In this document: positions 1-64,000 of the stretch, piece after piece
Numbering within the stretch: position 1 is the stretch's first letter
How the letters are laid out: every line of letters starts with the position of its first letter
Assembly: GCA_041664605.1 (NCBI GenBank)
Contig: JBAYKO010000001.1
Coordinates: forward strand, 9,220 to 73,219
Source of the DNA: Minisyncoccota bacterium
GTDB lineage: Bacteria; Patescibacteriota; Minisyncoccia; Phycocordibacterales; UBA9973
DNA length: 64,000 nucleotides
Reading direction: 5' to 3'
The notes under the pieces: generated by a model
Told to the model about the DNA's origin: nothing
Seen by the model: only the letters and a program-made list of their open reading frames with translations
The model's database searches: none
Position numbers and translations under genes: made by a program

Positions 1-2
1 CA

Positions 3-1052
3 GCACTGATTCAAAATCCCGATATCCTACTTTTAGATGAACCAACAAATAATCTTGATACTGCAGGTATTGCCCATCTTACTGAATTTCTTATTTCTTA
101 CCCAAAGACTGTGATTGTTATTTCCCATGATTCAGATTTTTTAAATGCATTTAGTGATGGAGTTTTGTATTTAGATATATATAAACAAAAAATTGAACAG
201 TATGTTGGGAATTATAAAAATGTAGTAAAAGAAATTTCCACTAGAGTAGAAAAAGAAAATATGAAAAATGCTCAACTTGCTAAAGAAATCCAAGCCAAAA
301 AAGAAAAATCGAATGAATTTGCCCACAAAGGTGGAAGGCTTCGTCTTGTTGCAAAACGCATGAGAGAAAAAGCAGAAGAGCTTGAAGATTCTATGGTTGG
401 TGTTCGTAAAGAAGATAAAACAATTAAACCATTTATTATTCCTTGCCAAGAAGATTTGGTTGGTGAAATTATAAAAATAGATTCATTTACTACTTTTCAT
501 TCTAAAACAGGTAAAATTTCTAAACATAAAACTTCTATAAAATTAAAGAAAAATCAACATCTTTTATTGAAAGGTCCAAATGGTATTGGGAAAAGCACTC
601 TACTTGAACATCTCGCTGATTTTTCTAAAGAAGGATCATTTATATCTCCGAACATTAGAGTTGGATATTATCGTCAAGATTTTTCAACATTAAATTTCAA
701 TGATACAGTTTATGATTCACTTGCAGGCGCAATGCTTTCGAGTGGAGCAAGTCTCAATGAAGAACATTTGCGAGCAACTGCTGCTAGTTTTTTGATTACA
801 GGTGAAATTATTAGAACAAAAATTGGGGATCTTTCCGAAGGCCAAAAAGGACTTGTGGCTTTTGCATGTTTGGTCCTAGAGCGTCCTGGATTAATTATTC
901 TAGATGAACCTACAAATCATATTAATTTTCGTCATATTCCAATTATTGCTGAAGCAATTAATAAATATCAAGGGGCACTGATCCTTGTATCTCACATTCC
1001 AGAATTTGTTAAAAAAATTCGAATAGATGAAATACTTGATTTAGAAAAATAA
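3..1052 (+). CDS. ABC-F family ATPase (EttA/Uup-like translation factor), 5' end cut by the window edge
   Basis: The frame is open from the window start (ALIQNPDILLLDEPTNNLD is the Walker B of NBD1). A charged inter-domain linker follows. NBD2 carries Walker A LLLKGPNGIGKST, the signature LSEGQKG and Walker B LIILDEPTNHI. Confidence 0.85.
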   Translation, partial: ALIQNPDILLLDEPTNNLDTAGIAHLTEFLISYPKTVIVISHDSDFLNAFSDGVLYLDIYKQKIEQYVGNYKNVVKEISTRVEKENMKNAQLAKEIQAKKEKSNEFAHKGGRLRLVAKRMREKAEELEDSMVGVRKEDKTIKPFIIPCQEDLVGEIIKIDSFTTFHSKTGKISKHKTSIKLKKNQHLLLKGPNGIGKSTLLEHLADFSKEGSFISPNIRVGYYRQDFSTLNFNDTVYDSLAGAMLSSGASLNEEHLRATAASFLITGEIIRTKIGDLSEGQKGLVAFACLVLERPGLIILDEPTNHINFRHIPIIAEAINKYQGALILVSHIPEFVKKIRIDEILDLEK

Positions 1053-1075
1053 TTTTTCTTGTAATTTTGCGTAAT

Positions 1076-1105
1076 TAAAAAAGGAGCCAGTTGGCTCCTT
1101 TTTTA
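1076..1105 (+). terminator. intrinsic terminator after the ABC-F gene
   Basis: GC hairpin ggagccagttggctcc followed by a T-run. Confidence 0.7.
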
Positions 1106-1308
1106 ATTTGAAATTTTTTAATAATCTAAAACTCCCAATATGTACCTTTTAAATTTATTGTTAAAATACAACCAAATAAGTATTTTTATTATAAATCTAA
1201 AAACTGACAAGAAAGTTTTTGGGGTTTATTTTTGTGGATAACTGTACTATAATTTAGTTATAAAAATGGTGGTTTTTATGTTTTCTAAAGAAATTAAATA
1301 AAAAATAA

Positions 1309-4300
1309 ATGAATCCCGTGAAATTAACTAAACACATATTTCAAAAGCACAAATTAGAATTTATGTGTGTTTTAGTGTTAGTTTTTTTTATTAGTATTTA
1401 TTCTTTATATAAATCTAATGCCTCTGGTATTATTTTAACTCATACAGGTAAAATTTATGATAATAGTGTAGATGGAAGTGGTGCAGCTTTAAATTATCCT
1501 GAAAGTGTTTTTGTTTTAGATAACTACGCTTATATTGTTTCATCTACTAGTAAGTCTCTTGAAATAATTAATATTACAAACAAATCAGCTCCAGTTCACA
1601 CTGGTACAATTTATGATAATAGTATAGATGGAAGTGGTGCGGTATTGCTTTATCCAAGGGATGTTTTTGTTCAAGGAAATTATGCTTATATTGCTTCATC
1701 TGGTAGCCATGCTCTTGAAATAATTGATATTACAAACAAAGCAACTCCTATTCACACTGGTGTAATTTATAGTGATTTTTTAAGTGGAAGCGGTGCAACA
1801 TTAAATTCTCCTAGTAGTGTTTTTGTTTTAGATAATTATGCATATCTTACTTCAGGAACTCCTGGATCTTTGGAAATTATAGATATTACAAACAAAGCAA
1901 CTCCAGTTCATATGGGGGTAGTTAATGATGCAGATTTAGCTGATGGTCCTACTGATCTTTTTGTTCAAGGGAATTACGCATATATTCCTTCATATTATAG
2001 TGATGCTCTTGTAATTATAGATATTACAAACAAAGCAGCTCCAGTTCATGCTGGTACAATTTATGATAATAGTATAGATGGAAGTGGTGCAGCGTTAAAT
2101 TCACCTGTTAGTGTTTTTGTTTTAGATAACTACGCTTATGTTACTTCGCTTGATAGTCTGTCTCTTGAAATAATCAATATTACAAACAAATCAGCTCCAG
2201 TTCACACTGGTACAATTTATGATAATAGTATAGATGGAAGTGGTGCATTTATTGCTTTTCCAAATGATGTTTTTGTCCAAGGGAATTATGCTTATATAGT
2301 TTCTTCTTTTTATGATGTTCCACCAGATATTTCTGGTAATGGTGTTCTTGAAGTAGTAGATATTTCTATTCCAACTGCTCCAGTTCATTTAAATAAAATA
2401 TTTGATATTGATGGTGGTGCAGCATTAGACGGTCCTTCTTCTGTTTTTATACAAGAAAATTATGCTTATATAGTTTCTAATCTTAGTAATTCTTTTGAAA
2501 TAATAAATATTTCTGAAAATAATCCTCCTGTTATTACCCGTCTTGGAACAACTCCTATTACTTTAAATGTTGGTGATTCTTATACTGACGCTGGTGCAAC
2601 TGCTTTTGATGATGTTGGTGGAAATATAACAGCAGATATTATTACTGTTAATCCCGTAGATATAAATACTCCTGGAACTTATACAGTTACTTACAATGTG
2701 ACAGATAATGAAGGAAATTCTGCTACTGAAGTTACTAGAACAGTGAATGTAGAAGATAATCCTCCCGTTATAACATTACTTGGAACAACCCCTGTAACTA
2801 TTCATCAAGGAGACACATATACTGATGCAGGAGCTACAGCATTAGATGACGTAGATTTAGATATTACTGCAAGTATAGTTACTGTAAATCCAGTTGATAT
2901 AAATACTCTTGGAACTTACACAATTACTTACAATGTTACAGATAGTGGTTTAAATAATGCAACTGAAGTTACTAGAATAGTAAATGTAGTTGATGTAACT
3001 ATTCCTCTTATTACTTTGGTAGGAGATAATCCATCGACAGTTATTAAAGGACAAACTTATACTGATGCTGGAGCAACAGCAGTAGATGATACAGATGGAG
3101 ATATCACAGCTAGTATAATAATTACTGGTTTAGATACAATTGATACAAATACTGTTGGAAGTTACACGGTTTATTATAATGTCAGTGACTTAGCATTAAA
3201 CCCAGCCCTCGAAGTAACTCGAACAGTAAATGTAGTAGATAATTCTCCAGTGATTACTTTAGTTGGGGATGCTTCTGTTACTATTGATGAAGGAACTTCA
3301 TATACTGACGCTGGGGCGACTGCATTAGATGACGTAGATTTAAATATTACTGCAAGTATAGTTACAGTAAATCCAGTTGATATAAATACCCCAGGAACTT
3401 ATACAGTTACTTACAATATTACTGACAGTGGAGGAAATCCTGCAACTGAAGTTACTAGAATAGTAATTGTTTCTGAAGTTATTTCTAGTTGTGTTGGATG
3501 CGCTTGTGGTGGTTGTGGATATAGTCTTCTTCCAGTTGCTGGTGGTTGGAGTGATTGGACTCCAGTTAATGATGGCGTTTGTGGAACAATCATAGAGCAA
3601 ATTCGTACTTGTACAAATCCAACTCCAGCTTACAATGGGGCAGATTGTAGTTTATTAGATGGTGGAAATAATTCTCGAAATTTTTCAAATCCAGATTGTA
3701 CAATAGTTCCAACTTGTACTGATCAAATTAAAAATGGAACAGAAACTGAGATAGACTGTGGTGGTTCTTGTCCAATTTGTTTAATTTCAATTCCTTTCTG
3801 TATAGAATTTCCAGAAAAATGTATTCCACCACCAGATCCAATTTTAACTTGTGAAGAACTTGGAAATTGTCCAATTACTACTGATTCAATAAATCCCGAA
3901 AATCCTACTGATCCAATAAATCCCGAAAATCCGAGTCTTCTATCAATAAATAACATAACTTCAGAAAATTTAATTTCACAAAATTCAAATCTAGTTTCAG
4001 TTTCAACAATATCCTCTCCAATAATTCACCCAGAAATTGATTCAATTTTTCGAATTATTTCAGGATTATCTCTAATATTAGCTGTAGCCACAGCTTCAGA
4101 ACTAGCACCAATTTTATTCCGAATGTGGTCCCTCTTCCTAACCGCCCTCGGCCTCCGCAAAAAAGTAAAACCCTGGGGCGTAGTCTTTGATGCAATAACT
4201 AAACAACCATTGGATCCTGTTTATGTATCATTACAGAACATGGATGGAACAGAAGTAACATCATGTATTACAGACCTAGATGGTAGATATGGCTTCCTAG

Positions 4301-4938
4301 TACCACCAGGACTCTACAAGATAGTTCCAAATAAAACAAACTATTTCTTTCCATCTAAAACATTATCTGAACACATAGATGAACTATACCCAGATCTATA
4401 TTTTGGAGAAGAAATCAAAGTTTCTGATGGTGAAGTGATTGCTAATAATATACCAATGGATCCAGAACACTTTGATTGGAATGAATTCCAAAAGAACAAA
4501 CAAAAACTATTTAAATTCTATTCTAAAAAACAAAAAATATTAACTCAAATTTCTGCTTTCTTCTTTACGATAGGTATGATACTAGCAACCATTGCATTGA
4601 TTACTTTCACTAAACCTTACAATATAATTATCTTTGCTCTATATATCATAGTATTCATACTACAACGCACAGTTATCAAAAAAAGAGTAAGAGGTAAGAT
4701 TATAAAGGGAGAAGATCCATTATCATTTGCTATCATTCGCATATTCTCTAGTGCAACTGATGTAGAAATCTCCCATAAAGTAGCAGACAATATGGGAAGA
4801 TACTTTGCTCTAGTACCTAATGGAAACTACTATGTTCAAATTGAAGAAAAGAAATCTGACGGAACTTATTCTTTGGTTTACAAGTCTGAACCGATTGAGG
4901 TGAAGGGTGGAATTTTGAATAAAGGATTTGTTGTTTAA
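1309..4938 (+). CDS. large surface/adhesin-like protein: N-terminal TM/signal, about 8 LVIVD repeats, 4 DUF5011 Ig-like domains, a Cys-rich TSP1-like module, C-terminal TM helices and two carboxypeptidase-regulatory-like beta-sandwich domains
   Basis: Repeated units ...NYAYI.S....LEIIDITNKA.PVH.G.IYD... (literal LVIID). Four units PPVIT..G..P.TI..G..YTDAGATA.DD.D..IT..I....VDINT.GTYT.TYNVTD..N.ATEVTR.V.V.D. A WSDW..C...R.C motif. Hydrophobic helices near residues 1000-1090. Confidence 0.7.
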   Translation: MNPVKLTKHIFQKHKLEFMCVLVLVFFISIYSLYKSNASGIILTHTGKIYDNSVDGSGAALNYPESVFVLDNYAYIVSSTSKSLEIINITNKSAPVHTGTIYDNSIDGSGAVLLYPRDVFVQGNYAYIASSGSHALEIIDITNKATPIHTGVIYSDFLSGSGATLNSPSSVFVLDNYAYLTSGTPGSLEIIDITNKATPVHMGVVNDADLADGPTDLFVQGNYAYIPSYYSDALVIIDITNKAAPVHAGTIYDNSIDGSGAALNSPVSVFVLDNYAYVTSLDSLSLEIINITNKSAPVHTGTIYDNSIDGSGAFIAFPNDVFVQGNYAYIVSSFYDVPPDISGNGVLEVVDISIPTAPVHLNKIFDIDGGAALDGPSSVFIQENYAYIVSNLSNSFEIINISENNPPVITRLGTTPITLNVGDSYTDAGATAFDDVGGNITADIITVNPVDINTPGTYTVTYNVTDNEGNSATEVTRTVNVEDNPPVITLLGTTPVTIHQGDTYTDAGATALDDVDLDITASIVTVNPVDINTLGTYTITYNVTDSGLNNATEVTRIVNVVDVTIPLITLVGDNPSTVIKGQTYTDAGATAVDDTDGDITASIIITGLDTIDTNTVGSYTVYYNVSDLALNPALEVTRTVNVVDNSPVITLVGDASVTIDEGTSYTDAGATALDDVDLNITASIVTVNPVDINTPGTYTVTYNITDSGGNPATEVTRIVIVSEVISSCVGCACGGCGYSLLPVAGGWSDWTPVNDGVCGTIIEQIRTCTNPTPAYNGADCSLLDGGNNSRNFSNPDCTIVPTCTDQIKNGTETEIDCGGSCPICLISIPFCIEFPEKCIPPPDPILTCEELGNCPITTDSINPENPTDPINPENPSLLSINNITSENLISQNSNLVSVSTISSPIIHPEIDSIFRIISGLSLILAVATASELAPILFRMWSLFLTALGLRKKVKPWGVVFDAITKQPLDPVYVSLQNMDGTEVTSCITDLDGRYGFLVPPGLYKIVPNKTNYFFPSKTLSEHIDELYPDLYFGEEIKVSDGEVIANNIPMDPEHFDWNEFQKNKQKLFKFYSKKQKILTQISAFFFTIGMILATIALITFTKPYNIIIFALYIIVFILQRTVIKKRVRGKIIKGEDPLSFAIIRIFSSATDVEISHKVADNMGRYFALVPNGNYYVQIEEKKSDGTYSLVYKSEPIEVKGGILNKGFVV
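1438..2520. repeat. tandem LVIVD-type repeat-coding region (about 8 units)
   Basis: periodic, roughly 130-bp repeats at both the nucleotide and protein level. Confidence 0.6.
2521..3480. repeat. four tandem ~240-bp repeats encoding DUF5011-like Ig domains
   Basis: near-identical stretches such as tatactgacgctgg...gttactagaa recur four times. Confidence 0.75.
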
Positions 4939-4978
4939 ATAATTTGAAAATATCCTTATTTTCTGATATCTTTTAAAG

Positions 4979-5004
4979 ATGTCTTTATCAATCGGAATGG
5001 AGTG
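4979..5004 (+). other. attL-like remnant: duplicated ychF 5' end (encodes MSLSIGME then stop)
   Basis: Shared blocks ATGTCTT / TCAATCGG / AT.G.G with the true ychF start at 20701. Confidence 0.55.
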
Positions 5005-5369
5005 AACACACCACGACATTCTATAGAAAATAAGCTTAAATCTATTCCTTTTGAATTCTCTATAAAGATCCCAACTCCCATGCAAAGGGGAATTGATTAC
5101 GGATTTATCTCATCTAAAATAATTACTAATAAATAAAACCATCACTAGGAGGGTAGGGGCACACCCTTGTGGTAAAAACTGTGTTTATTATATAGATAGA
5201 TGTATTATGAATACGGTTTTTTGAAAGACCGCCCCCGCGGGTAGGAGTGCATGTTAATTAATTTAGAGGGATGCTTATGATATTTAAAAAAATTATAAAA
5301 AAAATAAAAATTTAAAAAAATTAAAATTCACTTCTGGTAAAATTACTAAAAATATGTTATAATAATATT

Positions 5370-5696
5370 ATGGAATTACAAGAAATAAACACAAAGGAAA
5401 TTGAAAAAAGAGAAAAGATATATTCAGCTTTACCTCATGAAAAAGCTCGTGAAATTTTAGTTACAAAATTGCAAACAGAATTTGGATATATAGTAGATAA
5501 AGCAATTAAACAAGCTAAGGATGGCGATTCTGAAGCTCGTAGGTGGCTCACAGATAGAGCGTGGGGCAAAGCTAAAGAAAGTATTGATATGAATGTACGA
5601 CCAGTATTTTCTCTAAAAGCATTATCTGAAAGTGCAGATAGAATGGAAAGAGAAGATAAAATGCCACCACCTATTCCCTTGGAACAACTTATTTAA
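5370..5696 (+). CDS. hypothetical protein (first gene of the element)
   Basis: 108-aa ORF with no recognisable motif. Confidence 0.4.
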   Translation: MELQEINTKEIEKREKIYSALPHEKAREILVTKLQTEFGYIVDKAIKQAKDGDSEARRWLTDRAWGKAKESIDMNVRPVFSLKALSESADRMEREDKMPPPIPLEQLI

Positions 5697-5739
5697 ACTA
5701 ATTTAAAATTATTTTTAACATTTTTTAAACTATTTAAGC

Positions 5740-7890
5740 TTGAGAAATAGGGTCTTTTGTGGCATTATTAATAATATGTCATTAAATCTTTCAAACAACG
5801 AAAAACGAGATGTTATAAAGTTTTTAGAAGCTGGTGAACCTTTGCCAGAAAAGTATCGCTTTTTGCTATTTAAGGATGACAGAGAAGTGGAGCTTGTGTG
5901 GAATGGAAAGACTGAGGAGGTGACAAATGTTGTCCTTCCATTTCAGACCATTGAGCAGATTGATGAACCAAGAGAAGGAAAAGAATTTGGTGATGGTGGA
6001 ACTCTTTTTGATATGTCAGGGAAACAAATAACTGGCTGGACAAATAAACTTATCTGGGGAGATAATAAACTTATTCTTTCTTCTCTAAAAAATGGACCAC
6101 TTCGTAAGGAGATAGAAGCTCAGGGGGGCTTGAAATTAATCTACATAGACCCCCCATTTGATGTTGGAGCTGATTTCTCGATGGATATAAAAATTGGTGA
6201 TGGTGAAGATGAAGAAAGTTTTACTAAAAAGCCCTCAGTTATTGAAGAAATTGCTTTTCGTGATACTTGGGGTAATGGAGTAGATAGTTTTATTGCAATG
6301 ATTTATGAGCGTTTGAAATTAATGCATGATTTACTTGCAGAAGATGGAAGTATTTATGTACATTGCGATTGGAGACTTAATAGTTGTATGCGTTTAATCT
6401 TAGATGAGATTTTTGGAAAAGATAATTTTACAAATGAAATTATCTGGAAATATTTTGGACCAAACAGCTCAAAGAAAAATTATCCTAAAAAACATGATAC
6501 AATTTTATTTTATTCAAAAACAGATTCAAAAATATTTAATTTTGATGCGTGTTTGGTAGATTATGACGAAAAAGCAATTGCTAGATATGATAAAACTGAT
6601 AAAGATGGAAAAAAATATAAAATTTATTTTGATAAAGATGGAAAGGAAATAAGGGCTTATTTAAAAGAAGGAACCCCAACAGAGATATTTGAAATACCAT
6701 TTATTCAAGGAATAGAAACACAAAAAACTGATTATCCAACTCAAAAACCAGAAAAATTGCTAGAAAGAATTATAAAAGCATCTTCAAATGATGGTGACCT
6801 CATTGCTGATTTTTTCTGTGGCTCAGGGACAACACTTGCTGTTGCTGAAAAATTAAATAGAAAATGGATTGGTTCTGATTTGGGTAAATTTGGAATTCAT
6901 TCTACTCGTAAAAGAATGATAGGAATCCAAAGAGAACTCAAAAAAGCAGGAAAAGATTTTCGAGCATTTGAGATTCTTAATGTTGGTAAATATGAAAGAG
7001 AAAATTTCTTGAACATAAATGAAGATTTGAGAGCTGAACAGAAAGCTAAACAAGCAGAAAGAAAAGAAAAGGAATTTGTTAAACTGATTTTATCTGCTTA
7101 TAAAGCTGAGGCTGTAGAATCTTTTATAAATATTGTTGGTAAAAAACGGGATAGATTAATTGCAGTAGGACCAATAAATACTCCCGTATCTTCTGAATTA
7201 ATAAGACAAATAGTTTCTGAGTGTAAAGAAAAAAATATTACTAAAATTGATGTGCTAGGTTTTGATTATGAGATGGGATTAGATTTTTCTCAATACAAAG
7301 ATCAAAATATAGATATATTATTTAAAAAAATTCCAAGAGAAGTATTTGATAAAAAGGCTGTAGAAAAAGGACAAGTAAAATTCTATGACGTAGCTTTTCT
7401 TGAAGTTGAAGCAATTATTTCTGGTAAAGGAAATAGTAAAGAGCTTTCCATTAAATTGACTGATTTTTCTGTTTTTTATAATCAAGATAATGATGGGGAA
7501 ATAGAAGAAGCACTAAAACCGGGAAGTTCAAAAATTGTTGTTAAAAATGGACAAGTAATAAAAATAAACAAAGATAAACAAACTGAAAATGTTTCTGAAG
7601 AAATTTTAACAAAAAAATGGAGTGATTGGGTTGATTATTGGGCAATAGATTATGATTTTACAGACAGAAAAGAAATCATAAAAGTAATTAAAGATGGAAC
7701 AGAAAAAGAAGTTTGGACTGGAAGTTATATTTTTGATAATGAATGGCAGGAATTTAGAACAAAAAAGAAAAGAAGTCTTGAGTTGGTTTCTGCTCCCAAA
7801 GAATTACCCAAGGGAACTTATAAGGTAGCTGTAAAAATCGTCGACATTTTTGGTAATGATACTACAAGAGTAATTGATGTTAAGATATAA
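5740..7890 (+). CDS. mod: Type III restriction-modification methyltransferase (Mod), N6-adenine specific
   Basis: LIYIDPPFDVGADFSM (DPPF motif IV) and DFFCGSGTTLAVAEKLNRKWIGSDL (FxGxG motif I); the order motif IV before motif I is beta-class; 716 aa. Confidence 0.8.
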   Translation: MRNRVFCGIINNMSLNLSNNEKRDVIKFLEAGEPLPEKYRFLLFKDDREVELVWNGKTEEVTNVVLPFQTIEQIDEPREGKEFGDGGTLFDMSGKQITGWTNKLIWGDNKLILSSLKNGPLRKEIEAQGGLKLIYIDPPFDVGADFSMDIKIGDGEDEESFTKKPSVIEEIAFRDTWGNGVDSFIAMIYERLKLMHDLLAEDGSIYVHCDWRLNSCMRLILDEIFGKDNFTNEIIWKYFGPNSSKKNYPKKHDTILFYSKTDSKIFNFDACLVDYDEKAIARYDKTDKDGKKYKIYFDKDGKEIRAYLKEGTPTEIFEIPFIQGIETQKTDYPTQKPEKLLERIIKASSNDGDLIADFFCGSGTTLAVAEKLNRKWIGSDLGKFGIHSTRKRMIGIQRELKKAGKDFRAFEILNVGKYERENFLNINEDLRAEQKAKQAERKEKEFVKLILSAYKAEAVESFINIVGKKRDRLIAVGPINTPVSSELIRQIVSECKEKNITKIDVLGFDYEMGLDFSQYKDQNIDILFKKIPREVFDKKAVEKGQVKFYDVAFLEVEAIISGKGNSKELSIKLTDFSVFYNQDNDGEIEEALKPGSSKIVVKNGQVIKINKDKQTENVSEEILTKKWSDWVDYWAIDYDFTDRKEIIKVIKDGTEKEVWTGSYIFDNEWQEFRTKKKRSLELVSAPKELPKGTYKVAVKIVDIFGNDTTRVIDVKI

Positions 7891-7895
7891 AAACT

Positions 7896-8720
7896 ATGAG
7901 CTTTTTTAAAAACAATAAAGAAATAAAGACGGAAGATCTTAAGCTTTCAGATTATGATCAAATTTGGACCAAATTTTGTTTTCTTGATGAAACAGGAAGT
8001 TTAAATAATAATACAGACCCATTTTTTACTGTTGGAATAATAAAAATGAGCCAACCTTATTATTTGATGAATAAATTACTTTACGAAAGAAATAAAAGAA
8101 ATTTTTATGATGAGATGCATTTCAATAAACTTTCAAGAAAAAACATTGGTTTTGCAAAATTTGCACTGGAATCATTTTTTGATACAAAGGGTACTTATTT
8201 TTATTCTTATTCAGTTGACAAAGACGGAAGATATTTTAAAAAAGAATTTGGAGAAGACCCATGGAAAGCCTATGAGCAACTCACCACTCGTTTACTTGAG
8301 GCAGTTTTATCAGAGAAAGAAATTTTAGTTTTATTAGCTGATCATGTTACTGTTCCAAAAGAGATAAGATTTGAGGTTAATGTAAAAAAAAATATGAATA
8401 GCAAACTTGGTAGACTAGCAATTGCAGGGGTATGTCGCTTAGATTCTAGATCAAATGATTTATTACAAGTAGTTGATTTAATTATTGGGGCAATTAGTTA
8501 TGATTTAAAAGTAAAAGTAGGTGCAATAAAAGGAAATAGTGAATGCAAAATGGAGTTTCTTAAACTTTTAAAAGAAAACTTAGGATCAGATGATTTATTG
8601 AATGGATTTAGAAATAGAAATTTTAACATTTTTGTAGACAAAGATATGAAAACTAGATTACCCTTAGAAAACAATGATAATTTAGAAGATGAGGTAAATG
8701 AAAAAGGGCCATCATCCTAA
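7896..8720 (+). CDS. hypothetical protein, possibly DUF3800-like, sitting between mod and res
   Basis: N-terminal CFLDETGS resembles the DUF3800 IYIDESG start; no other motif recognised. Confidence 0.4.
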   Translation: MSFFKNNKEIKTEDLKLSDYDQIWTKFCFLDETGSLNNNTDPFFTVGIIKMSQPYYLMNKLLYERNKRNFYDEMHFNKLSRKNIGFAKFALESFFDTKGTYFYSYSVDKDGRYFKKEFGEDPWKAYEQLTTRLLEAVLSEKEILVLLADHVTVPKEIRFEVNVKKNMNSKLGRLAIAGVCRLDSRSNDLLQVVDLIIGAISYDLKVKVGAIKGNSECKMEFLKLLKENLGSDDLLNGFRNRNFNIFVDKDMKTRLPLENNDNLEDEVNEKGPSS

Positions 8721-8812
8721 CGGTTGACGCCCTTTTTCGGTACATTTGTATTATACATTAGACACCGGTGTAATACAAGTACAAATAAAAGTTATCCACA
8801 ATAAACAAATTT

Positions 8813-11500
8813 ATGGCATTACACAAAAATTTTCCAAAAGACCCATACGTAATTTTAGACCCTAGTATTAGGTGGTTTCCTGCTGATGAAGATTTGCGAG
8901 AAAAAGGGTTTGAAAAATTAATACCTCCACTTGTTGCTAGTTTAAGAAAGGAAATAAAAAAATGGAGAGATTCTAATTATGATGGAGCTAGTGATACTTC
9001 TAAGGCACTTTTAAATTTTTGGTTTAAAGAAGATCATATCTTGCAAAATAAAGATGGTTCAACTTATAACTTTAGATATTATTTTGCACAAAGAGAAGCA
9101 CTGGAAACTATTATTTGGCTTTACGAAGTTGCAAAAGTAAAAGATAAATATGATTTACTGAGATACAATTCTACTGGTGTATTAAGTGCAGATATGTTTA
9201 CTGAGGACTGGCTTCGTTTTGTAGTTAAAATGGCAACAGGTGCTGGCAAAACTAAAGTAATGAGCTTGGTTATTGCTTGGGCATATTTCCATAAAAAATA
9301 TGAAGAAGGTTCTGAGTTGGCTAAAAACTTCCTTTTAATAACACCAAACGTTATTGTTTTTGAAAGAATAAAAAATGATTTTGAAGGATTGAAGATTTTT
9401 TACGATGATCCTGTATTACCTGAGAATGGTTATGAAGGACAGAATTGGAATGATGATTTTCAAATAACATTACATTTACAAGATGAATTAAAAAACGTTT
9501 CAAATACAGGAAATATTTTTTTAACAAATATACACAGAGTTTATGAAAGCGACGTTTCTATTTTAAGTGCTGATGATGAAGATACAAGTGAGTATTTTCT
9601 TGGAGAAAAACCTGTTGTAAAAACAAATGATTCCAAAGTTGATTTGGGAATAATTATTCGTGATATAGAAGAATTAATAATTATTAACGATGAAGCTCAC
9701 CATATTCATGACGAAAAGATGGCTTGGTTTAAGTCTATTCAAGATATACACAATAAACTAAAAGCAAAAAATACAAAATTAGCTTTACAAATAGACATGA
9801 CTGCTACTCCGAAAAAGAATGATGGATCTATTTTTGTGCAGACAATATCAGATTACCCTTTAGTTGAGGCTATACATCAAAGAATTGTTAAAAATCCTGT
9901 AGTGCCAGATGAAGCAAGTTGTGGGAAATTAAAAGAGAATCAAAGCTCGTTATTTAGTGAAAAATATCGTGATTATATAAACTTGGGAGTAGAAGAATGG
10001 AGAAAGACATATGAATATTTAAAACCAACAGGAAAGAAATCTATTCTTTTTATAATGACTGACGATACTAAAAATTGTGATGACGTAGCTGAATATATTA
10101 GAGGAAACTTTTCTGATTTAAAAGATGCAGTTTTAACTATTCATACAAACAAAAGTGGTGAAATTTCAGAAAGTGTGACAGGTAAAAGCAAAGAAGAATT
10201 AGATATATTACGAAAACAAGCAAATGAAATAGATAGTTTAGAAAGTAAATTTAAAGTTATTGTTTCAGTTTTAATGCTTAAAGAAGGTTGGGATGTAAAA
10301 AATGTAACTACTATTGTTGGTCTTCGCCCATATACATCTGATGCAAAAATCTTACCAGAGCAGACACTTGGAAGAGGACTTAGGAGAATGTATTTTGGTG
10401 ATGAGAGTATAAAGGAATATGTGAGTGTTATAGGAACACCTGCTTTTATGGATTTTGTTAAATCTATCAAAGGTGAAGGAGTATTGCTTGAGAAAAGACT
10501 AATGGGAACTGGAGCAAAACCAATTACCCCGATGGTGATTGAAGTTGATAAAGATAATCCTAAAAAAGATATTGAGAAGCTTGATATTGAGATACCAGCA
10601 ATGTCTGCAAGAATACAAAGAGAGTATAAAAATCTTGGAGATTTGGATGTTTCTAAATTTGAAAATAGAAAATTTAAGATAAAAATATTTAGTGAGCAGG
10701 AAAAAAGAGAAATAAGATTCAATGATGTGGTGGGAGAACAATTTCACCATAGTACTGAGTTGAGTGGAAATATAAATATAGACTACCAGCGGGTTGTTGG
10801 ATTTTTTACCCAAGTGATAATGGGGGACCTTCGTCTTTTCGGTTGTTATGATGTTTTGTATGGGAAAATGAAAGAGTTTATTCAAAAATATCTTTTTGAA
10901 AAAGAAGTAGATTTAAATGATTTAAATATATTAACAAATCTTTCTGAAATAGAAGTTAGAAAAGAAATAAAAGATTCTTTTAAGAAAGCTATTAATGATT
11001 TAACTATTAAAGATAAAGGAGATACTGAAATAAAAAATTATATCAAAGTTAGTGAATCAAGACCTTTTGTTGTTAATGATAAGTCTTTTTTGATACCAAA
11101 AAAATCAGTGTTCAATCGAATTACTGGTGATAGTAATTTTGAATTGACTTTTGCTGAATTTTTGGAAAATTGTGATGATGTTATTTCTTTTGCAAAAAAC
11201 TTTATGAATAAAGAAGCAAGCGCTTTGCGAATTGAATATAAAAATACTGAAGGATTAATAGCAATATACTATCCTGATTTTTTTGTTAAAATTAATGACA
11301 AAATAATTTATATTATTGAGACAAAAGGAAGAGAAGAAGAGGATGATAAAATAAAATTTGAAAGACTTCAGCTATGGTGTGAAGATGTAAATTCTCGACA
11401 AACTAGAGCTGTATATAAAGCATTGTATATAAAACAAGAAATTTGGGAAGAAAACAAAGCTAAAAATTTTGATGAAATTATAAGACTTTTTAGTAAATAA
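8813..11500 (+). CDS. res: Type III restriction enzyme Res subunit (SF2 helicase plus C-terminal PD-(D/E)xK nuclease)
   Basis: Walker A MATGAGKTKV, DEAH box IINDEAHHI, C-terminal IIYIIETKGRE endonuclease motif; 895 aa, immediately downstream of mod. Confidence 0.8.
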   Translation: MALHKNFPKDPYVILDPSIRWFPADEDLREKGFEKLIPPLVASLRKEIKKWRDSNYDGASDTSKALLNFWFKEDHILQNKDGSTYNFRYYFAQREALETIIWLYEVAKVKDKYDLLRYNSTGVLSADMFTEDWLRFVVKMATGAGKTKVMSLVIAWAYFHKKYEEGSELAKNFLLITPNVIVFERIKNDFEGLKIFYDDPVLPENGYEGQNWNDDFQITLHLQDELKNVSNTGNIFLTNIHRVYESDVSILSADDEDTSEYFLGEKPVVKTNDSKVDLGIIIRDIEELIIINDEAHHIHDEKMAWFKSIQDIHNKLKAKNTKLALQIDMTATPKKNDGSIFVQTISDYPLVEAIHQRIVKNPVVPDEASCGKLKENQSSLFSEKYRDYINLGVEEWRKTYEYLKPTGKKSILFIMTDDTKNCDDVAEYIRGNFSDLKDAVLTIHTNKSGEISESVTGKSKEELDILRKQANEIDSLESKFKVIVSVLMLKEGWDVKNVTTIVGLRPYTSDAKILPEQTLGRGLRRMYFGDESIKEYVSVIGTPAFMDFVKSIKGEGVLLEKRLMGTGAKPITPMVIEVDKDNPKKDIEKLDIEIPAMSARIQREYKNLGDLDVSKFENRKFKIKIFSEQEKREIRFNDVVGEQFHHSTELSGNINIDYQRVVGFFTQVIMGDLRLFGCYDVLYGKMKEFIQKYLFEKEVDLNDLNILTNLSEIEVRKEIKDSFKKAINDLTIKDKGDTEIKNYIKVSESRPFVVNDKSFLIPKKSVFNRITGDSNFELTFAEFLENCDDVISFAKNFMNKEASALRIEYKNTEGLIAIYYPDFFVKINDKIIYIIETKGREEEDDKIKFERLQLWCEDVNSRQTRAVYKALYIKQEIWEENKAKNFDEIIRLFSK

Positions 11501-11504
11501 AAAT

Positions 11505-12710
11505 ATGATAACAAATATAATACTCGCAATATTAGTAGTCGGAGTTGTTTATTTAATTTTTAAGAAAGAAGATATAAATTTAAATGACGATGGAAAAATT
11601 ATTGAAGAAAATGCTCGTTTAAAAGCAGAGGTAAGTCAAAAAGATAAAAACATTGGACAGATAGCAATGGAACTTCAATCAGAAAAAACTCAAAAAGATG
11701 AATTATCTGGTAAGAATAAACGAATGTTTGTTGAAATTACAAACTTAAAAGCTAAAAATACTAGCATACTAACTGAAAAGGAAGATTTAGTAAAAGAAGT
11801 CAGCAATTTTAAGGCCACGGAAGAAAGAAAAAACAAAGAATTTGATGACAAAATTCAAAAATTAGAAGAAGCAAAACTTGCTCTTGAGGACGAAAGGAAA
11901 AGGGTTAGAAGAGAAGATGAGGAAAAGATTCAAAGTGAAAAAGAAGAAAGGAATCGAATGTGGGCTGAGCACGAAGAAGTTGTAAAGGTTAAGTTAACAG
12001 AATTATGTAAAACCCCTCAATATGCCTTTCAATATTATGACAACAATAATTTACCAAATGGTTTTGGAGGGAAATTTAAACCTGATTTTTTGATTGAATT
12101 TCTTGAACAATATGTAATTTTTGATGCTAAAGTTTCGGAGTCTGATTTACAGGGTTATATCAATAATAATGTAAAATCAACTGTAGAAAAAATAAATAAT
12201 AATCCAAATATTTATCCGATGGTATTTTTTATAGTACCAACCGATACAATAAAATCTTTAAAAAAGACCCATTTTTATGAACAAGGTTATAATTTTTTCG
12301 TTATTTCACCAGAAGCAATTGAAATTATTCTTGCTTCTTTAAAAAAAATTACTTCTTATGAATTAGCTGAACAATTAGATCCAAGGGATAGAGAGAATAT
12401 TGTTAATTTAATAGCAGAATTTGATTATCATATAAACATGAGAAATGCTTTAGATATTTTAGCATCAGAAAGTGGTGTTTCTGTTTTGAAAAAAGCGGAT
12501 TCACTTAGAAATGATATTAAGGAAGAAATTTTTCAAAAAAAGGGAAAAATGCGGTTACAACAATTTACTCCTACTGATATTAAAACTCTAATGGTTAGTA
12601 CTGAAACTCAACGAGAAAAAATAGACGAGCTGGTCTCTCCTAAAGTAGCTATTTCTGAAGATACTTTAAAAAAAGTAAGACCTGTTTTAGGAAAAAAGAA
12701 TAAAAAATAA
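11505..12710 (+). CDS. RmuC-family protein (N-terminal TM helix, long coiled coil, C-terminal restriction-endonuclease-like domain)
   Basis: TM helix ILAILVVGVVYLIF; K/E-rich coiled coil; KPDFLIEFLEQYVIFDAKVSE matches the RmuC pattern KPDF.I.....V.IDAK. Confidence 0.55.
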   Translation: MITNIILAILVVGVVYLIFKKEDINLNDDGKIIEENARLKAEVSQKDKNIGQIAMELQSEKTQKDELSGKNKRMFVEITNLKAKNTSILTEKEDLVKEVSNFKATEERKNKEFDDKIQKLEEAKLALEDERKRVRREDEEKIQSEKEERNRMWAEHEEVVKVKLTELCKTPQYAFQYYDNNNLPNGFGGKFKPDFLIEFLEQYVIFDAKVSESDLQGYINNNVKSTVEKINNNPNIYPMVFFIVPTDTIKSLKKTHFYEQGYNFFVISPEAIEIILASLKKITSYELAEQLDPRDRENIVNLIAEFDYHINMRNALDILASESGVSVLKKADSLRNDIKEEIFQKKGKMRLQQFTPTDIKTLMVSTETQREKIDELVSPKVAISEDTLKKVRPVLGKKNKK

Positions 12711-12715
12711 ATTTT

Positions 12716-13390
12716 ATGGAAGAAAAAAAATACAAACTAAGCCCGTCAGATTTTGCTTACCTCTATGAAGAGTGTAAATGCTGTTATTATTTAAAAATAA
12801 AGCATGGTATACAACGACCATCCTTACCATTTCCAGCTGTATTTGGTGCCATAAATACTCGCATTCAAGGAACATTGATTGGAAAAAATCTTCAAGAACT
12901 TTCTCCGGACTTGCCGGAAGGATTAGTTGAAAGCCAAGAAAAATTTGTTGAGTCAAAAGTAATTCCGGGTACCAATTTATATATTAAGGGTAAATATGAT
13001 CTTTTGGTTAAACAAGACGATGGAACTTATATAGTTGTTGATTTTAAAATAACTTCTCCGGATGATGACAAAATTATTAAATATCAAACACAGCTTCAAG
13101 CATATCATTATGCTTTTGAATTTTCAGAAAAAGGAGAATCTAAGGAAGTTTCAAAATTAGGTTTAATCGTTGTATATCCAGATCAAGTTAAATTTGCTAA
13201 AGGAGAAGCATTTTTAAGTTTTCCTCCGAAATGGCTTGAAATAGAAATTAAGAGAGATTCCTTTTTAAAATTTATGAAAGAGGTGAATTATCTACTTGAG
13301 GGCCCAACTCCTCCAGAAAATCCAAATTGTAAATGGTGTGAATATCGTCATTATGGAGAAAAGTATGCCCATTTGTTTGAAAATAAATAA
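12716..13390 (+). CDS. Cas4/RecB-like PD-(D/E)xK nuclease (DUF83-like) with Cys cluster
   Basis: N-terminal CKCC, core VVDFKIT, QhxxY motif TQLQAYHYAF, C-terminal CKWCEY. Confidence 0.6.
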   Translation: MEEKKYKLSPSDFAYLYEECKCCYYLKIKHGIQRPSLPFPAVFGAINTRIQGTLIGKNLQELSPDLPEGLVESQEKFVESKVIPGTNLYIKGKYDLLVKQDDGTYIVVDFKITSPDDDKIIKYQTQLQAYHYAFEFSEKGESKEVSKLGLIVVYPDQVKFAKGEAFLSFPPKWLEIEIKRDSFLKFMKEVNYLLEGPTPPENPNCKWCEYRHYGEKYAHLFENK

Positions 13391-13392
13391 AT

Positions 13393-13614
13393 TTATTCCG
13401 TTGGGTATCCTGTGGTGTTTCCGGGACACTCAAATTCACCACATTTTTCTAGAGCATTTATTCTGGATTCCTTAGCACTTTCCCTATATATCCATGTTAA
13501 TAAAATAAATCCAATCAATAAAATAATTACGATAGTACATCGATGAATTTTTTTATCTTTTTCATCTATTTCTTCACGAAGAGATTGAACTTTATCTTCT
13601 AAAATTTTTTTCAT
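13393..13614 (-). CDS. small membrane protein, hypothetical
   Basis: 73 aa with one TM helix. Confidence 0.35.
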   Translation of the reverse strand: MKKILEDKVQSLREEIDEKDKKIHRCTIVIILLIGFILLTWIYRESAKESRINALEKCGEFECPGNTTGYPTE

Positions 13615-13617
13615 AAA

Positions 13618-13911
13618 TTATTCTTGTTCATATTTATAATCTAATGGTATAGTCTCGTAATCTATATCTAGCTCTTCAATAATAATACCTTTCTTAGAAC
13701 AAAATTCTTTAAAATCTGATGGAACAAAAAAACTTTCTGGATATATGTAAGAATTAGCTTGTTCTTCATAACATGTAATAATTTTTTTATTGTCCTGATA
13801 CATATATAAAAAAAATACTACAAGAAAAAATAAAATAAATGGATATATTTCTTTCCATAATTTTTTATTTCTCTCAGATCTTTTTATGTTTTCTTCAAGT
13901 TTATTGAACAT
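13618..13911 (-). CDS. small membrane protein, hypothetical
   Basis: 97 aa with one TM helix; stacked 3 bp from the neighbouring ORF. Confidence 0.35.
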   Translation of the reverse strand: MFNKLEENIKRSERNKKLWKEIYPFILFFLVVFFLYMYQDNKKIITCYEEQANSYIYPESFFVPSDFKEFCSKKGIIIEELDIDYETIPLDYKYEQE

Positions 13912-13917
13912 TGTTTT

Positions 13918-14520
13918 TTAATTATTAAGATCAGCGATTGAAATGGAAAATGAAATAAAAGGTTTTGGTTTTTTACTAAAATATAAGGAAATAGCATATC
14001 TACCGTCTTTTTCTTTTAAAAACCAACAATTAGTTTCTATATTAAAGTTTTGGTAAAGGATGTTTGCTTGACTGATGGACTCTGTAGAACTATTTGGTAA
14101 TCCATATAGTTTAATAATATATCCTAATATTTCTTTAAACCTTCTTTTTAGTTGAATTCTTGGAAATAATCCGTTACAAAATAATTGCACTCTATAATTA
14201 GCTAGCCATGTCGAGGTTTTTATTTCACCTAACTCATTTTTTAATAAATTATCAATATTCACCGGTAAATAATCTAACTCAAGTTCTCCAAAAAAAATAT
14301 TATTTTCATTAAATTTAAAAACAAAATTTTTTTGTCCGGGATATAAATCCCAACCCATGGCATATGACATACTGGCATATTGTTTACGGGTTTCCTCCGT
14401 TATGTTTTCTATAGAGTCTTTAAAATTAGAAGTTATTTTTTCTAATCCTTGAATTTCACCTATGTTTTCTATCCCATACTTAATAAGTGAAAAATATTTT
14501 GAATTATTTTCGTTTTTCAT
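13918..14520 (-). CDS. hypothetical protein
   Basis: 200-aa ORF in an operon-like stack with the two small membrane genes. Confidence 0.4.
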   Translation of the reverse strand: MKNENNSKYFSLIKYGIENIGEIQGLEKITSNFKDSIENITEETRKQYASMSYAMGWDLYPGQKNFVFKFNENNIFFGELELDYLPVNIDNLLKNELGEIKTSTWLANYRVQLFCNGLFPRIQLKRRFKEILGYIIKLYGLPNSSTESISQANILYQNFNIETNCWFLKEKDGRYAISLYFSKKPKPFISFSISIADLNN

Positions 14521-14713
14521 ATTTTTATAGTTAATTTAATAATTGACAAACAAAAAGCCCATCACGGGTAGAGACCGAAATCTCTCATATTGGTTTCCCA
14601 ATATGGCGTATGAAGCGACCCCATGACGGGTTTTTTATGCTTCATACGACTTATTCACCATGCCCTTATTACTAAAGGTTTAGGCTACTTGTTTATTTGG
14701 TTGTATTGATATT

Positions 14714-15724
14714 ATGGCAAAAAACAGTAATATTAACAATATGCGTCTAGAAGAAATAGAAAATATCACAAAAAAAATAAGAGCTATTCCAATTGATTTA
14801 AAATCTGACCAAAATAGTCTGTCTACTTTTTTAGAAATAATGATTAATTACGGTTCTCAATTAGATTATTTGTTTTCTAGCTGGGATACAACAAACCCAA
14901 TTTGGGAAATTCACGAAGACTTACTTTTTGCATATGAAAAATTTAAACTGCGTTGTGTTCACTCATTAATAAAATCAAAGTTTGGAATACAAAATAAAAT
15001 TAAAAGTAAATACCCCTCACTTACTGAAGATGATGGGGTTACTGATTTATCTTTACCTCTTATTCATCCAGATCTTACAGATGGTAGAGTATTACTTAAT
15101 AATAAAATAATTCGCGTGGGGGTAATATATGGAGAAGAAGACGTTACAAGACCAACCCCTGAAGGAATAAAGCAATTTAAACTAGCCCATGAATCCCTTA
15201 AGAAAAAAATAGAAGCGCTCTCTTTAATTTTACGAAATGAAATTAATATTAAAGAAATTAAATCAGAAAAATCAAAATTAAAATTTAAACATAAATTACC
15301 CGCCGGAACAATGTGGGAAAGTTTTTTGTTTGTTTTTGTAGATTCAGAAAATGTCCAAATTATTATTGGAAATAAAAATGAGATTTTGAATTTTAAAGAA
15401 TTAGGGCTTGATAGTAAAAAAAATGGTAAACCTACTTTGCCTTGGATATTTTTTCATATTCTTGCTCAAAACAATGGGGAACTAAAACCAAATTCTAAAG
15501 ATAAAAATGATTCATATAAAAAAGCAAAACAAGCACTCATTGCTACTTTAGAGAACTTCTTTTCAATAGATTTTGACCCATTTTTTCCTTATCATACTTC
15601 CCCTGAAAAAGTTGGTAATTCTTACAGAACTAAATTTAAAATATGTTGTGAAAATCAAGTTAATAATAAAGAAACAGAAGATGTAGAAAAATCGTTTTTT
15701 GATCAATGTATTGAATCTATTTGA
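14714..15724 (+). CDS. hypothetical protein
   Basis: 336-aa ORF, divergent from 13918..14520. Confidence 0.45.
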   Translation: MAKNSNINNMRLEEIENITKKIRAIPIDLKSDQNSLSTFLEIMINYGSQLDYLFSSWDTTNPIWEIHEDLLFAYEKFKLRCVHSLIKSKFGIQNKIKSKYPSLTEDDGVTDLSLPLIHPDLTDGRVLLNNKIIRVGVIYGEEDVTRPTPEGIKQFKLAHESLKKKIEALSLILRNEINIKEIKSEKSKLKFKHKLPAGTMWESFLFVFVDSENVQIIIGNKNEILNFKELGLDSKKNGKPTLPWIFFHILAQNNGELKPNSKDKNDSYKKAKQALIATLENFFSIDFDPFFPYHTSPEKVGNSYRTKFKICCENQVNNKETEDVEKSFFDQCIESI

Positions 15725-15746
15725 GTGATATATAGAGTTAAAATAC

Positions 15747-15773
15747 AAAACCTCCTTTTCAGGAGGTTTTTTT
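15747..15773 (+). terminator. intrinsic terminator
   Basis: aaaacctcc ttttca ggaggttttttt. Confidence 0.7.
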
Positions 15774-15813
15774 GGGCGAAATTTCGCCATTAGTCTATAA
15801 GAAAGGGTAAATT

Positions 15814-15881
15814 GCGCCTGCAAATACTCATGATTAAGGATTGAATCGCAGGCGCAGTTCAATCCTTAATCATGAGTATTT
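15814..15881. repeat. interleaved inverted repeats: a 24-bp perfect inverted repeat around a 12-bp core, plus an 8-bp inverted repeat A/A'
   Basis: gcgcctgc-aaatactcatgattaaggattgaa-tc-gcaggcgc-ag-ttcaatccttaatcatgagtattt followed by a T-rich tail. Confidence 0.8.
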
Positions 15882-15887
15882 TATTTT

Positions 15888-16085
15888 ATGACAGACAAAA
15901 ATTTATACAAAAGAGAATATGTTGAATATATATATCAATTATTATCAAAAAATTTTTTTGATGATGGATCATGTACTTATTGTAAAAAGTTGATTTACTT
16001 TAAGAAATTTAAAAATAATTTAAGTTTAAAAGAATTTACCATCTCCGGTCTTTGTCAAAAGTGTCAAGATTTAACTTCTAAATAA
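15888..16085 (+). CDS. small zinc-ribbon protein
   Basis: CTYCKK...CQKCQ; 65 aa; translationally coupled to the primase gene. Confidence 0.45.
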   Translation: MTDKNLYKREYVEYIYQLLSKNFFDDGSCTYCKKLIYFKKFKNNLSLKEFTISGLCQKCQDLTSK

Positions 16086-16087
16086 TT

Positions 16088-18292
16088 ATGGAAACAGAAA
16101 ACGAACAATTTAAAAAAAATTCATTACCTACTATATTGGAAGAGGCTTTGAGATATATTTCTATTGGTTTTTCTCCAATTCCTCTTGGACTAATTACAAA
16201 AAATTCTGATAATAAAAAAACAATTGAATATCCTATTAAATGGAAAGAATTTCAATACAAACAAGCTACACCAGAACAAATAAAAAAATGGGATTGTAAA
16301 AATCTTGGAATCGTTACTGGTGAAGTGTCTGGCGTTTTAGTTCTCGATGCTGATTCTTATAAAAAAAGTTTTGATTCCGAGCTTTTAAGATCTTTTAGAT
16401 TACCAATAACACCCGTGCAACAAACAGCCAGTGGTGGCACTCAATATTTTTTTAAATTACCAAAAGGACTAATTATAAAAAATGATGTTTGTATTGGACA
16501 TAAAGAATCTGGTATTGATATTCGTGCAAGTGGAGGAATGGTAATAGTTCCACCATCAAACACTCCATATGGAGAATATATTTGGCTTATAAGCCCTTTT
16601 GATACGCCATTGGCGGATATACCACAAAATTTACTAGAACTACTTAAAGATGATTCTGAAAATGAATATAAAACTAGAAAAACATTACCAGATCTTGTTG
16701 GGCTTAAAGAAGGAGAAGGTAGAAATAATGCAATGGCTTCATTTATTGGGAAATTATTAAACGCAACTCCGAAAGAGAATTGGGATAAGGAGGTTTGGGT
16801 TATGGCTCAAGAAGTAAATTTAACTTATAAACCGCCATTACAAAATAATGAACTCCGCAGTATATATGAATCTATAACAAAAATTGCAAACGAGAACATA
16901 AGTAAGCTAAGTATTGAAAATGAAAAAGAAACTGACCCTGAATCTTCTATAAAAAACAATTTAAGAAAAATTTTAAAAAAGAATCAACCTCAAGGTATAT
17001 GGGAGATATCAGAGTATTTGATAAATCGTCATAATATAAAAACAATTGGTAATAGAGATAATACAAAAGACATTTACCTCTATAAGAATGGAGTATACAA
17101 AATTGATTATGGTTTAATAAAGGAAGAAATTGTGCACATAACTCAAGACCTAGTGAAAAGTACTTTTAGGGAAGAAGTTATAAAAATGATAAAAGAAAAA
17201 ACTTACAAAGATAGAGAATGTTTTATTATTGATCGAAATCTCATTAACTTTAAAAATGGAATATACAATATTAAAAGCAAGGAACTTATCGTACATAAAC
17301 CAGAATATTTATTTTTACATCAACTTCCAATAAATTACAATCCGAGTGCAGATTGTCCAAAATTAAAAGAATTCTTAAATCAAATACTTGATGAAGAGTC
17401 CGTAAAAGTAATTCAGGAATGGTTTGGGTATTGCTTATACAGAAGCTATTTTATTAAAAAAGCAATTATTTTACTTGGCGAAAGAGATACTGGTAAAACA
17501 ACCTTATTAAAAATACTGACAAAATTTTTAGGGATAGAAAATATATCAAGTGTTAGTCTTCAAAAACTTAGTTCAGATAAATTTGCCATTTCAAACCTGT
17601 TTCAAAAACAAGCAAATATTTATGATGACCTATCTTTTAAAGACATAAATGACAACGGAATATTTAAAATGCTTACTGGTGGAGGTTCTGTAACTGGAGA
17701 AAGGAAGTTCGGAGACTTGTTTCCATTCAACAATTACGCAAAACTAACTTTTTCCTGTAATAAAATCCCAAACATTAAAGATACAAACGATGATGCGTAT
17801 TTTAGCAGGTGGATCTTATTAAGGTTTGAATATAAATCTGATAATCCCGATAAGTTTTTATTTGAAAAAATAAGCACTGACATAGAAATGTCTGGGTTAT
17901 TAAACTTTGTCTTAGAAGGACTTTATCGCATATTAGATACTCAAGATTTTAACTACAAGAAAACACCGGAAGAAATAAAATTAGAAATGACGATGTCTGC
18001 ATCATCGTTGGCACAATTTGTTAATGATGAACTAGAGGTAGTGTCAGACCCTAACATTTTTATAACCAAGGATGATATATATCAAGAATTTATAAATTAT
18101 GTCAAAAAACATTCTCTACCAGTCGCTTCCAAGGAAGCAATTGGTAAAAATCTTCATAGATTTATAACAGTTAATACTGGAAAGAAAAGTATTAAAAACG
18201 ATGAAACTGGAAAGATGGAACAGGTAAATTCATGGCTGGGACTAAAGTTTAAGAATTTTAAATCTAAAAACAACGAAATACCTTCGGGGTAG
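16088..18292 (+). CDS. bifunctional primase-polymerase plus D5/P4-type SF3 helicase (replication protein of the element)
   Basis: N-terminal Prim-Pol with VLVLDAD; Walker A LLGERDTGKTTLLKIL; 734 aa. Confidence 0.75.
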   Translation: METENEQFKKNSLPTILEEALRYISIGFSPIPLGLITKNSDNKKTIEYPIKWKEFQYKQATPEQIKKWDCKNLGIVTGEVSGVLVLDADSYKKSFDSELLRSFRLPITPVQQTASGGTQYFFKLPKGLIIKNDVCIGHKESGIDIRASGGMVIVPPSNTPYGEYIWLISPFDTPLADIPQNLLELLKDDSENEYKTRKTLPDLVGLKEGEGRNNAMASFIGKLLNATPKENWDKEVWVMAQEVNLTYKPPLQNNELRSIYESITKIANENISKLSIENEKETDPESSIKNNLRKILKKNQPQGIWEISEYLINRHNIKTIGNRDNTKDIYLYKNGVYKIDYGLIKEEIVHITQDLVKSTFREEVIKMIKEKTYKDRECFIIDRNLINFKNGIYNIKSKELIVHKPEYLFLHQLPINYNPSADCPKLKEFLNQILDEESVKVIQEWFGYCLYRSYFIKKAIILLGERDTGKTTLLKILTKFLGIENISSVSLQKLSSDKFAISNLFQKQANIYDDLSFKDINDNGIFKMLTGGGSVTGERKFGDLFPFNNYAKLTFSCNKIPNIKDTNDDAYFSRWILLRFEYKSDNPDKFLFEKISTDIEMSGLLNFVLEGLYRILDTQDFNYKKTPEEIKLEMTMSASSLAQFVNDELEVVSDPNIFITKDDIYQEFINYVKKHSLPVASKEAIGKNLHRFITVNTGKKSIKNDETGKMEQVNSWLGLKFKNFKSKNNEIPSG

Positions 18293-18409
18293 GTAAGATA
18301 TGCTAGTTAATTTTAACAATTATAATTATTTTTTGATTTTATATTTATTTAAGTAATCAATAACAACTATGATATCTAGTATAAATTTGGAAAACTAATA
18401 ATCAAAACT

Positions 18410-18898
18410 ATGAAAATAAACAAAAATAAAAACAAAATAAAAACTATTAAAAGCACGCAAGATAAGAATAAGAGCTCTTATGATAGCCTTAACCCCTTAA
18501 TTTTAGCTAAACAGATTCTAATAAAAGGTGAATCAAGGCGAGAATTCGTTGATTTTGTTGAGCAATTACGCGTCTCGCTGGGTATAAACACACCAGTTGA
18601 AGCAGAAATATTCAAAAAATATATTTTTTCTTCGTGGAAATTGAGGAGAATGAGAGAAATGGAAAAAAATATTTTGAATAGTCAACAAATATTCCAAGAG
18701 AAAAAAGAATACGATTATTTTGGAGACGTTATCTCTAAAAAAACACCTTCCAAAAAAAGAAGGGTTAGGAATATAAGCATGATTTACATAAATGATGAGA
18801 TACAGAAAGTATTAAATTTTCAGGACAAACTAGAAAAACAAACAACCAAAATTCTTAGACAACTAAGAGAAGAACAAAATTTAAATAAAATTGATTAA
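18410..18898 (+). CDS. hypothetical basic protein
   Basis: 162-aa K/R-rich ORF. Confidence 0.4.
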   Translation: MKINKNKNKIKTIKSTQDKNKSSYDSLNPLILAKQILIKGESRREFVDFVEQLRVSLGINTPVEAEIFKKYIFSSWKLRRMREMEKNILNSQQIFQEKKEYDYFGDVISKKTPSKKRRVRNISMIYINDEIQKVLNFQDKLEKQTTKILRQLREEQNLNKID

Positions 18899-18918
18899 TA
18901 ATATTTGAAGATGATATA

Positions 18919-19116
18919 ATGAATGAGCTACGTAAAAGTTTAATAAGTTATCAAAATTTTGAACCTAAAGAGGGGCAACGAAAGCTTTTACGTAGCAGTA
19001 AAGACTTAATTCGTTGTCCCTCTTTAGATTATAAATACGTTGTTTCTTCGGAGCTTGAGGTCGATCGAGCTTTTGATATTCTTTTTGAGGAGACAATGAA
19101 ACTAAATGAAAAATAG
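18919..19116 (+). CDS. hypothetical small protein
   Basis: 65-aa ORF located 3 bp upstream of the recombinase gene. Confidence 0.35.
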   Translation: MNELRKSLISYQNFEPKEGQRKLLRSSKDLIRCPSLDYKYVVSSELEVDRAFDILFEETMKLNEK

Positions 19117-19118
19117 TT

Positions 19119-20738
19119 ATGGAAAAAAATAAATTAATTGCAGTTTATGGAAGAGTATCAACTTCAAACCAAGAAAATGAGGGGACTATCGAAACACAAC
19201 TTTCTGCTGTAAATAAATTTACTATGGATAATGGTTTTATTATTGTTAAACAATATATTGATAATGGCTGGTCAGGTGATTCTTTGGCTCGTCCAGCTTT
19301 AGATCAACTTAGAATGGATGCTAAAAATAAAAACTGGGAATCAGTTTTGATTTATGATCCAGACAGATTAGCTCGGCGTGGAGCTTGGCAAGAAGTTGTA
19401 ATAGAAGAGTTAAAGGAACTGGAGATAGATGTTCTTTTTGTTACTATTCCAAAACCCAAAACCGATGAAGACATTATCATGTATAAAATGAGAGGAGTTT
19501 TTACTGAGTATGAAAGAATGAAAATAAAAGAAAGATTTAGACTTGGTAAGGTTCGTAAAGCGAATGAAAATAATATTATTTTAACGGAAGCACCTTATGG
19601 TTATAATTTCATAGTAAAAAAAGGGAAGAGAGGGGATGTTGATTTTAAGCAAGGATACTTGGAGATAAATGAAAGAGAATCACAAATTGTTAAGAATATA
19701 TTTTCTTGGGTAGACGAAGATGGTTTGAGATTGAGAGGCATAGTTAGAAAGCTTCAAAAATTAGGAGTACCTCCTCGCAAAAGTAAGCGTGGCGTTTGGA
19801 ATACAAGTACGTTGAGTACTTTATTAAGAAATAAAACATATATCGGTGAGGGTCATTATGGAGCCTCGTACGCTACCGTACCAGTTAATCCTCTTAAGAA
19901 AGAAACTTACAAAAAGATTAAAAAAACCAGCAGACGAATGAAACCAGAAAGTGAATGGATTAAAATTACTACTCCTAAAATTATTGATGAAGATTTATTT
20001 TATAGAGTTGGAGAAAAGTTAAAATCTAATTTTATAATGTCAGAAAGAAATACTAAGAATGAATATCTTCTTACTGGTAAGATTTGGTGTAATTGTGGAA
20101 AGAGACGAGCTGGAGAAGGCCCACAACGAGGCAAACATCTTTATTACAGATGCACTGATCGAATTAAAAGTTTTCCTTTACAACCTACATGTAAAGAAAA
20201 AGCTTGGAATGCTAGAATTGTGGATCCGTTGGTATGGAAAAAGATTACAGAAATTATGAGTTCTCCTCAATTATTATCTAAACAAGTTGAGCGCTGGATC
20301 AGTAATCAAAATAAAGGGATTTGTACTTCGACTATAAATACTGAAGAAACAAAAAAGGAGATAATTAAACTTGAAGATCAGGAAGATCGATATACTAAAG
20401 CTTATGGTGCCGGCGTAATTACAATCGATCAATTAAAAGAATACATTACTCCTGTTAAGGAAAAGATATTATCTTTTAATAATCAAATAACCAACGCTCA
20501 ATTAGAAAGCCAACAGGTTGATCAAAAAACATTTCCAGAGTTTAGTCAGTTAGAGATCTTTGCCAAAAAGGCTTCAGAGGCTCTTAATAACTTGAATTTT
20601 AACGCCAAAAAAGCCATAATCAGAGGTATTATAGATAAAGTGGTCGGAAACAAACAAGAATTACAAGTTTATGGAAGAATTCCAATAGAATCAAATATCA
20701 ATGTCTTCTCTTTCAATCGGGATTGTGGGATTACCTAA
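19119..20738 (+). CDS. large serine recombinase (integrase)
   Basis: N-terminal resolvase domain AVYGRVSTSNQ (catalytic Ser); recombinase domain; C-terminal zinc ribbon CNCGKRRAG...YYRCTD; 539 aa; the 3' end overlaps ychF by 38 nt. Confidence 0.85.
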   Translation: MEKNKLIAVYGRVSTSNQENEGTIETQLSAVNKFTMDNGFIIVKQYIDNGWSGDSLARPALDQLRMDAKNKNWESVLIYDPDRLARRGAWQEVVIEELKELEIDVLFVTIPKPKTDEDIIMYKMRGVFTEYERMKIKERFRLGKVRKANENNIILTEAPYGYNFIVKKGKRGDVDFKQGYLEINERESQIVKNIFSWVDEDGLRLRGIVRKLQKLGVPPRKSKRGVWNTSTLSTLLRNKTYIGEGHYGASYATVPVNPLKKETYKKIKKTSRRMKPESEWIKITTPKIIDEDLFYRVGEKLKSNFIMSERNTKNEYLLTGKIWCNCGKRRAGEGPQRGKHLYYRCTDRIKSFPLQPTCKEKAWNARIVDPLVWKKITEIMSSPQLLSKQVERWISNQNKGICTSTINTEETKKEIIKLEDQEDRYTKAYGAGVITIDQLKEYITPVKEKILSFNNQITNAQLESQQVDQKTFPEFSQLEIFAKKASEALNNLNFNAKKAIIRGIIDKVVGNKQELQVYGRIPIESNINVFSFNRDCGIT

Positions 20739-21714
20739 TGTTGGAAAATCCACACTCTTTAATGCATTAACAAAAAAATCTGTACCGGCGGAAAATTATC
20801 CATTCTGTACCATTGATCCATCAGTGGGCATTGTTCCCGTGCCTGATGAAAGATTACAAATCTTATCTCTATTTTCTAAGTCAGTAAAAACAATTCCGGC
20901 TATTATTGAATTCGTTGATATTGCAGGATTAGTTGCTGGTGCGTCAAAAGGAGAGGGACTTGGAAATAAATTTCTTTCTAATATTAGAGAAGTGGATGCA
21001 ATTGCCCATGTGGTTCGTACATTTCAAGATGATTTAGTTATTCATGTTGCAAATAAAATTGATCCATTAAATGATATTGGTGTCATAAATTTAGAATTGA
21101 TTTTATCTGATATGGAAGTTGTTTCTAAAAGAATTGCTAATTTGCAAAAAGATGTAAAAAAGAATGACAAGGAAGCGATTTTAGAAGAAGCCTTTTTAAA
21201 GAGAATTGAAAAAGCACTAGAAGAAGGAAAATTAGCAACTGAAGTTGATTTGACAGATGAAGAAAAATCTAAGATAAAATCTCTGAATCTTTTGAGTTTA
21301 AAACCAATGATTTATGTGATGAATGTTTCTGAGGCGACCGAAAATACTGAAATAGAAATTCCAAAAGAAGCAGATGGAAAAGAAGCAATTTTTGTAAAAA
21401 TTGACCCAGTTTTTGAAAAAGGATTTGATGATTTGATAAAAAAAAGTTATGAGCTTTTAGGACTTGAGACTTACTTTACAACAGGAGAAGATGAGACTAG
21501 AGCTTGGACTATCAAAAAGGGAAGTACAGCACCAATTGCCGGTATGGCGATTCACACAGATTTTCGAGATAAATTTATTCGAGCTGAAGTGGTATATTGG
21601 AAAGATTTAATTGATTCAGGATCATATACAAATGCTCGATCTAAAGGATTAGTAAGAACAGAAGGGAAGGAATATGTGGTAAAAGATGGGGATGTAATTG
21701 AGTTTAAAATATAA
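20701..21714 (+). CDS. ychF: ribosome-binding ATPase YchF
   Basis: GIVGLPNVGKSTLFNALT P-loop and a C-terminal TGS domain. Confidence 0.85.
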   Translation: MSSLSIGIVGLPNVGKSTLFNALTKKSVPAENYPFCTIDPSVGIVPVPDERLQILSLFSKSVKTIPAIIEFVDIAGLVAGASKGEGLGNKFLSNIREVDAIAHVVRTFQDDLVIHVANKIDPLNDIGVINLELILSDMEVVSKRIANLQKDVKKNDKEAILEEAFLKRIEKALEEGKLATEVDLTDEEKSKIKSLNLLSLKPMIYVMNVSEATENTEIEIPKEADGKEAIFVKIDPVFEKGFDDLIKKSYELLGLETYFTTGEDETRAWTIKKGSTAPIAGMAIHTDFRDKFIRAEVVYWKDLIDSGSYTNARSKGLVRTEGKEYVVKDGDVIEFKI

Positions 21715-21750
21715 AACCCCCTATAAAAATATAAGGGGTTTTAAAATATC
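21715..21750 (+). terminator. intrinsic terminator
   Basis: aaaaccccc...aaggggtttt. Confidence 0.7.
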
Positions 21751-21759
21751 AATATTGTT

Positions 21760-22236
21760 TTACCGGACATTAAAATAGCGGTAATACAATTTTGTAAGAG
21801 CTGGTTCGAACAAGTGATACATTTGTTTTACAATGGAATTTCCGTTGTCAGATAAATAAATTTTATCTTTCAGAACATCTTCGGCTGAAAAGGAGTGCAT
21901 AGATTTTCTTTTCTTTGAATTTAAGATGTCAACAATAATTCCATATTTTCCAAACATATCAATACTTTCTTGTGTTAATCCAATAATAGATAAAAATTCT
22001 TGCTTATCAGTCTCACTGTAAACAGAAGAATATGAATTTTTATTTAACATCTTCTTTGTATCACTTTCAATAAAACCGAGTTTTGAAAGGAATCTTTCCG
22101 GGTCTTCCTCGGTTAATTTTCTCTTTTCTAAATCATGAAGAATTTCCATAATTATGAGAACAGCTTTGATTAGTGGGTGCCGTTGTCCCTGAAAGTTTAG
22201 GAATTTAGCATGTTTTATTAAATTATTACTTAACAT
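21760..22236 (-). CDS. hypothetical protein
   Basis: 158-aa ORF. Confidence 0.4.
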   Translation of the reverse strand: MLSNNLIKHAKFLNFQGQRHPLIKAVLIIMEILHDLEKRKLTEEDPERFLSKLGFIESDTKKMLNKNSYSSVYSETDKQEFLSIIGLTQESIDMFGKYGIIVDILNSKKRKSMHSFSAEDVLKDKIYLSDNGNSIVKQMYHLFEPALTKLYYRYFNVR

Positions 22237-22350
22237 TTCCTTGTTTTTTAAAATTACTCTAAAACAATTCTATAACATACTTACATAAATGTCAATACAT
22301 ATTAATTATTGTTTCCATCCAAATTTTTAAGGTGATATAATATAAACACT

Positions 22351-23415
22351 ATGGAAAAACAAAAATTAAATGTAGGTTATTTCTTTTTATCAGCCGGAGT
22401 TTTAATTTCTCTTATTGTTTCAGTTACTTCATTTCTTAATCTTGCTTTTGAAGTTTTAAATAAACAATTTCCTGATGTTTTAAATGCGACCTATCAATAT
22501 GGTTACAATACATCTCAATTTGAAGGAATTAGAATCTTCTTGGCAATGCTTATTATAGTATTTCCAACCTTTTTGATTCTTACTTACTTTTGGAAGAAAA
22601 ATGAAAAGAATGGATTAGGAGAATATGACCAAATTCTTCATCGTTGGCTTTCTTATATAGTTATTTTTCTTTCCTCAATCATTATTTTGGTTGATTTAAT
22701 TACTCTAGTCCAATATTTTGTTTCTGGAGGAATTACTATTCGATTTATTTTGAAAGTGCTGATAGCTTTAGCTACGGCCAAAATGATTCTTCTTTATTTC
22801 ACTTCTGAACTTTGGGATCTTAAATTCTGGGGAATTAAATGGAGAAAATGTTTTAGAATATGTTCAACTTATTTCTCAATGATACTTGTCTTGGCACTTA
22901 TTGTTTGGAGTTTTTGTGTGATTGGTAGTCCATTTAAACAAAGACAATTACAACTTGATGAAAAAAGGGTTCAAGATTTACAAAATATTCAAGGGCAAGT
23001 AATTAGTTATTGGCAACAGAAAGAAAAATTACCAGCAAGTATTGATGATCTTAAAAACCCACTTTCTGGATATTCTTTGCCTGTAGATCCAGAGTTTGAA
23101 AAAGGAAAAACTTATGAATATATTGTAACCGACAAAACAAGACTTAAATTTGAAGTTTGTGCTGATTTTTCACTACCTATGCCAAAAGGTTGGCAAGAAT
23201 ACCAAAATTATTACGACAAAGGAATTAGGCCAATGGCGGTTTCTGGAACAGCTGGAATTGATACCACCAATCCTGTAACAAATGAAATTTATCCCATCCC
23301 ATATCCATCTGGAACAAATGATTCATGGGACCACCAAATTGGACGAACTTGTTTTGAAAGAACTATAGACAAAGATCTATACCCTCCTTATCCAAAAGTT
23401 TGGAAAAATCAATAA
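22351..23415 (+). CDS. polytopic membrane protein with a C-terminal extracytoplasmic domain, hypothetical
   Basis: about 6 TM helices followed by a soluble domain. Confidence 0.45.
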   Translation: MEKQKLNVGYFFLSAGVLISLIVSVTSFLNLAFEVLNKQFPDVLNATYQYGYNTSQFEGIRIFLAMLIIVFPTFLILTYFWKKNEKNGLGEYDQILHRWLSYIVIFLSSIIILVDLITLVQYFVSGGITIRFILKVLIALATAKMILLYFTSELWDLKFWGIKWRKCFRICSTYFSMILVLALIVWSFCVIGSPFKQRQLQLDEKRVQDLQNIQGQVISYWQQKEKLPASIDDLKNPLSGYSLPVDPEFEKGKTYEYIVTDKTRLKFEVCADFSLPMPKGWQEYQNYYDKGIRPMAVSGTAGIDTTNPVTNEIYPIPYPSGTNDSWDHQIGRTCFERTIDKDLYPPYPKVWKNQ

Positions 23416-23527
23416 ATAAAAAATACCACTCCGGTCTAGGTCGGAGCGGTATTTTAAAAGTTATAAACATATACGATGTTAAATTTTTAGTATAATTAAA
23501 CTAGAAGAACTTTTAATACTAAAAAAT

Positions 23528-23962
23528 TTGAGAAGGAAATCGAATAAGAAACTTATTGGATTTAATGAGTTTCAGATTAAAGCCGAAAATGGTGGAGTGC
23601 GTCTTGCTATTTTGAAATTAGAAAGCAGACTTCGGAAAGATGTTTTTAATAATTTCTCTATCGGAGAATTAGTTGATTTTTACTTAATGGACTTGGAAAC
23701 AAGGACAAAAGAAGCAATTGTGCGTGCTATAAGTAAAAAACAAAAAACAGATTTTGCTACAATTCTTGTCAAAAATGGTCATTATGAAAGTGTAATGAAT
23801 ATTATTCTACCCATCTTATTAAAGAAGGATAGAGAATTTCTGCACTTTATATGTGAGAAAGAGATAAAATCTGAGACAAGGGATATTATTGTAAGGGAAA
23901 TGTTTTCAGAAGCACAAAAGAGAGGAGGCTCAAATTATATTATAAAAATAAAAACGGCATGA
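23528..23962 (+). CDS. hypothetical protein (TTG start as called in the ORF track)
   Basis: 144-aa ORF with terminator hairpins on both sides. Confidence 0.35.
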   Translation: MRRKSNKKLIGFNEFQIKAENGGVRLAILKLESRLRKDVFNNFSIGELVDFYLMDLETRTKEAIVRAISKKQKTDFATILVKNGHYESVMNIILPILLKKDREFLHFICEKEIKSETRDIIVREMFSEAQKRGGSNYIIKIKTA

Positions 23963-24054
23963 TTATGCCAAGTGTTAACCAAACCCCGTCTTTACGGGGT
24001 TTAAATTTTACTAATTAATTATTTTAAAAAACAAAAACCGCCAACTCTGGCGGT

Positions 24055-24267
24055 TTAAAAAATACTTTCATAAATCAGTTCCAAGGTTAAAATAATCAAA
24101 AAAGATAATCCCATAGTTTCTACATAATAGAAAATAAAATGGGGTATTAAAATTTTTGGAAATGAAAAGCTTAGAACAATCCCTAATATTAAAAGTATTA
24201 ATATTGAGGTTGCGTATTTAACCCTATTTTTGTGAGTGAAGTCCAATATTTTTTTTATTACTCTCAT
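24055..24267 (-). CDS. small two-TM membrane protein, hypothetical
   Basis: 70 aa, hydrophobic, with its own terminator at 24033..24056. Confidence 0.3.
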   Translation of the reverse strand: MRVIKKILDFTHKNRVKYATSILILLILGIVLSFSFPKILIPHFIFYYVETMGLSFLIILTLELIYESIF

Positions 24268-24400
24268 ACTGAAATATCTAATTTTTTCTAAATAAAATTT
24301 AATATATTACAGTTATTTTGTCAAGCTTAAAGAATTTATTTGAATATCATAAATTATCTATAAAAACAGGGTTATTTTTATGAATAATTTATGATAGAAT

Positions 24401-27301
24401 ATGAATATTATGAAAATCTACGACCATAAAAAAATAGAAAAGAAGTGGCAAAAAGAATGGGAAAAGAAAAAAATTTACCAAACTTCTGATGATATAAAAA
24501 AATCAAAATTTTATATTTTAGATATGTTTCCTTACCCATCAGGCGAAGGGCTTCATGTTGGGCATCCGCGTGGTTATATAGGAACAGATATTTATTCTCG
24601 TTATAAAAGAATGAAAGGTTGTAATGTACTTCATCCGATGGGATGGGATGCTTTTGGTTTACCAGCAGAACAATTTGCTATAAAAAATAAGATTCATCCA
24701 GAAGTTGCTGTTAAAAAAAATATAAAAAGATATAAAGAACAATTATCAATGATCGGTTTTGATTATGATTGGTCAAGAGAAATTAATACAACAGATCCGG
24801 AATATTATAAATGGACACAATGGTGTTTTTTAAAGTTTTACGAAAAAGGTTTAGCTTATGAATCTTCTGAACCAATAAACTGGTGTTCTGTGTGTAAAAC
24901 TGGTTTAGCTAATGAAGACCTAGAGGGAAATACTTGTGAGCGTTGCGGGACTGTTGTTGAAAAAAGACCAATGCGTCAATGGGTTTTAAAGATTACAGAT
25001 TATGCAGAAAGATTACTTGATGACTTAAATGATTTAAATTGGCCAGAATCAATAAAAATTTCTCAAAGAAATTGGATAGGGAAATCAGAAGGATCAGAAA
25101 TTGATTTTAAAATAAAAAATAGTGAACTAAAAATAAAAGTATTTACAACAAGAGCAGATACTTTATTTGGTGCTACTTATTTGGTTTTAGCCCCGGAACA
25201 TAAACTGATTGAAGACTTACGATCAGAAATAATAAATTTTAAAGAAGTTAAAAAATATATTCATGAATCAGAAAATAAATCAGAGATTGAAAGAATGTCA
25301 GAAGACAAAGCAAAGACGGGAATAAAATTAGAAGGAGTTTCGGCGGTCAATCCAGTAAACGGAGAAGAAATTCCAGTTTGGGTGGCTGATTATGTGTTGG
25401 GACATTACGGCACAGGAGCAATTATGGCAGTTCCAGCTCACGATGAAAGAGATTTTTCTTTTGCTCAAAAATATAACATTCCCATTAAAGAAGTTGTTGT
25501 TCCAGAAAGGATTGACAAAAGAAACCCACCTATTACAGGTAAAAATAAAATTGAAAGACAAAATGTTCAGGTTGTTGTTAGGAATCCTAAAGATGGAAAG
25601 ATTCTTTATCTAAGGTCAGATAAACATAACTGGAATACATTTCCCATGGGAGGAATAGAAAAAGGTGAAGATGTTTTAGAAGCCGGAATAAGAGAAGTTT
25701 TAGAAGAAACAGGTTATAAAAATTTAACAAATGGAAAAATTTTAGGAGGGCAAGTTCGTGCGGAATATTTTGCAAGCCATAAAGATGAAAATCGTATATC
25801 TTATACGACCCTAGTTTCCTTCGATTTAATAGATGAAGAAAAAGAGGAAGTTTCAAAAAAAGAAAAAGATGAACATAAACCTCGCTGGGCAGACTTAAAA
25901 GATTTAACTACCACTTTTATGGTTCATGCAGAAATGGATATTTGGCTTGAAAAAATTGCTGGCAAAATTGGAACTTTTAAAGATGAGGGCGTTTTAATTA
26001 ATTCTGGGAAATTTAATGGGATGGAAAGTGTTAAAGCTCAAAAAGAAATTACAGAATTTGTCGGAGGTAAAATTACTACAAAATATAAACTTCAAGATTG
26101 GACTTTTTCGCGACAACGATATTGGGGAGAACCGATTCCACTTATACATTGTGAAAAATGTGGAATTGTTCCTGTTCCTGAAAAAGATCTCCCAGTTTTA
26201 TTACCAAAAGTAAAATCATATGAAGTTTCAGAAACAGGAGAGTCCCCACTTGCAAAAATTGAAAGTTTTGTGAATACAACTTGCCCAAAATGTGGAGGTG
26301 AGGCCAAAAGAGAAACAAATACTATGCCCCAATGGGCCGGTTCTTCATGGTATTATCTTCGCTATATTGATCCAGAAAATAAAAAAGTTTTTGTCGATAA
26401 AGATAAAGAAAAATATTTTTCCCCAGTTGATTTTTATGTTGGGGGGACTGAGCATGCGACAAGACATTTGATCTATGTTCGTTTTTGGCATAAAGTTCTT
26501 TTTGATTTAGGTTTTGTAAATTACAAAGAGCCATTTTTAAAATTAAAAAACCAAGGGTTAATAATTGCATCTGATGGAAGAAAAATGAGTAAGCGTTGGG
26601 GGAATGTGGTTAATCCAGATGAAATGGTAAAAACTTATGGTGCAGACACACTTCGGGTTTACGAAATGTTTATGGGGCCATTTGATCAAATGGTTGCATG
26701 GAACACAGAAAGTGTTATGGGAGCAAGAAGATTTATAGAAAAAATTTGGCGTTTACAAGAAAAAGTTTCTAAAGAAAAAAGTAATCCTGAAATAAAAAAA
26801 CTTTTACATAAAACAATAAAAAAAGTAACTGATGATATTGAGAATATGAGCTATAACACAGCAATATCTTCAATGATGATTTTGGCGGGAGCAATGGAAA
26901 AAGAAGAAAAAATTAATGAAAATGATTATAAAAATTTACTACAGATTTTAGCGCCTTTTGCTCCATATATAACTGAAGAAATTTGGTTTGAATTAGGAAA
27001 TAAGAAAAATATTCATTTAAGTGATTGGCCAGAACATGATAAAAATATAATTATTGATGATAAATTTATAATTGTTATCCAAATAAACGGAAAAGTTAGG
27101 ACTGAAATTGAAATAAATGCAGACGAAACAGAAGAAGAAATAAAAAATAAAACTCTACAAAATGATATTGTAAAAAACTGGCTAAAACTTTCGCAAGGCG
27201 AAGGTTCGCCCGGCCAGAAAACTGGCTTAGGGACAGAAGATAAAGAAATAAAGAAATTTATTTATATCAAAAACAGATTAGTTAATATAGTGACAGGTTA
27301 G
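24401..27301 (+). CDS. leuS: leucyl-tRNA synthetase with an inserted Nudix hydrolase domain
   Basis: HIGH motif HVGHPRGY; CP1 editing domain TRADTLFGATYLV; KMSKS motif GRKMSKRWGN; an embedded Nudix box at about 25645..25716. Confidence 0.9.
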   Translation: MNIMKIYDHKKIEKKWQKEWEKKKIYQTSDDIKKSKFYILDMFPYPSGEGLHVGHPRGYIGTDIYSRYKRMKGCNVLHPMGWDAFGLPAEQFAIKNKIHPEVAVKKNIKRYKEQLSMIGFDYDWSREINTTDPEYYKWTQWCFLKFYEKGLAYESSEPINWCSVCKTGLANEDLEGNTCERCGTVVEKRPMRQWVLKITDYAERLLDDLNDLNWPESIKISQRNWIGKSEGSEIDFKIKNSELKIKVFTTRADTLFGATYLVLAPEHKLIEDLRSEIINFKEVKKYIHESENKSEIERMSEDKAKTGIKLEGVSAVNPVNGEEIPVWVADYVLGHYGTGAIMAVPAHDERDFSFAQKYNIPIKEVVVPERIDKRNPPITGKNKIERQNVQVVVRNPKDGKILYLRSDKHNWNTFPMGGIEKGEDVLEAGIREVLEETGYKNLTNGKILGGQVRAEYFASHKDENRISYTTLVSFDLIDEEKEEVSKKEKDEHKPRWADLKDLTTTFMVHAEMDIWLEKIAGKIGTFKDEGVLINSGKFNGMESVKAQKEITEFVGGKITTKYKLQDWTFSRQRYWGEPIPLIHCEKCGIVPVPEKDLPVLLPKVKSYEVSETGESPLAKIESFVNTTCPKCGGEAKRETNTMPQWAGSSWYYLRYIDPENKKVFVDKDKEKYFSPVDFYVGGTEHATRHLIYVRFWHKVLFDLGFVNYKEPFLKLKNQGLIIASDGRKMSKRWGNVVNPDEMVKTYGADTLRVYEMFMGPFDQMVAWNTESVMGARRFIEKIWRLQEKVSKEKSNPEIKKLLHKTIKKVTDDIENMSYNTAISSMMILAGAMEKEEKINENDYKNLLQILAPFAPYITEEIWFELGNKKNIHLSDWPEHDKNIIIDDKFIIVIQINGKVRTEIEINADETEEEIKNKTLQNDIVKNWLKLSQGEGSPGQKTGLGTEDKEIKKFIYIKNRLVNIVTG

Positions 27302-27352
27302 TTATAAAGTTCATAAAGTTCATAGAGTTATAGAGTTTATAAAGTATTAAGA

Positions 27353-27386
27353 GTGTAAATTTTTTATGAAATAAAAAATTTACACC
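27353..27386. terminator. AT-rich perfect hairpin after leuS (terminator-like)
   Basis: gtgtaaatttttt atgaaat aaaaaatttacac. Confidence 0.4.
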
Positions 27387-27403
27387 AAGATTTTACTTGT
27401 GGG

Positions 27404-29116
27404 ATGGTAAAAAAAATATTAAACATATTTAATAAAGAAACTAGTGGTATAAATGAGGCAGCTTTTTTACTTGGTCTTTTTGCTTTTGTTTCTCAACTGC
27501 TTGGATTATTTAGAGATAGGGCACTGGCTCATTATCTTGGACCATCAAAACCTCTTGATGTTTATTATGCAGCTTTTCGTGTTCCTGATTTTCTTTTTAT
27601 TTCAATAGCTTCAATAGTTTCTATTACGGTTTTAATTCCCTTTTTGATAAATAAATTAAGTAAAGGAGAAGGTGAAGAAAAAAAAGAAGCAAAAAAATTC
27701 TTCAATGATATTTTTACGGCATTCTTTTTTGGGATGATTTTTATTTGTTTTATAGCCTTTCTTTTAATGCCTTATATTGCACCCTACATAGCTCCAGGTT
27801 TTGGCGCGTCAGAATTACATGATTTGGTCGTAGCCAGTAGAATAATGCTTTTGTCCCCAATTTTACTTGGCCTCTCTAACCTTTTTGGAACTATTACCCA
27901 AGTCAATAAAAAGTTCTTAATTTTCTCTCTCAGCCCTGTTTTTTACAACCTAGGTATAATTATCGGAATCTTCTTCTTCTACCCAATTTGGGGCGTTTAT
28001 GGGCTTATAGTGGGGGTTGTTTTTGGTGCATTACTTCATTTACTTATTCAATTACCGATTGCCTTTAAACATGGTTTCCGGCCTAGTTTTTCTAGAAAAA
28101 TAGACTGGGTTCAAATGAAGAAAGTTGTTCTAACTTCTTTTCCAAGAACCATTGCTTTGTCACTTTATAATATTTCTATAATTACAATTATTGCCTTCGC
28201 TTCAACTATTAAAGAGGGTTCAATTTCTATTTTTAATTTTGCTTTCAATCTTGAATCTGTGCCGGTTGGGATAATCGGGATAAGTTATTCTGTGGCAGCT
28301 TTTCCAACACTGGCAAAAACTTTCTCTCTTGGTGATAGGGAAAAATTTGTAAAACAAATTACAGCTTCACTTAAACAAATTATTTTTTGGTCACTACCAG
28401 TTGTATTTTTATTTGTAGTTTTGCGTGCGCAGATAGTCAGAGTGATTTTAGGGTCAGGATCTTTTACTTGGGATGATACAAGACTGACTGCAGCGTGTCT
28501 CGCAATTTTTTCTTTTTCTATTATTGCTCAAAATCTTTTGCAACTTTTCACAAGAGGGTATTATGCGGCAGGAAAAACAAAAAGACCACTTATCATTAAT
28601 CTTATTTTTTATTTTTTAATTATTGCACTTTGTTATATTCTTCTTAGAGCATTTAATAATTTTCCATATTTTAAATATTTTATGGAATCTATTTTAAGGG
28701 TTGAAGATATAAAAGGAACAGCTTTACTTGTATTACCACTTGCTTATACTATTGGGACACTTCTAAATCTCACTGCTATGTGGATTTCATTTAAGAATGA
28801 TTTTTTTAAAGAATTTTCTCTCTCAATTTCTAAAACATTTTTTCAAAGTTTTTCCGCATCTTTTATAATGGGTACAGTGGCTTATCAATTTCTTTCTGTT
28901 TTTGATAATGTTTTTGATATAAATAGATTTTGGGGAGTTTTATTACAAGGACTGTGTTCTGGACTTATTGGAATCATTGTGGGGGTAATAATGTTAAAAC
29001 TTTTGAAAAATGAAGAACTAGAAAGTATAATCAAAACACTCAAAAGTAAGTTTTGGAAAACCAAAATTACAGTTTCACCACAAGATGATTTACAAGGAAT
29101 TTCTGGTAATATATAG
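27404..29116 (+). CDS. murJ: lipid II flippase MurJ
   Basis: MurJ/MviN N-terminus LLGLFRDRALAHYLG with about 14 TM helices; 570 aa. Confidence 0.8.
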   Translation: MVKKILNIFNKETSGINEAAFLLGLFAFVSQLLGLFRDRALAHYLGPSKPLDVYYAAFRVPDFLFISIASIVSITVLIPFLINKLSKGEGEEKKEAKKFFNDIFTAFFFGMIFICFIAFLLMPYIAPYIAPGFGASELHDLVVASRIMLLSPILLGLSNLFGTITQVNKKFLIFSLSPVFYNLGIIIGIFFFYPIWGVYGLIVGVVFGALLHLLIQLPIAFKHGFRPSFSRKIDWVQMKKVVLTSFPRTIALSLYNISIITIIAFASTIKEGSISIFNFAFNLESVPVGIIGISYSVAAFPTLAKTFSLGDREKFVKQITASLKQIIFWSLPVVFLFVVLRAQIVRVILGSGSFTWDDTRLTAACLAIFSFSIIAQNLLQLFTRGYYAAGKTKRPLIINLIFYFLIIALCYILLRAFNNFPYFKYFMESILRVEDIKGTALLVLPLAYTIGTLLNLTAMWISFKNDFFKEFSLSISKTFFQSFSASFIMGTVAYQFLSVFDNVFDINRFWGVLLQGLCSGLIGIIVGVIMLKLLKNEELESIIKTLKSKFWKTKITVSPQDDLQGISGNI

Positions 29117-29177
29117 CGTTTGACAAAATTTCCATAAAGGTGTATTTTAAGGGCAGAAAAGATCCTAAAAATATATT

Positions 29178-29453
29178 ATGGGAAAAGTTTACAAACAATG
29201 TAAAAATCGTCAGGAACTTATAGATCATCTTGGTATAGACGAAAAGACCTTTTTAAAAGGTAAAAAAAACGTTTTAAAGATGTTCCGTGGAATAAAAAAC
29301 AAGAAGACTAAAATGTATATTGGTCGTGACACAAAAACAGTTGAGGAATTGATTATCTGTATTGATAATGAAGATTATAATGGAATCGATAATATCATGG
29401 CAGAAATTGAGGCTTGGCCTGAAAAATATGGAGAGACAAAGAATAACGACTAG
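29178..29453 (+). CDS. hypothetical protein
   Basis: 91-aa ORF followed by a terminator. Confidence 0.4.
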   Translation: MGKVYKQCKNRQELIDHLGIDEKTFLKGKKNVLKMFRGIKNKKTKMYIGRDTKTVEELIICIDNEDYNGIDNIMAEIEAWPEKYGETKNND

Positions 29454-29467
29454 GATTTTCCTAATAT

Positions 29468-29495
29468 AAAAACCCGCCAGATGTGGCGGGTTTTG
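29468..29495 (+). terminator. intrinsic terminator
   Basis: aaaacccgccagatgtggcgggtttt. Confidence 0.7.
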
Positions 29496-29565
29496 TTGTA
29501 TTGACAAAAATGATTAATGATATAGACTCTGTTTAGAAAATAGTTCTTATTTAAATTTTGAATAT

Positions 29566-29949
29566 ATGAAGAATGTTTTTGTTGAAGACTACTCTAGTCG
29601 TCATAGCCTTGACGCAATGATTGTATTAACCAAAGTTTATAAAGATAAAGCAATTGTCTTTGGGGGATCATACCTGCCCGAAATAATAGGAAAATGGGAT
29701 TTAATTTTTGTTAATGTCCATAAGATAGTTGATGAAAACAAACCATTTGATCTTGAAGAAGTTGCAACGATGTGTGGAAAAGAAGATTGCAAAAAGATTA
29801 TTTTTTCATCAAACAAAGTGCTTCTTGATGAAATGCGGAATCGTTATGGTTCTAAAGATAATTTTTTCTTTCTTAATAATTCTGTTCTTATGTATGCATT
29901 CGGTGATGATAAAACTGCTATTGATCAACTTCTATCATTTTTGTTATAG
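29566..29949 (+). CDS. hypothetical protein
   Basis: 127-aa ORF with a terminator at 29958..29993. Confidence 0.4.
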   Translation: MKNVFVEDYSSRHSLDAMIVLTKVYKDKAIVFGGSYLPEIIGKWDLIFVNVHKIVDENKPFDLEEVATMCGKEDCKKIIFSSNKVLLDEMRNRYGSKDNFFFLNNSVLMYAFGDDKTAIDQLLSFLL

Positions 29950-30033
29950 ATAATATTAACCCCGTTCCGGCCAAAGTCGGAACGGGGTTTGTTTTTTACT
30001 GGAATTTTAATGATTTTTTGGTAAGATGATTCT

Positions 30034-31860
30034 ATGGCGAATTTAAGCAATATAAGAAATTTTAGTATTATAGCTCACATTGATCACGGTAAGTCAACTT
30101 TGGCTGACCGGATGTTAGAAATTACTCACACTATTGAAGCAAGAAAAATGCGAGATCAGGTGCTAGACAATATGGAACTTGAAAGAGAAAGAGGAATAAC
30201 TATTAAAATGCAACCTGTCAGAATGGATTATGAGACAGGTGGGAAAAAATATATTTTAAATTTAATTGATACTCCGGGGCATATAGATTTCTCTTATGAG
30301 GTTTCGCGTGCCCTAAAGGCTGTAGAAGGCTCAATTCTTTTAATTGATGCAACTCAAGGGGTTCAAGCCCAAACATTAACCACGCTTAATATGGCTCGTG
30401 AGAGTGGTCTTGTGCTTATTCCTGTACTTTCTAAAGTTGATTCACCACTAGCTAGAATTGATGAAATAAAAATGGAAGTAGCTTTGCTTTTAGATATTGA
30501 TCCAGACGAAATTTTGGAAGTTTCAGGAAAAACAGGCGAGGGAGTAGAGAATTTACTTAAAGCAATTATTGAAAAAATTCCCGAGCCCAAATTAATTCAA
30601 GAAATAAAAGATAGTAGTCAAGCACTAGTTTTTGATTTTAAATACGATAGCCATAGAGGAGTTATTGTTTATGTGCGTGTTTTTGCTGGTTCAATAAAAA
30701 AAGGGGACTCACTTTTGTTTTGTGTTTCAAGAGAAAAATTTATTTCTCTTGAAGTCGGTATATTTTCTCCTGAAGAAAATCCGAAAGACTCCATTGATGT
30801 CGGGGAGATTGGATATATTGTGACAGGAATCAAAAGACCAGGAATCGCTTCTGTTGGAGATACTATTACTCATAATAAAAAACCACTTAAAGCATTGCCG
30901 GGTTATATGAATCCAAAGCCGGTTGTTTGGGCATCAGTTTATCCTGAAGACTCAGATCAATTTCCTGATTTAAAACTCGCACTTTCAAGACTTCGTTTAT
31001 CTGACTCAGCTTTTTCTTATGAGGAAGAATCATCTGGAACACTTGGAAAAGGTTTTCGTTGTGGATTTTTGGGAATGTTACATTTGGAAATAATCACAGA
31101 AAGATTAAGAAGGGAATTTAATCTGGAGTTGGTGGTAACCACGCCGTCTATTACATACAAGGTAATTTTAAAAAATGGAAAAGAGCAGATTGTTTATTCA
31201 CCTCACTTTTTTCCAGAAGATGGACAAATAGTGAAAGTTTATGAGCCGTGGGTTTCAGTAAAAATTATTACTCCTCAAATATATTCAGGACAACTAATGC
31301 CGTTTCTTTTTGACCATGAAGCAGAAGTTCACACAACAGAAAATTTCGGAGATAATCGTTCGGCCATAAGTTTTGAAATGCCACTTCGTGAATTGATGAG
31401 AAACTTTTTTGATGATTTAAAAAGTCTGACTTCTGGTTATGGATCTATTTCTTATGAAATTGGAGAATATAGAGAGGCTGATGTTGTTAGACTAGATATC
31501 TTAGTAGCAGATGAGTCAATGTTGGCTTTTTGTAGAGTAGTTTCAAGAAGGAGAGTTGAAGAAGAAGCTCGAAGCCAAGTAGAAAAACTAAAAGGAATAA
31601 TTCCGCGCCAGCAATTTGCTTTTAAAATCCAAGGGAAAGCATTAGGCAGAATTATTGCTTCTGAATCAGTTTCAGCCTTTAGAAAAGATGTTTTGATGCA
31701 CGGAAGTAAGGTTGTGGGTGGTGGAGATGTTACTCGAAAGAAGAAACTTCTAGAAAAACAAAAAAGAGGAAAAGCTAAAATGAAAGAGCACGCAAGAGTG
31801 AACATTACGCAAGATGTATTTTTGAAAATGATGAGAAATAGTGGAAATGGGAAAAAATAG
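30034..31860 (+). CDS. lepA: elongation factor 4 (LepA)
   Basis: G1 motif IIAHIDHGKSTLADRML, the DTPGH motif and the LepA C-terminal domain; 608 aa. Confidence 0.9.
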   Translation: MANLSNIRNFSIIAHIDHGKSTLADRMLEITHTIEARKMRDQVLDNMELERERGITIKMQPVRMDYETGGKKYILNLIDTPGHIDFSYEVSRALKAVEGSILLIDATQGVQAQTLTTLNMARESGLVLIPVLSKVDSPLARIDEIKMEVALLLDIDPDEILEVSGKTGEGVENLLKAIIEKIPEPKLIQEIKDSSQALVFDFKYDSHRGVIVYVRVFAGSIKKGDSLLFCVSREKFISLEVGIFSPEENPKDSIDVGEIGYIVTGIKRPGIASVGDTITHNKKPLKALPGYMNPKPVVWASVYPEDSDQFPDLKLALSRLRLSDSAFSYEEESSGTLGKGFRCGFLGMLHLEIITERLRREFNLELVVTTPSITYKVILKNGKEQIVYSPHFFPEDGQIVKVYEPWVSVKIITPQIYSGQLMPFLFDHEAEVHTTENFGDNRSAISFEMPLRELMRNFFDDLKSLTSGYGSISYEIGEYREADVVRLDILVADESMLAFCRVVSRRRVEEEARSQVEKLKGIIPRQQFAFKIQGKALGRIIASESVSAFRKDVLMHGSKVVGGGDVTRKKKLLEKQKRGKAKMKEHARVNITQDVFLKMMRNSGNGKK

Positions 31861-32099
31861 ACTAGATATTTATTGCACAGCGTAAAGCATTACCATGCTG
31901 ATAATAACTAGAATACAAACCACTGACCATATAATCTGAACTTTTTTCTGATGTTTTTTATTGAAAAGCATTATTTTTTAATAAGCCATATTTAGGCTAT
32001 AATTAATTTCGTAACAAATTTATCCAGCACTAAATTATTAAATTGAACCTCAATAATTTATAAAACCACTATTTAGTGCTGGATAAACTATATCAAAAG

Positions 32100-32480
32100 A
32101 TGGCTAATTTTCAAAGAAAAAACAAATATAAAAATGTTTTATATTCTAAAGTTTCCATAGTTATTTTAGGGTTACTTACTCTTTTTCTTTTAGTTGGCGT
32201 TATAAGTATGATAAGAAAGACAAGAGAAGCTTATATAAATAAAGAAGTTACAAAAGAAAAATTGGCTGAATTGAAAGATCAAAAAGGATTATTAGAAAAT
32301 GAAACAGCTAAATTAAAAACTGAGGAAGGGGTTGAAGAAAGTATTAGGGAAAAATTTAGAGTGGTAAAAGATGGTGAAGGGTTAGTAGTTATTACAGATG
32401 AAAAACCAAAAAAAGAAGAAATAGATAGTAGTAGAAAAGATGGTGGTTTTTGGCAATTTATAAAAAATATATTCAATTGA
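32100..32480 (+). CDS. FtsB/DivIC-like septum formation initiator (single TM plus coiled coil)
   Basis: TM helix VSIVILGLLTLFLLVGVI followed by a leucine-zipper-like coiled coil; ends at TGA. Confidence 0.45.
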   Translation: MANFQRKNKYKNVLYSKVSIVILGLLTLFLLVGVISMIRKTREAYINKEVTKEKLAELKDQKGLLENETAKLKTEEGVEESIREKFRVVKDGEGLVVITDEKPKKEEIDSSRKDGGFWQFIKNIFN

Positions 32481-32517
32481 CATTCCAACATTCTGTAGAA
32501 TGTTGGAATGTGAAATT

Positions 32518-32589
32518 GCGGGATTGGTTTAGTGGTAGAACGAGTCCTTCCCAAGGATTAGACACGAGTTCGATTCTCGTATCCCGCAC
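32518..32589 (+). tRNA. tRNA-Gly (anticodon CCC)
   Basis: GCGGGAT acceptor; anticodon stem agtcc/ggatt with loop ttCCCaa; T-arm GAGTTCGATTCTC. Confidence 0.8.
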
Positions 32590-32687
32590 AAATTTTAGAT
32601 ATTTTCCTTACTTTAAAAATTCATGTATAATAGTTTTGTTAATAATTAAAAAAGATGATCTACGCCGTTGGCGGGATAAAAAATTAT

Positions 32688-32921
32688 ATGAAAAAAGTCC
32701 AAATTTTTAGTACACCGTCCTGTGTATATTGTGTAGCAGCCAAAAATTTCTTTAAAGAAAATCATATCGAATATGAGGAATTTAATGTTGCAGAAGATAT
32801 GGAAAAAAGAACAGAAATGATAAAAAGAAGCGGTCAAATGGGTGTTCCTGTAATTATTATAGAAAATGACATTGTAGTTGGATTCAATAAAGATAAAGTT
32901 GCTAATTTACTAGGATTATAA
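32688..32921 (+). CDS. glutaredoxin-like protein (NrdH/YruB type)
   Basis: CVYC active site and a GVPVIII thioredoxin fold. Confidence 0.7.
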   Translation: MKKVQIFSTPSCVYCVAAKNFFKENHIEYEEFNVAEDMEKRTEMIKRSGQMGVPVIIIENDIVVGFNKDKVANLLGL

Positions 32922-32980
32922 AAATTCCCCACTTTGGTGGGGTTTTTACATTGTGTTATATTAATTCTATTGTCCTCGTA

Positions 32981-33048
32981 GTTCAATGGACCCCAGCACT
33001 AAAATTTTAAATCGAATGTACTTAAAATTTAGTGCGGGGCGAGAAGTG
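32981..33048 (+). other. duplicated 5' fragment of tRNA-Arg (19 nt) fused to a GC-clamped hairpin
   Basis: gtcctcgtagttcaatgga is identical to nt 1-19 of the tRNA-Arg at 33100; then ccccagcact...agtgcgggg inverted repeat. Confidence 0.6.
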
Positions 33049-33099
33049 ATTATGTCATGATTTTTGTAATTAAATTCGGTTATATAAAAATAAAAGTAT

Positions 33100-33171
33100 G
33101 TCCTCGTAGTTCAATGGATAGAACAGCTCCGTCCTAAGGAGTAGATATAGGTTCGATTCCTGTCGAGGACA
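33100..33171 (+). tRNA. tRNA-Arg (anticodon CCT)
   Basis: GTCCTCG acceptor; anticodon loop gtCCTaa; T-loop TTCGATT. Confidence 0.8.
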
Positions 33172-33278
33172 CAAATGTTGTTTGTGTTCGAGAAAGAATA
33201 AATTTATTTATTCTTGTGCAGGAATCGAAAGGATTTTCCATGTCGCAGATGGGAAAATCACCCGCGACAGTAGGGCGA

Positions 33279-33295
33279 GATTCCTGTCGAGGACA
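33279..33295 (+). other. duplicated 3' fragment of tRNA-Arg (17 nt)
   Basis: gattcctgtcgaggaca is identical to the 3' end of the tRNA-Arg. Confidence 0.55.
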
Positions 33296-33297
33296 CA

Positions 33298-33627
33298 TTG
33301 GTATTTTCTGTTATTTTTGATAATATAAGCTATATGGATCCTGAAATAAAAGCTCTTTTTGAAGAGAACCTTAAGGTTAATAAAGAGAACAATGTAATAC
33401 TTAAAAAAATGCGAAGGTCTCAAAAAAGATCAGATTATTTGAGACTTTTTTATTGGCTGGTAATTATCGGTATAACAGCGGGTGCTTTTTATTTTATAAA
33501 TCCCTTTATTGGGAAAATTACTTCAATTCTTAGTAGTGGGACACAAATACAAGGTGCTCAAAATTTAAGTGGAAATTTATATGATTTGAATAAGATTAAG
33601 GATTTAATGAATCAAGTAAAAAAATAA
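33298..33627 (+). CDS. hypothetical membrane protein
   Basis: 109 aa with one TM helix. Confidence 0.35.
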   Translation: MVFSVIFDNISYMDPEIKALFEENLKVNKENNVILKKMRRSQKRSDYLRLFYWLVIIGITAGAFYFINPFIGKITSILSSGTQIQGAQNLSGNLYDLNKIKDLMNQVKK

Positions 33628-33678
33628 AAGGGTTATCTTTTAACTTTATAACTTTATGAACTTTTAACTTATGTATAT

Positions 33679-33755
33679 GCCCAAGTAGCTCAGTTGGTTA
33701 GAGCATTCGCCTGAAGAGCGAGGGGTCGGCAGTTCGAATCTGCCCTTGGGCACCA
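33679..33755 (+). tRNA. tRNA-Phe (anticodon GAA), CCA encoded
   Basis: GCCCAAGTAGCTCAGTTGG...; anticodon loop ctGAAga; ends GGGCACCA. Confidence 0.9.
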
Positions 33756-33816
33756 AATAAAAAAAACATCTTCTTTGAAATTTGAGCAGAAGAGATTAAA
33801 GAAATATAAATAATAA

Positions 33817-33852
33817 AAACCCCGCTCCGATTTTGGTCGGAGCGGGGTTTTT
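33817..33852. terminator. bidirectional terminator
   Basis: aaaaccccgctccgattttggtcggagcggggttttt. Confidence 0.7.
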
Positions 33853-33853
33853 A

Positions 33854-34345
33854 TTATACTGATTTTACTTTTAGATTTGTTTGTTTATTCTTGTCTATTT
33901 TCGGAAGTTTTATTATTAGAAGTCCGTGTTTTTCCATAGCCTCAGCATCTTCTGGTTCAATCTCTTGGGGAAGTAGGATTGATCGCGAGAATGATCCCCA
34001 ATATAATTCTTTTACAAAATAATTGTCATCGTTTATTGTCCTATTTACCTCTCTCCTTCCTTTGAGGTTTACCATGTCTCTTGTGATGTTTATACTTAAA
34101 TCTTCTGGTCTTACTCCTGCTACCATAGTTTGAATTACAATATCGGTTGGCGTCTGATATACATCAACAGAAAGTTGTCCGTCTTCCTCCTCTTCATTAA
34201 ATTCCTCCTCGTCGAAATCACCTGTAGTTGATTTTACAGAAAGTTTTCTCTTTTTGCTGGTTTCTTCTTCAATCCCTCTTTCATCTTCTTCGTCTAATCT
34301 AACACCTCCGGTTAATCTTTCAAAAAATGATCTTTTTTTTGCCAT
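33854..34345 (-). CDS. Hsp20/alpha-crystallin small heat-shock protein
   Basis: alpha-crystallin core ...VKELYWGSFSRSILLP...; 163 aa. Confidence 0.75.
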   Translation of the reverse strand: MAKKRSFFERLTGGVRLDEEDERGIEEETSKKRKLSVKSTTGDFDEEEFNEEEEDGQLSVDVYQTPTDIVIQTMVAGVRPEDLSINITRDMVNLKGRREVNRTINDDNYFVKELYWGSFSRSILLPQEIEPEDAEAMEKHGLLIIKLPKIDKNKQTNLKVKSV

Positions 34346-34463
34346 CCCAATTAGAAATTAAAAACTTTTACTTAATATTATCTTAAATTTATAAAAGTAA
34401 TTAATTGTGATTATGTTTTTAAATTTTCCCATCAGTATATTTTTAATGGGACACGTAAATTTT

Positions 34464-35171
34464 TTAACGAACCCTAATTCTTAAATCTGGATCCATTCTT
34501 CTTAGTTTTTCAAAAAGTAACATTATAATAATAGTAATGACCCACAAGAATGAGAAAATATTTATAAGATTCCCCTTGTTGTTATTCATTATAAAAAAAT
34601 TAAAAATACTATGCAAGGAAATCGCAGCAATTATTCCACAAAATAAATAAATTCTTTTAACATAAACCTTTTTATAATAAAAAGCTAGTCCCAGTGATAT
34701 TCCAATTAAGGCACTAGATGAAGAATGAAGTAGTGTTGCACCCAAAAATCTTAAGTTTCCTGTAATTAAACTAACTGTTGTTTCATTTAGAAGTATTGGT
34801 TTTATTAAAAACATTGTATTTTCAAGAGCAGCAAAACCAAGAGCGGCAGTTATAAAATATATAGGATAGTCCACTGGTTCATCAAGGGAACTACTCTTTA
34901 ACGCGATTACAGCTACAGCTAAATATTTCATTATTTCTTCTAACATTGCCCAGATTACTGTTAAGTAATTTTTGTCAGTGATATTTGCGTTAGCCCATTT
35001 TTCAAGAGGTAAAACCAGTGCAACGGCAACCATCCCCAAAATAAAAGTAAGAAATAATAATCCTTTTGGTTCAGGTTCTTCTTTGTCTTGTTTTAACCAA
35101 AACCAAAGCCAAATCAAGGCCGGGATTGTTCCTGCAACCAATGCTATTATTAATATTTTTGGATTTTGCAT
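34464..35171 (-). CDS. PrsW-like intramembrane protease family protein
   Basis: Membrane protein with EEIMK (EExxK), FAALE (FxxxE) and HSIFN (HxxxN) motifs. Confidence 0.45.
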   Translation of the reverse strand: MQNPKILIIALVAGTIPALIWLWFWLKQDKEEPEPKGLLFLTFILGMVAVALVLPLEKWANANITDKNYLTVIWAMLEEIMKYLAVAVIALKSSSLDEPVDYPIYFITAALGFAALENTMFLIKPILLNETTVSLITGNLRFLGATLLHSSSSALIGISLGLAFYYKKVYVKRIYLFCGIIAAISLHSIFNFFIMNNNKGNLINIFSFLWVITIIIMLLFEKLRRMDPDLRIRVR

Positions 35172-35259
35172 AGATTAGGTTTTAGATAAGAATTTTCATT
35201 TTTTACTTTATAACCCCAGTAGTAGAGCAAAGCTCACTACGGGGCATGCTTTATAAACT

Positions 35260-37458
35260 TTATAACTTTCTACTTATTTGGGGCCAGGGTTCTACTATTA
35301 ATAAATTTTTATTTTTTTCTGGTAATAATCCCCAAATTTCTTCCGTAATAAAAGGCATAAAGGGATGAAGACAAACTAAAATTTTATTAAGTGTGTGTAA
35401 TAAAAACTGTCTCCTTGATAATTTTTCTTCTTCTGTTCCATTTTCAAATATTTTTTTACTATCTTCTAAAATTATATCTGCAAATTGGTGCCATGTATAA
35501 TGGTAAATTTTTTCAGAAGCAATATAGAATTTATAGTCGTCCATATCTTTAGTTATATCAACTATTAAATCATGTCTTTCTTTTTGTAAATCTAAATCTT
35601 TTTCCGAATAATTTTCAAAATTTTTGTCATATTTTATTTCTTTTGTGTTATCTAAAACAAATCTTGTTATATTCCAAATTTTATTTGCAAAGTGTTTATA
35701 TCCTTTTATTTCTTCTTCTGCTATTCTCATATCTATTCCAGGGCTTTTTGAAACAATAAGAGACATTCTAACAGCATCAGCTCCGTATTTTTCTATAACT
35801 TCAATAGGATTTATTCCATTGCCGAGTGATTTACTCATTTTCCTTCCTTGTTTATCTTTTACCATTCCATGGAGATAAACAGTGTTAAAAGGTTTTTCTC
35901 CTAAAATATATTCTGACATTAAAATCATTCTAGCTACCCAAAAGAAAAGTATGTCATACATTGTCTCTAGTACATTTGTTGGATGATAAGTTTTTAAATC
36001 TTCGGTTTTTTCCGGCCATCCCAAAGTTGAGAATGTCCAAAGACCAGATGAAAACCAAGTATCAAGTGTATCTTCATCTTGAATCCAGCCATCTTCTTTA
36101 GGTGCTTCTGTATTGCAATAAATTTCTTCACCCTTGTACCAAACAGGAATTCTGTGACCATACCAAATTTGTCTTGAAATACACCAATCACGCAGATTTT
36201 CAATCCAGTGAAAATAAGTTTTATCAAAATAATTAGGAATTAATTTGATTTCTTTATCACGAATTGGTTCCAACATTAATTCTTTAAGACTTTTGTCCCC
36301 GCGATTTTTAATTTTTTTATTAACATCAATAAACCATTGAAGTTTTGGCAATGGTTCAATTGTCCCACCAGTTCTATCCGCAACAGAAATGTTTTGTTCA
36401 ATTTCTTCTTCTTTTTCTAATAACCCTTCTTTTTTTAACCACTCAACAATAATTTCTCTAGCCTCAGTAGTTTTTTTGCCTTTCAAATTTTCGTTATCAA
36501 TCATCATTCGGGCTTTTTCATCAATAACTTGAATAATCGGTAAATTATTTTTTTGCGCCATTTCCCAGTCAATTACACTGTGAGCAGGGGTAACTCCAAG
36601 AGCGCCAGTTCCAAAACCTTTATCAACTTCATAGTCTGCAATTATTTTTATTTCTAATTTAACTCCGCAAAAATTATCTATAGTGTAAGTTTTACCAACA
36701 AATTCTTTGTAACGAGGATCGTCGGGGTGAACAGCAACAGCGGTATCACCAACCTTCGTTTCAGGCCTTGTTGTGGAAATTGAAATAGGGAAGTCTTTCG
36801 AATATTTAAAAGTATAAAATTTTGCTTTATTTGGTTTATGATCAACTTCATCATCAGAAACAACCGTTTGACCTTTGGGATCCCAGTTTACAATTCTAAG
36901 TCCTCTATAAATTAAACCGTCTTCATACATTTGTTTAAATGCTGTGCGAACGGCCAAGTTTCTTTTTTCATCAAATGTAAATGCTTCACGAGACCAATCC
37001 ATAGAAGAGCCCATTTTTTTTAATTGACCGATTATAGTGTTATGACTTTCGTCTGCGAATTTTTCAACTCTTTTTAAAAATTCCTCTCTTCCTAAATCAT
37101 ATCTTGATTTATTTTCTTTTTTTAACAGTTCTTTTTCAACAACTGATTGAGTTGCAATAGCAGCATGGTCAGTTCCTGGAACCCATAAAGTTCTTTTACC
37201 CCTCATTCTATTATAACGGATCATTATATCTTCAATTGTAGTACCTAATGCGTGACCCATGTGTAAAATTCCAGTTACATTAGCTGGGGGAAATGAAATA
37301 CAAAAAGATTCGGCGTTTTTTTCTGTAAAACCTTTTTCTATACAAATATCAGGATTAAAAAGCCCACTTTCTTCCCAAAGTTTATAAATACGAGACTCAG
37401 TTTCTTTTGGGTCATAAGGTTTTAAAAGTTTTTCATTTATATTATTTTCTAGTGCCAT
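35260..37458 (-). CDS. valS: valyl-tRNA synthetase (compact, no C-terminal coiled coil)
   Basis: HIGH motif PPANVTGILHMGHAL; KMSKS motif GRKMSKSLGN; editing domain present; 732 aa. Confidence 0.9.
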   Translation of the reverse strand: MALENNINEKLLKPYDPKETESRIYKLWEESGLFNPDICIEKGFTEKNAESFCISFPPANVTGILHMGHALGTTIEDIMIRYNRMRGKRTLWVPGTDHAAIATQSVVEKELLKKENKSRYDLGREEFLKRVEKFADESHNTIIGQLKKMGSSMDWSREAFTFDEKRNLAVRTAFKQMYEDGLIYRGLRIVNWDPKGQTVVSDDEVDHKPNKAKFYTFKYSKDFPISISTTRPETKVGDTAVAVHPDDPRYKEFVGKTYTIDNFCGVKLEIKIIADYEVDKGFGTGALGVTPAHSVIDWEMAQKNNLPIIQVIDEKARMMIDNENLKGKKTTEAREIIVEWLKKEGLLEKEEEIEQNISVADRTGGTIEPLPKLQWFIDVNKKIKNRGDKSLKELMLEPIRDKEIKLIPNYFDKTYFHWIENLRDWCISRQIWYGHRIPVWYKGEEIYCNTEAPKEDGWIQDEDTLDTWFSSGLWTFSTLGWPEKTEDLKTYHPTNVLETMYDILFFWVARMILMSEYILGEKPFNTVYLHGMVKDKQGRKMSKSLGNGINPIEVIEKYGADAVRMSLIVSKSPGIDMRIAEEEIKGYKHFANKIWNITRFVLDNTKEIKYDKNFENYSEKDLDLQKERHDLIVDITKDMDDYKFYIASEKIYHYTWHQFADIILEDSKKIFENGTEEEKLSRRQFLLHTLNKILVCLHPFMPFITEEIWGLLPEKNKNLLIVEPWPQISRKL

Positions 37459-37543
37459 ATATGGGTATAATATAACATTTTAAAGGGATTTTTGAAATAA
37501 TTTTTGAAACTACACCCGCACACTTAGAATTAAGTGTGCGGGG

Positions 37544-37578
37544 TTGACAAAAAAACTAGGTTTGTTATACTGTATGCA
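37544..37578 (+). promoter_or_regulatory. sigma70-like promoter candidate (TTGACA, about 16 nt, TATACT)
   Basis: ttgacaaaaaaactaggtttgttatact. Confidence 0.4.
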
Positions 37579-37584
37579 GATTTG

Positions 37585-38086
37585 ATGGTCGTTTTATTAA
37601 ACTCTCTTTAAACAGTAGTTGGCTAGCGCAGGCCCATCCCGCGGAAACATTAGGGTGAGACTCCCTATAGAAAACGAGCTAGCCAATTGCTGATGGATTT
37701 TAATAAACACTTTAGTTTTTTAAATAATATAAATTTATAAAGATAGTAGTTGGTCACCATAGGCTGTGACAACTCAGGCATTGTTAGTTTGATTCTTAAT
37801 AACTTTGCCAACATGGATTATCTGATGATCAGGGATCCAGTGTCTTTCAGACAAACAAAGGTTCATCTTTCATTTTTAAGAATCCGAAAGAAATCCACGA
37901 TGGAATTCTTCTCGTCATTAAATTTGGATCTTTGTTTTTCTTTTTTAAATATATTTTCCAGACAAGGTTTTACCTTGAAAGGACTTTGTGGGAAGACCCA
38001 CTGTTACTAAAAAGAAAAGCCTCCAGAATGGAAGGAGAAACGGCTTTTAGAGACACACACGCGAGTAATCGCGTGTTTTTGTTTTT
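37585..38086 (+). ncRNA. candidate structured non-coding RNA, family unidentified
   Basis: No plausible ORF. A 10-bp long-range helix gttggctagc/gctagccaat encloses a GC-rich core. Several further hairpins follow. The stretch ends at the intrinsic terminator 38057..38086. Confidence 0.35.
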
Positions 38087-38157
38087 ATTGACAAAAACAT
38101 TTAATATGATAAATTATCAAACAGATAAATAAGTTATTCACGTTAAATATTCTGTGT

Positions 38158-38370
38158 ATGGAAAATTTCAAAACTCCCAAAATAAGTATTAATTTTATCC
38201 CATGGCTTTTGTTTGTGGGAATATGGACTGCATCACTCTTTATGAATGTATTTGTGTTTAGAACAGATACTTATCTGTATGTGAACGTAGTAGTTTCGAT
38301 TCCCCTCACTATTTGGGGAATTGCGTTGTGGATAAAAGATCACAGAATGAAACATTATCGTTTGTCGTGA
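38158..38370 (+). CDS. small two-TM membrane protein, hypothetical
   Basis: 70-aa ORF preceded by a promoter-like TTGACA. Confidence 0.3.
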   Translation: MENFKTPKISINFIPWLLFVGIWTASLFMNVFVFRTDTYLYVNVVVSIPLTIWGIALWIKDHRMKHYRLS

Positions 38371-38459
38371 TTTTTAAACATTAAATTATTAAAAACACCC
38401 TTTCATGGGTGTTTTTGTTTTTATTCCTCACAATTTTAATTTTTAAAATAGTGAGGGGT

Positions 38460-39653
38460 TTACAATTCCAAATTTCCCTGAGCTCTCAAGGTTTTTGAAC
38501 TTACATTTTTAGATTTACTTCTAAAAAATCCGGCGATTGCTATCATTATAGAATTATCGGTTGATAGATCTTTGGCAGGGAAGTAGACTTTTAATTTTTT
38601 TGTATTTTTACAAACTTCTGTAAATGTTTCTCGAATTTTTTGATTAGCTGAAACTCCACCCCCAATAATTAAAGTTTTTGCTTTGTATTTTTCTACAGCA
38701 CCCATAGTTTTTTTAATCAAAACTTCTACAACGGAATCTTCAAACTCTTTTGCAATGTCTTTTTTCATTTGGTCATTTTGCAAAATGTTTGAATGTTGTT
38801 TCTCAAGATTGCGAATTAAATAAAAAACTGCAGTTTTTAATCCGGAAAAAGAAAAATCAAAATCTTTGGAATTTATCATAGGTCGGGGGAGCTTAATCAA
38901 ATCATTTTGTTTTCCGTTTTTTGCTAATTTTGAAATTTGTGGGCCACCAGGATAAGGAAGTCCAAGCATTCTAGCAACCTTGTCAAAAGCTTCACCAACT
39001 GCGTCGTCTCTCGTTTTTCCAATAACTTTATATTTTAACCAGTCTTTCATCAAAACAATTTCTGTATGCCCACCACTTATAAGTAGAGCCATAGCAGGGA
39101 ATTGAACTTTATTAATTTTTTTATCATCAATTAAAGTAGAAACCATATGACCTTCCATATGATTTACTGGGATTAATTTTTTTTTCCAAACAAAAGATAA
39201 AGCTTTTGCAAAATTCAGTCCAACCCAAAGTGCTGGCTCAAGTCCTGGTCCATAAGTAACAGCAATTGCATCAATTTTTGGAATTTTGATTTTGGGAATA
39301 AGATTTAAAAATTTTTCTAATAGTTCTGGTTCTCTTTCTAATATTTTATTTATTTTGTCATTTTGCAAAATGTTTGAATGTTGTTTTCGAAGAACTAAAA
39401 GTCTTGCTTCTTTTAAGACTCTTTCTAAAATAGGTATGATATTTTTTGAGTGTTCTCTTTTTGCCATCATAGGAAAAACACCCCCATACTTTTCATGGAT
39501 TTTAATTTGTGAAGCCACTTCATTCCCAAGAATTTTAAATTTTGCCTGCCCGCCAAAGCCTTGGCGACGGCGGGGATGTTTAATTGTCCCCGAAGCTTCT
39601 ATTATACTTATTGCTGTTTCATCACATGATGTCTCGATACTTAAAATTTTCAT
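38460..39653 (-). CDS. tsaD: tRNA N6-adenosine threonylcarbamoyltransferase TsaD (carries two short duplicated insertions)
   Basis: MKILSIETSCDETA..., HMEGH metal site, GGVSAN; 397 aa versus about 340 typical. Confidence 0.85.
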   Translation of the reverse strand: MKILSIETSCDETAISIIEASGTIKHPRRRQGFGGQAKFKILGNEVASQIKIHEKYGGVFPMMAKREHSKNIIPILERVLKEARLLVLRKQHSNILQNDKINKILEREPELLEKFLNLIPKIKIPKIDAIAVTYGPGLEPALWVGLNFAKALSFVWKKKLIPVNHMEGHMVSTLIDDKKINKVQFPAMALLISGGHTEIVLMKDWLKYKVIGKTRDDAVGEAFDKVARMLGLPYPGGPQISKLAKNGKQNDLIKLPRPMINSKDFDFSFSGLKTAVFYLIRNLEKQHSNILQNDQMKKDIAKEFEDSVVEVLIKKTMGAVEKYKAKTLIIGGGVSANQKIRETFTEVCKNTKKLKVYFPAKDLSTDNSIMIAIAGFFRSKSKNVSSKTLRAQGNLEL

Positions 39654-39831
39654 AATTAAAATCTAACGTATTTTTAATAAAAATACTATATCTGTTGTGG
39701 CTAGAAATAATTTTGTCGCCGTCGCTCAAAAATTTTTCCAGCCCTGACTCGTCTGTTTTTTCTACTGAAAAAACATGACTCCGTCTCTCACAGCTAAAAA
39801 ATTCAAAGTAGTTTGAATTTTTCTTTACGCT

Positions 39832-39905
39832 GTGAGCGGTAGAAGGATCGGACTTCTGACCTCTTCGATGTCAACGAAGCGCTCTACCACTGAGCTAACC
39901 GCTCC
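39832..39905 (-). tRNA. tRNA-Val (anticodon GAC), with a non-canonical T-loop and a G1-A72 mismatch
   Basis: The reverse complement reads GGAGCGGTTAGCTCAGTGGTAGAGCGCTTCGTTGACATCGAAG...CTTCTACCGCTCA, with the anticodon loop ttGACat. Confidence 0.6.
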
Positions 39906-39920
39906 AAAATTAAACACAAA

Positions 39921-39968
39921 CGCTCTACTTCACCCCGCCATGGCGGGGCAGGCTGAGCTAACCGCTCA
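39921..39968 (-). other. duplicated 5' fragment of tRNA-Val (16 nt, with a T at position 1) plus a GC hairpin insertion
   Basis: minus strand tgagcggttagctcag-cctgccccgccatggcggggtgaag-tagagcg. Confidence 0.6.
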
Positions 39969-40050
39969 TATTTTATAAGATTACATTATTTTTTTTAAAA
40001 AACAAATTTGATGTATAATCAAAGTAGATGATCTTAAAAAGGATATAATT

Positions 40051-40542
40051 ATGAAAAAGAGAGTTTACTTCATTGCTTTTGATAATCCTCTCGTCAAGGT
40101 TTGTACAAGTGGAGTTTTTCCTTTAGAAATAGTTGTAGATTTGACAAGACTTTATGATAATGGAGATTTAAAAAGAGAAATGAGATGGCAATTTTTTGGT
40201 GAATTAGAAGATGGTTCTTTTGATTTAATAATAATTAAAGAAGATATTTTTCAAGCTATTGAGGAGTTTTTTGCTTCTGAATTCAAAACTTTGATACTTT
40301 TTTTTAATAATAAATATTTGTCTTATTTTAAAGAAGTGACAAAAGAACAAGAAGAATATATATTACAGACGACAGAAATAATTTTTTGTGATGATGTTCT
40401 TAATCTAAACTTGGGGGAATATTTAAAAAAGAAAAAGATTCTCTGCACTCTTAATTTTGAAGGAGAAAGACTCAGTATTAATAGAATTTCTACTGAAGAC
40501 ATACCAAATTCTTTTTCAAAAAAATTTATTCCATTAAATTAA
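40051..40542 (+). CDS. hypothetical protein
   Basis: 163-aa ORF followed by a terminator hairpin. Confidence 0.4.
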   Translation: MKKRVYFIAFDNPLVKVCTSGVFPLEIVVDLTRLYDNGDLKREMRWQFFGELEDGSFDLIIIKEDIFQAIEEFFASEFKTLILFFNNKYLSYFKEVTKEQEEYILQTTEIIFCDDVLNLNLGEYLKKKKILCTLNFEGERLSINRISTEDIPNSFSKKFIPLN

Positions 40543-40631
40543 AAAAATCCGCCACAAGCGGATTTTTCTTATTCTTGATATTTTTATATTTTATGGTAAT
40601 ATTAAATCAGATGTTTTAAAAAGTTATTTTT

Positions 40632-40982
40632 ATGGATACTCCAACGATAATTTCTTTATTACTTATTTTTATAATAATAAGTAGTCTTATTGTAAGAATT
40701 GTTGATGAAATATTTGGGAGAACAACCCTCATAGAAGGAGAGGTTTATTACAAAAAAGAGGAAACTTTTTCCTCGAGTATTAATGACGACAGTGGTTTAC
40801 CCATTATTTGTCAAAATATGAAATCATTTTTCCTTTACTTGAAAGTAAAGGAAAAGAAGAGAAAAATTTCTGTTGATTTACAAGATTTTAATAAGGTTAT
40901 AAATGGAACATATAAATTTTCCTTTAAAGAAGGGCTTGTCTCCAAAAAACTTTATTATCAAAAGATTCTCTTTAATGATTAA
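40632..40982 (+). CDS. hypothetical protein with an N-terminal TM helix
   Basis: 116-aa ORF. Confidence 0.35.
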   Translation: MDTPTIISLLLIFIIISSLIVRIVDEIFGRTTLIEGEVYYKKEETFSSSINDDSGLPIICQNMKSFFLYLKVKEKKRKISVDLQDFNKVINGTYKFSFKEGLVSKKLYYQKILFND

Positions 40983-41037
40983 TAAAAAGACATAAAGATG
41001 TTACCTAAAACCCCGCACAATGCGGGGTTTAACTTTG

Positions 41038-41124
41038 CGGAGGTGGGAGGATTTGAACCTCCGATCCACTTGCGCGGATTCCGCGTTTCGAGTGCGGTGC
41101 CTTCAACCACTCAGCCACACCTCC
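41038..41124 (-). tRNA. tRNA-Ser (anticodon CGA), type II with a long variable arm
   Basis: reverse complement GGAGGTGTGGCTGAGTGGTTGAAGGC...ctCGAaa...GGTTCAAATCCTCCCACCTCCG. Confidence 0.75.
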
Positions 41125-41215
41125 GTGAACTTTTCTACTATAACATTTTTGCTATTTTTATTAAAAATGTTATTATATTTTCTAGTTTTTAAAAATCAAA
41201 AATAAAATATTATTT

Positions 41216-41275
41216 GGCCCTATCGTCCCTGCCAGCCCTCACGATAGTTCGGGAGCAGGCTGGTAACGGTTAGGA
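41216..41275 (+). other. duplicated 5' fragment of tRNA-Glu interrupted by a 36-nt GC-rich hairpin
   Basis: ggccctatcgtc-[cctgccagccctcacgatagttcgggagcaggctgg]-taacggttagga, compared with the intact ggccctatcgtctaacggttagga at 41526. Confidence 0.65.
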
Positions 41276-41285
41276 TATAAAAATT

Positions 41286-41540
41286 ATGTATTTTGTGTAT
41301 GTTTTAAAAAGCAAAATTGATAATAAACTTTATTATGGTTTTACTAATGATTTAGAAAGAAGAGTTAGAGAACATAATAATAAAGAAGTGAGAGCAACAA
41401 GGCCTAGAGTTCCTCTTGAATTGATTTACTTTGAAAATGTAGATAATATAGAAAAAGCAAGAAAAAGAGAAAAATATTTTAAAAGTGGTTTTGGAAGAAA
41501 ATATATAAAAAACAAAATATTATTTGGCCCTATCGTCTAA
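41286..41540 (+). CDS. GIY-YIG nuclease family protein (YhbQ/UPF0213-like)
   Basis: YFVYVLKS...LYYGFTNDLERRVREHN; 84 aa; the stop codon lies inside the 5' end of tRNA-Glu. Confidence 0.7.
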   Translation: MYFVYVLKSKIDNKLYYGFTNDLERRVREHNNKEVRATRPRVPLELIYFENVDNIEKARKREKYFKSGFGRKYIKNKILFGPIV

Positions 41541-41597
41541 CGGTTAGGACATCGGCTTTTCAAGCCGGTAATCCGGGTTCGATTCCCGGTAGGGTCA
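41526..41597 (+). tRNA. tRNA-Glu (anticodon TTC)
   Basis: GGCCCTATCGTCTAACGGTTAGGAC; anticodon loop ttTTCaa; T-arm GGGTTCGATTCCC. Confidence 0.85.
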
Positions 41598-41699
41598 CAG
41601 CTTATTTTAACCTTATTATGTAAGGGGTATTTTTTGTTGACAAAAGATGGATAATTTGATATCTTGTGAATAGAAAAAGTTATTTTAAATGATGAAAGT

Positions 41700-42149
41700 A
41701 TGGTAGTTTCAAGAAAAAGTTGGCATTTTAATTTAGTAAAACACAAAAGTTTTGTTTCGGAATCCAAGTGTGATAACAAAGATGCAACTAATTATATTGC
41801 AGAAGTAATATTAAGTCTCTGGCTTATCACAGTTTTTGGCTTAATGATTTTTACTACTTTAATTGGGATTGCTTCAGCTCAACCTGGTTCAGGTTTTGGA
41901 GCTTTTATTATAGAATACAAAAAAATCGTAGTGATTATTTTTGCTATTTTTATAACCCTTCCTATTTGGAGTTGTATTTTTTTAATAATAATTGAACCCC
42001 TTACGAAAAAGTCTTGGAGAAGATTAAGAATTACAGGAAGAACATGGGATGAATATTTTACAAATCTTAGAAGCTTAAGAAATGTAAAAACTCCCGAAAA
42101 AGAAGCGGAGTCTTTTAAATCTGAATCTTCCATTGTTCCTACTAATTAA
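41700..42149 (+). CDS. hypothetical membrane protein
   Basis: 149 aa with about 3 TM helices. Confidence 0.4.
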   Translation: MVVSRKSWHFNLVKHKSFVSESKCDNKDATNYIAEVILSLWLITVFGLMIFTTLIGIASAQPGSGFGAFIIEYKKIVVIIFAIFITLPIWSCIFLIIIEPLTKKSWRRLRITGRTWDEYFTNLRSLRNVKTPEKEAESFKSESSIVPTN

Positions 42150-42224
42150 AAACATCATTATTTCCCAACCCCCAGAAATGGGGGTTTTGGTTTTCCTTAG
42201 AGATGTTGTCAAATAGTTTTAATT

Positions 42225-42629
42225 ATGCTAATTTTAAGGCAGAAAAGTTGTTTAAAATTAGTAAAAATGCAAAAGATCATCAATAAAATAGAGGGTCTTT
42301 TTAAGATACCTTTTTGGCATGTCATTTTATTTTCTTTATTATTTTTAACTATTGCGTTAAATTCAGTTCTTGGAGTTATAAAAGCTGAAACAATAACAGA
42401 GAAATTTTTTCAAGGATTTTATTATATTCACAATATTGATTATCCCAGAATTCTTATTCAATGTGTGGTTGTGCCTTTTATTTTCTTTTCTCTTGTTTGG
42501 ATTATTTTAAAAAAAATTAATAATAAACAGACAAAAGAAAATGATTATTTAATGGTTCTTTTCCAGCTTTATATTTATAATCTATTAGCAGGAGCAATAA
42601 CTATGCTGATACTAGCTTTCGTACATTAA
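42225..42629 (+). CDS. hypothetical membrane protein
   Basis: 134 aa with about 3 TM helices; flanked by mirror-image terminator hairpins ccccc-agaaat-ggggg and ccccc-atttct-ggggg. Confidence 0.4.
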   Translation: MLILRQKSCLKLVKMQKIINKIEGLFKIPFWHVILFSLLFLTIALNSVLGVIKAETITEKFFQGFYYIHNIDYPRILIQCVVVPFIFFSLVWIILKKINNKQTKENDYLMVLFQLYIYNLLAGAITMLILAFVH

Positions 42630-42915
42630 ATTTTTTAAAAAGAAAATTAATTTTTGTTTTAAAACCCCCCATTTCTGGGGGTTTTAGTTTTTCATGTATA
42701 AGAGATTGAGTAATTTTTCCCCATATATACAAAATTACACCCTGTGATATTATTTACATTATGTTTAGAATAATCGCCTATATCTTATTTTTTCCGCTGA
42801 TGTTTCTCCATGCTGGTCTTGGATGGGTGGTTGAACAACTTTCTGAACACATAGATTAAATATTTGAAATTAAAAAATCCCCTTCTGTTTACACCGAAGG
42901 GGATTTTTTTAAAGT

Positions 42916-43842
42916 TTATTTATTATGAAGATAAATATAAATATTTTCTAGTGCCTTTATTGCATCTCCAGCAGCAATCATGTTTTGGTGATATATTCCA
43001 TCAGAACAATCTCCAGCTGCCCAAATTCCTGGGACAGAGGCCGTTTGAGTTTTAGGGTCAACTATGATTTTTCCATAGGCATCAAGGATTACTAAATCTT
43101 TTACAAAATCGGTATTTGCAATTTGTCCGATTTCAACAAATATTCCTGTGGTATTTATTTCGTGGTTTTCTCCCGTCTTTAAATCTTTGTAAACCAAACT
43201 TTTTACGAAATCGTCACCTTTAACCTCAACTGTCTCTGCACTTGTTATGGTTTTAGCTTTTGGATTATTTAAAACTTTTTCAACTGTAATTTTATCTGCT
43301 TTAAAATCTGGGCTATGGTGAATAATTGTTACGCTTTTTGAGTAAGCTAAGAGTTGAGCAGCTGATTCAAAACCAGCATTACCTCCACCAATTACAACAA
43401 CATCTTGATCTGAAAACATTGGACCATCACAAGTAGCACAATAGGTGAGTCCTTTGTGTTCAAATTTGTCGGCTCCAGGGACTTCTAATTTTCTTCGTCC
43501 ACTGCCGGTTACTACAAGAATAGCTTTTGCTTCATAAACATTTTTTCCATCAGTTTCAATGGAAAAATTTTCTCCGCTCTTTTTAATAGATAAAACTTTT
43601 TCTCCTTCCTTTATCTCTAAAACATCACTTTTGTATGCCTCAACATGTTTTTTAAAATTTTCAGCTAAATCAGTCCCGCTTATAGAAATATTTCCTGTCC
43701 AATTTTGAATATTAGGAGAAACAATAGATTGTCCTCCGAAATCAGGAGTAATAAGGATAGTTTTTATTTTTTTTCTGGCTGCGTAAACCGAAGCAGAAGC
43801 TCCAGCTGGACCGCCACCGATTATTGCAAGTTCGTATAACAT
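42916..43842 (-). CDS. trxB: thioredoxin reductase
   Basis: FAD-binding motif IIGGGPAG, redox-active CATCDG, NAD(P)-binding motif VVIGGGNAG. Confidence 0.85.
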   Translation of the reverse strand: MLYELAIIGGGPAGASASVYAARKKIKTILITPDFGGQSIVSPNIQNWTGNISISGTDLAENFKKHVEAYKSDVLEIKEGEKVLSIKKSGENFSIETDGKNVYEAKAILVVTGSGRRKLEVPGADKFEHKGLTYCATCDGPMFSDQDVVVIGGGNAGFESAAQLLAYSKSVTIIHHSPDFKADKITVEKVLNNPKAKTITSAETVEVKGDDFVKSLVYKDLKTGENHEINTTGIFVEIGQIANTDFVKDLVILDAYGKIIVDPKTQTASVPGIWAAGDCSDGIYHQNMIAAGDAIKALENIYIYLHNK

Positions 43843-43912
43843 AAATTTTATTCTATCAAAAAACACACAAAAACAAAACACCCAGATTTGGGTGTTTTGT
43901 TTTTGTGTGTTT

Positions 43913-45082
43913 TTACTTTTTTCTTCTTAAAAAAGCGGGGACAGCGTTCCAATCATCTTGGTCGTCTTCAACTATTTCTGCCTCATCTTCTATTTTTATT
44001 TCGATTTTTTTAGGAAATTCAGGTGTTTCTGGTAGGGAATTATGAATTTCCTTTTTTTCTTCTCTCGTAATACTAGTAGGAGATTGATATTGTTGGAATA
44101 GAGTTTTTTTAGGTAATTCATCTGGAGTAAATCCAAACCCAGTAGCAATAACTGTAACTTTAACTTCACCCTTTTTTAGTCTATCATCTTTTATTGTTCC
44201 AAAAATAACTTTTGCATCTTTGTCGATTGATTCTGTAATAATTTTTGCGATATCCTGAATTTCGTGAATTGTTAAATCTTCACCACCAGAAATGGCAAAT
44301 AAAACTCCTTTCGCACCGTTTATGGATATTTCAAGCAGGGGAGAATTAATTGCTTGTAAGGCAGCCTTTTCAGCTCTATTTTCTCCTGCTCCATAACCAA
44401 TTCCCATTAAAGCAGATCCAGCATTAGACATAATTGCTTTTATATCAGCGAAGTCAACATTGATTATTCCCGGCATAGTTATCAAATCAGAAATTCCTTC
44501 AACTGCTTGTTTTAAAATTTCATCACACATTGCGAAAGCATCACCGAAACTTGTTTGTTTGTCTGCAACAGAAAGAAGTCTGTCATTTGGTATAACAATA
44601 ATAGCATCAACTTCATTTCGTAATTCATCTAATCCTTGTTCAGCTAGTTTCATTCTTTGTGATCCCTCAAAAAAGAATGGTTTTGTGATTACTGCAACAG
44701 TTAGAATTCCTTGTTCTTTGGCTAATTTTGCCACAACAGGAGTAGCACCAGTTCCAGTACCTCCACCCATACCACAAGTTATAAAAACCATATCTGCACC
44801 TTTTACTGCATCTTGAATTTCAGCTTTGGTTTCTTCCGCTGCCTTTTTTCCTGTTTCTGGATTCATTCCAGTACCAAGACCTTTTGTTAGGTTTTTTCCT
44901 ATGTGAATTTTTTTATCTGCAAGAGAGTGATGTAAGTCTTGAGTGTCAGTATTCATTACAATGAATTCAACACCTTTAACTTTTGCGCTGACCATGTGGT
45001 TTGTAGCATTCTTTCCTGAACCTCCAACACCAATAACCTTGATTCGTGCAAATGATTCTATTTCTGGATTTACTTTAGGCAT
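43913..45082 (-). CDS. ftsZ: cell division GTPase FtsZ
   Basis: IKVIGVGGSGKN and the GGGTGTG tubulin signature. Confidence 0.9.
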   Translation of the reverse strand: MPKVNPEIESFARIKVIGVGGSGKNATNHMVSAKVKGVEFIVMNTDTQDLHHSLADKKIHIGKNLTKGLGTGMNPETGKKAAEETKAEIQDAVKGADMVFITCGMGGGTGTGATPVVAKLAKEQGILTVAVITKPFFFEGSQRMKLAEQGLDELRNEVDAIIVIPNDRLLSVADKQTSFGDAFAMCDEILKQAVEGISDLITMPGIINVDFADIKAIMSNAGSALMGIGYGAGENRAEKAALQAINSPLLEISINGAKGVLFAISGGEDLTIHEIQDIAKIITESIDKDAKVIFGTIKDDRLKKGEVKVTVIATGFGFTPDELPKKTLFQQYQSPTSITREEKKEIHNSLPETPEFPKKIEIKIEDEAEIVEDDQDDWNAVPAFLRRKK

Positions 45083-45175
45083 AATGTTTTAGCTTTAGAG
45101 CTAAAAAGCTTGGGAGCTTTAAAGCTTCTTTATAATAAATAATACACAATCATAATAACAGAAACAAAAAAAAAG

Positions 45176-45197
45176 AAAACCCCCGAAAAAGGGGGTT
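45176..45197 (-). terminator. intrinsic terminator for ftsZ
   Basis: cccccgaaaaaggggg with a minus-strand U-tail. Confidence 0.65.
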
Positions 45198-45239
45198 AAA
45201 TAGGGGAGTTTTTAGCTAGGTTTTTAGACAAAAAAATCA

Positions 45240-45268
45240 AAACCCCGCGAATGCGGGGTTTTTGTCAA
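45240..45268. terminator. bidirectional terminator hairpin
   Basis: aaaaccccgcgaatgcggggttttt. Confidence 0.65.
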
Positions 45269-45284
45269 ATGTGGTTAATCTTAT

Positions 45285-45716
45285 TTAGTCAGATATTCTA
45301 TACAGACTATTTGAAACTTTTCTGTATCTTCCGACAGGTGAACTTCCGAATTCACTGAAAAAATCTGAGGGCAAAATCCACATAAATATGTCGTGATCTT
45401 TTTCTCCGATTTTTACGACACACAACATCTCTTTGGTCTTTGAATTAGGATCTTCTTTTGTTTTAAGATGATACTTGATCCTTAAAAAAATATTATCGTT
45501 AATGTCAGAGACCAAATAATATTCTTTTTTTCTTTCCCAAAATGATCCCCCAATGGCAGCACTAAAAATGCCCAATATGCAAATAACTAACATTACATCT
45601 CTGTTGATTGTTATCAATTCGCAAAGATAACAGTAAATAAAAATTATAATCAATAAGGCCACTAAAAGAAGGACTAATCCTACTTTCTTTTCTTTTGTTA
45701 ATTTCATAGAACTCAT
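45285..45716 (-). CDS. hypothetical membrane protein
   Basis: 143 aa with two N-terminal TM helices. Confidence 0.4.
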   Translation of the reverse strand: MSSMKLTKEKKVGLVLLLVALLIIIFIYCYLCELITINRDVMLVICILGIFSAAIGGSFWERKKEYYLVSDINDNIFLRIKYHLKTKEDPNSKTKEMLCVVKIGEKDHDIFMWILPSDFFSEFGSSPVGRYRKVSNSLYRISD

Positions 45717-45865
45717 ATTAAAAATTTTCTGCCTTAGTTATATCAGATTATTAAAATTTGTCAATCCGACACACCAAGTAAACTAAGTGTGTGAATAATA
45801 AATAAAAAACACCTCTTTTAAAGGTATTTTCACTAGAACCTAACCCCTAGAAACTACAACCTAAT

Positions 45866-47035
45866 TTATGGCATCAATTGTTGAAAAATCGAGTTGAAGA
45901 ATTTTTTTGTTTTTCTTATAACTTCATTTGCGCCACCACCAGAAATTTCTTTATCAGAAATATCTCCACCCTCAGCAACACATAATCCATAAGCAACAAA
46001 CCAAGAAGTGTCTTTGAGTTTATTTTTTGAATAACCATCTTCAACACCACCAATTCTTGAAGGAAGTTTTAACATACTCTTTGAGAGTTCTTCAATTGTT
46101 GAAATATGTGAACCTCCACCCGTGATAATAATTCCAGCTGGCAAGAGCCCATTTCTTTTTAGCTTCTTTAAATGAATTTCTACTAATTCAAATATATCTG
46201 ACAAACGAGCGTCTATTATTTCGGTAAGTTTTTTTCTAGGGAAATCACCAATAATACTTCCAATTTTTAAACTCTCAGCTTCTTCAAGAGGAATTTTAAA
46301 ACCAAGAGCAATGTCGTTTGTTATTTGAGTTGATCCTACATTAAAAACATAGAGAGAAATTAAATTATTATTTTCAAAAACAGCCAAGGAGACAGTCTCA
46401 GCTCCTATGTCTATCAAGGCACAACCAGCTGTTTTTTGTCTTTCACTTAAAACAACAGCACTAGAGGCAAGAGGGGATGCGATTATGTCTCCGACTTCAA
46501 CTCCCGCTTCTCTGACAGCTAAAATAAGATTTTCTAAGTGTTGTTCAAGACATGTTACAAAAAGTGTTTTAACTTCAAGTTTTAAACCTTTCATTCCTTC
46601 AGGCTTTCCGAGAATTTCTTTTCCGTCCAATTTATATTCAATAGGAATGTTGTGGATTATTTTTTTATTTGGAATTTTAAGATTTTCTTCGCTTAGATTT
46701 ATAGCTTTTATAATATCAAGAGTAGTAACTTCGTCATTAGCTTTCGATATAACTGCATCCCCAGTACTTGTTTCAGAACTTAAGCTTATTCCGCCTATGG
46801 AAACAACAGCCCTCTTAATCTTTATTCCTGAATTTTTCTCCGCTTCGTTAACAGCTTTTTTTATACCTTTTGAAGCTTCAGTATGATTTGTAACATAACC
46901 ATGGCGAAGACCTCTCGATGGGCTTATTCCCGTGCCAATTACTTTCGGTACAGATTCATTTTTTAGATATTCACAAACAACAACTCTTGTTGAGTATGTT
47001 CCAACATCTATTCCAACTGATATTTTTCTTATCAT
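45866..47035 (-). CDS. ftsA: cell division protein FtsA
   Basis: actin-like fold GIDVGTYSTRVVV ... IIITGGGSH. Confidence 0.85.
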   Translation of the reverse strand: MIRKISVGIDVGTYSTRVVVCEYLKNESVPKVIGTGISPSRGLRHGYVTNHTEASKGIKKAVNEAEKNSGIKIKRAVVSIGGISLSSETSTGDAVISKANDEVTTLDIIKAINLSEENLKIPNKKIIHNIPIEYKLDGKEILGKPEGMKGLKLEVKTLFVTCLEQHLENLILAVREAGVEVGDIIASPLASSAVVLSERQKTAGCALIDIGAETVSLAVFENNNLISLYVFNVGSTQITNDIALGFKIPLEEAESLKIGSIIGDFPRKKLTEIIDARLSDIFELVEIHLKKLKRNGLLPAGIIITGGGSHISTIEELSKSMLKLPSRIGGVEDGYSKNKLKDTSWFVAYGLCVAEGGDISDKEISGGGANEVIRKTKKFFNSIFQQLMP

Positions 47036-47077
47036 GACTGATTTTCTTATGAGTGGAACGATTTAGAAAATCGTCAC

Positions 47078-47181
47078 CCAGCACATAAATTTATTTGTTG
47101 TTATTTAATTTTATAATACCACTAAAATGATTTAGACTCTTGTACATAAATTTCATATAGTACATAAATTTATGTGCTGGG
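47078..47181. promoter_or_regulatory. operator-like repeats of the palindrome ACATAAATTTATGT upstream of ftsA
   Basis: cacccagcacataaatttat at 47078..47098, gtacataaattt twice, and the inverted copy acataaatttatgtgctgggt at 47162..47182. Confidence 0.45.
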
Positions 47182-47218
47182 TTAAGAAAAATATATTTCG
47201 CTTCGCTTCATTATTTTT

Positions 47219-47617
47219 CTAAACTTTAAGAATTTTTCCAAATTTTTCTTCCTCACTTTCCATTTTACTACTATGTTTGAATCCTTTCAAATGCAGTAAA
47301 CCGTGGATAAGTAAAAATTGAAGAAAATTTGTCGAAGTGCGGTTGAAATCTTTTGCTTGCCTTTTGACTTCTTGCATACAAAAAATAATTTCCCCGTCTT
47401 TTTTTGAAAGAGGGAAGCTTAATATATCTGTTGGTTCATTTTTTTTACAATAAGTTTTGTTTAATTCACAAATCACTTTTGGAGACACGAAAGCAACACT
47501 TAATTCATATTCTTTCCCTAAAATAGTGTCTTTAAATTTAGAAAAAGACAAGCGTGGTAGCTTGCCTTTTGTCGTATTTTTTATAAAAACCTTTTTTTGA
47601 TTTTTGGGGTTGGTCAT
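47219..47617 (-). CDS. ybeY: rRNA maturation endoribonuclease YbeY
   Basis: HGLLHLKGFKH zinc-binding H3xH5xH motif. Confidence 0.8.
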   Translation of the reverse strand: MTNPKNQKKVFIKNTTKGKLPRLSFSKFKDTILGKEYELSVAFVSPKVICELNKTYCKKNEPTDILSFPLSKKDGEIIFCMQEVKRQAKDFNRTSTNFLQFLLIHGLLHLKGFKHSSKMESEEEKFGKILKV

Positions 47618-47623
47618 TTATGT

Positions 47624-47851
47624 TTAAGCGATTTTTCCCATTTTTCTCAATTTTTCATTCACCTTTCTTTTTGCTAGTCTCTTTAATGCGCCCTTTTTGA
47701 GTGTAAGTTTTGATTCAGCTCTTTCATTGTATCTTTTTGATCTAGCCTTTTGTAAAACTTGGGATTCTTGAACACGCTTTGAGAATCTTCTAATAAGACT
47801 CGCATTGTTTTCATTTTGGTTTTTCTTTACTTCAATGTTTATGTTTTTCAT
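47624..47851 (-). CDS. rpsU: 30S ribosomal protein bS21
   Basis: SLIRRFSKRVQESQVLQKARSKRYNE...LKRLAKRK follows the S21 pattern. Confidence 0.7.
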   Translation of the reverse strand: MKNINIEVKKNQNENNASLIRRFSKRVQESQVLQKARSKRYNERAESKLTLKKGALKRLAKRKVNEKLRKMGKIA

Positions 47852-48400
47852 ACAAGGGAAATCTTATCATGAAATATGAAAATAGGCAACAAAAAGGGCT
47901 ACATCGTAGCCCTTTAATCTTATTAAGGATTTTTTACACCTTTGCGAAAGTCTTGCTTTCGCAAAGGTAGTAGGTGATATAAAAACACGGATGGCCTTAA
48001 TAGAAGTTTGCGAAAGCAAGACTTTCGCAGACTTTAAATTTTAATATATTGATATAAAAATAGAAAAAAGACTGCAATGCAGTCTTTTTCAATGAACCGA
48101 CAGAAAGCTATCTTTTAAGTGATTTAATAAAATCATTAAGTGATATCAGTGTGTCAATTGTGGTAGCACAACCCAGATTTTCTGTTAAATTTTTAACCTT
48201 CTTTTGCCCCTTTTCTGCTTCTTGGGGAGAAAATGGACCAATAACTATTATTTTGCCGTTTGGCATGGAGAACAAAAGAACTTTGTTTTTCATAAGATAT
48301 GAATTTAAAAAATCTAAATACATTGTATCACATAGAATATATTTGTCAATATTAAAGAAAAGGACCGACCTTTATACAAAGGTCGGCCCTCTGTATTCTT

Positions 48401-50317
48401 CTAAAGAATATCTTCCGGATCCACTTGAATACTAAAAGCAGGGGGTAGGGAATTTAATTTTTCCCATAAATTTTCATCAAAATTGCCTTTTCTTAATGAT
48501 TCAAGAGTCCAAAGGTTTCTGTCTATTTTTATAACCATATTTATAATGTGAAGTCCTTTAATTTTAGCGACGAAAGCGTGAAAGATGTCTGGTTTATATT
48601 CTTCAAACATTTCTTTCAAAATAATTTTTTCCTTTTCAACAGCTTCCTTTTTTCCGCGATAACTAACTTTTATAATTGTTTTAAATGGTGGATAACCAAA
48701 CTTTTGTCTTTCTTCGATTTCGTCTCTGTAAACTTGGCTTAAATTTCCACTCATAATGTGTCTCAATATTTTTTCATCAGCATTTCTGGTTTGGATCAAT
48801 AGTTTTTTGTCAGTATGAAGAATCAAAGATGAGACAAGATTTAATATTTTTTCATTCATTTTAAAATTAGGAATACTAAAAAGAGAATCAAAAGAAATGA
48901 TGGCTGTGTAATCGATTTCATTTAAATAAAATAAAGCCATTTCTGTACCAACCAAAACTCCACCTTTAGTTTTATAAAACTGATCAATTATTTTTTCCGC
49001 CTGTAAACTTGTTTTAGCCTTTTCTTTATCCAAGCGAAAGGCTTTTATACTCTTAAATTTCTTTTTTATTTCCTCAAAGACGAGCTCAGTTCCAATTCCA
49101 AGTGGTGTCATATTCCAACTTCCGCAATTTACACAGCTAGTATCAGAAGCTTTTTGTTTTTTACATTTATTGCAATAAAATATTCGTCCATTTTTTTCTG
49201 TATTTTTAAGAACAAGTGGAGTTTGGCAAAAATCACAAAAAAGAGGATTACTGCAATCATGGCAGACTGTTATTGGGGCTAAACCCTTTCTTAAAGTGAA
49301 TAAGAATATTTTTTTATTTTCTTTTATTGATTTTGAGATTAAGTCTATAACTTCATTGCTTAAAATAGAAAATTTAGTATCCTCATCTTTTTTCATATCA
49401 ATAATTTCTAAATCTGAATTTTGGGGAACTCTAAAAGAAATAGGAGAAATTTCATTAAATTCAAAATTATCATGTCTCCAAATAGTTTCCATTCTAAGAA
49501 ATGTATCAGCAAGTATTAATTTTACTTTTAGTTTGTAAGATAAAAATTCTACAAAAGTTCGTGTGTCTATAAATGGTCGTGTCAGTGATTTGTGAGAAGG
49601 GGAACTTTCTCGCTCTAGAACAATAGCCCCGATATCATTTCTTGGAATAAATAAGAATTGACTAGTAGCGATAATGAGTACAGGATGATCTTCTTTGATA
49701 ACTTTATTATATTTTTCTAGAAGTTTTTTATCTGGAACATCACTATGAAATACATAAACATAATTTTCTATTCCTTTCTGAATATTTTCGGCAAAAAATT
49801 CGATATCACTAATCGTTGGTAAACATAAAAATACAGAAGTTTTTTTAGCGAATGATTCACGGATAAAAGTTTTATAAAAAGAAATACGATCTTCAAGAGG
49901 AGCTTGGAAAATTAATTTTTCTTGCTTTAAAATAGCCCTATCCCTTTGTATTTCTTTATATTCGAGTTTTTGGAGTTTGTCATAATTTTTTAAATAAATC
50001 GCCGGAAGAAAAGAGTTTATTATTTGACCAGTTTGTCCAATAAAATATTTTTTTGTTTCTTCGCAGGCTTTAAAAAATTCTGGTAAGAAAAAAGATGGGC
50101 CAATAATTTTTTCAATTTTCTTTAAATTATATGTTGCGGTTTTAACTTCAGATTTTGATTTACTAGCATCTTCAACAGAAACAACCAATGCATTAACTAA
50201 TTTATTGCGAATTTTAATAGATACGATCATACCCACCTCTATTTCTAGAGCACTGAAATATGTGAGGGTTTCTTTTTGAATTCCCTTTGTGAGAGGTGTG
50301 ATTGTGACGATTTTCAT
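48401..50317 (-). CDS. priA: primosomal protein N' (PriA) homolog with degenerate helicase motifs
   Basis: N-terminal 3'-DNA-binding domain; zinc region CHDCSNPLFCDFC...CNKC...CVNC aligns with PriA. At the Walker A position it has LEDRISFY instead of GSGKT. At the Walker B position it has IVLERES instead of IVIDEEH. Confidence 0.65.
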   Translation of the reverse strand: MKIVTITPLTKGIQKETLTYFSALEIEVGMIVSIKIRNKLVNALVVSVEDASKSKSEVKTATYNLKKIEKIIGPSFFLPEFFKACEETKKYFIGQTGQIINSFLPAIYLKNYDKLQKLEYKEIQRDRAILKQEKLIFQAPLEDRISFYKTFIRESFAKKTSVFLCLPTISDIEFFAENIQKGIENYVYVFHSDVPDKKLLEKYNKVIKEDHPVLIIATSQFLFIPRNDIGAIVLERESSPSHKSLTRPFIDTRTFVEFLSYKLKVKLILADTFLRMETIWRHDNFEFNEISPISFRVPQNSDLEIIDMKKDEDTKFSILSNEVIDLISKSIKENKKIFLFTLRKGLAPITVCHDCSNPLFCDFCQTPLVLKNTEKNGRIFYCNKCKKQKASDTSCVNCGSWNMTPLGIGTELVFEEIKKKFKSIKAFRLDKEKAKTSLQAEKIIDQFYKTKGGVLVGTEMALFYLNEIDYTAIISFDSLFSIPNFKMNEKILNLVSSLILHTDKKLLIQTRNADEKILRHIMSGNLSQVYRDEIEERQKFGYPPFKTIIKVSYRGKKEAVEKEKIILKEMFEEYKPDIFHAFVAKIKGLHIINMVIKIDRNLWTLESLRKGNFDENLWEKLNSLPPAFSIQVDPEDIL

Positions 50318-50498
50318 CCCGTTAGAAATAGGAAATGCCTAAACAAGTAGCTGTTTTGGCATTTCCAAAGTTTATTAATGGTTCTGTTAAATTTATTGAT
50401 TTCATTTTAATTTTAATGTTTATATAAATATATCAACTGATTGATTTCTAACGGGATTCATTATTTATAGATTAGCATAATAAAAAGAAGCTTTTTAC

Positions 50499-51056
50499 TT
50501 GACTTTTAGGTTTATTGTGATAGAATCTGGTCAGAGTTATTTTAAAAGTCTGTATATGAAAATATCAAAACAAATTTTGGTTTCAATTGCCCAAATCTTT
50601 ATGATCTCAGGATACTGGTTGGGTATTATGAGTATTAAAATTGGTAAATTTTTTGCCAAGCAATGGGATAAGTGGATAAAGATTACTCTAATTTTTACTT
50701 CAGCCATTGTGTGTATCCTTACTCCTCTATCTTTTTTTATAGAGGGGTTAGATCATCTATTCATACTTATTGAAAAAGGAGAAATGGACATGGGTATTTA
50801 TGTTAATGCAAGAGTATTTTTACTTGTTGCTGTTTTTTTAATTTTTACACTTTTATCTTTCCGTAGAGAATACGGGAAACTAATTTTGTTTTTCTTTGCG
50901 TCAATGTTTGTTAGTCTTCTTTTGGGGTTTATCTTAATAAACCTTTTTGAGATTAAAGATATTTTCACATTTTGGAAATTTGGTTTTCTAATATTTTCGA
51001 CGTTTGGGATGATTATCCCTACGATATGTGAAGCAAAAAGAGCGAATATAAGATGA
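50499..51056 (+). CDS. hypothetical membrane protein
   Basis: 185 aa with about 5 TM helices. Confidence 0.4.
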   Translation: MTFRFIVIESGQSYFKSLYMKISKQILVSIAQIFMISGYWLGIMSIKIGKFFAKQWDKWIKITLIFTSAIVCILTPLSFFIEGLDHLFILIEKGEMDMGIYVNARVFLLVAVFLIFTLLSFRREYGKLILFFFASMFVSLLLGFILINLFEIKDIFTFWKFGFLIFSTFGMIIPTICEAKRANIR

Positions 51057-51096
51057 AAGACTTTTTTACAGAAAACCCGCCATACGGCGGGTTTTG

Positions 51097-51735
51097 TTAT
51101 ATCATTTTTAACCAACATTTTAACCAACAAAAGAACATAGAATATAAATTTTCTACCGTTCCCATTTCATAACAGACTGCAATGAATGGGTTTTCTTCCC
51201 AGCAGTCATCCATGGATACAAACCGCAAAAATTTTGCGTGATCACTCTTTTTTTCACCCTCTTTCATTCTGTTTCTGTCGAAGAAATTTACACAAGGAAA
51301 AGAATCTCCCCTGAATGTATTCTTAATAGAATAATTCATTGTGATAATTTTTTTATCAGGAGTTGTTTTTTGATCACAGAAAATTAGAAATTCTAACAAA
51401 TTAAGATTTCTGTATCCCTTCTTAAATATTCTTTGATTAATCAGGGGTGGTTTTTCTCTATACTTAGCAACTTCTTTAAAAGGGATTAATTCTACCAGCA
51501 AAAACTTCTTTGCCGATAGTTTTTTCCATTTTTGTTCATTTTCAAAACCTGAAGGAATGTGTCCATTGTTTATTTTTTCAATGAGTTCTATAACCCCCAT
51601 TTTTTTTGTGGTAAACATTATAAAATCTTCTGTCCTTTCTTTTGTTTTTATTACTAGAAGTCTTTTGTAATAAAAATAACCAGCCGTAATAGTCCAAGTT
51701 AAAGTAATTGCTATAAGTATTATTAGTACATTCAT
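51097..51735 (-). CDS. hypothetical protein with an N-terminal TM anchor
   Basis: 212-aa ORF. Confidence 0.4.
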   Translation of the reverse strand: MNVLIILIAITLTWTITAGYFYYKRLLVIKTKERTEDFIMFTTKKMGVIELIEKINNGHIPSGFENEQKWKKLSAKKFLLVELIPFKEVAKYREKPPLINQRIFKKGYRNLNLLEFLIFCDQKTTPDKKIITMNYSIKNTFRGDSFPCVNFFDRNRMKEGEKKSDHAKFLRFVSMDDCWEENPFIAVCYEMGTVENLYSMFFCWLKCWLKMI

Positions 51736-51870
51736 GGTTTTTAAGATCTTTTTATTTTCTGCCTCAATTATACATTTTTAAAATAAAAAACAAGTCAAAA
51801 GGCCGTTTGGTTTGTACGTTTTCTTTTGGATTTTTTATGGTATAATCGCTTTGATAAAACTATTAAATTT

Positions 51871-52884
51871 ATGGGAATTTTTGTTAAAAAACTAGGAATA
51901 GATTTAGGCACTGCAAACACCCTCGTTTTCGTTCCGGGAAAGGGGATAATTTTAAACGAACCATCCGTGGTGGCTGTTTCAGAACAAGATAATAAAATTT
52001 TGGCTATTGGAGTTGAAGCAAAAGAAATGATTGGAAAAACCCCCGACAGTATTATTGCTTATCGTCCAATGAAAGATGGAGTGATTGCAGATTATAGAGT
52101 TACAGAAGCGATGCTTCGATATTTTATAAACAAAGCGCTCGGCTCATTTAACATTTTTAGACCAGATGTAATGATTTCAGTTCCAGCTGGAGTTACTTCA
52201 ACAGAAAGAAGAGCGGTTGTGGAGGCAGCAATTAAAGCTGGAGCAAAGAATGCTTATGTCGTTAAAGAACCAATTTTGGCAGCAATCGGTGCGGGTATTC
52301 CAATTCATGAATCAAAAGGCCACATGGTGGTAGATATTGGTGGTGGAACAACAGATGTTGCAGTGATTTCATTGGGAGGAATTGTAGCTTGTACTTCTGT
52401 TAAGTGTGCTGGAAATAAAGTTGATCAAGCTATCGCGGATTATATAAAGAAAAATTTCAACTTAGCAATTGGAGACAAAACTGCCGAAGAAGTAAAAATA
52501 AAAATTGGTGCCGCTATTCCACTTGAAGAAGAACTTGCACTAACTATAAAAGGTAGAGATTTTATTCATGGTCTTCCAAGGTCTGCCAGAATCACAACTA
52601 ACGAAATTGTTAAGGCTATTAATCAAGAACTTAATCAAATGATAAAAGCCATAAAAGATGTGTTACAAGAAACTCCACCCGAACTCGCATCAGACATTAT
52701 TGATCACGGAATAATCATGACAGGTGGTTCATCTCAAATAAGGAATCTATGTGATCTTGTTTATAGAAAAACGGGGGTTAAGGCATATCTTGCTGAAGAC
52801 CCGTTATATTGTGTAGTAAAGGGAACAGGTATTGCCTTAAATCACCTAGATGTTTACAAAAAAACAATAATAAGTAAAAAATAA
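51871..52884 (+). CDS. mreB: rod shape-determining protein MreB
   Basis: LGIDLGTANTLVF and the actin-like ATPase motifs. Confidence 0.85.
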   Translation: MGIFVKKLGIDLGTANTLVFVPGKGIILNEPSVVAVSEQDNKILAIGVEAKEMIGKTPDSIIAYRPMKDGVIADYRVTEAMLRYFINKALGSFNIFRPDVMISVPAGVTSTERRAVVEAAIKAGAKNAYVVKEPILAAIGAGIPIHESKGHMVVDIGGGTTDVAVISLGGIVACTSVKCAGNKVDQAIADYIKKNFNLAIGDKTAEEVKIKIGAAIPLEEELALTIKGRDFIHGLPRSARITTNEIVKAINQELNQMIKAIKDVLQETPPELASDIIDHGIIMTGGSSQIRNLCDLVYRKTGVKAYLAEDPLYCVVKGTGIALNHLDVYKKTIISKK

Positions 52885-52931
52885 TCTATTCTACAATTCT
52901 ATAGAATTATAGAATAGATTTGAAATTTTAA

Positions 52932-53654
52932 ATGCAATTAAATTTAGAAGAAAATAATCTTCATCATGCTTATCTTATAGAAGGGGATAAGAATTCTATT
53001 ATTCCACTTATTTTTGATTTTATAAAAAGTATGGGAATTGAAACAGAAGGAAATGGAGATATTTGGTATCAAGAAATAAAAACTTTAAACATAGAAGGTA
53101 GTCACCAAATAAAAGCAAGACAAATAGAAAGAGGTTTGATGGGTGGTAAAAAGTTTTTTATTTTTGCTATTGATTTTTTTACCAGAGATGCAGAACAAGC
53201 ATTACTAAAGGTTTTTGAGGAACCAGCAGAAAATGTTCACTTTTTCATAATTACTCCGACGACTGACTTTCTTTTAGAGACATTAAAATCTAGATTTGTT
53301 TTAATAAAATCAGATGAAGAAAAATTTATTTCGGACGATATAAAAAATTTAGCAAAAAAAATAATTGAATCTTCTCAAAAAGAAAGACTTGATTTAGTAG
53401 GAAAATTTATTAAGAAATATGAAGAAGAAGAAATCCACGCGTATATGAGAAGTGATTCTACTAACCTTTTAAATATGATTGAAAAAGAATATTACGAAAA
53501 ATCTGACCCACGCCAAGGCGGGGCAGGCAAAAATTTTTCAAAAGACCAGATTTTTCTTTTTGATGAATTAATTAAGGTAAAAAATTATTTAAATGATAAA
53601 GGTTCATCAGCTAAAATGCTTTTAGAACATATTGTTTTAATTTTACCTAAATAA
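52932..53654 (+). CDS. holB: DNA polymerase III delta'-like clamp-loader subunit
   Basis: HHAYLIEG, ALLKVFEEP and SRF-like TLKSRF motifs. Confidence 0.6.
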   Translation: MQLNLEENNLHHAYLIEGDKNSIIPLIFDFIKSMGIETEGNGDIWYQEIKTLNIEGSHQIKARQIERGLMGGKKFFIFAIDFFTRDAEQALLKVFEEPAENVHFFIITPTTDFLLETLKSRFVLIKSDEEKFISDDIKNLAKKIIESSQKERLDLVGKFIKKYEEEEIHAYMRSDSTNLLNMIEKEYYEKSDPRQGGAGKNFSKDQIFLFDELIKVKNYLNDKGSSAKMLLEHIVLILPK

Positions 53655-53803
53655 AAGAATAAAAACAGAAATTTATAAAAACAGAAGGGCTAATTCCCTC
53701 CAAAGGCGGGCAGGCGCTCTAATTAGCCCACCTGTTTTTACTTGACAAATAGTTTATTGTCTGATAAGATTTAGGCAGAAAAAATGTTCTAAATATATTT
53801 AAT

Positions 53804-54565
53804 ATGAAAGTCAAAAAAATGATTACTCTTTCGGATAGAGAGGTTATAGAACTTATTATGTCTACGGATGATGGATGTAAAGTTTTAGCTTATTTAGTTA
53901 AAGCAAATTACAGCAATAACGAAGCAAGAATTCGTAATTCAATTTATTATGGTCTTAAAAGTAAAGGCATTGTTGCTGATATAAATACTTTTGACAGTAA
54001 TAAATTTAATGTTTTTCTCTCTGAAGTTGAGGAAATTATCGAAAAGAAGGAAGAAACTATCGACAAAGTTGATTTGAGTGAAATTTTGATTACAAGAATT
54101 GATTTTTCGGTTTTGGGATTTAATGCACTAAGGTTTGATTTAAAGATTACAAATCTAAAAGAGCTTGAAGATTATTTAGTTGCGGAACATAATAAATCTG
54201 GTGAAGACGCAGAAAATTGTCTCAAGCGGGGAAAAGTAAGTTTGTTTGGAAAAAAATCTTTTCAAGAACTAATAGCTCTTTTAAGAAAGCACAAACTTCA
54301 AATAAATCCAGATGGGAGAATTATTCCAATAGAGAAAGATCCAACCCTAAATTGGCATAAAATAAAAGATATTGATATGACCGTAAGATCCTCTAATCTG
54401 CTAAAAAGTAGCAATTTTCTTGCGAAAGAAGGATTCACTTTTCTTGAAGAATTGCAACAGTATTCTAAGGAGGATTTGATGAGAATCCGGAATATGGGAG
54501 AAAAGAGCGTAATCGAAATTAATAATTTGATGAAGGAAAAAAAATTATCACTTCGTCAAGAATAA
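53804..54565 (+). CDS. protein with tandem RNA polymerase alpha-subunit C-terminal-domain-like modules
   Basis: MTVRSSNLLKSSNFLAKEGFTFLEELQQYSKEDLMRIRNMGEKSVIEINNLMKEKKLSL resembles the RpoA alpha-CTD (LTVRSANCLK...LLKTPNLGKKSLTEIKDVL). Confidence 0.5.
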   Translation: MKVKKMITLSDREVIELIMSTDDGCKVLAYLVKANYSNNEARIRNSIYYGLKSKGIVADINTFDSNKFNVFLSEVEEIIEKKEETIDKVDLSEILITRIDFSVLGFNALRFDLKITNLKELEDYLVAEHNKSGEDAENCLKRGKVSLFGKKSFQELIALLRKHKLQINPDGRIIPIEKDPTLNWHKIKDIDMTVRSSNLLKSSNFLAKEGFTFLEELQQYSKEDLMRIRNMGEKSVIEINNLMKEKKLSLRQE

Positions 54566-54716
54566 AGAATAGTCCTTTTGTAAAAGCGGACAGAGAAATC
54601 TGTCCGCTTTTTGATTTTGTTATTTTCATTTTGAATGTTATTATTATATTTGAATCAAGTATTTATTTTAGTCTTTTTACTAGAACCTAGCCCCTAGAAC
54701 CTAACACCTAATTCAT

Positions 54717-55271
54717 ATGGCATACAATCTTTCAAATTTTAAAAACGAAATAAAGAAAGTTGAAGAATGGCTTTCTAAAGAGTATTCTCAAATTCACACA
54801 GGGAGAGCATCTCCAATATTTTTAGATTCCGTTTTTGTAGAATCTTATGGGACATTGATGGCTATAAAAAATATTGGCTCAGTTTCTATCGAAGATCCAA
54901 AGACACTTCGAGTTTCTCCGTGGGATAAAAGTCAGATTAAGGCTGTTGAAAAAGCTATAATCTCTGCTAATCTAGGACTTTCTGTTGTGCCTGATGAAGC
55001 TGGCCTTCGAGTAATATTTCCAATGTTAACCACAGAAAATAGAACATCGATTGTTAAAATTTTAAAAGAAAGATTAGAAGACGCTAGAATTTCTGTTAGA
55101 AAAGAAAGAGAAAAAGTTTGGAATGATATTCAAGATAAAGAGACGGCCGGGTCTATTTCTGAAGATGATAAATTTATGGCGAAAGACGAACTTCAAAAAA
55201 TAATAGATGAAACGAATGCTAATCTTGAAGTAATTTTTGATAAAAAAGAAAAAGAAGTAATGAATCAATAA
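54717..55271 (+). CDS. frr: ribosome recycling factor
   Basis: typical RRF sequence across the full 184 aa. Confidence 0.85.
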   Translation: MAYNLSNFKNEIKKVEEWLSKEYSQIHTGRASPIFLDSVFVESYGTLMAIKNIGSVSIEDPKTLRVSPWDKSQIKAVEKAIISANLGLSVVPDEAGLRVIFPMLTTENRTSIVKILKERLEDARISVRKEREKVWNDIQDKETAGSISEDDKFMAKDELQKIIDETNANLEVIFDKKEKEVMNQ

Positions 55272-55272
55272 T

Positions 55273-56367
55273 ATGAGTGTAATAATTTTTATAATCGTAC
55301 TTGCAATATTAATCTTAGCTCATGAATTGGGGCATTTTCTTACTGCCAAAAAATTTGGTATTAAAGTGGAAGAATTTGGCTTTGGATATCCGCCTAAAAT
55401 TTATGGAATTAAAAGAGGTGAAACAACATATTCTATCAACTGGCTTCCTTTTGGTGGTTTTGTAAAAATCTTTGGACAAGATCCCGACGAAGAATCAACT
55501 CATGGTCATGACAGTAAGAGAAGTTTTGTTCATAAACCAAAAAGTGTTCAAGCTATTGTTTTATCTGCTGGAATTATTGCAAATATTTTACTTGCGTGGC
55601 TTTTGTTTTCTGTCGGGTTTATTTCTGGTCTTCCAGTTTCTATTGCGGGGCCATCTTTACAAAATGAAGCAAAAGATAAAGCGCTCATTGTCTCAAGTGT
55701 TTTAAAAGATTCTCCAGCTTATATATCGGGACTAGAACAAGGTGATAAAATTATTTCCCTTTCTCAAAAAGAAAATGTTTTAACAGATGTAAACACAGAA
55801 GGTGTGCAAGAATTTATTTCTTCAAGTAATGGAAAAGAAATTAATATTTCTCTAATAAGAAATGGCGAAGAAAAAACTATTTCAGTTTTACCAAAAGAAG
55901 GAATTGCAAAAGGTAAATATGCGATAGGAATTTCTATGGATATGATAGGGAAAGTTAAACTTTCAGTTCCGAGAGCTTTTTACGAAGGAGCAAAATTAAC
56001 TGGTTTTGTTATTAAAGAAACAGTCGTGGCACTATATGATTTGATTAAAGGTGCATTTATTGGGAAAGCAGACTTCTCGTCTGTTACTGGGCCTATTGGT
56101 ATTATTGGTGTAGTAGGGAATGCCTATAGTTTTGGTTTTATTTATCTTATTTCTTTTATGGCATTTATCTCTATTAACTTGGCGATTATAAACTTAATAC
56201 CATTTCCAGCGCTTGATGGGGGTAGATTGTTTTTCCTTCTCATAGAGAAGATAAAAGGCTCTCCAATTAACCCTAAAATCGCAAATACCCTTAATTCTAT
56301 TGGTTTTATTCTACTTGTAATACTTATGGTTGTTGTCACATACCATGATGTAATTAAGTTGTTCTAA
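55273..56367 (+). CDS. rseP: site-2 protease RseP family zinc metalloprotease
   Basis: HELGHFLTAK (HExxH), a PDZ domain and the NLIPFPALDGG motif. Confidence 0.85.
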   Translation: MSVIIFIIVLAILILAHELGHFLTAKKFGIKVEEFGFGYPPKIYGIKRGETTYSINWLPFGGFVKIFGQDPDEESTHGHDSKRSFVHKPKSVQAIVLSAGIIANILLAWLLFSVGFISGLPVSIAGPSLQNEAKDKALIVSSVLKDSPAYISGLEQGDKIISLSQKENVLTDVNTEGVQEFISSSNGKEINISLIRNGEEKTISVLPKEGIAKGKYAIGISMDMIGKVKLSVPRAFYEGAKLTGFVIKETVVALYDLIKGAFIGKADFSSVTGPIGIIGVVGNAYSFGFIYLISFMAFISINLAIINLIPFPALDGGRLFFLLIEKIKGSPINPKIANTLNSIGFILLVILMVVVTYHDVIKLF

Positions 56368-56608
56368 AGAAAAAAGGTCATTCTCTTGCATTTATTTTAA
56401 ATTTATGGTTTAATAGAAAGTAATAGATGACCAAAAAAGTACCGGTTTGACAGAGTTTAAAAGTTTAGACATCTCTAATTTGTAGAAAAATTTGACTTTT
56501 TATACTATAGTGATAGAATAATTTTTAGGCATTTAAATAATCTTTAGAAGTTAAATTAATAACCCGCCTGAGGCGGAAAAATTCTGCGAAAAGCAGAATA
56601 AAAAATAT

Positions 56609-57640
56609 ATGACAACAGCAGTTAAATTTAAACCAAAGCAAGTGACAAAGAAGATGCTCGGAGTATTACAAGAAAGAGCACATGATATTATTTCAAATAG
56701 ATTTGGACTAGGAGAAGACGCTGAAAGAAAAACTTTAGAGTCTATCGGTCAGATTTATGGAATTACAAGAGAGCGTGTTCGTCAAATTGAGAATGCGGCA
56801 CTAAACGCTATCAAAAAATCAGAAGCTTTCAAAAAAGAGCAAGCTGTACTAGACGAACTTAAAGAAATAATTGATTCACTAGGTGCTGTTGTTGTTGAAG
56901 ATGACTTATTGTCACATATTTCTAAAGATGCCTCTACTCAAAATCACATTCATTTCTATTTAGTACTAGGAGATGAATTTACAAAACACAAAGAAGATGA
57001 ACATTTTAATTCAAGATGGAGTATTGACTCTGATGTAACAGATGAAATTCATACTTCTTTAAAAAATCTTTACGAAAGTCTAGAAGCTGATGAGATAGTT
57101 CCTGAAGCTGAAATCATTGCAAGATTTTTGAATAATATAAAAAATGTTTCTGAAGATTATAAAAATGATGAGATTGCAAAAAGATGGTTGGGTCTATCAA
57201 AAAGAATTACAAAAAACCCACTTGGTGAATGGGGTAAATCAGAATCTTCAAATGTTAATATCAGAGGTATTAAGGATTATGCTTTCTTAATGATGAGAAA
57301 ACATGGATCACCTATGCACTTCAGAGAAGTTGCAAAAGCTATAACGAATACTTTTGGGAAGAAAACACACACTGCAACTTGTCACAACGAACTTATAAAA
57401 GATAAAAGATTTGTTCTTGTTGGTCGCGGAATGTATGCTCTAACAGAATGGGGATATAAGGGTGGTGTAGCAAAAGAAGTTATTGCTGATATCCTAAAGA
57501 AAGAAGGCCCAATGTCAAAAGATGACATAATTGAAAAAGTTCTAAAAGAAAGATATCTAAAACCAAACACTATTTTAGTAAATCTACAAAATCCTAAATA
57601 TTTTAAAAAGAATAAAAACGGACTATACTCAGTAGCTTAA
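56609..57640 (+). CDS. protein with an N-terminal sigma-70 region-4-like HTH and an unknown C-terminal domain
   Basis: RFGLGEDAERKTLESIGQIYGITRERVRQIENAALNAIKK is a sigma70 region 4.2 pattern; no regions 2 or 3. Confidence 0.5.
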   Translation: MTTAVKFKPKQVTKKMLGVLQERAHDIISNRFGLGEDAERKTLESIGQIYGITRERVRQIENAALNAIKKSEAFKKEQAVLDELKEIIDSLGAVVVEDDLLSHISKDASTQNHIHFYLVLGDEFTKHKEDEHFNSRWSIDSDVTDEIHTSLKNLYESLEADEIVPEAEIIARFLNNIKNVSEDYKNDEIAKRWLGLSKRITKNPLGEWGKSESSNVNIRGIKDYAFLMMRKHGSPMHFREVAKAITNTFGKKTHTATCHNELIKDKRFVLVGRGMYALTEWGYKGGVAKEVIADILKKEGPMSKDDIIEKVLKERYLKPNTILVNLQNPKYFKKNKNGLYSVA

Positions 57641-57720
57641 AAAATATTAAAAATCCCCCGATTCAGGTCGGGGGATTTTTAATATTTGGCTTTACTTTTA
57701 AAACATACTAAAATATAGAC

Positions 57721-58230
57721 ATGAATAAAATAAATAGACAAAAGGGGATAGCCCATGTAATACTTATTTTTATAGGCCTATTTCTTATTCTGGTTGTTTT
57801 TGGATATTTTTCTATGAATTACACAATGGCTCCAATTGATAATAATTTTATCAATCAAAATCAGAATAATAATAATAATCAGAATCCCAATAATACCCCT
57901 TTGGTTTGTGGGCTTAATTTAATTTTTCCCAAAGAAAATACGAAAATTTCTTTTCCTATGATAATAAAAGGTGTGGCTAATGGTTGCGGGTGGGTGGCGT
58001 TTGAAGGGCAAATAGGGACAGTTGAAATTGTCGATAATTCAGGGATTAGTGTGACAGCGCTCACACCAATAATGGTTAAAGAGACTAATTGGATGCAATT
58101 GCCCGTAACCTTTGAGACAATTGTTAATTTGAAAAATGTTCCTATTAGTAAAGCAGGTTTTCTAATTTTTAGAAATGATGATCCGTCTGGGGCTAATCCA
58201 AAAGTCGTAACTTTGCCGATTAAATTTTAA
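57721..58230 (+). CDS. hypothetical secreted/anchored protein
   Basis: N-terminal TM helix, N/Q-rich linker, then a beta-rich domain. Confidence 0.4.
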   Translation: MNKINRQKGIAHVILIFIGLFLILVVFGYFSMNYTMAPIDNNFINQNQNNNNNQNPNNTPLVCGLNLIFPKENTKISFPMIIKGVANGCGWVAFEGQIGTVEIVDNSGISVTALTPIMVKETNWMQLPVTFETIVNLKNVPISKAGFLIFRNDDPSGANPKVVTLPIKF

Positions 58231-58306
58231 AAAATACTTAATAATAAACAGTCCCAGTTTTACGGGGCTGTTTTTTTATATTGTTTAGTGTAAAATAGTA
58301 AGTGAT

Positions 58307-59548
58307 ATGAATAATTCTATTGGTGAATTTTTAAATTTAATTTTTACTAACCTTTTCCAATTTCTTGGAGACTCTGCTATTTTTTGGGCGCCACCGGTTT
58401 TGATTTTTGTTGGTTGGGAATTATGGCTTCGTTATAAAAACATGCTTTTCATTTCAAAGATGAAATGGTCACTCTTAGAAATTCGAGTTCCTAAGGATGT
58501 TTTTAAATCTCCGCTTGCAATGGAAATAATGCTCGCAAATGCTTTTTATCAAACAGGAGGGACGGGAACATGGTACGACAAATATTGGTTAGGAAAAGTT
58601 AGAATGTGGTTTTCTTTGGAAATAATTTCTCTTGGTGGAAAAGTTTATTTTTTAATGAAAATACCATCCCAGTTTAGAAACATTGTTGAGACACAAATTT
58701 ATGCTCAATATCCACAAGCTGAAATAAATGAAATAGATGATTACACTGACATGATACCACCATATGAAGATAAGTCTGGTGAATGGCTTATGTTTGGAAC
58801 AGAATTTACTTTAACTAAGGCAGATCCTTATCCAATTAGAACTTATATTGATTATGGATTAGATAGATCAGTCGGCCAAGAAGAAGAACAAAAAATTGAT
58901 CCAATCACTCCTTTAATTGAAAATCTAGGTTCAATAGGGAAAGATGAACAAATTTGGTTTCAAATTATAATTCGTGCTGCTACAAATCGCTATCCCAAAA
59001 AAGATGGAAAATTTAATCAAAAACAGGGTTGGGTAGATGAAGCAAAAGCTCTTGTTAAGGAATTGAAAGATAAGGGTAGACCAAAAGAAAAAGGAGAAAT
59101 GCCAACACCTCTGACTAAGGGTGAAAATGAAGTTATTTCTGCAATTGAAAGAAGTATGGATAAGATGGCATTTGATTGTGGTATGAGGGCTATTTATTTA
59201 GGAAAGAAAGATGTTTTCGCCAAAGCCAATAATATAACTGCTCTTACGGGTATGTTTAAACAATTTAATTCAGCTAGTTTGAATGGTTTTAAACCTAAAA
59301 ATGTAACAGGCTTTGATTATCCATGGCAAGACCCAGGTGGATCGAGAACTGATCATTTAAAAAGAGAAATATTTGAACAATATAAAGCAAGATCATATTT
59401 TTATCATCCCCACAAAAAACAACCGTTTTTGTTAACTAGTGAAGAATTAGCAACCATTTACCACTTTCCTGGAAGAGTTCTTGAAACACCAACATTTAAG
59501 CGTCTTGAATCTAAAAAATCTGAACCACCTTATAATTTGCCTGTATAA
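58307..59548 (+). CDS. hypothetical protein
   Basis: 413-aa ORF with an N-terminal hydrophobic segment. Confidence 0.45.
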   Translation: MNNSIGEFLNLIFTNLFQFLGDSAIFWAPPVLIFVGWELWLRYKNMLFISKMKWSLLEIRVPKDVFKSPLAMEIMLANAFYQTGGTGTWYDKYWLGKVRMWFSLEIISLGGKVYFLMKIPSQFRNIVETQIYAQYPQAEINEIDDYTDMIPPYEDKSGEWLMFGTEFTLTKADPYPIRTYIDYGLDRSVGQEEEQKIDPITPLIENLGSIGKDEQIWFQIIIRAATNRYPKKDGKFNQKQGWVDEAKALVKELKDKGRPKEKGEMPTPLTKGENEVISAIERSMDKMAFDCGMRAIYLGKKDVFAKANNITALTGMFKQFNSASLNGFKPKNVTGFDYPWQDPGGSRTDHLKREIFEQYKARSYFYHPHKKQPFLLTSEELATIYHFPGRVLETPTFKRLESKKSEPPYNLPV

Positions 59549-59553
59549 TTTTT

Positions 59554-60579
59554 ATGGACGAACAGAACCAAGACACTTCAGAATTTTTTCCTCAAGAAAA
59601 TTCAACCAAAGAGAAAATTTTTAAAATTTTCAATAAAACCAAAAAAATTATTTTGGTTTTATTGGTTTTATTAATTTTTTTAGTAACATCTTTTCGTTTT
59701 TTAATAAGTGCTCCGTCTAATTTTCCTATTGATAAAATTTATACAGTGGAAGAAGGAAGCTCTTTGACTAAGGCTTCTAATGATTTAAGAGAAAGCAATA
59801 TTATTAGAAATAAAAATGCTTTTCAATTTTTCTCTATCTTATTTGGTGATGATAAAAATATAATTGCTGGGGATTATTTTTTTGATAAAAAAATGAATGT
59901 CATTGAGATTGCACTTCGAATTTCAAAAGGTTATAGAAATCTTAACGAAATTAAAATAACAATTCCCGAAGGTTATAGTGTTAAAGAGATGTCTGAAACT
60001 CTTTCAGAAAAATTACCATATTTTAACAAAGAAGAATTTATGAATATGGCAAAAGATAAAGAAGGCTATTTATTTCCAGATACATATTTTCTTTATCCAA
60101 AATCAAAAACTAGTGAAATAATAAAAATTTTTGAAGACAATTTTGATAAAAAAATTAAGTCTATTAATGATGATTTAGAAAAAACTGATAAAAATCTTAA
60201 GCAAATAATTACGATGGCTTCTATTATAGAAAAAGAAGCTAACAAAGATGGAGATAGGGAAGTTGTCTCGGGTATTTTATGGAAAAGAATTAAAATAGGA
60301 CTTCCTCTTCAAGTTGATGCTACTTTTCTATATATAAACGGAAAGGGTTCGTCAGATCTTACTGTCGACGATTTAAAAATTGATTCACTTTATAACACTT
60401 ATAAATACAAAGGACTTCCGCCGGGACCAATATGTAATCCTGGAATAAAATCTATATTGGCTGCTATTTATCCAGAATCTTCTCCGTACTTATATTACCT
60501 TCATGATAAGGATGGGAACATCCATTATGCTAAAACTTTTGCGGAGCATAAAAAGAACAAAAGCCTTTATTTGAAATAA
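59554..60579 (+). CDS. mltG: endolytic murein transglycosylase MltG (YceG-like)
   Basis: N-terminal TM helix; YceG domain LPLQVDATFLY...YNTYKYKGLPPGPICNPG. Confidence 0.8.
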   Translation: MDEQNQDTSEFFPQENSTKEKIFKIFNKTKKIILVLLVLLIFLVTSFRFLISAPSNFPIDKIYTVEEGSSLTKASNDLRESNIIRNKNAFQFFSILFGDDKNIIAGDYFFDKKMNVIEIALRISKGYRNLNEIKITIPEGYSVKEMSETLSEKLPYFNKEEFMNMAKDKEGYLFPDTYFLYPKSKTSEIIKIFEDNFDKKIKSINDDLEKTDKNLKQIITMASIIEKEANKDGDREVVSGILWKRIKIGLPLQVDATFLYINGKGSSDLTVDDLKIDSLYNTYKYKGLPPGPICNPGIKSILAAIYPESSPYLYYLHDKDGNIHYAKTFAEHKKNKSLYLK

Positions 60580-60589
60580 AAAATCTTTA

Positions 60590-61318
60590 TTGACCACTAT
60601 ATTAGAATATGGTAGTATCTTTTTAGATGTAAATTTTAAAGTTTTGATAATGGGCAAAAGAAAACGAAAAAATATCAAAGAAAAAGATCGCTTTAAGGGG
60701 AGTATCTTCAATATTTTCCACCACCTCAAAAAAGAAAGGTTAATAGAATCTTTTGAAAAAAATGGAAGTAATATTTCGTCAGAAGTTTTTTCTTTTAAGG
60801 TAATTTTAAAAAAGGGATTATCTCAGACGATCTCTTTGTATAAAACTAAGATTGAAGAAAACTGCAATCAAGTTTCAGAAAAAAGTAAGGAGGTAAAAAT
60901 TTTAATAGGTGATAAACTCAATATTAATGACCTTGCTCATATAATTAAGAAGGCTCTCACTCATAGAATAAACGGAGATGAAATTGAGAAAGATTTTTTC
61001 CAGTTTGTTTTGTGTAAAATAGTGAATAAAGGTAAATCTCTTTCAGATATCGAAAAAACCGATGACAAAACGGATTGTCTGCAAGGAATTGATTATTTTT
61101 TGATTTTTTGTGGGAAGAAAATTCCAATTCAGATAAAATCAGCCACAAGAGAGCAGGAAAAACATACTAAAACTTTTCCTAAAATTCCTTCCCTTGTATG
61201 GAAAAAATTTGTTCCAGAAGAAACTAAGGAGCAAGTTGAGAAAAGGAAAGATAGTATTTTTGCCATTTGTACAGGATATATAGATGGGAAGATAAAACAT
61301 TTACAGATAACATTTTAA
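60590..61318 (+). CDS. hypothetical protein
   Basis: 242-aa ORF. Confidence 0.4.
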   Translation: MTTILEYGSIFLDVNFKVLIMGKRKRKNIKEKDRFKGSIFNIFHHLKKERLIESFEKNGSNISSEVFSFKVILKKGLSQTISLYKTKIEENCNQVSEKSKEVKILIGDKLNINDLAHIIKKALTHRINGDEIEKDFFQFVLCKIVNKGKSLSDIEKTDDKTDCLQGIDYFLIFCGKKIPIQIKSATREQEKHTKTFPKIPSLVWKKFVPEETKEQVEKRKDSIFAICTGYIDGKIKHLQITF

Positions 61319-61478
61319 AAAAGAGCGCCGATAATGGCGCTCTTCTGTTTTTTGTGTATACTAATTAAAAACCTGTCCCGTACTAAATTTTTGATTATTA
61401 TGTATAAAAATAAAAATTTAAGTCGAGATAGGGATAAAAAGTTAAATTCATTATTAAATATAAAATTTTAGTACTGGG

Positions 61479-62579
61479 ATGACTAAAAATAAAAATAAAA
61501 ATAAAATAAATAAGACAGTTTTTGTTGGAGTTTCAGGAGGAGTTGATTCCGCTGTTTCTTTGGCATTACTCAAACAAACTGGTTTTAATGTTGTCGGGGT
61601 TTTTATAAAAGTTTGGCAACCACCATTTTTGACTTGCTCGTGGAGAGAAGAAAGACGCGATGCAATGAGAGTTTGTGCGCATTTGGATGTTCCTTTTTTA
61701 ATGTTTGATTTTGAAAAAGAATATAAAAAAGAAGTGGCTGACTATATGATAAGAGAATATAGAGAAGGAAGAACTCCAAACCCTGATGTAATGTGTAATA
61801 AATATGTTAAATTCGGTGCGTTTTTAGATAAAGCGGTTTCTATGGGGGCAGATTATGTAGCTACTGGGCACTATAGTATTAGAAAAGAAATTTCTGGAAA
61901 AATACAAATGTTAGCTGGAAAAGATAAGAATAAAGACCAAAGTTATTTTCTTTGGACATTAAATCAAAAACAATTATCAAAAATTTTATTTCCAATAGGT
62001 GGATATAAAAAAGATCAGGTTAGAAAATTAGCTAAGAAATTTAATTTACCAAACGCAGAAAAAAAGGATAGCCAAGGAGTTTGTTTTGTTGGTAAATTAG
62101 ATGTAAAAGATTTTCTTAAAAATTATATAAAAGAAAAAAGTGGTAGTGTTTTAAATGAAAAAGGTAATGTGATAGGGAAACATGGTGGGGTTAATTTTTA
62201 CACAATAGGAGAGAGACATGGCTTTGTGATAAATAAAAAAACTGAAAAAGATAAACCATATTATGTGATTGCAAAAGATTTTAAGAAAAATACTATCACT
62301 GTCTCTCAAGATCTTTCTAAACTTAAAAAAACTGAAAAAGAAAAACAATTTATTAAAATAGAAAAAACAAATTGGATTTCTGGAACTCTACCATCTTTGA
62401 ATAAAAATTATCAAGCTAGAATTAGATACAGGCAAAAATTAGAAGATTGTGTTGTCAATTTTATGGACAGAAATAAGGCAATAGTAAAATTTGAAAATCC
62501 ACAAATCACAGCTACTTCGGGGCAATCTTTGGTTTTATATGACAAAGAGATTTGTTTGGGTGGTGGAATAATTATCTAA
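61479..62579 (+). CDS. mnmA: tRNA-specific 2-thiouridylase MnmA
   Basis: PP-loop VGVSGGVDSAV; catalytic Cys regions. Confidence 0.85.
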   Translation: MTKNKNKNKINKTVFVGVSGGVDSAVSLALLKQTGFNVVGVFIKVWQPPFLTCSWREERRDAMRVCAHLDVPFLMFDFEKEYKKEVADYMIREYREGRTPNPDVMCNKYVKFGAFLDKAVSMGADYVATGHYSIRKEISGKIQMLAGKDKNKDQSYFLWTLNQKQLSKILFPIGGYKKDQVRKLAKKFNLPNAEKKDSQGVCFVGKLDVKDFLKNYIKEKSGSVLNEKGNVIGKHGGVNFYTIGERHGFVINKKTEKDKPYYVIAKDFKKNTITVSQDLSKLKKTEKEKQFIKIEKTNWISGTLPSLNKNYQARIRYRQKLEDCVVNFMDRNKAIVKFENPQITATSGQSLVLYDKEICLGGGIII

Positions 62580-62881
62580 TTTCCCCAAAAAAGTTTTTGC
62601 TTCCTTTCTATCTTGTTGATATAATTATCTACAGATTTTTTAAATAGTTCTATATGAAAAAGAGAATTCTAGTGAAAGTCTCTTTAAGACAGATATCATT
62701 TAAAATGGTTTCTATTTTTTCCACCCTACTGATTGTGAGTTATGGAGAAATAATCAAAATCTATGTTAAATTTTCAGATCTTATAAGACTTCTAACATCT
62801 TAAAAAATTCCACCAAGTCAATAGGTGGGATTTTTGTTTTTTGGTATAATATAGTCAATATTATTATTTAATTTTTACACT

Positions 62882-63361
62882 ATGCAATTATTTATTTTAC
62901 AAAATAGTGACATTTTCTTAAGCCTTGTCATTGCCATGCTTTTAGGCCTAGTTATTGGAACAGAACGTTTATTTGCTAGAAAAAGTGCCAACATGAGGAC
63001 TTTTGCCCTTGTTAGTATGGGTTCAGCTTTGTTTGTGATTATCTCCAAAATGATGACAGATCAACTTGCTCCTGGGGTTTCTGATCCTTTGCGTATAGCT
63101 TCTCAGATTGTAGTAGGTATCGGTTTTCTTGGTGCGGGTTTAATTATTTTTGAAAAAGGAAAAATTACAGGATTAACAACCGCTACTGGACTTTGGGTAG
63201 TAGCTGGAATAGGAATGGCTTGTGGTTTTGGTTTATACAACCTTGCTGTAATTGCCACTGTCTTGACGCTTTTTATTTTTATAATTCTTTGGTTTGTAGA
63301 AGAACAACTTAAAAAAATATCTGACTTATCAGAAGATGAAGGAAAAGACAATCACGACTAA
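62882..63361 (+). CDS. MgtC/SapB family membrane protein
   Basis: GLVIGTERLFARKSANMRTFALV signature. Confidence 0.7.
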   Translation: MQLFILQNSDIFLSLVIAMLLGLVIGTERLFARKSANMRTFALVSMGSALFVIISKMMTDQLAPGVSDPLRIASQIVVGIGFLGAGLIIFEKGKITGLTTATGLWVVAGIGMACGFGLYNLAVIATVLTLFIFIILWFVEEQLKKISDLSEDEGKDNHD

Positions 63362-63368
63362 ATATAAT

Positions 63369-64000
63369 ATGTTATCAGGTGAAATCAGAAATAAATTTCT
63401 AAAATTTTTTGAAGAAAGGGGGCATAAAATAATCGCCTCGTCTTCTCTTGTGCCTGAAAATGATACATCAGTTCTTTTTACTACTGCTGGAATGCAACAA
63501 TTTAAAAAATATTATTCAAACGAAGAATTAGCGGAAAAAGATTTTGGAACAAAAAATGTTGTAACGGTTCAAAAATGTATTCGCACTAGTGATATAGATG
63601 AAGTTGGAGATAATACTCACCTAACTTTTTTTGAAATGCTAGGAAATTTTTCCTTCGGTGGTTATGGGAGAGATGAAGCTATTAAATATGCTTATGAATT
63701 TATTACCAAAGAAATGGGTTTAGAAATCTCTTATGTAACAATATACAAAGGGTCTGAAAATGTTCCAAAAGATGAAGAATCAGAAAAAATTTGGAGAGAA
63801 ATTGGTATTGAAAATATAAAAGAAGAAGGGGATGATGTTTTTTGGGGGCCAACAGGAGATAGTGGTCCATGCGGGAGAACTACAGAAATTTATTGTAAAA
63901 ACGCAACAGGAAAGATGTTGAAGTTTGGAATATTGTTTTTAATGAATATTTCTGTAATGGTTCTCGTGGTCAATTAGATAAAGGTGAAATAAAACTTGAG
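63369..64000 (+). CDS. alaS: alanyl-tRNA synthetase N-terminal part, with an apparent +1 frameshift near 63909..63913; runs off the window
   Basis: FTTAGMQQFK, GPCGRTTEIY in frame 1, then DVEVWNIVFNEYFCNG in the next frame. Confidence 0.8.

Follow-up and report, generated by a model that had tools for sequence, protein, structure and literature searches.

An integrative element of Patescibacteria whose attP site lies within its serine recombinase gene and provides ychF with a new start

Within the 64,000-nt stretch of DNA analysed here (the window), positions 4996..20720 very probably constitute an integrative, self-replicating element of Patescibacteria (Paceibacterota) that was put into ychF by a large serine recombinase, and not a prophage. 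The element has defined boundaries, donates a start codon to ychF and swaps the conserved tail of its own recombinase, and these features are conserved family-wide. Integration leaves the host's own promoter-like site of ychF stranded at attL together with the original ATG and five codons, where the frame now reads MSLSIGME-stop. At attR it joins ychF to an ATG and five codons carried by the element, written in the +1 frame relative to recombinase residues N-V-F-S-F-N-R, and YchF is intact, beginning MSSLSIG. The recombinase tail gives way to five out-of-frame ychF codons; its DNA stays behind at the opposite end of the element, and excision would restore a 580-aa recombinase gene. These three consequences for ychF and the recombinase arise because attP lies inside the recombinase coding sequence and the crossover falls at a GG dinucleotide.

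The element is 15,725 bp long and is bounded by two copies of a short core, TCAATCGG, identical at 4988-4995 (attL) and 20713-20720 (attR); coordinates here and below are on the forward strand unless noted. At the left end lies the orphaned native ychF start (4979..5005), in which host ATG TCT TTA TCA ATC GG is followed by element DNA, and atgtctttatcaatcggaatggagtg at 4979..5004 encodes MSLSIGME ahead of a TGA at 5003-5005. At the right end, atgtcttctctttcaatcgggattgtggg from 20701 opens a 337-aa ychF ORF (20701..21714) with MMR_HSR1 and YchF-GTPase_C domains (PF01926, PF06071). Its first stretch, ATG-TCT-TCT-CTT-TCA-ATC-GG, is element DNA (ATGTCTTCTCTTTCAATCGG, 20701..20720), giving a YchF that begins MSSLSIG and is host-encoded from Ile-8 on. 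This YchF is 100% identical to P0121, a redox-regulated ATPase YchF of Candidatus Paceibacterota.

The crossover maps to the GG of a glycine codon (ATC-GGn) in the I-G-I-V-G strand before the P-loop, at 4994-4995 in attL and 20719-20720 in attR. The identical cores of six attL/attR pairs, shared over 5-9 bp, intersect at this GG, and the dyad symmetry of attP is maximal there in 6/6 reconstructed attP sites (13-15 of 24 positions versus about 5 at other centres); the reconstructed attB sites show no clear peak of dyad symmetry. The predicted junctions are TCTCTTTCAATCGGAATGGAGTGAACAC for attP and GATGTCTTTATCAATCGGGATTGTGGGATT for attB. The initial annotation had placed a serine-recombinase element in the 5' end of ychF at the TCAATCGG core. 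All of its coordinates were correct on re-check, the junctions and the relatives support its reading, and the exact crossover dinucleotide that it proposed to map from the repeats is, by core intersection and attP symmetry, GG. The family has a precise and predictable target in this GG, which belongs to an invariant glycine codon of ychF.

The recombinase (19119..20738, 539 aa in its integrated short form) carries Resolvase, Recombinase and Zn_ribbon_recom domains and is 100% identical to P0001. Its catalytic domain matches PF00239 at 3.8e-26, with R12, V13 and S14 invariant in 26 family members, and has structural matches to TP901-1 and TnpX. PF07508 is matched at 5e-19 and PF13408 at 1.8e-6, the family alignment has invariant zinc-ribbon-type cysteines (C324, C326, C345 and C358), and the AlphaFold model contains long helices at 383-490. 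Sequence search of the PDB returned catalytic-domain entries only; the full architecture was matched by fold search, with full-length Foldseek matches to SPbeta-type, phiC31, Bxb1 and LI integrases at E = 1e-19 to 1e-12. The protein has the features of a serine integrase, namely the catalytic domain, Recombinase and zinc-ribbon domains with a coiled coil, and a dyad-symmetric attP. Comparison of empty, circular and integrated forms suggests that it performs attP x attB recombination.

The recombinase ORF overlaps ychF by 38 nt, and its last five codons (DCGIT) are an out-of-frame reading of ychF. The initial annotation had described these codons as crossing the junction, and so they do, but there is more to the overlap: attP sits within the recombinase reading frame, about 46 codons ahead of its stop, and a conserved tail is removed. 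When 20720 is joined to 4996, the recombinase ORF extends to 580 aa. The detached 3' end (4996..5136), which spans the P' arm of attP and beyond, encodes the tail NGVNTPRHSIENKLKSIPFEFSIKIPTPMQRGIDYGFISSKIITNK and a stop; this conserved tail of about 46 residues, with the core motif IPFxFxIK-L/I-PxP, is what is left at 4996..5133 after integration. Long-form homologues share the extra tail, with P552 and F553 invariant in 26 sequences of 54-78% identity, and in the AlphaFold model segment 550-558 forms a strand and block 551-560 has a mean pLDDT of 84. The tail is an intact ORF in 6/6 mapped attL remnants, and among the 120 best protein homologues 77 terminate in a frame-shifted reading of IGIVGLPNVGKST. 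A limited literature search found no description of a serine integrase that remodels its own C-terminus on integration, which is weak evidence of novelty. The region past the tail stop (5137-5369) was compared for a conserved RNA or iterons, and a five-element alignment there is poor, having 44% mean column identity and no nearly invariant columns. A GGGTAG(G/T) motif past the stop recurs only in the closest relatives.

Abutting the recombinase start is a conserved 65-aa ORF (18919..19116), which may encode a directionality factor or regulator and matches nothing in Pfam or PHROGs. In at least 16 loci a homologue of it directly precedes the recombinase, and other relatives encode an HTH_17 excisionase-family ORF at the same position. 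Helped by a partner, for which this ORF is one candidate, the short recombinase could still carry out excision.

Empty and circular states occur among relatives. At two empty sites (L004/L005 and L006), of the element-free kind that the initial annotation had called for, ychF starts MSLSIG with no recombinase upstream and with the same TGnTATATT-type extended -10, and synteny downstream of ychF is kept (DUF5671, LeuRS). Two circular relatives, L001 and L018 (terminal overlaps of 77 bp and 127 bp), carry full-length recombinase genes whose products are 71-78% identical to the window recombinase. Their attP is uninterrupted and matches attR-left joined to attL-right, in L001 almost base for base with the window. 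Neither an excised circle nor an empty site was found for the same strain, the closest empty-site YchF being 81-84% identical.

The recombinase abuts ychF in 8/8 full-length loci from GTDB representative genomes and in 56 of 89 related loci overall. What had been regarded as an unusual swap imposed on one gene is instead conserved behaviour across a large recombinase family. Both ends were mapped for six elements of 8.0-15.7 kb, and all six keep the tail ORF intact at attL; 21 further loci, plus about five scored as 'other', have an intact tail, no ychF and an uninterrupted recombinase gene. Some intact-tail loci sit on long contigs, such as L056/L097 at 195 kb beside T4SS-like genes. JGI metagenomes contain 424 relatives, and at E <= 1e-10 the protein homologues number 1,146. 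IMG/VR contains no member of the family, and INPHARED phages and PLSDB plasmids hold no close relative, any recombinase there being below 31% identity. The family is large and apparently undescribed, and it defines a group of mobile elements in Patescibacteria, where few have been characterised. Some matches are labelled Woesearchaeota, Burkholderiales, Thermodesulfobacteriota or Bacteroidota; these are possibly mis-binned, and we did not use them for host range.

We tentatively propose that the placement of attP could act as an integration-dependent switch in a widespread group of Patescibacteria integrative plasmids. The recombinase would pass from a 580-aa form with the IPFxFxIKLPPP tail to a 539-aa form without it, differing in stability, activity or directionality; ychF would move from a leaderless promoter to element control through the dual-coded start; and the LOOT RNA discussed below would serve as a core regulator or origin component. 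It is rather unlikely that the element is instead a decayed, immobile remnant, a fixed scar with an inactive short recombinase and with ychF expressed from whatever promoter lies upstream. Such a remnant would fit with the three readable public contigs that encode the exact recombinase, all of them integrated, with the loss of the invariant tail motif from the short form, and with the failure to find a cognate excised circle in the fetched loci or by an attP pattern scan of IMG/VR, which gave no match. Against decay, the recombinase ORF, the 46-codon tail ORF, both cores and the replication genes are all intact, the attL tails are open in all six mapped cases, and circular relatives exist. The integrated form is also the majority state across very diverse hosts (their YchF proteins are 45-84% identical), which argues for repeated, recent integration.

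The start that the element donates is dual-coded with the recombinase, overlapping residues NVFSFNR in the window, and circular L001 and L018 also have the MSSLSIG start sequence within their attP. An in-frame ychF ATG upstream of the GG, likewise dual-coded, is present in 77 of 86 loci, unintegrated ones included, and the distance from ATG to GG in these 77 is mostly 18 or 24 nt. Donated starts nearly always encode ...L-(S/A/T)-I-G while the overlapping recombinase residues vary widely, and the retention of this motif despite that variation indicates that either the ychF frame or attP is under selection. One DNA stretch is at once recombinase C-terminus, attP arm and substitute host start codon, and the family offers a natural test of overlapping coding. 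We consider it improbable that the donated ATG is irrelevant and that YchF initiates at the host GTG (Val of I-V-G) just past the crossover. One relative, P0190, is indeed annotated as starting MGLPNVGKST, and no ribosome-binding site is evident ahead of either ATG (4979 or 20701), but the 77 loci keep not only the ATG but also an open frame, nearly all of them mimicking the native first strand. For genome annotation, chimeric YchF N-termini and recombinase C-termini are to be expected at the ychF locus. The description of YchF as an essential GTPase in the initial annotation was not borne out, since a pneumococcal ychF deletion grew normally (PMC6375853).

The change of start would be accompanied by a change of promoter. 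A native promoter-like site is stranded at attL (4944..4972), with a -35 TTGAAA, a 17-nt spacer and a TG-extended -10 TATCTT; it matches 9 of 12 positions with TG, and the -10 ends 6 nt ahead of the ATG. A consensus promoter scan by itself is not above chance at this site. At empty sites L004 and L006 the homologous TGnTATATT is 8-9 nt ahead of the ATG, and six reconstructed attB sites have -10-like hexamers 6-9 nt ahead of the native ATG. This spacing between promoter and ATG suggests that the native ychF mRNA may be leaderless or near-leaderless. Integrated ychF is located downstream of the element's small-ORF/recombinase operon, with no terminator between the recombinase gene and ychF, and would now be transcribed from element promoters or via read-through. 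A TAGAAT lies 9 nt ahead of the donated ATG in the window, with TAGTAT in L009; an element-borne -10 at the native spacing is inconsistent in L050, L063, L068 and L071, and promoter-like matches in the recombinase-ychF region are no commoner than in shuffles.

The initial annotation took the left copy for the native start and the right ATG and five codons for element DNA, an assignment that the empty sites and circular relatives support. Both copies would give a plausible YchF N-terminus and the repeat by itself does not discriminate, but the opposite polarity, with a native ATG at 20701 and an element-derived copy at 4979, is very hard to credit. In circular L001 and L018, ATCAATGTCTTCaCTtTCAATCGG is contiguous with the recombinase gene, so the right arm is element DNA. 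Moreover, the empty sites read MSLSIG behind a TGnTATATT promoter resembling 4965-4972, 73 of the 120 closest YchF proteins start MSLSIG, and those MSSLSI-type YchF starts that were examined adjoin a recombinase.

At the nucleotide level the repeat does not exceed chance: it scores 21 by local alignment, and unrelated matches elsewhere in the window score 20-25. After this result we re-judged its significance at the peptide and comparative level. Translated in six frames, the window contains MSLSIG a single time, at 4979, and 0 of 300 first-order Markov shuffles contain it; the 34-nt stretch running from the core into the left end of the element is unique in the window. The concern, raised at the outset, that the 4979..5004 match might be no better than chance was therefore justified for the nucleotides and not for the peptide they encode. 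The DNA score and the adjacency of the two genes in many genomes could suit a stable, vertically inherited recombinase-ychF pair (for instance an invertase regulating ychF) beside a chance left repeat, but this is scarcely tenable, as empty sites and circular forms exist, size and cargo vary from 8 to 15.7 kb with the tail remnant always at the far end, and the tail and MSLSIG both exceed chance by a wide margin.

The genes between the repeats are those that the initial annotation described, now with profile matches. A Type III methyltransferase, Mod (5740..7890; PF01555 at 1.4e-48, PADLOC MTase_III at 2.2e-115), and a Type III restriction subunit, Res, with an endonuclease-like C-terminal region (8813..11500; PF04851 at 1.6e-20, PADLOC REase_III at 1.8e-19), are separated by a DUF3800 gene (7896..8720), a candidate defence gene by profile match and PADLOC (PDC-M04A). 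By their domain matches, Mod and Res form a predicted Type III system. Further along are a Cas4-like PD-(D/E)XK nuclease (12716..13390; PF12705 at 2.9e-12, PADLOC Cas4 at 7e-11) and a replication module, a primase-helicase with PrimPol and D5_N/DUF5906 domains (16088..18292; PHROG DNA primase at 9e-77) that has homologues in 11 related loci. The restriction-modification genes, the DUF3800 gene and the Cas4-like nuclease probably serve defence. The scanned element ORFs include no capsid, terminase, tail or lysis genes by Pfam or PHROGs, which rejects a prophage. A pipolin was likewise rejected, there being no PolB domain (piPolB) and PrimPol-D5 being the sole replicase, as was an integrative conjugative element, with no relaxase, coupling protein or type IV secretion genes in 4996..20720. 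One distant relative, L097, adjoins TrwB/TraG-like genes.

Serine integrases that target protein-coding genes include phiC31, Bxb1 in groEL1, A118 in comK and SPbeta in spsM, and when these integrate they usually disrupt the target gene or serve as a developmental switch. The window recombinase shares with characterised serine integrases its domain architecture, the attP dyad about a central dinucleotide and an attB in a conserved gene; unlike theirs, its target would be kept functional by the donated N-terminus. With many natural attP sites and attP/attB pairs reconstructed for six elements, this recombinase clade offers candidate genome-engineering tools. Phage WO-type recombinases at yifB are another example, cited in PMC11551731. 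That report already names ychF as a target of pipolins carrying large serine recombinases in Actinomycetota (Mateo-Caceres et al. 2024). Those pipolins resemble the window element in recombinase type, ychF site and defence cargo, and the window element differs in having a PrimPol-D5 replicase and no piPolB and in its Patescibacteria host. The available part of PMC11551731 names the pipolin site from gene context and describes no crossover, donated start or attP within the recombinase gene.

A pneumococcal prophage remnant between dnaN and ychF also has an integrase gene abutting ychF, and its integration and excision rearrange the ychF promoter and alter ychF expression (Chen et al. 2019, PMC6375853). 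In this it resembles the window element, also a mobile element with its integrase gene next to ychF, but it uses an intergenic site that has a 14-bp direct repeat, and the exchange is confined to the -35 region. There ychF keeps its coding sequence and the integrase gene stays whole; in the window element both are altered. Archaeal integrases of the SSV1 type have their int gene split on integration. In the integration-dependent immunity of mycobacteriophage BPs, attP lies inside the repressor gene and integration removes the repressor C-terminus (PMC4557955). The window element likewise has attP inside one of its genes, whose product is changed on integration. BPs and SSV1 use tyrosine recombinases, in contrast to the serine recombinase here, which loses only its last ~46 residues, and in the window element, unlike in either, a host gene also receives its start codon from this DNA.

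The element also carries a LOOT RNA (Rfam RF03000; 14570..14686, reverse strand), which scores 80.9 bits against a gathering score of 46.4 and matches the model at full length (1-121). The main text of the Weinberg 2017 paper does not describe LOOT. A LOOT RNA is also found in 12 of 16 related loci, which ties an orphan RNA to one particular kind of mobile element. The window copy sits in a divergent intergenic region, with variable cargo on one side and the replication-integration operon on the other.

A mobile element interrupts the first codons of ychF in the window, as the initial annotation had proposed; its coordinates were all correct on re-check, and its interpretation is supported with corrections. 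At the left end (attL), a gene for a 1,209-aa surface protein (1309-4938, + strand) is followed by an orphaned ychF start at 4979 (+), ATG TCT TTA TCA ATC GGA ATG GAG TGA, which encodes MSLSIGME and then a stop. At the right end (attR), a large serine recombinase gene (539 aa; 19119-20738, +) overlaps ychF (337 aa; 20701-21714, +) by 38 nt. The initial annotation had paired these ends as imperfect direct repeats. As raw DNA this repeat is no better than chance, with a local alignment score of 21 against 20-25 for the same query at unrelated places in the window, and a sole identical core, TCAATCGG, at 4988-4995 and 20713-20720. Its significance rests instead on YchF N-termini and a shuffle test: of the 120 closest YchF proteins, 73 begin with MSLSI, and a six-frame translation of the window contains MSLSIG at 4979 and nowhere else, with no instance in 300 Markov shuffles.

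Relatives supply both the empty and the free forms expected of an integrating element. At the empty sites L004/L005 and L006, ychF begins MSLSIG and lacks an upstream recombinase. Downstream of ychF, L004 keeps the window's gene order (DUF5671, LeuRS); upstream of attL, synteny is not kept in the empty-site relatives. An excised circle with a reconstituted attP is found in relatives, as circular contigs. In one, L001 (12,011 bp), the two ends overlap by 77 bp, as is typical of circular assemblies; it encodes a 579-aa recombinase 78% identical to our reconstruction of the unintegrated protein. Its attP reads ...ATCAATGTCTTCACTTTCAATCGGAATGGAGTGAGTACACCACGACATTCT, a near base-for-base match to the left side of attR joined to the right side of attL in the window. 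A second circle, L018, is 15,290 bp with a 127-bp overlap. The recombinase abuts ychF in 8/8 full-length loci from GTDB representative genomes and in 56 of 89 loci from genomes and metagenomes combined; 21 of the 89 have an intact recombinase tail and no ychF, as do about five more classed as 'other'. Host YchF at occupied loci is 45-84% identical to that of the window, and the hosts are therefore diverse. The window recombinase and YchF are each 100% identical to NCBI-named proteins of a Candidatus Paceibacterota MAG.

Both ends could be examined in six integrated elements: those of the window (15.7 kb), L009 (11.2 kb), L050 (11.4 kb), L063 (11.1 kb), L068 (10.6 kb), and L071 (8.0 kb). In each, the far end is a native-type ychF start that leads directly into an open tail ORF. 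The identical attL/attR cores of the six pairs (TCAATCGG, ATCGGAAT, GGCAT, ATCGG, TCCATCGG, and CCATCGGCA) intersect at GG. Independently of the core comparison, each of the six reconstructed attP sites is most dyad-symmetric about the same dinucleotide, where 13-15 of the 24 arm positions are complementary versus about 5 at other centers. Insertion is site-specific at this GG of ychF; with GG taken as the crossover, the window element spans 4996..20720 (15,725 bp). As the first two positions of a glycine codon, that of I-G-I-V-G, GG is invariant at the DNA level. In L063, two tRNA genes (222-365, - strand) lie directly inside the left end, just past the tail remnant, so this element carries tRNAs as cargo.

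Integration also swaps the C-terminal tail of the recombinase, and excision would restore it. When 20720 is joined to 4996, as it would be in an excised circle, the recombinase ORF grows from 539 to 580 aa by the addition of NGVNTPRHSIENKLKSIPFEFSIKIPTPMQRGIDYGFISSKIITNK. A search with this 580-aa reconstruction returned 1,146 matches in two length classes, counted on the best 120. Long forms (36 of the best 120; median 576 aa) bear the same tail as the reconstruction, with the core motif NGxNTxRH...IPFxFxIK(L/I)PxP, and roughly three further sequences that end in a tail-like stretch were classed as 'other'; P552 and F553 are invariant among 26 sequences of 54-78% identity. Short forms (77 of the best 120; ~545-550 aa) have ends such as NRNCRSAKCREIDAF, which is IGIVGLPNVGKSTLFN translated one base out of frame, and therefore all are fused to ychF at one position. 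In the AlphaFold model, the segment right after the crossover is disordered, and residues 550-558 (IPFEFSIKI) form a strand (mean pLDDT 84 for the 10-residue block 551-560). As a whole, the model matches solved structures of serine integrases (SPbeta type, phiC31, Bxb1, and LI). The element belongs squarely to a known kind, that of large serine recombinase elements. For SSV1-type tyrosine integrases, too, attP lies within an element gene. In mycobacteriophage BPs that gene is the repressor (PMC4557955). A limited literature search found no report of attP inside a serine integrase's own gene. What the element adds to the known kind is a set of features seldom seen together and a large recombinase clade not described before. 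A G-rich motif, GGGTAG(G/T)(G/A), recurs among the closest relatives just beyond the stop codon of the recombinase tail (window 5151-5158 and 5239-5246; L001 3932; L009 635) in AT-rich, poorly conserved surroundings with local hairpins, and may be a terminator or protein-binding site.

On the host side, the native ychF promoter and start are stranded at attL, and the start used at attR is written by the element. An open ATG in the ychF frame lies within the recombinase 3' region in 77 of 86 loci, a count that takes in circular and other unintegrated forms; the element therefore holds a replacement N-terminus before it integrates. This ATG is most often 18 or 24 nt upstream of GG and arises within a conserved dipeptide, (N/H/Y)-V (xAT GTn). 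The peptides it opens, such as MSSLSIG and MSSxKLAIG, finish with L-(S/A/T)-I-G in nearly every case. The recombinase residues that overlap them are highly variable (FTFNR, KTSHR, CSIHR, among others). The donated start codon is built into the element by design, and leaves the window YchF one residue longer (MSSLSIG versus MSLSIG).

Expression of ychF may change as well. Empty sites L004/L005 and L006 have a TGnTATATT extended -10 located 8-9 nt before the ATG, and the attL flank of the window has an equivalent promoter-like site: TTGAAA and, after 17 nt, TG-n-TATCTT, whose end is 6 nt upstream of 4979. Native ychF starts (window 4944-4979; L004 and L006 just upstream of 6001) have a TG-extended -10 that ends only 6-9 nt ahead of the ATG and show no visible Shine-Dalgarno sequence, which suggests that native ychF mRNAs are leaderless in these Patescibacteria. 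The stranded promoter would now point into the tail remnant (4996..5136), and we speculate that a free tail peptide might be made there, for example via the GTG at 5001. After integration, ychF would be transcribed together with the small-ORF/recombinase operon: no terminator separates recombinase from ychF, and promoter-like sites at 18891-18920 (10 of 12, with TG) and 20592-20620 (9 of 12) belong to a class of matches no commoner in the recombinase-ychF region than in shuffles. Because native ychF looks leaderless, translation from the new internal ATG may differ from the native mode. The annotation's description of ychF as essential is not justified, since its deletion in pneumococcus left growth unaffected (PMC6375853); in the same species, a remnant prophage lying upstream changes the -35 region of ychF and the gene's expression (PMC6375853). 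PMC11551731 names ychF as an integration site of LSR-bearing pipolins in Actinomycetota.

The window is ~30% G+C, and the element's genes, in order from 5370 to 20738, begin with a Type III methyltransferase (5740-7890, +), a DUF3800 protein that is PADLOC candidate PDC-M04A (7896-8720, +), and a Type III Res subunit (8813-11500, +). The DUF3800 gene, wedged inside the mod/res pair, is an unusual interruption. A 401-aa ORF without a family match, a Cas4-like PD-(D/E)XK nuclease, three leftward small ORFs, a LOOT RNA (14570-14686, -), and a PrimPol-D5 primase-helicase (16088-18292, +) follow, and then ORFs of 162 aa and 65 aa (the latter 18919-19116, +) precede the recombinase. Outside the element, the 1,209-aa surface protein (1309-4938, +) has LVIVD repeats, four Ig-like surface domains, and a Cys-rich segment, with transmembrane and transthyretin-like regions in its C-terminal part.

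Capsid, terminase, tail, and lysis genes are absent from the element, the recombinase family is absent from IMG/VR, and identity to any recombinase of phage or plasmid collections is <31%. The conserved backbone is a replicase (PrimPol-D5 in 11 loci, AAA_25 in L001) followed by a small ORF abutting the recombinase start. That ORF is of the 65-aa type seen in the window in at least 16 loci and encodes an HTH_17 excisionase-family protein in others. Cargo fills the left part and varies, with the Type III system common only to L091. The element is best described as integrative, replicative, and plasmid-like, with defence cargo. The small ORF nearly always abuts the recombinase, in the window and at the equivalent position in 74 related loci. 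The window type (...EPKEGQR...CPSLDYKYV...AFDLLFEEV) has no family match, and the second type (~60 aa, MEFLTRKEVAKYFRVHERTVDRW..., HTH_17) is unrelated to it; either could be a directionality factor or regulator. A 580-aa recombinase relative with an intact tail lies on a 195-kb JGI contig (Ga0193752_1000045; L097, = L056, 1-21743), adjoining TrwB/TraG-like coupling proteins, ArdC, a CHAT protease, and a second serine recombinase. This appears to be a conjugative element using the same recombinase clade, with the gene uninterrupted.

LOOT RNA (RF03000, an Rfam-listed sRNA) occurs in the window element, and a scan of 16 related loci found it in 12, both circles included: L001 11064-11182, L018 5394-5512, L050 2274-2392, L063 4831-4942, L068 6392-6512, L071 6770-6889, and also L007, L008, L010, L013, L014, and L078. 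Five further loci have mapped ends: the RNA lies between attL and attR in L050, L063, L068, and L071, and L009 gave no match. Its usual position is 3-4.7 kb upstream of the recombinase, where the variable cargo meets the replication-integration operon; the genes flanking it are not conserved, and it is apparently a core component of this family of mobile elements.

Follow-up and report, generated by a model that had tools for sequence, protein, structure and literature searches.

A Type III restriction locus in a Minisyncoccota bacterium is probably a mosaic defence island of independently travelling units

[quoted passage not shown] In it, five genes follow one another on the plus strand: a methyltransferase gene (mod), a gene for a DUF3800 protein, a restriction gene (res), and two genes that we term ORF4 and ORF5 (Table 1). 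The gaps between them are, in order, 5, 92, 4, and 5 nt, and within the 92-nt gap lie a conserved hairpin and, on the minus strand, a promoter. The five ORFs, including the 4–5 bp spacing after res, lie exactly where the first-pass annotation of this DNA had placed them, and all of the motifs that it had read in the five proteins are present in the translations. It had also suggested that the genes are a single transcription unit, which is doubtful because a terminator-like hairpin separates the DUF3800 gene from res.

Table 1. Features of the locus, with positions in the window.
Feature	Position	Strand	Remarks
mod	5740-7890	+	716 aa
DUF3800 gene	7896-8720	+	274 aa
Predicted convergent antisense sRNA	8697..8743	-	~47 nt (~50 nt); ends inferred from promoter position and fold
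Hairpin AAAAAGGGCC..TAAC..GCCCTTTTT	8701..8737	.	DUF3800 stop codon in loop
Sigma-70-type promoter	8750..8778	-	TTGTAT-17-TATAAT, TG ahead of -10
TTATCCACA, DnaA-box-like 9-mer	8792..8800	+	just upstream of antisense -35
res	8813-11500	+	895 aa
ORF4	11505-12710	+	401 aa
ORF5	12716-13390	+	224 aa

The mod and res genes are a canonical Type III restriction-modification (RM) pair, an identity already proposed from the motifs and borne out by the Pfam and PADLOC models. The translation of mod contains IYIDPPF and FFCGSG, with DPPF ahead of FxGSG, and matches Pfam N6_N4_Mtase (1.4e-48) and PADLOC MTase_III (2.2e-115); it is a beta-class N6-adenine methyltransferase of Type III RM. The listed TTG start at 5740 is probably too early, because the alignment to the closest homologue (in locus L098) begins only at residue 17; there is an in-frame ATG at residue 13, and the true start is probably this ATG at ~5776. 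The translation of res contains GAGKTKV (Walker A), NDEAHH (DEAH), and YPDF...IIETKG, and it matches Pfam ResIII (1.6e-20) and PADLOC REase_III (1.8e-19), with a weak match to Pfam RE_endonuc at residues 763-856. It is a Type III restriction subunit that combines SF2 helicase motifs with a PD..ExK endonuclease at its C-terminus.

In Type III enzymes of the EcoP15I type, Mod methylates its own site, while Res slides along DNA in an ATP-driven manner and its PD-(D/E)XK domain cleaves unmodified DNA. The pair in the window would work in the same way, by methylating, sliding, and cutting. As in EcoP15I and EcoP1I, a beta-class N6-adenine mod is followed by res, and Res combines SF2 helicase motifs with a C-terminal PD-(D/E)XK nuclease. 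Unlike in those systems, a foreign cassette of 0.9 kb splits mod from res, and Res is closest to the NCBIfam BPTD_3080 family, although its score (3e-82) is under that model's cutoff. The closest relative of the pair, in L098, is 67–69% identical (67% for mod) and has the gene order mod-DUF3800-res.

ORF4 begins with a hydrophobic N-terminal helix, which is followed by KPDFLIEFLEQYVIFDAK. In the AF2 model (pLDDT 79), a TM helix leads into a single helix of ~140 residues (a coiled-coil stalk), a nuclease core, and a helical tail. Ranks 1-36 of the Foldseek search against the PDB are nearly all PD-(D/E)XK nucleases, and the core residues D194, D207, and K209 are invariant. As modelled, ORF4 is a TM-anchored coiled-coil PD-(D/E)XK nuclease of RmuC-like architecture. 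The description of it as an RmuC-family protein was apt for this architecture but does not extend to the profile: PF02646 (RmuC) matched none of 83 ORF4 family members or isolated C-terminal domains (as a positive control, E. coli RmuC scores 3e-109). Aligning the ORF4 family to RmuC with hhalign gave P ~0.002-0.005 and a profile-profile probability of 7-13%, and PADLOC returned coiled-coil noise and nothing more. The family has 377 clusters among 1.84e9 proteins and no Pfam assignment. Still, ORF4 shares with RmuC and ShdA an N-terminal membrane anchor, a long coiled coil, and a cytoplasmic PD-(D/E)XK domain, and the motifs W-x-E, (K/Q)PD, (I/F)DAK, hhhhP, and (I/V)SP are collinear with those of E. 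coli RmuC. Besides the PF02646 result, the ORF4 family differs from RmuC in being mostly from the CPR and in usually lying beside UvrD.

Of 80 loci with an ORF4 homologue, 50 have a UvrD-type helicase gene beside it and 9 have a neighbouring Cas4-like nuclease domain, either fused or free. L088 also has a free nuclease gene immediately 5' of the homologue. The family is largely confined to the CPR, across whose classes its members are 42-76% identical. In CPR bacteria, its members normally lie beside a UvrD/PcrA or UvrD-nuclease (AddA-like) gene, and because the family usually has these neighbours, ORF4 may process DNA ends or recombination intermediates.

ORF5 contains ECKCC, VVDFK, QTQLQAYHY, and CKWCEY, and it matches Pfam PDDEXK_1 (PF12705; 2.9e-12) and PADLOC Cas4 (7e-11). 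The invariant columns include C20, C23, C205, and C208 (CxxC...CxxC), D95, D109-x-K111, and Q126..Y130. These motifs and the PF12705 match uphold a Cas4/RecB-like assignment, but the scores for Cas4 proper are under the cutoffs (PF01930, 18.9 bits against 22.7; TIGR00372, 33.5 against 65). Judging by its sequence, ORF5 is a solo Cas4-like (RecB-family) PD-(D/E)XK nuclease of PF12705. Solo-Cas4 genes are common among CPR genomes, RM genes adjoin them in DPANN archaea, and UvrD-Cas4-like fusions adjoin Type III Mod/Res (Hudaiberdiev et al., 2017, PMC5704561). ORF5 shares with those proteins a PF12705 RecB-type nuclease outside CRISPR loci; it differs in being free-standing, at 224 aa, and in its CxxC...CxxC cysteine set. 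RM genes lie directly 5' of close ORF5 homologues in 7 of 8 contexts in total, and these RM systems are mutually unrelated (Types I, IIG, II/IV, and III). As far as we found, an ORF5 subfamily that trails RM systems of all of these types was previously undescribed.

One alternative, which we consider unlikely, is that ORF4 and ORF5 are ordinary CPR repair or recombination genes (RmuC-like and AddB/Cas4-like) that act as partners of UvrD/PcrA, and that RM islands tend to insert nearby with no functional link to restriction. This would fit the retention of ORF4 across CPR classes in operons with UvrD-family helicases, the housekeeping surroundings of several homologues (L001, L088), and the observation that solo-Cas4 evolves as regular cellular genes do (PMC5704561). 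However, ORF5 homologues from different CPR lineages (68-90% identity) have a different RM type upstream each time, and we found no downstream backbone common to the ORF5 contexts; because the upstream type varies and the downstream genes are not conserved, a fixed insertion hotspot is a poor explanation. Also, ORF4 homologues with 72-73% identity are found in Chitinophagales and Bacillota MAGs by TrwB-like, TraG-like, and relaxase genes, which indicates that the ORF4 family is horizontally mobile.

The DUF3800 call for the gene between mod and res holds: its product has the motif CFLDETGS and matches PF12686 (1e-9) and PADLOC PDC-M04A (1.9e-18), with invariant DE (D31-E32) and QxxD (Q191..D194). 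The best Foldseek matches of its AF2 model (pLDDT 85) are RNase HII/H2 (8e-5), so the protein is modelled as an RNase H2-like nuclease fold, in agreement with previous reports on DUF3800 proteins (PMC7736814, PMC10910872). The gene and its non-coding tail are a self-contained cassette of ~0.9 kb. Across loci, identity is 82% in the tail, 62% in the DUF3800 coding sequence, and 30% farther downstream, and there is no conservation 5' of the ATG across contexts. The core motif of the tail is common to 77 of 80 related metagenome loci and was not found in 1.48 Mb of other CPR loci. On the right-hand side, the conserved tail ends at TTATCCACA, which has only 3 copies in the window and which, with at most 1 mismatch, is present in 39 of 61 tails and in none of 61 control windows.

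In the window, the cassette would be an insertion immediately 3' of mod. We rejected the idea that DUF3800 is a Type III accessory, as the cassette also occurs in Type I operons and beside housekeeping genes. It follows mod in at least 2 unrelated Type III lineages (L098, 67-69% identity, and L116, 26-29%). In Type I operons it is 3' of hsdM/hsdS, and the order HsdM-DUF3800-...-HsdS-HsdR also occurs; elsewhere it adjoins PolA, ClpB, RpoC, ParB, or tRNA genes. Among 32 non-redundant loci whose upstream sequence extends for 1.5 kb or more, 13 have RM genes within 8 kb of the cassette and 8 have a methyltransferase gene directly 5' of it. Over half of the cassettes are away from RM genes, and therefore an RM-specific role is not required.

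The hairpin in the tail looks like an intrinsic terminator on either strand (predicted dG of -19.4 kcal/mol on the plus strand and -21.9 on the minus strand, z ~ -5). It is supported by covariation: 93.8% of cells are paired, 5 pairs show compensatory changes, and 0 of 500 shuffles did as well. Facing it on the minus strand is a promoter whose family consensus is TTGAC(A/T)-16/17-TATACT. In 42 of 61 non-redundant tails, 10 or more of the 12 promoter positions are matched at a fixed distance from the hairpin (compared to 3 on the forward strand and ~2 in shuffles), and in most of the 61 the promoter precedes the hairpin core by 18-23 nt. The window's own copy has a perfect -10 with TG before it and a -35 that agrees at 3 of 6 positions, and a generic scanner failed to pick up its hairpin and promoter. 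From the promoter and terminator consensus, we predict that the cassette encodes an antisense sRNA with a short 5' leader, the hairpin, and a U-tract. If transcribed from the convergent sigma-70 promoter, this cis-antisense RNA would overlap the DUF3800 mRNA at its 3' end, over the final ~8 codons and the stop codon, and we infer that it may restrain DUF3800 expression or activity in the fashion of a type I toxin-antitoxin system.

Type I toxin-antitoxin loci with convergent antisense RNAs that overlap at the 3' end include txpA/RatA and bsrG/SR4 of Bacillus subtilis. The predicted arrangement shares with them a convergent small RNA that would base-pair with the mRNA for a potentially harmful protein at its 3' end, and a bidirectional terminator common to both transcripts. 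However, those toxins are small membrane peptides, while the DUF3800 protein, a putative toxin with a predicted RNA, has 274 aa and a nuclease fold. DUF3800 genes were already known alongside small structured RNAs (PMC5737381): the DUF3800-I to -XI motifs are likewise conserved small non-coding RNA elements that accompany the gene, but the element in the window matched no Rfam family and is predicted to be a convergent cis-antisense hairpin RNA over the stop codon. The DUF3800 proteins of type VII retrons and Cas12a2-linked loci (PMC7736814, PMC10910872) are of the same Pfam family, with DE and QxxD and an RNase H2-like fold, but there is no reverse transcriptase or Cas gene near the cassette in the window.

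A second alternative, which seems to us unlikely, is that the tail is a strong bidirectional terminator with an outward-facing signal that serves the gene next to it and produces no antisense RNA, and that DUF3800 is a latent RM-linked nuclease under protein-level control like PrrC. In the prr locus, the gene for the anticodon nuclease PrrC lies inside the Type I system EcoprrI, and Type I operons harbour other embedded genes too. The cassette seems to favour this same slot, between the methyltransferase or specificity gene and the restriction gene, and it does so in both Type I and Type III systems, so that both loci place a latent nuclease gene there. The weak -35 in the window and the intrinsic-terminator form of the hairpin on both strands also fit this explanation. 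The two loci differ in that DUF3800 has no homology to PrrC and has an RNase H2-like fold, and in that the cassette carries its own terminator and predicted antisense RNA and is also found far from RM genes. The fixed spacing and recurrence of the promoter speak against a terminator alone, as do the 23 nt 3' of the stop codon, which are more conserved than the coding sequence (78% versus 62%); a terminator needs no such conservation. We favour the antisense reading, in which the cassette could be a selfish or a backup nuclease.

A third alternative, which we consider quite improbable, is that ORF4 works alone as a Shield-like defence effector: anchored in the membrane, this RmuC-type DNase would degrade DNA when infection occurs, and ORF5 would be its modulator or unrelated. 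The Shield effector ShdA has a TM anchor and a cytoplasmic RmuC-type nuclease, as ORF4 does, and alone it confers defence and reduces transformation (PMC10270631); also, ORF4 belongs to a defence island that is on a mobile element or close to one, and close homologues are carried by conjugative-element-like contigs. However, ORF4 lacks informative PADLOC and RmuC matches, most of its family adjoins UvrD/PcrA, and 0 of 61 distant homologues have an RM gene in the 10-kb flank.

The first-pass annotation had proposed a composite or accessory-augmented restriction system and had named a lack of conserved synteny as evidence against it, and such a lack is what we found. At a cutoff of E < 1e-5, none of the 86 ORF4-homologue loci has a homologue of mod, of DUF3800, or of res (at E < 1e-3, only L090 has a distant Type III pair, ~4 kb off); ORF4 is in 0 of 7 other contexts of close ORF5 homologues; and L098 has neither ORF4 nor ORF5. 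The notion of accessory genes survives in that DUF3800 and ORF5 are separately enriched near RM systems, but not as a joint, co-evolved system. That all five genes are a co-evolved, co-transcribed composite with dedicated Type III accessories is very improbable, despite their common strand, their gaps of 4–5 nt, and the nuclease character of DUF3800, ORF4, and ORF5, given this synteny, the hairpin between DUF3800 and res, and a cassette that brings its own terminator and promoter with it and is found by housekeeping genes too.

Instead, we propose, with a probability of about 0.6, that positions 5740-13390 are a mosaic defence island of four independently travelling units: mod with res, the DUF3800 cassette, ORF4, and ORF5. 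Within the window's own lineage, res, ORF4, and ORF5 may be a functional unit, because they are packed 4–5 nt apart and because ORF4 homologues are paired with distant ORF5-like nucleases (L029/L088, 24% identity). Type I operons that are followed by ORF4/ORF5 homologues are related (HsdR is 68% identical between L004 and L173), which hints at linkage above chance. In other bacteria, RecBCD and AddAB process DNA ends made by restriction. The RM pair may hand off to ORF4 or ORF5, and ORF5 would most likely act on the DNA ends left by restriction, either resecting or degrading them.

Judged by their sequences, mod and res are a canonical Type III restriction-modification (RM) pair, as the first-pass annotation proposed. 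In Mod, DPPF lies near residue 147 and FCGSG near residue 361, so that motif IV precedes motif I (the beta-class N6-adenine type), and the translation matches Pfam's N6_N4_Mtase (1.4e-48) and PADLOC's MTase_III (2.2e-115). Res has the GAGKT, DEAH, and PD..ETK motifs of an SF2 helicase with a C-terminal PD-(D/E)XK endonuclease, and matches Pfam's ResIII (1.6e-20), PADLOC's REase_III (1.8e-19), and, weakly, RE_endonuc (residues 763-856). The nearest NCBIfam model for Res is the BPTD_3080 family, with a score below the cutoff. The annotated positions of the five plus-strand genes (see the table) and the gaps between them (5, 92, 4, and 5 nt, in order) were reproduced, and all of the motifs that had been quoted are legible in the translations. 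A Type III system is expected to have adjacent mod and res genes; here, the DUF3800 gene and a 92-nt tail intervene, and the same interruption recurs in L098, L116, and L134 (L-numbers denote loci from other genomes or metagenomes that carry homologues of the window's genes). Preceding mod by 43 nt, on the same strand, is a 108-aa ORF (5370-5696) without homologues among the loci examined; searches of it against Pfam, NCBIfam, PHROGs, and PADLOC found nothing.

Positions in the window of the RM island and its surroundings
Feature	Position	Strand	Assignment and basis
mod	5740-7890	+	Type III methyltransferase; translation, Pfam, PADLOC
DUF3800 gene	7896-8720	+	825 bp, 274 aa; PF12686, PDC-M04A
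Hairpin	8701-8737		DUF3800 stop codon in loop
res	8813-11500	+	Type III restriction subunit; Pfam, PADLOC
ORF4	11505-12710	+	TM + coiled coil + PD-(D/E)XK; AF2, Foldseek
ORF5	12716-13390	+	224 aa, PF12705 nuclease
Integrative-element genes	13393-20738		three small minus-strand ORFs, 336-aa ORF, primase, recombinase
LOOT RNA RF03000	14570-14686	-	80.9 bits vs gathering score 46.4 (Rfam)
PrimPol + D5_N primase	16088-18292		downstream of RM island
Large serine recombinase	19119-20738		overlaps ychF start by 38 nt
ychF	20701-21714		housekeeping gene

The DUF3800 protein matches PF12686 (39.7 bits; cutoff, 21) and the PADLOC candidate model PDC-M04A; a literature search on PADLOC "PDC-M04" found nothing relevant. 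The best Foldseek matches of its AF2 model (pLDDT 85) are RNase HII/H2, and an RNase H2-like fold for DUF3800 was also obtained by published modelling (PMC7736814, PMC10910872). D31 and E32 (the DE motif) and Q191 and D194 (QxxD) are invariant in the family alignment. In a metagenome scan, homologues with 56-72% identity turned up at 80 loci, only five of which have mod-DUF3800-res in whole or in part. In L098, which has the closest relative of the window's mod/res pair, all three genes are 67-69% identical to the window's. In L134, mod and res are 78% and 91% identical, but DUF3800 is only 59% identical. L126 and L149 have fragments of the arrangement. Finally, the Type III pair of L116 is only 26-29% identical to the window's pair, so it represents an independent Type III lineage.

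The gene and its tail (together a cassette of about 0.9 kb) are also found in Type I operons, at 13 loci with the order HsdM-DUF3800-...-HsdS-HsdR, and further DUF3800 sites adjoin PolA, ClpB, RpoC, ParB, or tRNA 3' ends, which suggests that the cassettes use tRNA-proximal sites as well. When only the non-redundant loci with 1.5 kb or more of sequence upstream are counted (32), RM genes occur within 8 kb of the DUF3800 gene in 13, and a methyltransferase gene immediately precedes it in 8. The association with RM is enriched, not obligatory. (By eye, the cassette directly follows apparent tRNA 3' ends in L091, L106, and L141; of these three, the upstream tRNA gene was confirmed in L091 only.)

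The sequence 5' of the DUF3800 start codon is unrelated from context to context, and about 95 nt on the 3' side are conserved in 77 of the 80 loci and in the window. Identity across loci is 82% in the core of this tail, 62% in the coding sequence, and 30% further downstream. The tail includes a hairpin (AAAAAGGGCCATCGTCC-TAAC-GGTCGACGCCCTTTTT in the window) for which 93.8% of the cells in the alignment pair, five pairs show compensatory changes, and none of 500 shuffles was as good. The window's hairpin itself has a G:C to A:U double change. Across the family, the hairpin's folding energy is −19 to −28 kcal/mol on either strand (z of −5 to −6.8) and, as A- and T-runs flank both sides, the element has the look of a bidirectional terminator. 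The minus strand has a promoter of the form TTGAC(A/T)-16/17-TATACT, placed 18-23 nt upstream of the hairpin core; 42 of 61 non-redundant tails agree with it at 10 or more of the 12 consensus positions (versus 3 tails on the forward strand and about 2 when sequences are shuffled). The window's copy is TTGTAT-17-TGTATAAT, with its −10 box TATAAT at 8750-8755; a generic promoter/terminator scan missed the window's copies of both elements. From the conserved convergent promoter and the shared terminator, we predict that an antisense RNA of about 50 nt is transcribed convergently, from near 8743 to near 8697, across the last DUF3800 codons.

Just beyond the −35 box is a DnaA-box-like TTATCCACA, present in 39 of 61 tails versus 0 of 61 control windows. 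That this is merely a common motif of the genome was rejected, as the 64 kb contain only 3 copies. A palindrome, ATACTGTA..TACAGTAT, was rejected by eye as a second conserved hairpin: its left arm varies without compensation and its right arm is the −10 box. The tail core motif was not found in 1.48 Mb of other DNA from the Candidate Phyla Radiation (CPR), and the tail matches no Rfam family, whether the cutoff is the gathering threshold or E ≤ 10. Why small RNAs accompany DUF3800 genes is a long-standing puzzle: eleven such motifs, unrelated to one another and without a known function, had already been linked to these genes (PMC5737381). The window's cassette looks like a further, anatomically clearer case and offers the puzzle a testable anatomy (a gene, a shared terminator, and an antisense promoter). 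In type I toxin-antitoxin systems, a cis-encoded antisense RNA overlaps the toxin mRNA, and in the cassette such an RNA is a prediction; their toxin is a small hydrophobic peptide, whereas the DUF3800 protein is soluble, 274 aa long, and of a nuclease fold. The cassette, with its predicted antisense RNA, is the most original by-product of our analysis. It also bears on transcription of the island: because a terminator-like hairpin and a convergent promoter lie between DUF3800 and res, it is doubtful that the five genes form a single transcription unit, as their spacing had suggested.

ORF4 was initially described as RmuC-type. Its AF2 model (pLDDT 79) has a TM helix (residues 2-19), a helix of about 140 residues (29-169), an alpha/beta core (177-267), and a helical tail, and RmuC has the same architecture of an N-terminal TM helix, a coiled coil, and a PD-(D/E)XK domain. 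The best PDB matches in Foldseek are almost all PD-(D/E)XK nucleases, albeit with weak E-values (among them R.BspD6I, HindIII, Bax1, McrC, Can2, and Hjc), and D194, D207, and K209 are invariant in the family. However, the RmuC profile PF02646 is not matched: not at E ≤ 1 by 30 close members, among the matches listed (the 25 commonest of 74 families); not at E ≤ 10 by six isolated C-terminal domains; and not at E ≤ 0.01 by 53 distant members, among the matches listed (25 of 32 families). E. coli RmuC as a control matches it at 3.4e-109. With hhalign, the probability is about 2-3% against E. coli RmuC as a single sequence and 7-13% against a 9-sequence RmuC alignment (P = 0.0055 over 104 columns and P = 0.0023 over 234 columns), with the W-x-E, PD, DAK, and SP motifs collinear. 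ORF4 is thus RmuC-like in its modelled architecture and only a candidate member of the RmuC family. There is a precedent in Shield, whose ShdA is a membrane-anchored RmuC-domain DNase in defence (PMC10270631). Searches of ORF4 against Pfam, NCBIfam, PHROGs, and PADLOC yielded no real match (PADLOC hit only LmuB, of coiled-coil type, at 0.0046, and the release may lack a ShdA model), and when the ORF4 profile was run against PDB sequences, only coiled-coil noise came back. The ORF4 protein occurs with 100% identity, as a hypothetical protein, in a 'Candidatus Paceibacterota' MAG, which places the window in a CPR bacterium.

The ORF4 family is a small one: a search of 1.84 billion proteins gave 377 clusters at 50% identity. 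Its 80 loci in representative genomes are mostly from CPR lineages. ORF4 homologues usually occur with UvrD-type helicase-nucleases: at 50 of the 80 loci, the directly adjacent gene on the same strand encodes either a UvrD/PcrA helicase or a fusion of UvrD with a PF12705 nuclease, and a PF12705 domain, fused or free, adjoins the ORF4 homologue at 9. Among 19 close homologues, 3 have RM genes nearby, as against 0 among 61 distant homologues. In L088 and L029 (76% identity), the gene just before the ORF4 homologue, in a housekeeping context, encodes a free 261-aa PF12705 nuclease that shares 24% identity and the CxxC...CxxC pattern with ORF5. About 1.3 kb upstream of this pair, L088 (3083-5905) also encodes an OLD-family TOPRIM/AAA_15 ATPase (693 aa) and a 246-aa protein, which are possibly Gabija- or PARIS-like. 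One Peribacterales genome (MAG SMAG_U8109) has, on separate contigs (L050 and L078), two copies of a pair in which an ORF4 homologue comes after a free PF12705 nuclease. Homologues with 72-73% identity are also seen in non-CPR MAGs, from Chitinophagales (L007, 8443-9756) and Bacillota (L090, 6496-7803). In both, a TrwB/TraG-like coupling-protein gene directly precedes the homologue and RM genes are further upstream; L090 additionally has a relaxase and a TraG gene. Such neighbors imply horizontal movement, and ORF4 may be carried on conjugative elements.

ORF5 had been called Cas4-like, which holds for its PF12705 match (47.5 bits; cutoff, 22) and for its motifs and cysteines (the 30 homologues compared all retain D95, D109, K111, Q126, Y130, C20, C23, C205, and C208), but it falls under the Cas4 cutoffs (18.9 bits versus 22.7 for PF01930 and 33.5 versus 65 for TIGR00372). 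No cas families were found among the scanned window genes (111-31860) or in seven further contexts of close homologues (68-90% identity). These contexts are two Type I systems (HsdS-HsdR-YgjP in L173 and HsdM-NYN-HsdS-HsdR in a JGI contig), Type III mod-res-DUF4747 (L176/L177), a cluster of an EcoRI-type methylase, GmrSD-HNH, and a C5-methylase (L172), Tsp45I with a Mrr-type nuclease (L175), a Type IIG MmeI-like enzyme (L178), and one context without RM genes (L174). In 7 of 8 contexts, the window included, an RM cluster of differing type precedes ORF5, which is the last gene. (In L176/L177, at 4521-5880, a DUF4747 gene and a 172-aa gene lie between the Type III operon and the ORF5 homologue.) RM operons of CPR genomes seem to gather varied trailing genes. 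No relatives of ORF5 were found in IMG/VR. Solo-Cas4 is common in CPR and adjoins RM genes in DPANN archaea, and UvrD-Cas4-like fusions adjoin Type III Mod/Res (Hudaiberdiev et al., PMC5704561). The link between Cas4-like proteins and RM is therefore already known; the free-standing ORF5 subfamily and its spread over RM types appear to be undescribed.

Taken together, the stretch is a mosaic of a canonical Type III pair, a mobile cassette of DUF3800 with a predicted antisense RNA inserted after mod, ORF4, and the RM-trailing ORF5. Alternatively, res, ORF4, and ORF5 may form a lineage-specific unit. Their spacing of 4-5 nt is very tight, and two related Type I operons, whose HsdR proteins are 68% identical to each other, are trailed by an ORF4 homologue (L004) and an ORF5 homologue (L173), respectively. 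The stronger suggestion of one undescribed composite system is not supported, as none of the 80 representative genomes with an ORF4 homologue has this Type III system and none of the seven other ORF5 contexts has ORF4; what survives of the accessory-augmented system is an RM island with recurrent accessory nucleases.

The genes upstream of the island encode an ABC ATPase and a surface protein of 1209 aa. The primase, the serine recombinase, and their neighbors indicate that an integrative element is present downstream; the island could be its cargo or a separate insertion. ORF5 itself was rejected as a backbone gene of the element because the element genes have no homologue in the other ORF5 loci. 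Within the putative element, the LOOT RNA occupies a divergent intergenic region between two genes without Pfam matches, 13918-14520 (−) and 14714-15724 (+). Further along, a leucyl-tRNA synthetase (24401-27301) contains an inserted NUDIX domain (residues 387-506, 3e-15) that follows its editing domain.

How might these parts work? Judging from gene context and from what is known of the families, the likeliest model is that restriction would produce DNA breaks, the Cas4-like ORF5 (and possibly ORF4) would process the resulting ends, and DUF3800 would be a selfish or backup nuclease restrained by RNA. Most CPR bacteria have no CRISPR, and restriction is believed to be a mainstay of their defence. 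We tentatively propose, with a probability of about 0.3 for the whole, that a new RNA-controlled DUF3800 cassette with a DnaA-box-like operator is spreading in CPR and prefers the slot that separates the methyltransferase gene from the restriction gene in Type I and Type III operons, as an addiction module or a backup defence, and that ORF5 is a general RM helper that resects restriction-made ends, for defence or for nucleotide salvage. (In the salvage case, the organisms are CPR bacteria without RecBCD or de novo nucleotide synthesis.)

The homologues of ORF4 make up a family, so far without annotation, of nucleases that are tethered to the membrane and linked to UvrD. ORF5 widens the hint from solo-Cas4 (PMC5704561) to a pattern over four RM types and suggests a generic post-restriction step. 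For annotation, there is also a caution: in streamlined genomes, close packing of genes is not evidence of one system. This locus displays three recurring add-ons to the RM systems of CPR bacteria.

Follow-up and report, generated by a model that had tools for sequence, protein, structure and literature searches.

We identified truncated 5′ copies of the tRNA-Arg, tRNA-Val, and tRNA-Glu genes upstream of their intact counterparts within a 64,000-nucleotide stretch (the window) of a Patescibacteria (Paceibacterota) chromosome. These fragments are probably displaced tRNA gene starts, marking tiny selfish cassettes – each combining a GIY-YIG nuclease gene with a hairpin – in the tRNA genes of these ultra-small Patescibacteria. 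The complete cassette is carried by tRNA-Glu, and tRNA-Val and tRNA-Arg carry versions that lack the open reading frame (ORF). No description of this tRNA-embedded arrangement was found in the literature searched.

Fragments and hairpins at three tRNA genes

The window contains six tRNA genes (identified with ARAGORN and Rfam), and their fragments were located by exact k-mer matching and direct reading. An initial annotation had placed a 5′ self-fragment and a hairpin before the Arg, Val, and Glu genes. Our analysis confirmed this pattern, with exact upstream copies of the first 19, 15, and 12 nt, respectively, each followed by a GC-clamped hairpin (Table 1). We consider these fragments non-chance because they are exact same-strand matches of 12–19 nt that begin at tRNA position 1 and lie no more than 310 nt upstream; by our own calculation, the chance expectation for the shortest (12 nt) is ~400/4^12. 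Exact k-mer matching identified no upstream self-fragment for the tRNA-Gly, tRNA-Phe, and tRNA-Ser genes of the window.

Some details required revision. The Arg fragment had been given a start at 32981, 9 nt downstream of its true start at 32972. A break at the same position had been described for all three tRNAs; the breaks share the D-arm region but differ at the nucleotide level. Each fragment had also been thought to end at its hairpin, but in Val and Glu tRNA sequence resumes behind the hairpin (to positions 25 and 24) – meaning that these two hairpins are insertions inside a longer fragment. The Val and Glu hairpins do belong to a common CCTGCC family, while the Arg hairpin falls outside it and has a different sequence.

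Table 1. Coordinates of the fragments, hairpins, and genes discussed in the text
Feature	Position in window	Strand	Basis or placement
5′ self-fragment of tRNA-Arg(CCT), positions 1–19	32972..32990	+	k-mer match, direct reading
GC-clamped hairpin, 49 nt, CCCCAGCAC...GTGCGGGG, AT-rich inner stem	32991..33039	+	after position 19 of Arg fragment
AT-rich spacer, 60 nt, Arg hairpin to intact tRNA	33040..33099	+	
Intact tRNA-Arg(CCT)	33100..33172	+	ARAGORN, Rfam
Structured element 3′ of tRNA-Arg, opens with reverse complement of T-arm (CAGGAATCGA)	33216..33278	+	
3′ self-fragment of tRNA-Arg, positions 56–73 plus CA	33279..33297	+	k-mer match, direct reading
CCTGCC-family hairpin inside tsaD, antisense to gene	39545..39575	+	
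Intact tRNA-Val(GAC)	39832..39904	-	ARAGORN, Rfam
Spacer, 16 nt, before tRNA-Val	39905..39920	-	direct reading
Val fragment resumed (TGAAGTAGAGCG), D-arm to position 25	39921..39932	-	direct reading
CCTGCC-family hairpin CCTGCCCCGCCATGGCGGGG after G15 of Val fragment	39933..39952	-	direct reading, family count
5′ self-fragment of tRNA-Val(GAC), positions 1–15	39953..39967	-	k-mer match, direct reading
Leader copy, 12 nt (AAAATATTATTT), plus tRNA-Glu positions 1–12	41204..41227	+	k-mer match, direct reading
Glu-type hairpin, 36 nt, CCTGCCAGCCCTCACGATAGTTCGGGAGCAGGCTGG	41228..41263	+	CCTGCC family
Glu fragment resumed, positions 13–24	41264..41275	+	k-mer match, direct reading
GIY-YIG nuclease gene, single-domain, 84 aa	41286..41540	+	ORF and homologues
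Intact tRNA-Glu(TTC)	41526..41598	+	ARAGORN, Rfam
CCTGCC-family hairpin in frame in DNA polymerase III delta′-like (holB-like) gene, peptide DPRQGGAG	53507..53527	-	
CCTGCC-family hairpin in loop of terminator-like stem	53696..53714	-	

At the tRNA-Glu locus, the nuclease gene runs into the intact tRNA: tRNA-Glu positions 1–15 form its final 15 nt, TAA included, and encode the C-terminus FGPIV and the stop codon. The nearest solved structures to the encoded protein are UPF0213 proteins, and many other genomes have hairpins homologous to the Glu-type one 5′ of their GIY-YIG genes. At the tRNA-Val locus, the spacer is too short for a promoter, and we therefore infer that the pre-tRNA-Val leader must include the Val fragment and hairpin.

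The tRNA-Arg fragment is preceded, ~10 nt upstream, by an extended -10-like sequence (TGTTATATT), and fragment plus hairpin has a z of -3.4. The Arg spacer begins with a weak D-stem remnant (CGAGAAG), and a search of this spacer for a nuclease ORF remnant returned no significant one. Downstream of tRNA-Arg, a 3′ self-fragment is preceded by a structured element without a match in Rfam, which L016 and L026 conserve with compensatory changes.

Relatives of the nuclease gene and probable displaced gene starts

We identified 177 homologues of the 84-amino-acid protein, mainly in Paceibacteria and Nomurabacteria metagenome-assembled genomes. The homologue C-termini ALSSNG and FGPIV, each followed by a stop, represent the 5′ end of tRNA-Glu in two reading frames. 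The initial annotation had tentatively tied the GIY-YIG gene to the fragments, and its genomic context bears this out. Of 80 loci with nuclease relatives in public metagenomes, the ORF abuts, overlaps, or lies directly 5′ of a tRNA gene on its own strand in at least 56, and these tRNAs span 10 identities (Glu, Asn, His, Thr, Met, Pro, Leu, Val, Lys, and Gln). A self-fragment, a GC hairpin, and then the rest of the D-arm come before the ORF in 40 of 46 non-redundant loci. The cognate tRNA's fragment lies 1–22 nt before the ATG in these loci, starts at or near position 1 (mostly 1), and contains one to three GC hairpins (19–70 nt, GC 0.62–0.84). Hairpin pairing is preserved by compensatory changes, one hairpin is sometimes nested within another, and at non-tRNA loci the two arms of a long hairpin enclose the nuclease ORF. 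Across cassettes, hairpins are located after tRNA positions 4 to 32; no single cut site thus explains them, and the D-loop-proximal one initially suggested is not supported.

The cassettes are polymorphic. In related genomes, most orthologues of the tRNA-Glu, tRNA-Val, and tRNA-Arg genes are empty, with neither fragment nor ORF, and the close relatives L025, L026, and L023 have zero, one, or two fragment units. Comparison of an empty locus (L024) with a filled one (L098) revealed upstream flanks that are identical at 41 of 43 nt and aligned in register, with tRNA position +1 in the former corresponding to fragment position +1 in the latter (alignment score 39, versus mean 9.6, sd 3.7).

Additional loci contain tRNA sequence of foreign origin. 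The tRNA-Val of L025 is chimeric: its 5′ 26 nt are local, the 48 nt at its 3′ end agree with another lineage at 43 of 48 sites, and a C2-C71 mismatch results. Behind the chimera come a GIY-YIG ORF and, after it, a remnant of the old gene, in which a CCTGCC-family hairpin occupies the same site as in the Val fragment of the window, with TGAA after both. In L004, the Val fragment (GCGCGG...) is unlike its tRNA (GGGCGG...CCGCCC), and the fragment in L110 also differs from the functional tRNA. Because of the L024/L098 comparison and the imports in L025 and L004, we conclude from these alignments that the fragment is more convincingly interpreted as the original 5′ end of the resident gene, probably displaced and retaining its native promoter, than as the product of a repair event that duplicated the 5′ part of the tRNA, as had been proposed.

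Hairpin dispersal, a cassette model, and its alternatives

The distribution of the hairpins upholds the idea of a small, repeated, non-autonomous element. The motif CCTGCCN(1-2)GCC occurs in five copies in the window, versus 0.03 expected, and copies are in frame within two protein-coding genes. The tsaD copy encodes a 10-amino-acid insert (RRRQGFGGQA) that is missing from 20 orthologues. A further copy sits in the loop of a terminator-like stem (GGGCTAATT/AATTAGCCC, 53687–53729). A second suggestion, that fragments and hairpins form a family of structured RNAs derived from tRNAs, is hard to reconcile with the presence of hairpins in coding sequences, the variation between zero and two units, and the lack of a fragment at most orthologues.

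The complete cassette, as at tRNA-Glu, comprises in order the native tRNA promoter, the old tRNA 5′ part (~positions 1–25) with the hairpin inside it, a gap of a few nucleotides, an ~80-amino-acid single-domain GIY-YIG ORF, and an intact tRNA that adjoins or overlaps the ORF. These patterns suggest a model in which incoming DNA would supply or regenerate the intact tRNA, partly or wholly, so that the host would retain a working gene. The nuclease gene would be transcribed from the tRNA promoter, within the pre-tRNA leader. By analogy with Ssn nucleases, the hairpin may be the cognate single-strand DNA recognition motif of the nuclease. Recombination anchored in conserved tRNA sequence may spread cassettes from one tRNA gene to another of its type. 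Hairpins may also multiply alone, surviving only where harmless – in dispensable fragments, terminator loops, and in-frame sites at which the protein tolerates them. The ORF-less Val and Arg versions may have decayed or may never have been autonomous.

A common cause for the three fragments, as initially envisaged, appears likely. The Val and Arg loci are linked to the cassette by their common architecture and, for Val, by the hairpin family and the parallel in L025. Several observations count against the cassette reading: neither a nuclease ORF nor a significant remnant lies beside the Arg and Val fragments, the Arg hairpin differs in sequence, the range of hairpin positions (tRNA positions 4 to 32) does not fit a single cut site, the hairpins within coding sequences lack a visible target-site duplication, and GIY-YIG enzymes hydrolyze DNA and cannot join strands by themselves. 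In addition, tRNA-Val and tRNA-Phe self-fragments in L014, L023, and L026 lack a GC hairpin, so fragments can arise or persist without one.

A selfish origin is also challenged by the conservation of the nuclease, which is 56–78% identical among aligned relatives (versus 41–57% for TsaD) and present at two syntenic tRNA-Glu loci. Both features would fit a domesticated, vertically inherited GIY-YIG/tRNA-Glu operon as well, with the tRNA-like fragment and hairpin serving as a functional 5′ untranslated region or operator. The leader could then be an autoregulatory mimic of the nuclease target (as for I-TevI) or a stabilizing 5′ stem-loop, and the Val and Arg leaders could be similar processing or stability elements. 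The synteny of the cassette extends to several genomes, promoter-like TGnTAnnnT motifs directly precede the fragment, and both the compensatory changes in the hairpins and the placement of the Val fragment in a transcript leader agree with such a function. We nevertheless consider a domesticated operon unlikely, since fragment and ORF are absent from most orthologous tRNA genes, unit number varies among close relatives, hairpin position and number vary within one tRNA type, the same hairpins occur in coding sequences and a terminator loop, and the chimeric tRNA indicates turnover at the DNA level.

We assign a similarly low probability to two unrelated processes: slippage-made tandem duplications of tRNA 5′ ends, and an independent REP-like GC palindrome that disperses in the genome and survives in dispensable DNA, these pseudo-fragments included, with no causal role for the GIY-YIG gene at Val and Arg. 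The absence of an ORF or ORF remnant at those two loci, the hairpin-free tandem fragments, and the many unrelated contexts that hold hairpins are all compatible with this explanation. However, a self-fragment and hairpin directly before the ATG in 40 of 46 nuclease loci, across eight tRNA amino-acid identities, is far too regular for coincidence. L025 moreover repeats the Val hairpin of the window, at its site, beside a GIY-YIG gene, and the L025 chimera and the fragment/tRNA differences in L004 and L110 favor imported DNA over local slippage.

Integrative elements that target tRNA genes classically leave partial tRNA duplicates around the DNA they insert, and tRNA-Arg has both 5′ and 3′ fragments, but attachment-site remnants of integrase-driven prophages or islands are very improbable here: the repeats have no integrase gene between them or nearby, the inserts are just 16–300 nt, viral contigs yielded no relatives, the partner that recurs is a GIY-YIG ORF, and the 5′ end is duplicated, whereas integrases typically duplicate the 3′ part. 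Split tRNA genes or a D-loop intron, with the upstream piece contributing to the mature tRNA, would account for fragments that begin exactly at position 1 and for hairpins resembling the pairing segments of split halves, but are scarcely credible given that the downstream genes are complete, high-scoring tRNAs (64–66 bits), the fragments lack anticodon and T arms, and fragment-free orthologues are the rule.

Similarity to known mobile elements

The closest known system to the selfish cassette, judged by analogy of architecture, is that of the Ssn nucleases and their NTS/SRM hairpins (Chenal et al., Nat Commun 2025, PMC11893778). These single-domain GIY-YIG enzymes bind hairpin repeats of 20–50 nt, which flank the gene and are dispersed in the genome, and cut single-stranded DNA upstream of the hairpin (PMC11893778). 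Both systems have a single GIY-YIG domain of ~80–95 residues without a DNA-binding domain and a flanking hairpin-forming repeat of 20–50 nt that has an asymmetric 5′ extension and also occurs elsewhere; the published Ssn architecture is likened to that of an insertion sequence. The systems differ in that the gene described here occupies the 5′ end of a tRNA gene, often overlapping it, and the hairpin resides within a partial duplicate of this tRNA. Hairpins here are in frame in coding sequences, whereas NTS repeats seldom lie within genes, and the Ssn paper mentions neither tRNA genes nor Patescibacteria (PMC11893778).

SegB of phage T4 is a free-standing GIY-YIG homing endonuclease encoded in a tRNA gene cluster (PMC2330249). 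It resembles the cassette nuclease in adjoining tRNA genes and in its co-conversion with flanking tRNA sequence, which is comparable to the L025 chimera. SegB is, however, a larger multi-domain phage enzyme that has an intergenic position and leaves neither a self-fragment nor a hairpin, whereas the 84-amino-acid protein is chromosomal and bacterial and the 5′ end of its target is duplicated.

REP elements with RAYT (IS200/IS605-like) transposases and Rickettsia palindromic elements are also short palindromic repeats spread in a genome. The Rickettsia elements are reportedly tolerated in RNA genes and in frame in protein-coding genes. REP repeats flank a small associated nuclease gene, as here, but it encodes a Y1 transposase rather than a GIY-YIG hydrolase, and the elements described here are distinguished from both groups by their GC richness in an AT-rich genome and their strong, specific association with the 5′ parts of tRNA genes. 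Insertion of tRNA-targeting integrative elements likewise leaves an intact gene, which can be a resident/incoming hybrid, and a partial duplicate; the cassettes differ in having no integrase, in their size (~0.3 kb), and in that the 5′ part is usually duplicated and the displaced part bears a hairpin. Lastly, the mobile GC clusters of yeast mitochondrial DNA are GC-rich palindromic mini-insertions in a very AT-rich genome, inside genes too. They share these features with the hairpins described here and differ in being organellar, without a linked nuclease gene or tRNA self-fragments.

Hairpin-bearing tRNA self-fragments in the window

The window has a G+C content of 31% and carries ordinary bacterial chromosome genes (lepA, valS, tsaD, ftsZ, ftsA, mreB and a DNA polymerase III delta'-like gene). 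The nearest relatives of its TsaD, at 41-57% identity, all come from Patescibacteria MAGs. Three of the six tRNA genes – those for Arg, Val and Glu – have an exact upstream copy of their own 5' end on the same strand (hereafter a self-fragment), which bears out what the initial annotation had read from the sequence. We found no self-fragment at tRNA-Gly, tRNA-Phe or tRNA-Ser. The annotation had also described each fragment as breaking off at one common structural position and running on into a GC-rich hairpin. The hairpins are present, but the tRNA sequence continues after them at the Val and Glu loci, so that they are insertions within a fragment spanning the acceptor 5' strand and the D-arm. 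Because they follow tRNA positions 19, 15 and 12, the loci share a region rather than a nucleotide. Fragment and hairpin together fold better than shuffled sequence (z = -2.3 to -3.4), as any GC palindrome would.

Features of the three tRNA loci and of the further CCTGCC-family hairpins (window coordinates)
Feature	Position	Strand	Remarks
tRNA-Arg(CCT) self-fragment	32972-32990	+	tRNA positions 1-19
Arg hairpin, 49 nt	32991-33039	+	followed by a 60-nt spacer
Intact tRNA-Arg(CCT)	33100-33172	+	
tRNA-Val(GAC) self-fragment	39967-39953	-	tRNA positions 1-15
Val hairpin	39952-39933	-	CCTGCCCCGCCATGGCGGGG
Val D-arm resumption	directly after hairpin	-	TGAAGTAGAGCG, reaching position 25; followed by a 16-nt spacer
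Intact tRNA-Val(GAC)	39904-39832	-	
tRNA-Glu(TTC) self-fragment	41204-41227	+	12-nt leader plus tRNA positions 1-12
Glu hairpin, 36 nt	41228-41263	+	
Glu fragment resumption	41264-41275	+	tRNA positions 13-24; followed by 10 nt, then the ORF
GIY-YIG ORF	41286-41540	+	
Intact tRNA-Glu(TTC)	41526-41598	+	
CCTGCC-family hairpin in tsaD	39545-39575		adds 10 residues, RRRQGFGGQA; none in 20 orthologues
CCTGCC-family hairpin in delta'-like gene	53507-53527		in frame
CCTGCC-family hairpin in loop of terminator-like stem	stem 53687-53729		

The hairpins of the Val and Glu fragments, whose shared CCTGCC start had been noticed earlier, are two of five copies of a dispersed family: CCTGCCN(1-2)GCC occurs five times in the 64-kb window, where 0.03 occurrences are expected. 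The earlier suggestion of a small non-autonomous element fits this family, which is palindromic, has multiple dispersed copies and shows insertion polymorphism against orthologues, as MITE- and REP-like elements do. No target-site duplication was seen at the tsaD and delta'-like sites. A related hairpin lies just after the start of tsaD in L025, one of the related loci from public metagenomes, where it encodes RHGGQA at the matching codon position; the two TsaD proteins are 47% identical. That both genomes carry an insert at this codon suggests that certain sites are preferred even within coding sequence. Closer TsaD relatives lack the hairpin insert that the window and L025 have. A role for the three tRNA-fragment hairpins as intrinsic terminators is rejected, since none is followed by a T-run.

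Among related loci the commonest hairpins are of the type found at the window tRNA-Glu. Their outer stem can pair in two mutually exclusive registers, CCTGC/GCAGG or CCAGCC/GGCTGG (alignment A2), and each register shows compensatory changes in different genomes, with one covarying pair per register. This covariation lends modest support to pairing of the Glu-type hairpin, and the two registers may mean that the stem is bistable or that its pairing guides cleavage.

The window tsaD, on the minus strand, also contains an exact direct repeat of ~31 nt in two copies (39339-39392 and 38754-38807), each holding a 14-nt AT-rich palindrome, CATTTTGCAAAATG, and encoding KQHSNILQND at residues about 90 and about 285. 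No further copy was found elsewhere in the window. TsaD proteins of six related loci (L002, L003, L008, L017, L019 and L026) carry many lineage-specific short insertions at varied positions, such as the repeated PKSEARNPKQTKPNGENSKF in L008, which points to small in-frame insertions being common in the proteins of Patescibacteria.

A GIY-YIG nuclease gene associated with tRNA genes

The GIY-YIG ORF between the tRNA-Glu fragment and the intact tRNA-Glu encodes 84 amino acids, and tRNA positions 1-15 form its final 15 nt, stop codon included. An identical protein is present in NCBI from a 'Candidatus Paceibacterota' MAG. The Pfam GIY-YIG domain covers residues 1-72 (4.4e-15) with no other domain, and 21 homologues retain the tyrosines of the GIY and YIG motifs together with the Arg and the Glu. 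The closest solved structures are the UPF0213 proteins 1zg2 and 1ywl (1e-7), followed by Slx1 and I-TevI; NCBIfam matches are weak only. A profile search of all six-frame ORFs found no other GIY-YIG gene in the window, and a scan of viral contigs found no relatives of the nuclease.

The initial annotation had named this enzyme as a possible cause of the fragments, and its relatives tie the gene to tRNA loci. Of 80 metagenome loci that encode relatives, at least 56 have the ORF adjoining or overlapping a tRNA on the same strand; the closest relatives lie at tRNA-Glu (TTC or CTC) and farther ones at Asn, His, Thr, Met, Pro, Leu, Val, Lys and Gln. The C-termini of homologues read ALSSNG* or FGPIV*, which is the tRNA-Glu 5' end translated in two frames. 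An automatic parse of 46 non-redundant loci found a self-fragment of the cognate tRNA with a hairpin just before the ATG in 40. These fragments start at position 1 in most cases and close to it in the others, end at position 11-41, and contain one to three GC-rich hairpins placed after tRNA positions 4-32. The window tRNA-Glu locus is a typical member.

Two variant layouts were also observed. In L150 and L151 the order is mirrored, with an intact tRNA-Leu followed by the ORF and then by a 3' self-fragment with nested hairpins. In relatives away from tRNA genes, the ORF is enclosed by both arms of a longer GC hairpin (CCCGCCCGCCTCGCCTGAGCGAG ... CTCGCGATGGCGGGCAGG; L137, L139, L140, L144, L145, L147, L152, L154, L157, L162 and L164-L168), an arrangement not found for the window's hairpin type. 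The whole unit interrupts a GxxExxY-type coding sequence in five of these (..KVFNELG / unit / FGFLESVYKKAM..; L140, L144, L157, L164 and L166).

Ssn nucleases are single-domain GIY-YIG enzymes that recognize a hairpin repeat next to their gene and cleave ssDNA only, site-specifically and upstream of the bound hairpin (PMC11893778). The design seen here resembles the Ssn/NTS pair, by architecture rather than by sequence assignment to cd10448. The protein is a single GIY-YIG domain of the same size class (roughly 80-100 residues) with no extra DNA-binding domain. Ssn genes are flanked by a hairpin-forming repeat 20-50 nt long; here a hairpin occurs within the 80 nt that precede the ATG, both in the window and at 40 of 46 related loci. 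The repeat is dispersed here too, with five CCTGCC-family copies in the 64-kb window alone. The window gene has no second hairpin on its 3' side because the tRNA occupies that place.

A free-standing homing endonuclease such as T4 SegB, which acts with co-conversion (PMC2330249), would work in a similar way. The ORF sits at a conserved gene and is polymorphic in presence (empty in L024, filled in L098, and absent from most tRNA-Glu orthologues), and flank co-conversion appears in the chimeric tRNA-Val of L025 and the difference between fragment and tRNA in L004, which are single cases rather than a population test. Homing endonucleases cut both strands of the empty allele and have a sequence-specific DNA-binding module, as in I-TevI and the Seg proteins. 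We found none joined to the GIY-YIG domain, and since the protein is the catalytic domain alone we do not assign it to the classical homing endonucleases.

An integrase attachment-site remnant was rejected: no tyrosine or serine recombinase ORF lies between the tRNA repeats, and the inserts measure just 16-300 nt. We also rejected a tRNA that is split or contains an intron.

Some loci carry further tRNA-like sequences. Downstream of the GIY-YIG ORF in L127 and L133 are tRNA-like genes that ARAGORN does not call, with an apparent long anticodon-loop insertion that by eye looks like a group I intron. L011 (4760-4972) has a nearly complete pseudo-tRNA-Glu upstream of the functional gene, with a hairpin after position 12, an insert of ~108 nt in the anticodon loop, and positions 47-58 kept.

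Resident and incoming tRNA copies

Most tRNA-Glu, tRNA-Val and tRNA-Arg genes of related genomes have neither fragment nor ORF. Global MAFFT alignment of empty and filled alleles matched the tRNA only, and upstream flanks were compared locally instead. The empty L024 and the filled L098 share 41 of 43 nt of upstream flank, and the similarity ends exactly at tRNA +1 in L024 and at fragment +1 in L098. The common flank includes an extended -10-like motif, TGTTATGAT, and similar motifs precede the fragment by 10-14 nt in other filled loci and at the window Arg fragment (TGTTATATT). A promoter consensus scan was uninformative in this AT-rich DNA (56 matches against 39.5 expected). From the register of the flanks and the promoter-like motifs, we conclude that the fragment represents the original start of the resident tRNA gene.

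The initial annotation had proposed that repair after a nuclease cut duplicated the 5' part of the tRNA. Two loci contradict a merely local duplication. In L004, a Val fragment of the common GCGCGG type stands before a functional tRNA with the compensated acceptor stem GGGCGG/CCGCCC. The functional tRNA-Val of L025 is chimeric – its 5' 26 nt are local and 43 of its 3' 48 nt agree with the L004 type, leaving a C2-C71 mismatch – and is followed by a GIY-YIG ORF and a remnant of the old gene. That remnant has a hairpin of the same family and at the same site (after G15, then TGAA) as the window Val fragment. Judged from these sequences, the L004 difference and the L025 chimera argue that tRNA sequence is supplied by incoming DNA and that integration is by recombination within the tRNA.

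The tRNA-Glu locus is a complete cassette – a hairpin-bearing tRNA 5' fragment, the GIY-YIG ORF and an intact tRNA – and the Val and Arg loci would be versions lacking the ORF. Their status as such is suggested by the shared architecture and, for Val, by the L025 parallel. No ORF remnant is detectable at the Val and Arg fragments, and we rejected the Arg spacer as a decayed nuclease gene, its best local alignment to the GIY-YIG gene being not significant (score 23, a value also reached by 15% of shuffled sequences and by 14% of 61-mers drawn at random from the window). By analogy with Ssn, the hairpin may be the recognition motif of the nuclease and hairpin-only copies may be non-autonomous derivatives, of which harmless insertions alone would survive. 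If integration is anchored in conserved tRNA sequence, every surviving event would leave one intact tRNA together with a fragment that runs from +1 (5' type) or to the 3' end (3' type). GIY-YIG enzymes do not join DNA, and the nuclease alone would be insufficient for the integration chemistry.

We tentatively propose, with somewhat less than even confidence, a minimal mobile element of ~0.3 kb that belongs to an undescribed class. It would consist of an Ssn-like GIY-YIG ssDNA nuclease gene and its cognate hairpin, and would colonize tRNA genes and other stem-loop-forming DNA in Patescibacteria. Its cost would be offset by bringing or regenerating the displaced part of the tRNA; it would use the tRNA promoter and seed ORF-less hairpins into proteins and terminators. 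The nuclease is highly conserved and syntenic, which would also be compatible with domestication.

The role of Ssn beyond Neisseria and the mobility of gene and hairpins were posed as open questions in 2025 biochemical work (PMC11893778), and nothing in the literature we searched describes a GIY-YIG gene fused to the 5' end of a tRNA or a tRNA self-fragment with a hairpin. The empty and filled sites, the chimeric tRNA, the putative ORF-less derivatives and the nested hairpins offer natural evidence for mobility of Ssn-type genes, and the architecture points to tRNA genes as a defined target class. If the proposal is true, the Ssn family gains a natural mobility cycle and tRNA self-fragments become its footprints. 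The architecture accounts for one origin of small in-frame insertions in Patescibacteria proteins and of unusual tRNA leaders in their genomes. The loci also caution annotators against tRNA pseudo-fragments and against short ORFs extending into tRNA genes, and offer many natural nuclease/hairpin pairs for ssDNA tools.

Self-fragments and 3' elements across Patescibacteria

Of 119 tRNA genes in Patescibacteria loci, 13 are preceded by a 5' self-fragment of at least 10 nt and 10 are followed by a 3' self-fragment; by our estimate about one would be expected by chance, and the control set of six tRNAs is too small for a contrast with other phyla. Copy number varies among close relatives, with no tRNA-Val fragment unit in L025, one in L026 and two in L023.

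The window tRNA-Arg is enclosed by two fragments of itself, one 5' (positions 1-19) and one 3' (positions 56-73; 32972-33297 overall), and has the appearance of a whole tRNA gene placed within an older copy that has lost its middle part. Downstream of it lies a structured element of ~80 nt (33216-33298, plus strand) that opens with the T-arm in reverse complement and closes with a copy of the last 18 nt of the tRNA. The element also occurs in L016 (about 18347-18431) and L026 (after tRNA-Arg, 11806-11878). It is kept in these three divergent genomes, and 5 of 20 predicted pairs have changed on both sides. A second type of 3' element, with the core GAAAGaCGGAG...GAGTCGGGGTCGCG...GTGACC, lies behind tRNA-Glu, Arg, Ser and Phe in L004, L011, L087 and L006. 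The layout of an anti-T sequence followed by a T copy was found at 12 of 190 tRNAs in all.

Rfam 15 has no family for the fragment and hairpin or for the 3' element, the six tRNAs being the only matches in the region even at E <= 1, and the 3' elements of L004, L011 and L087 gave no Rfam match. Directly upstream of the window tRNA-Gly is a near-perfect AT-rich palindrome, ACATTCCAACATTCTGTAGAATGTTGGAATGT (32481-32512, plus strand), probably the terminator of the preceding gene. Across the whole window, Rfam matched only the tRNAs and one LOOT RNA (RF03000; 14570-14686, minus strand), which scores 80.9 bits, over the gathering score.
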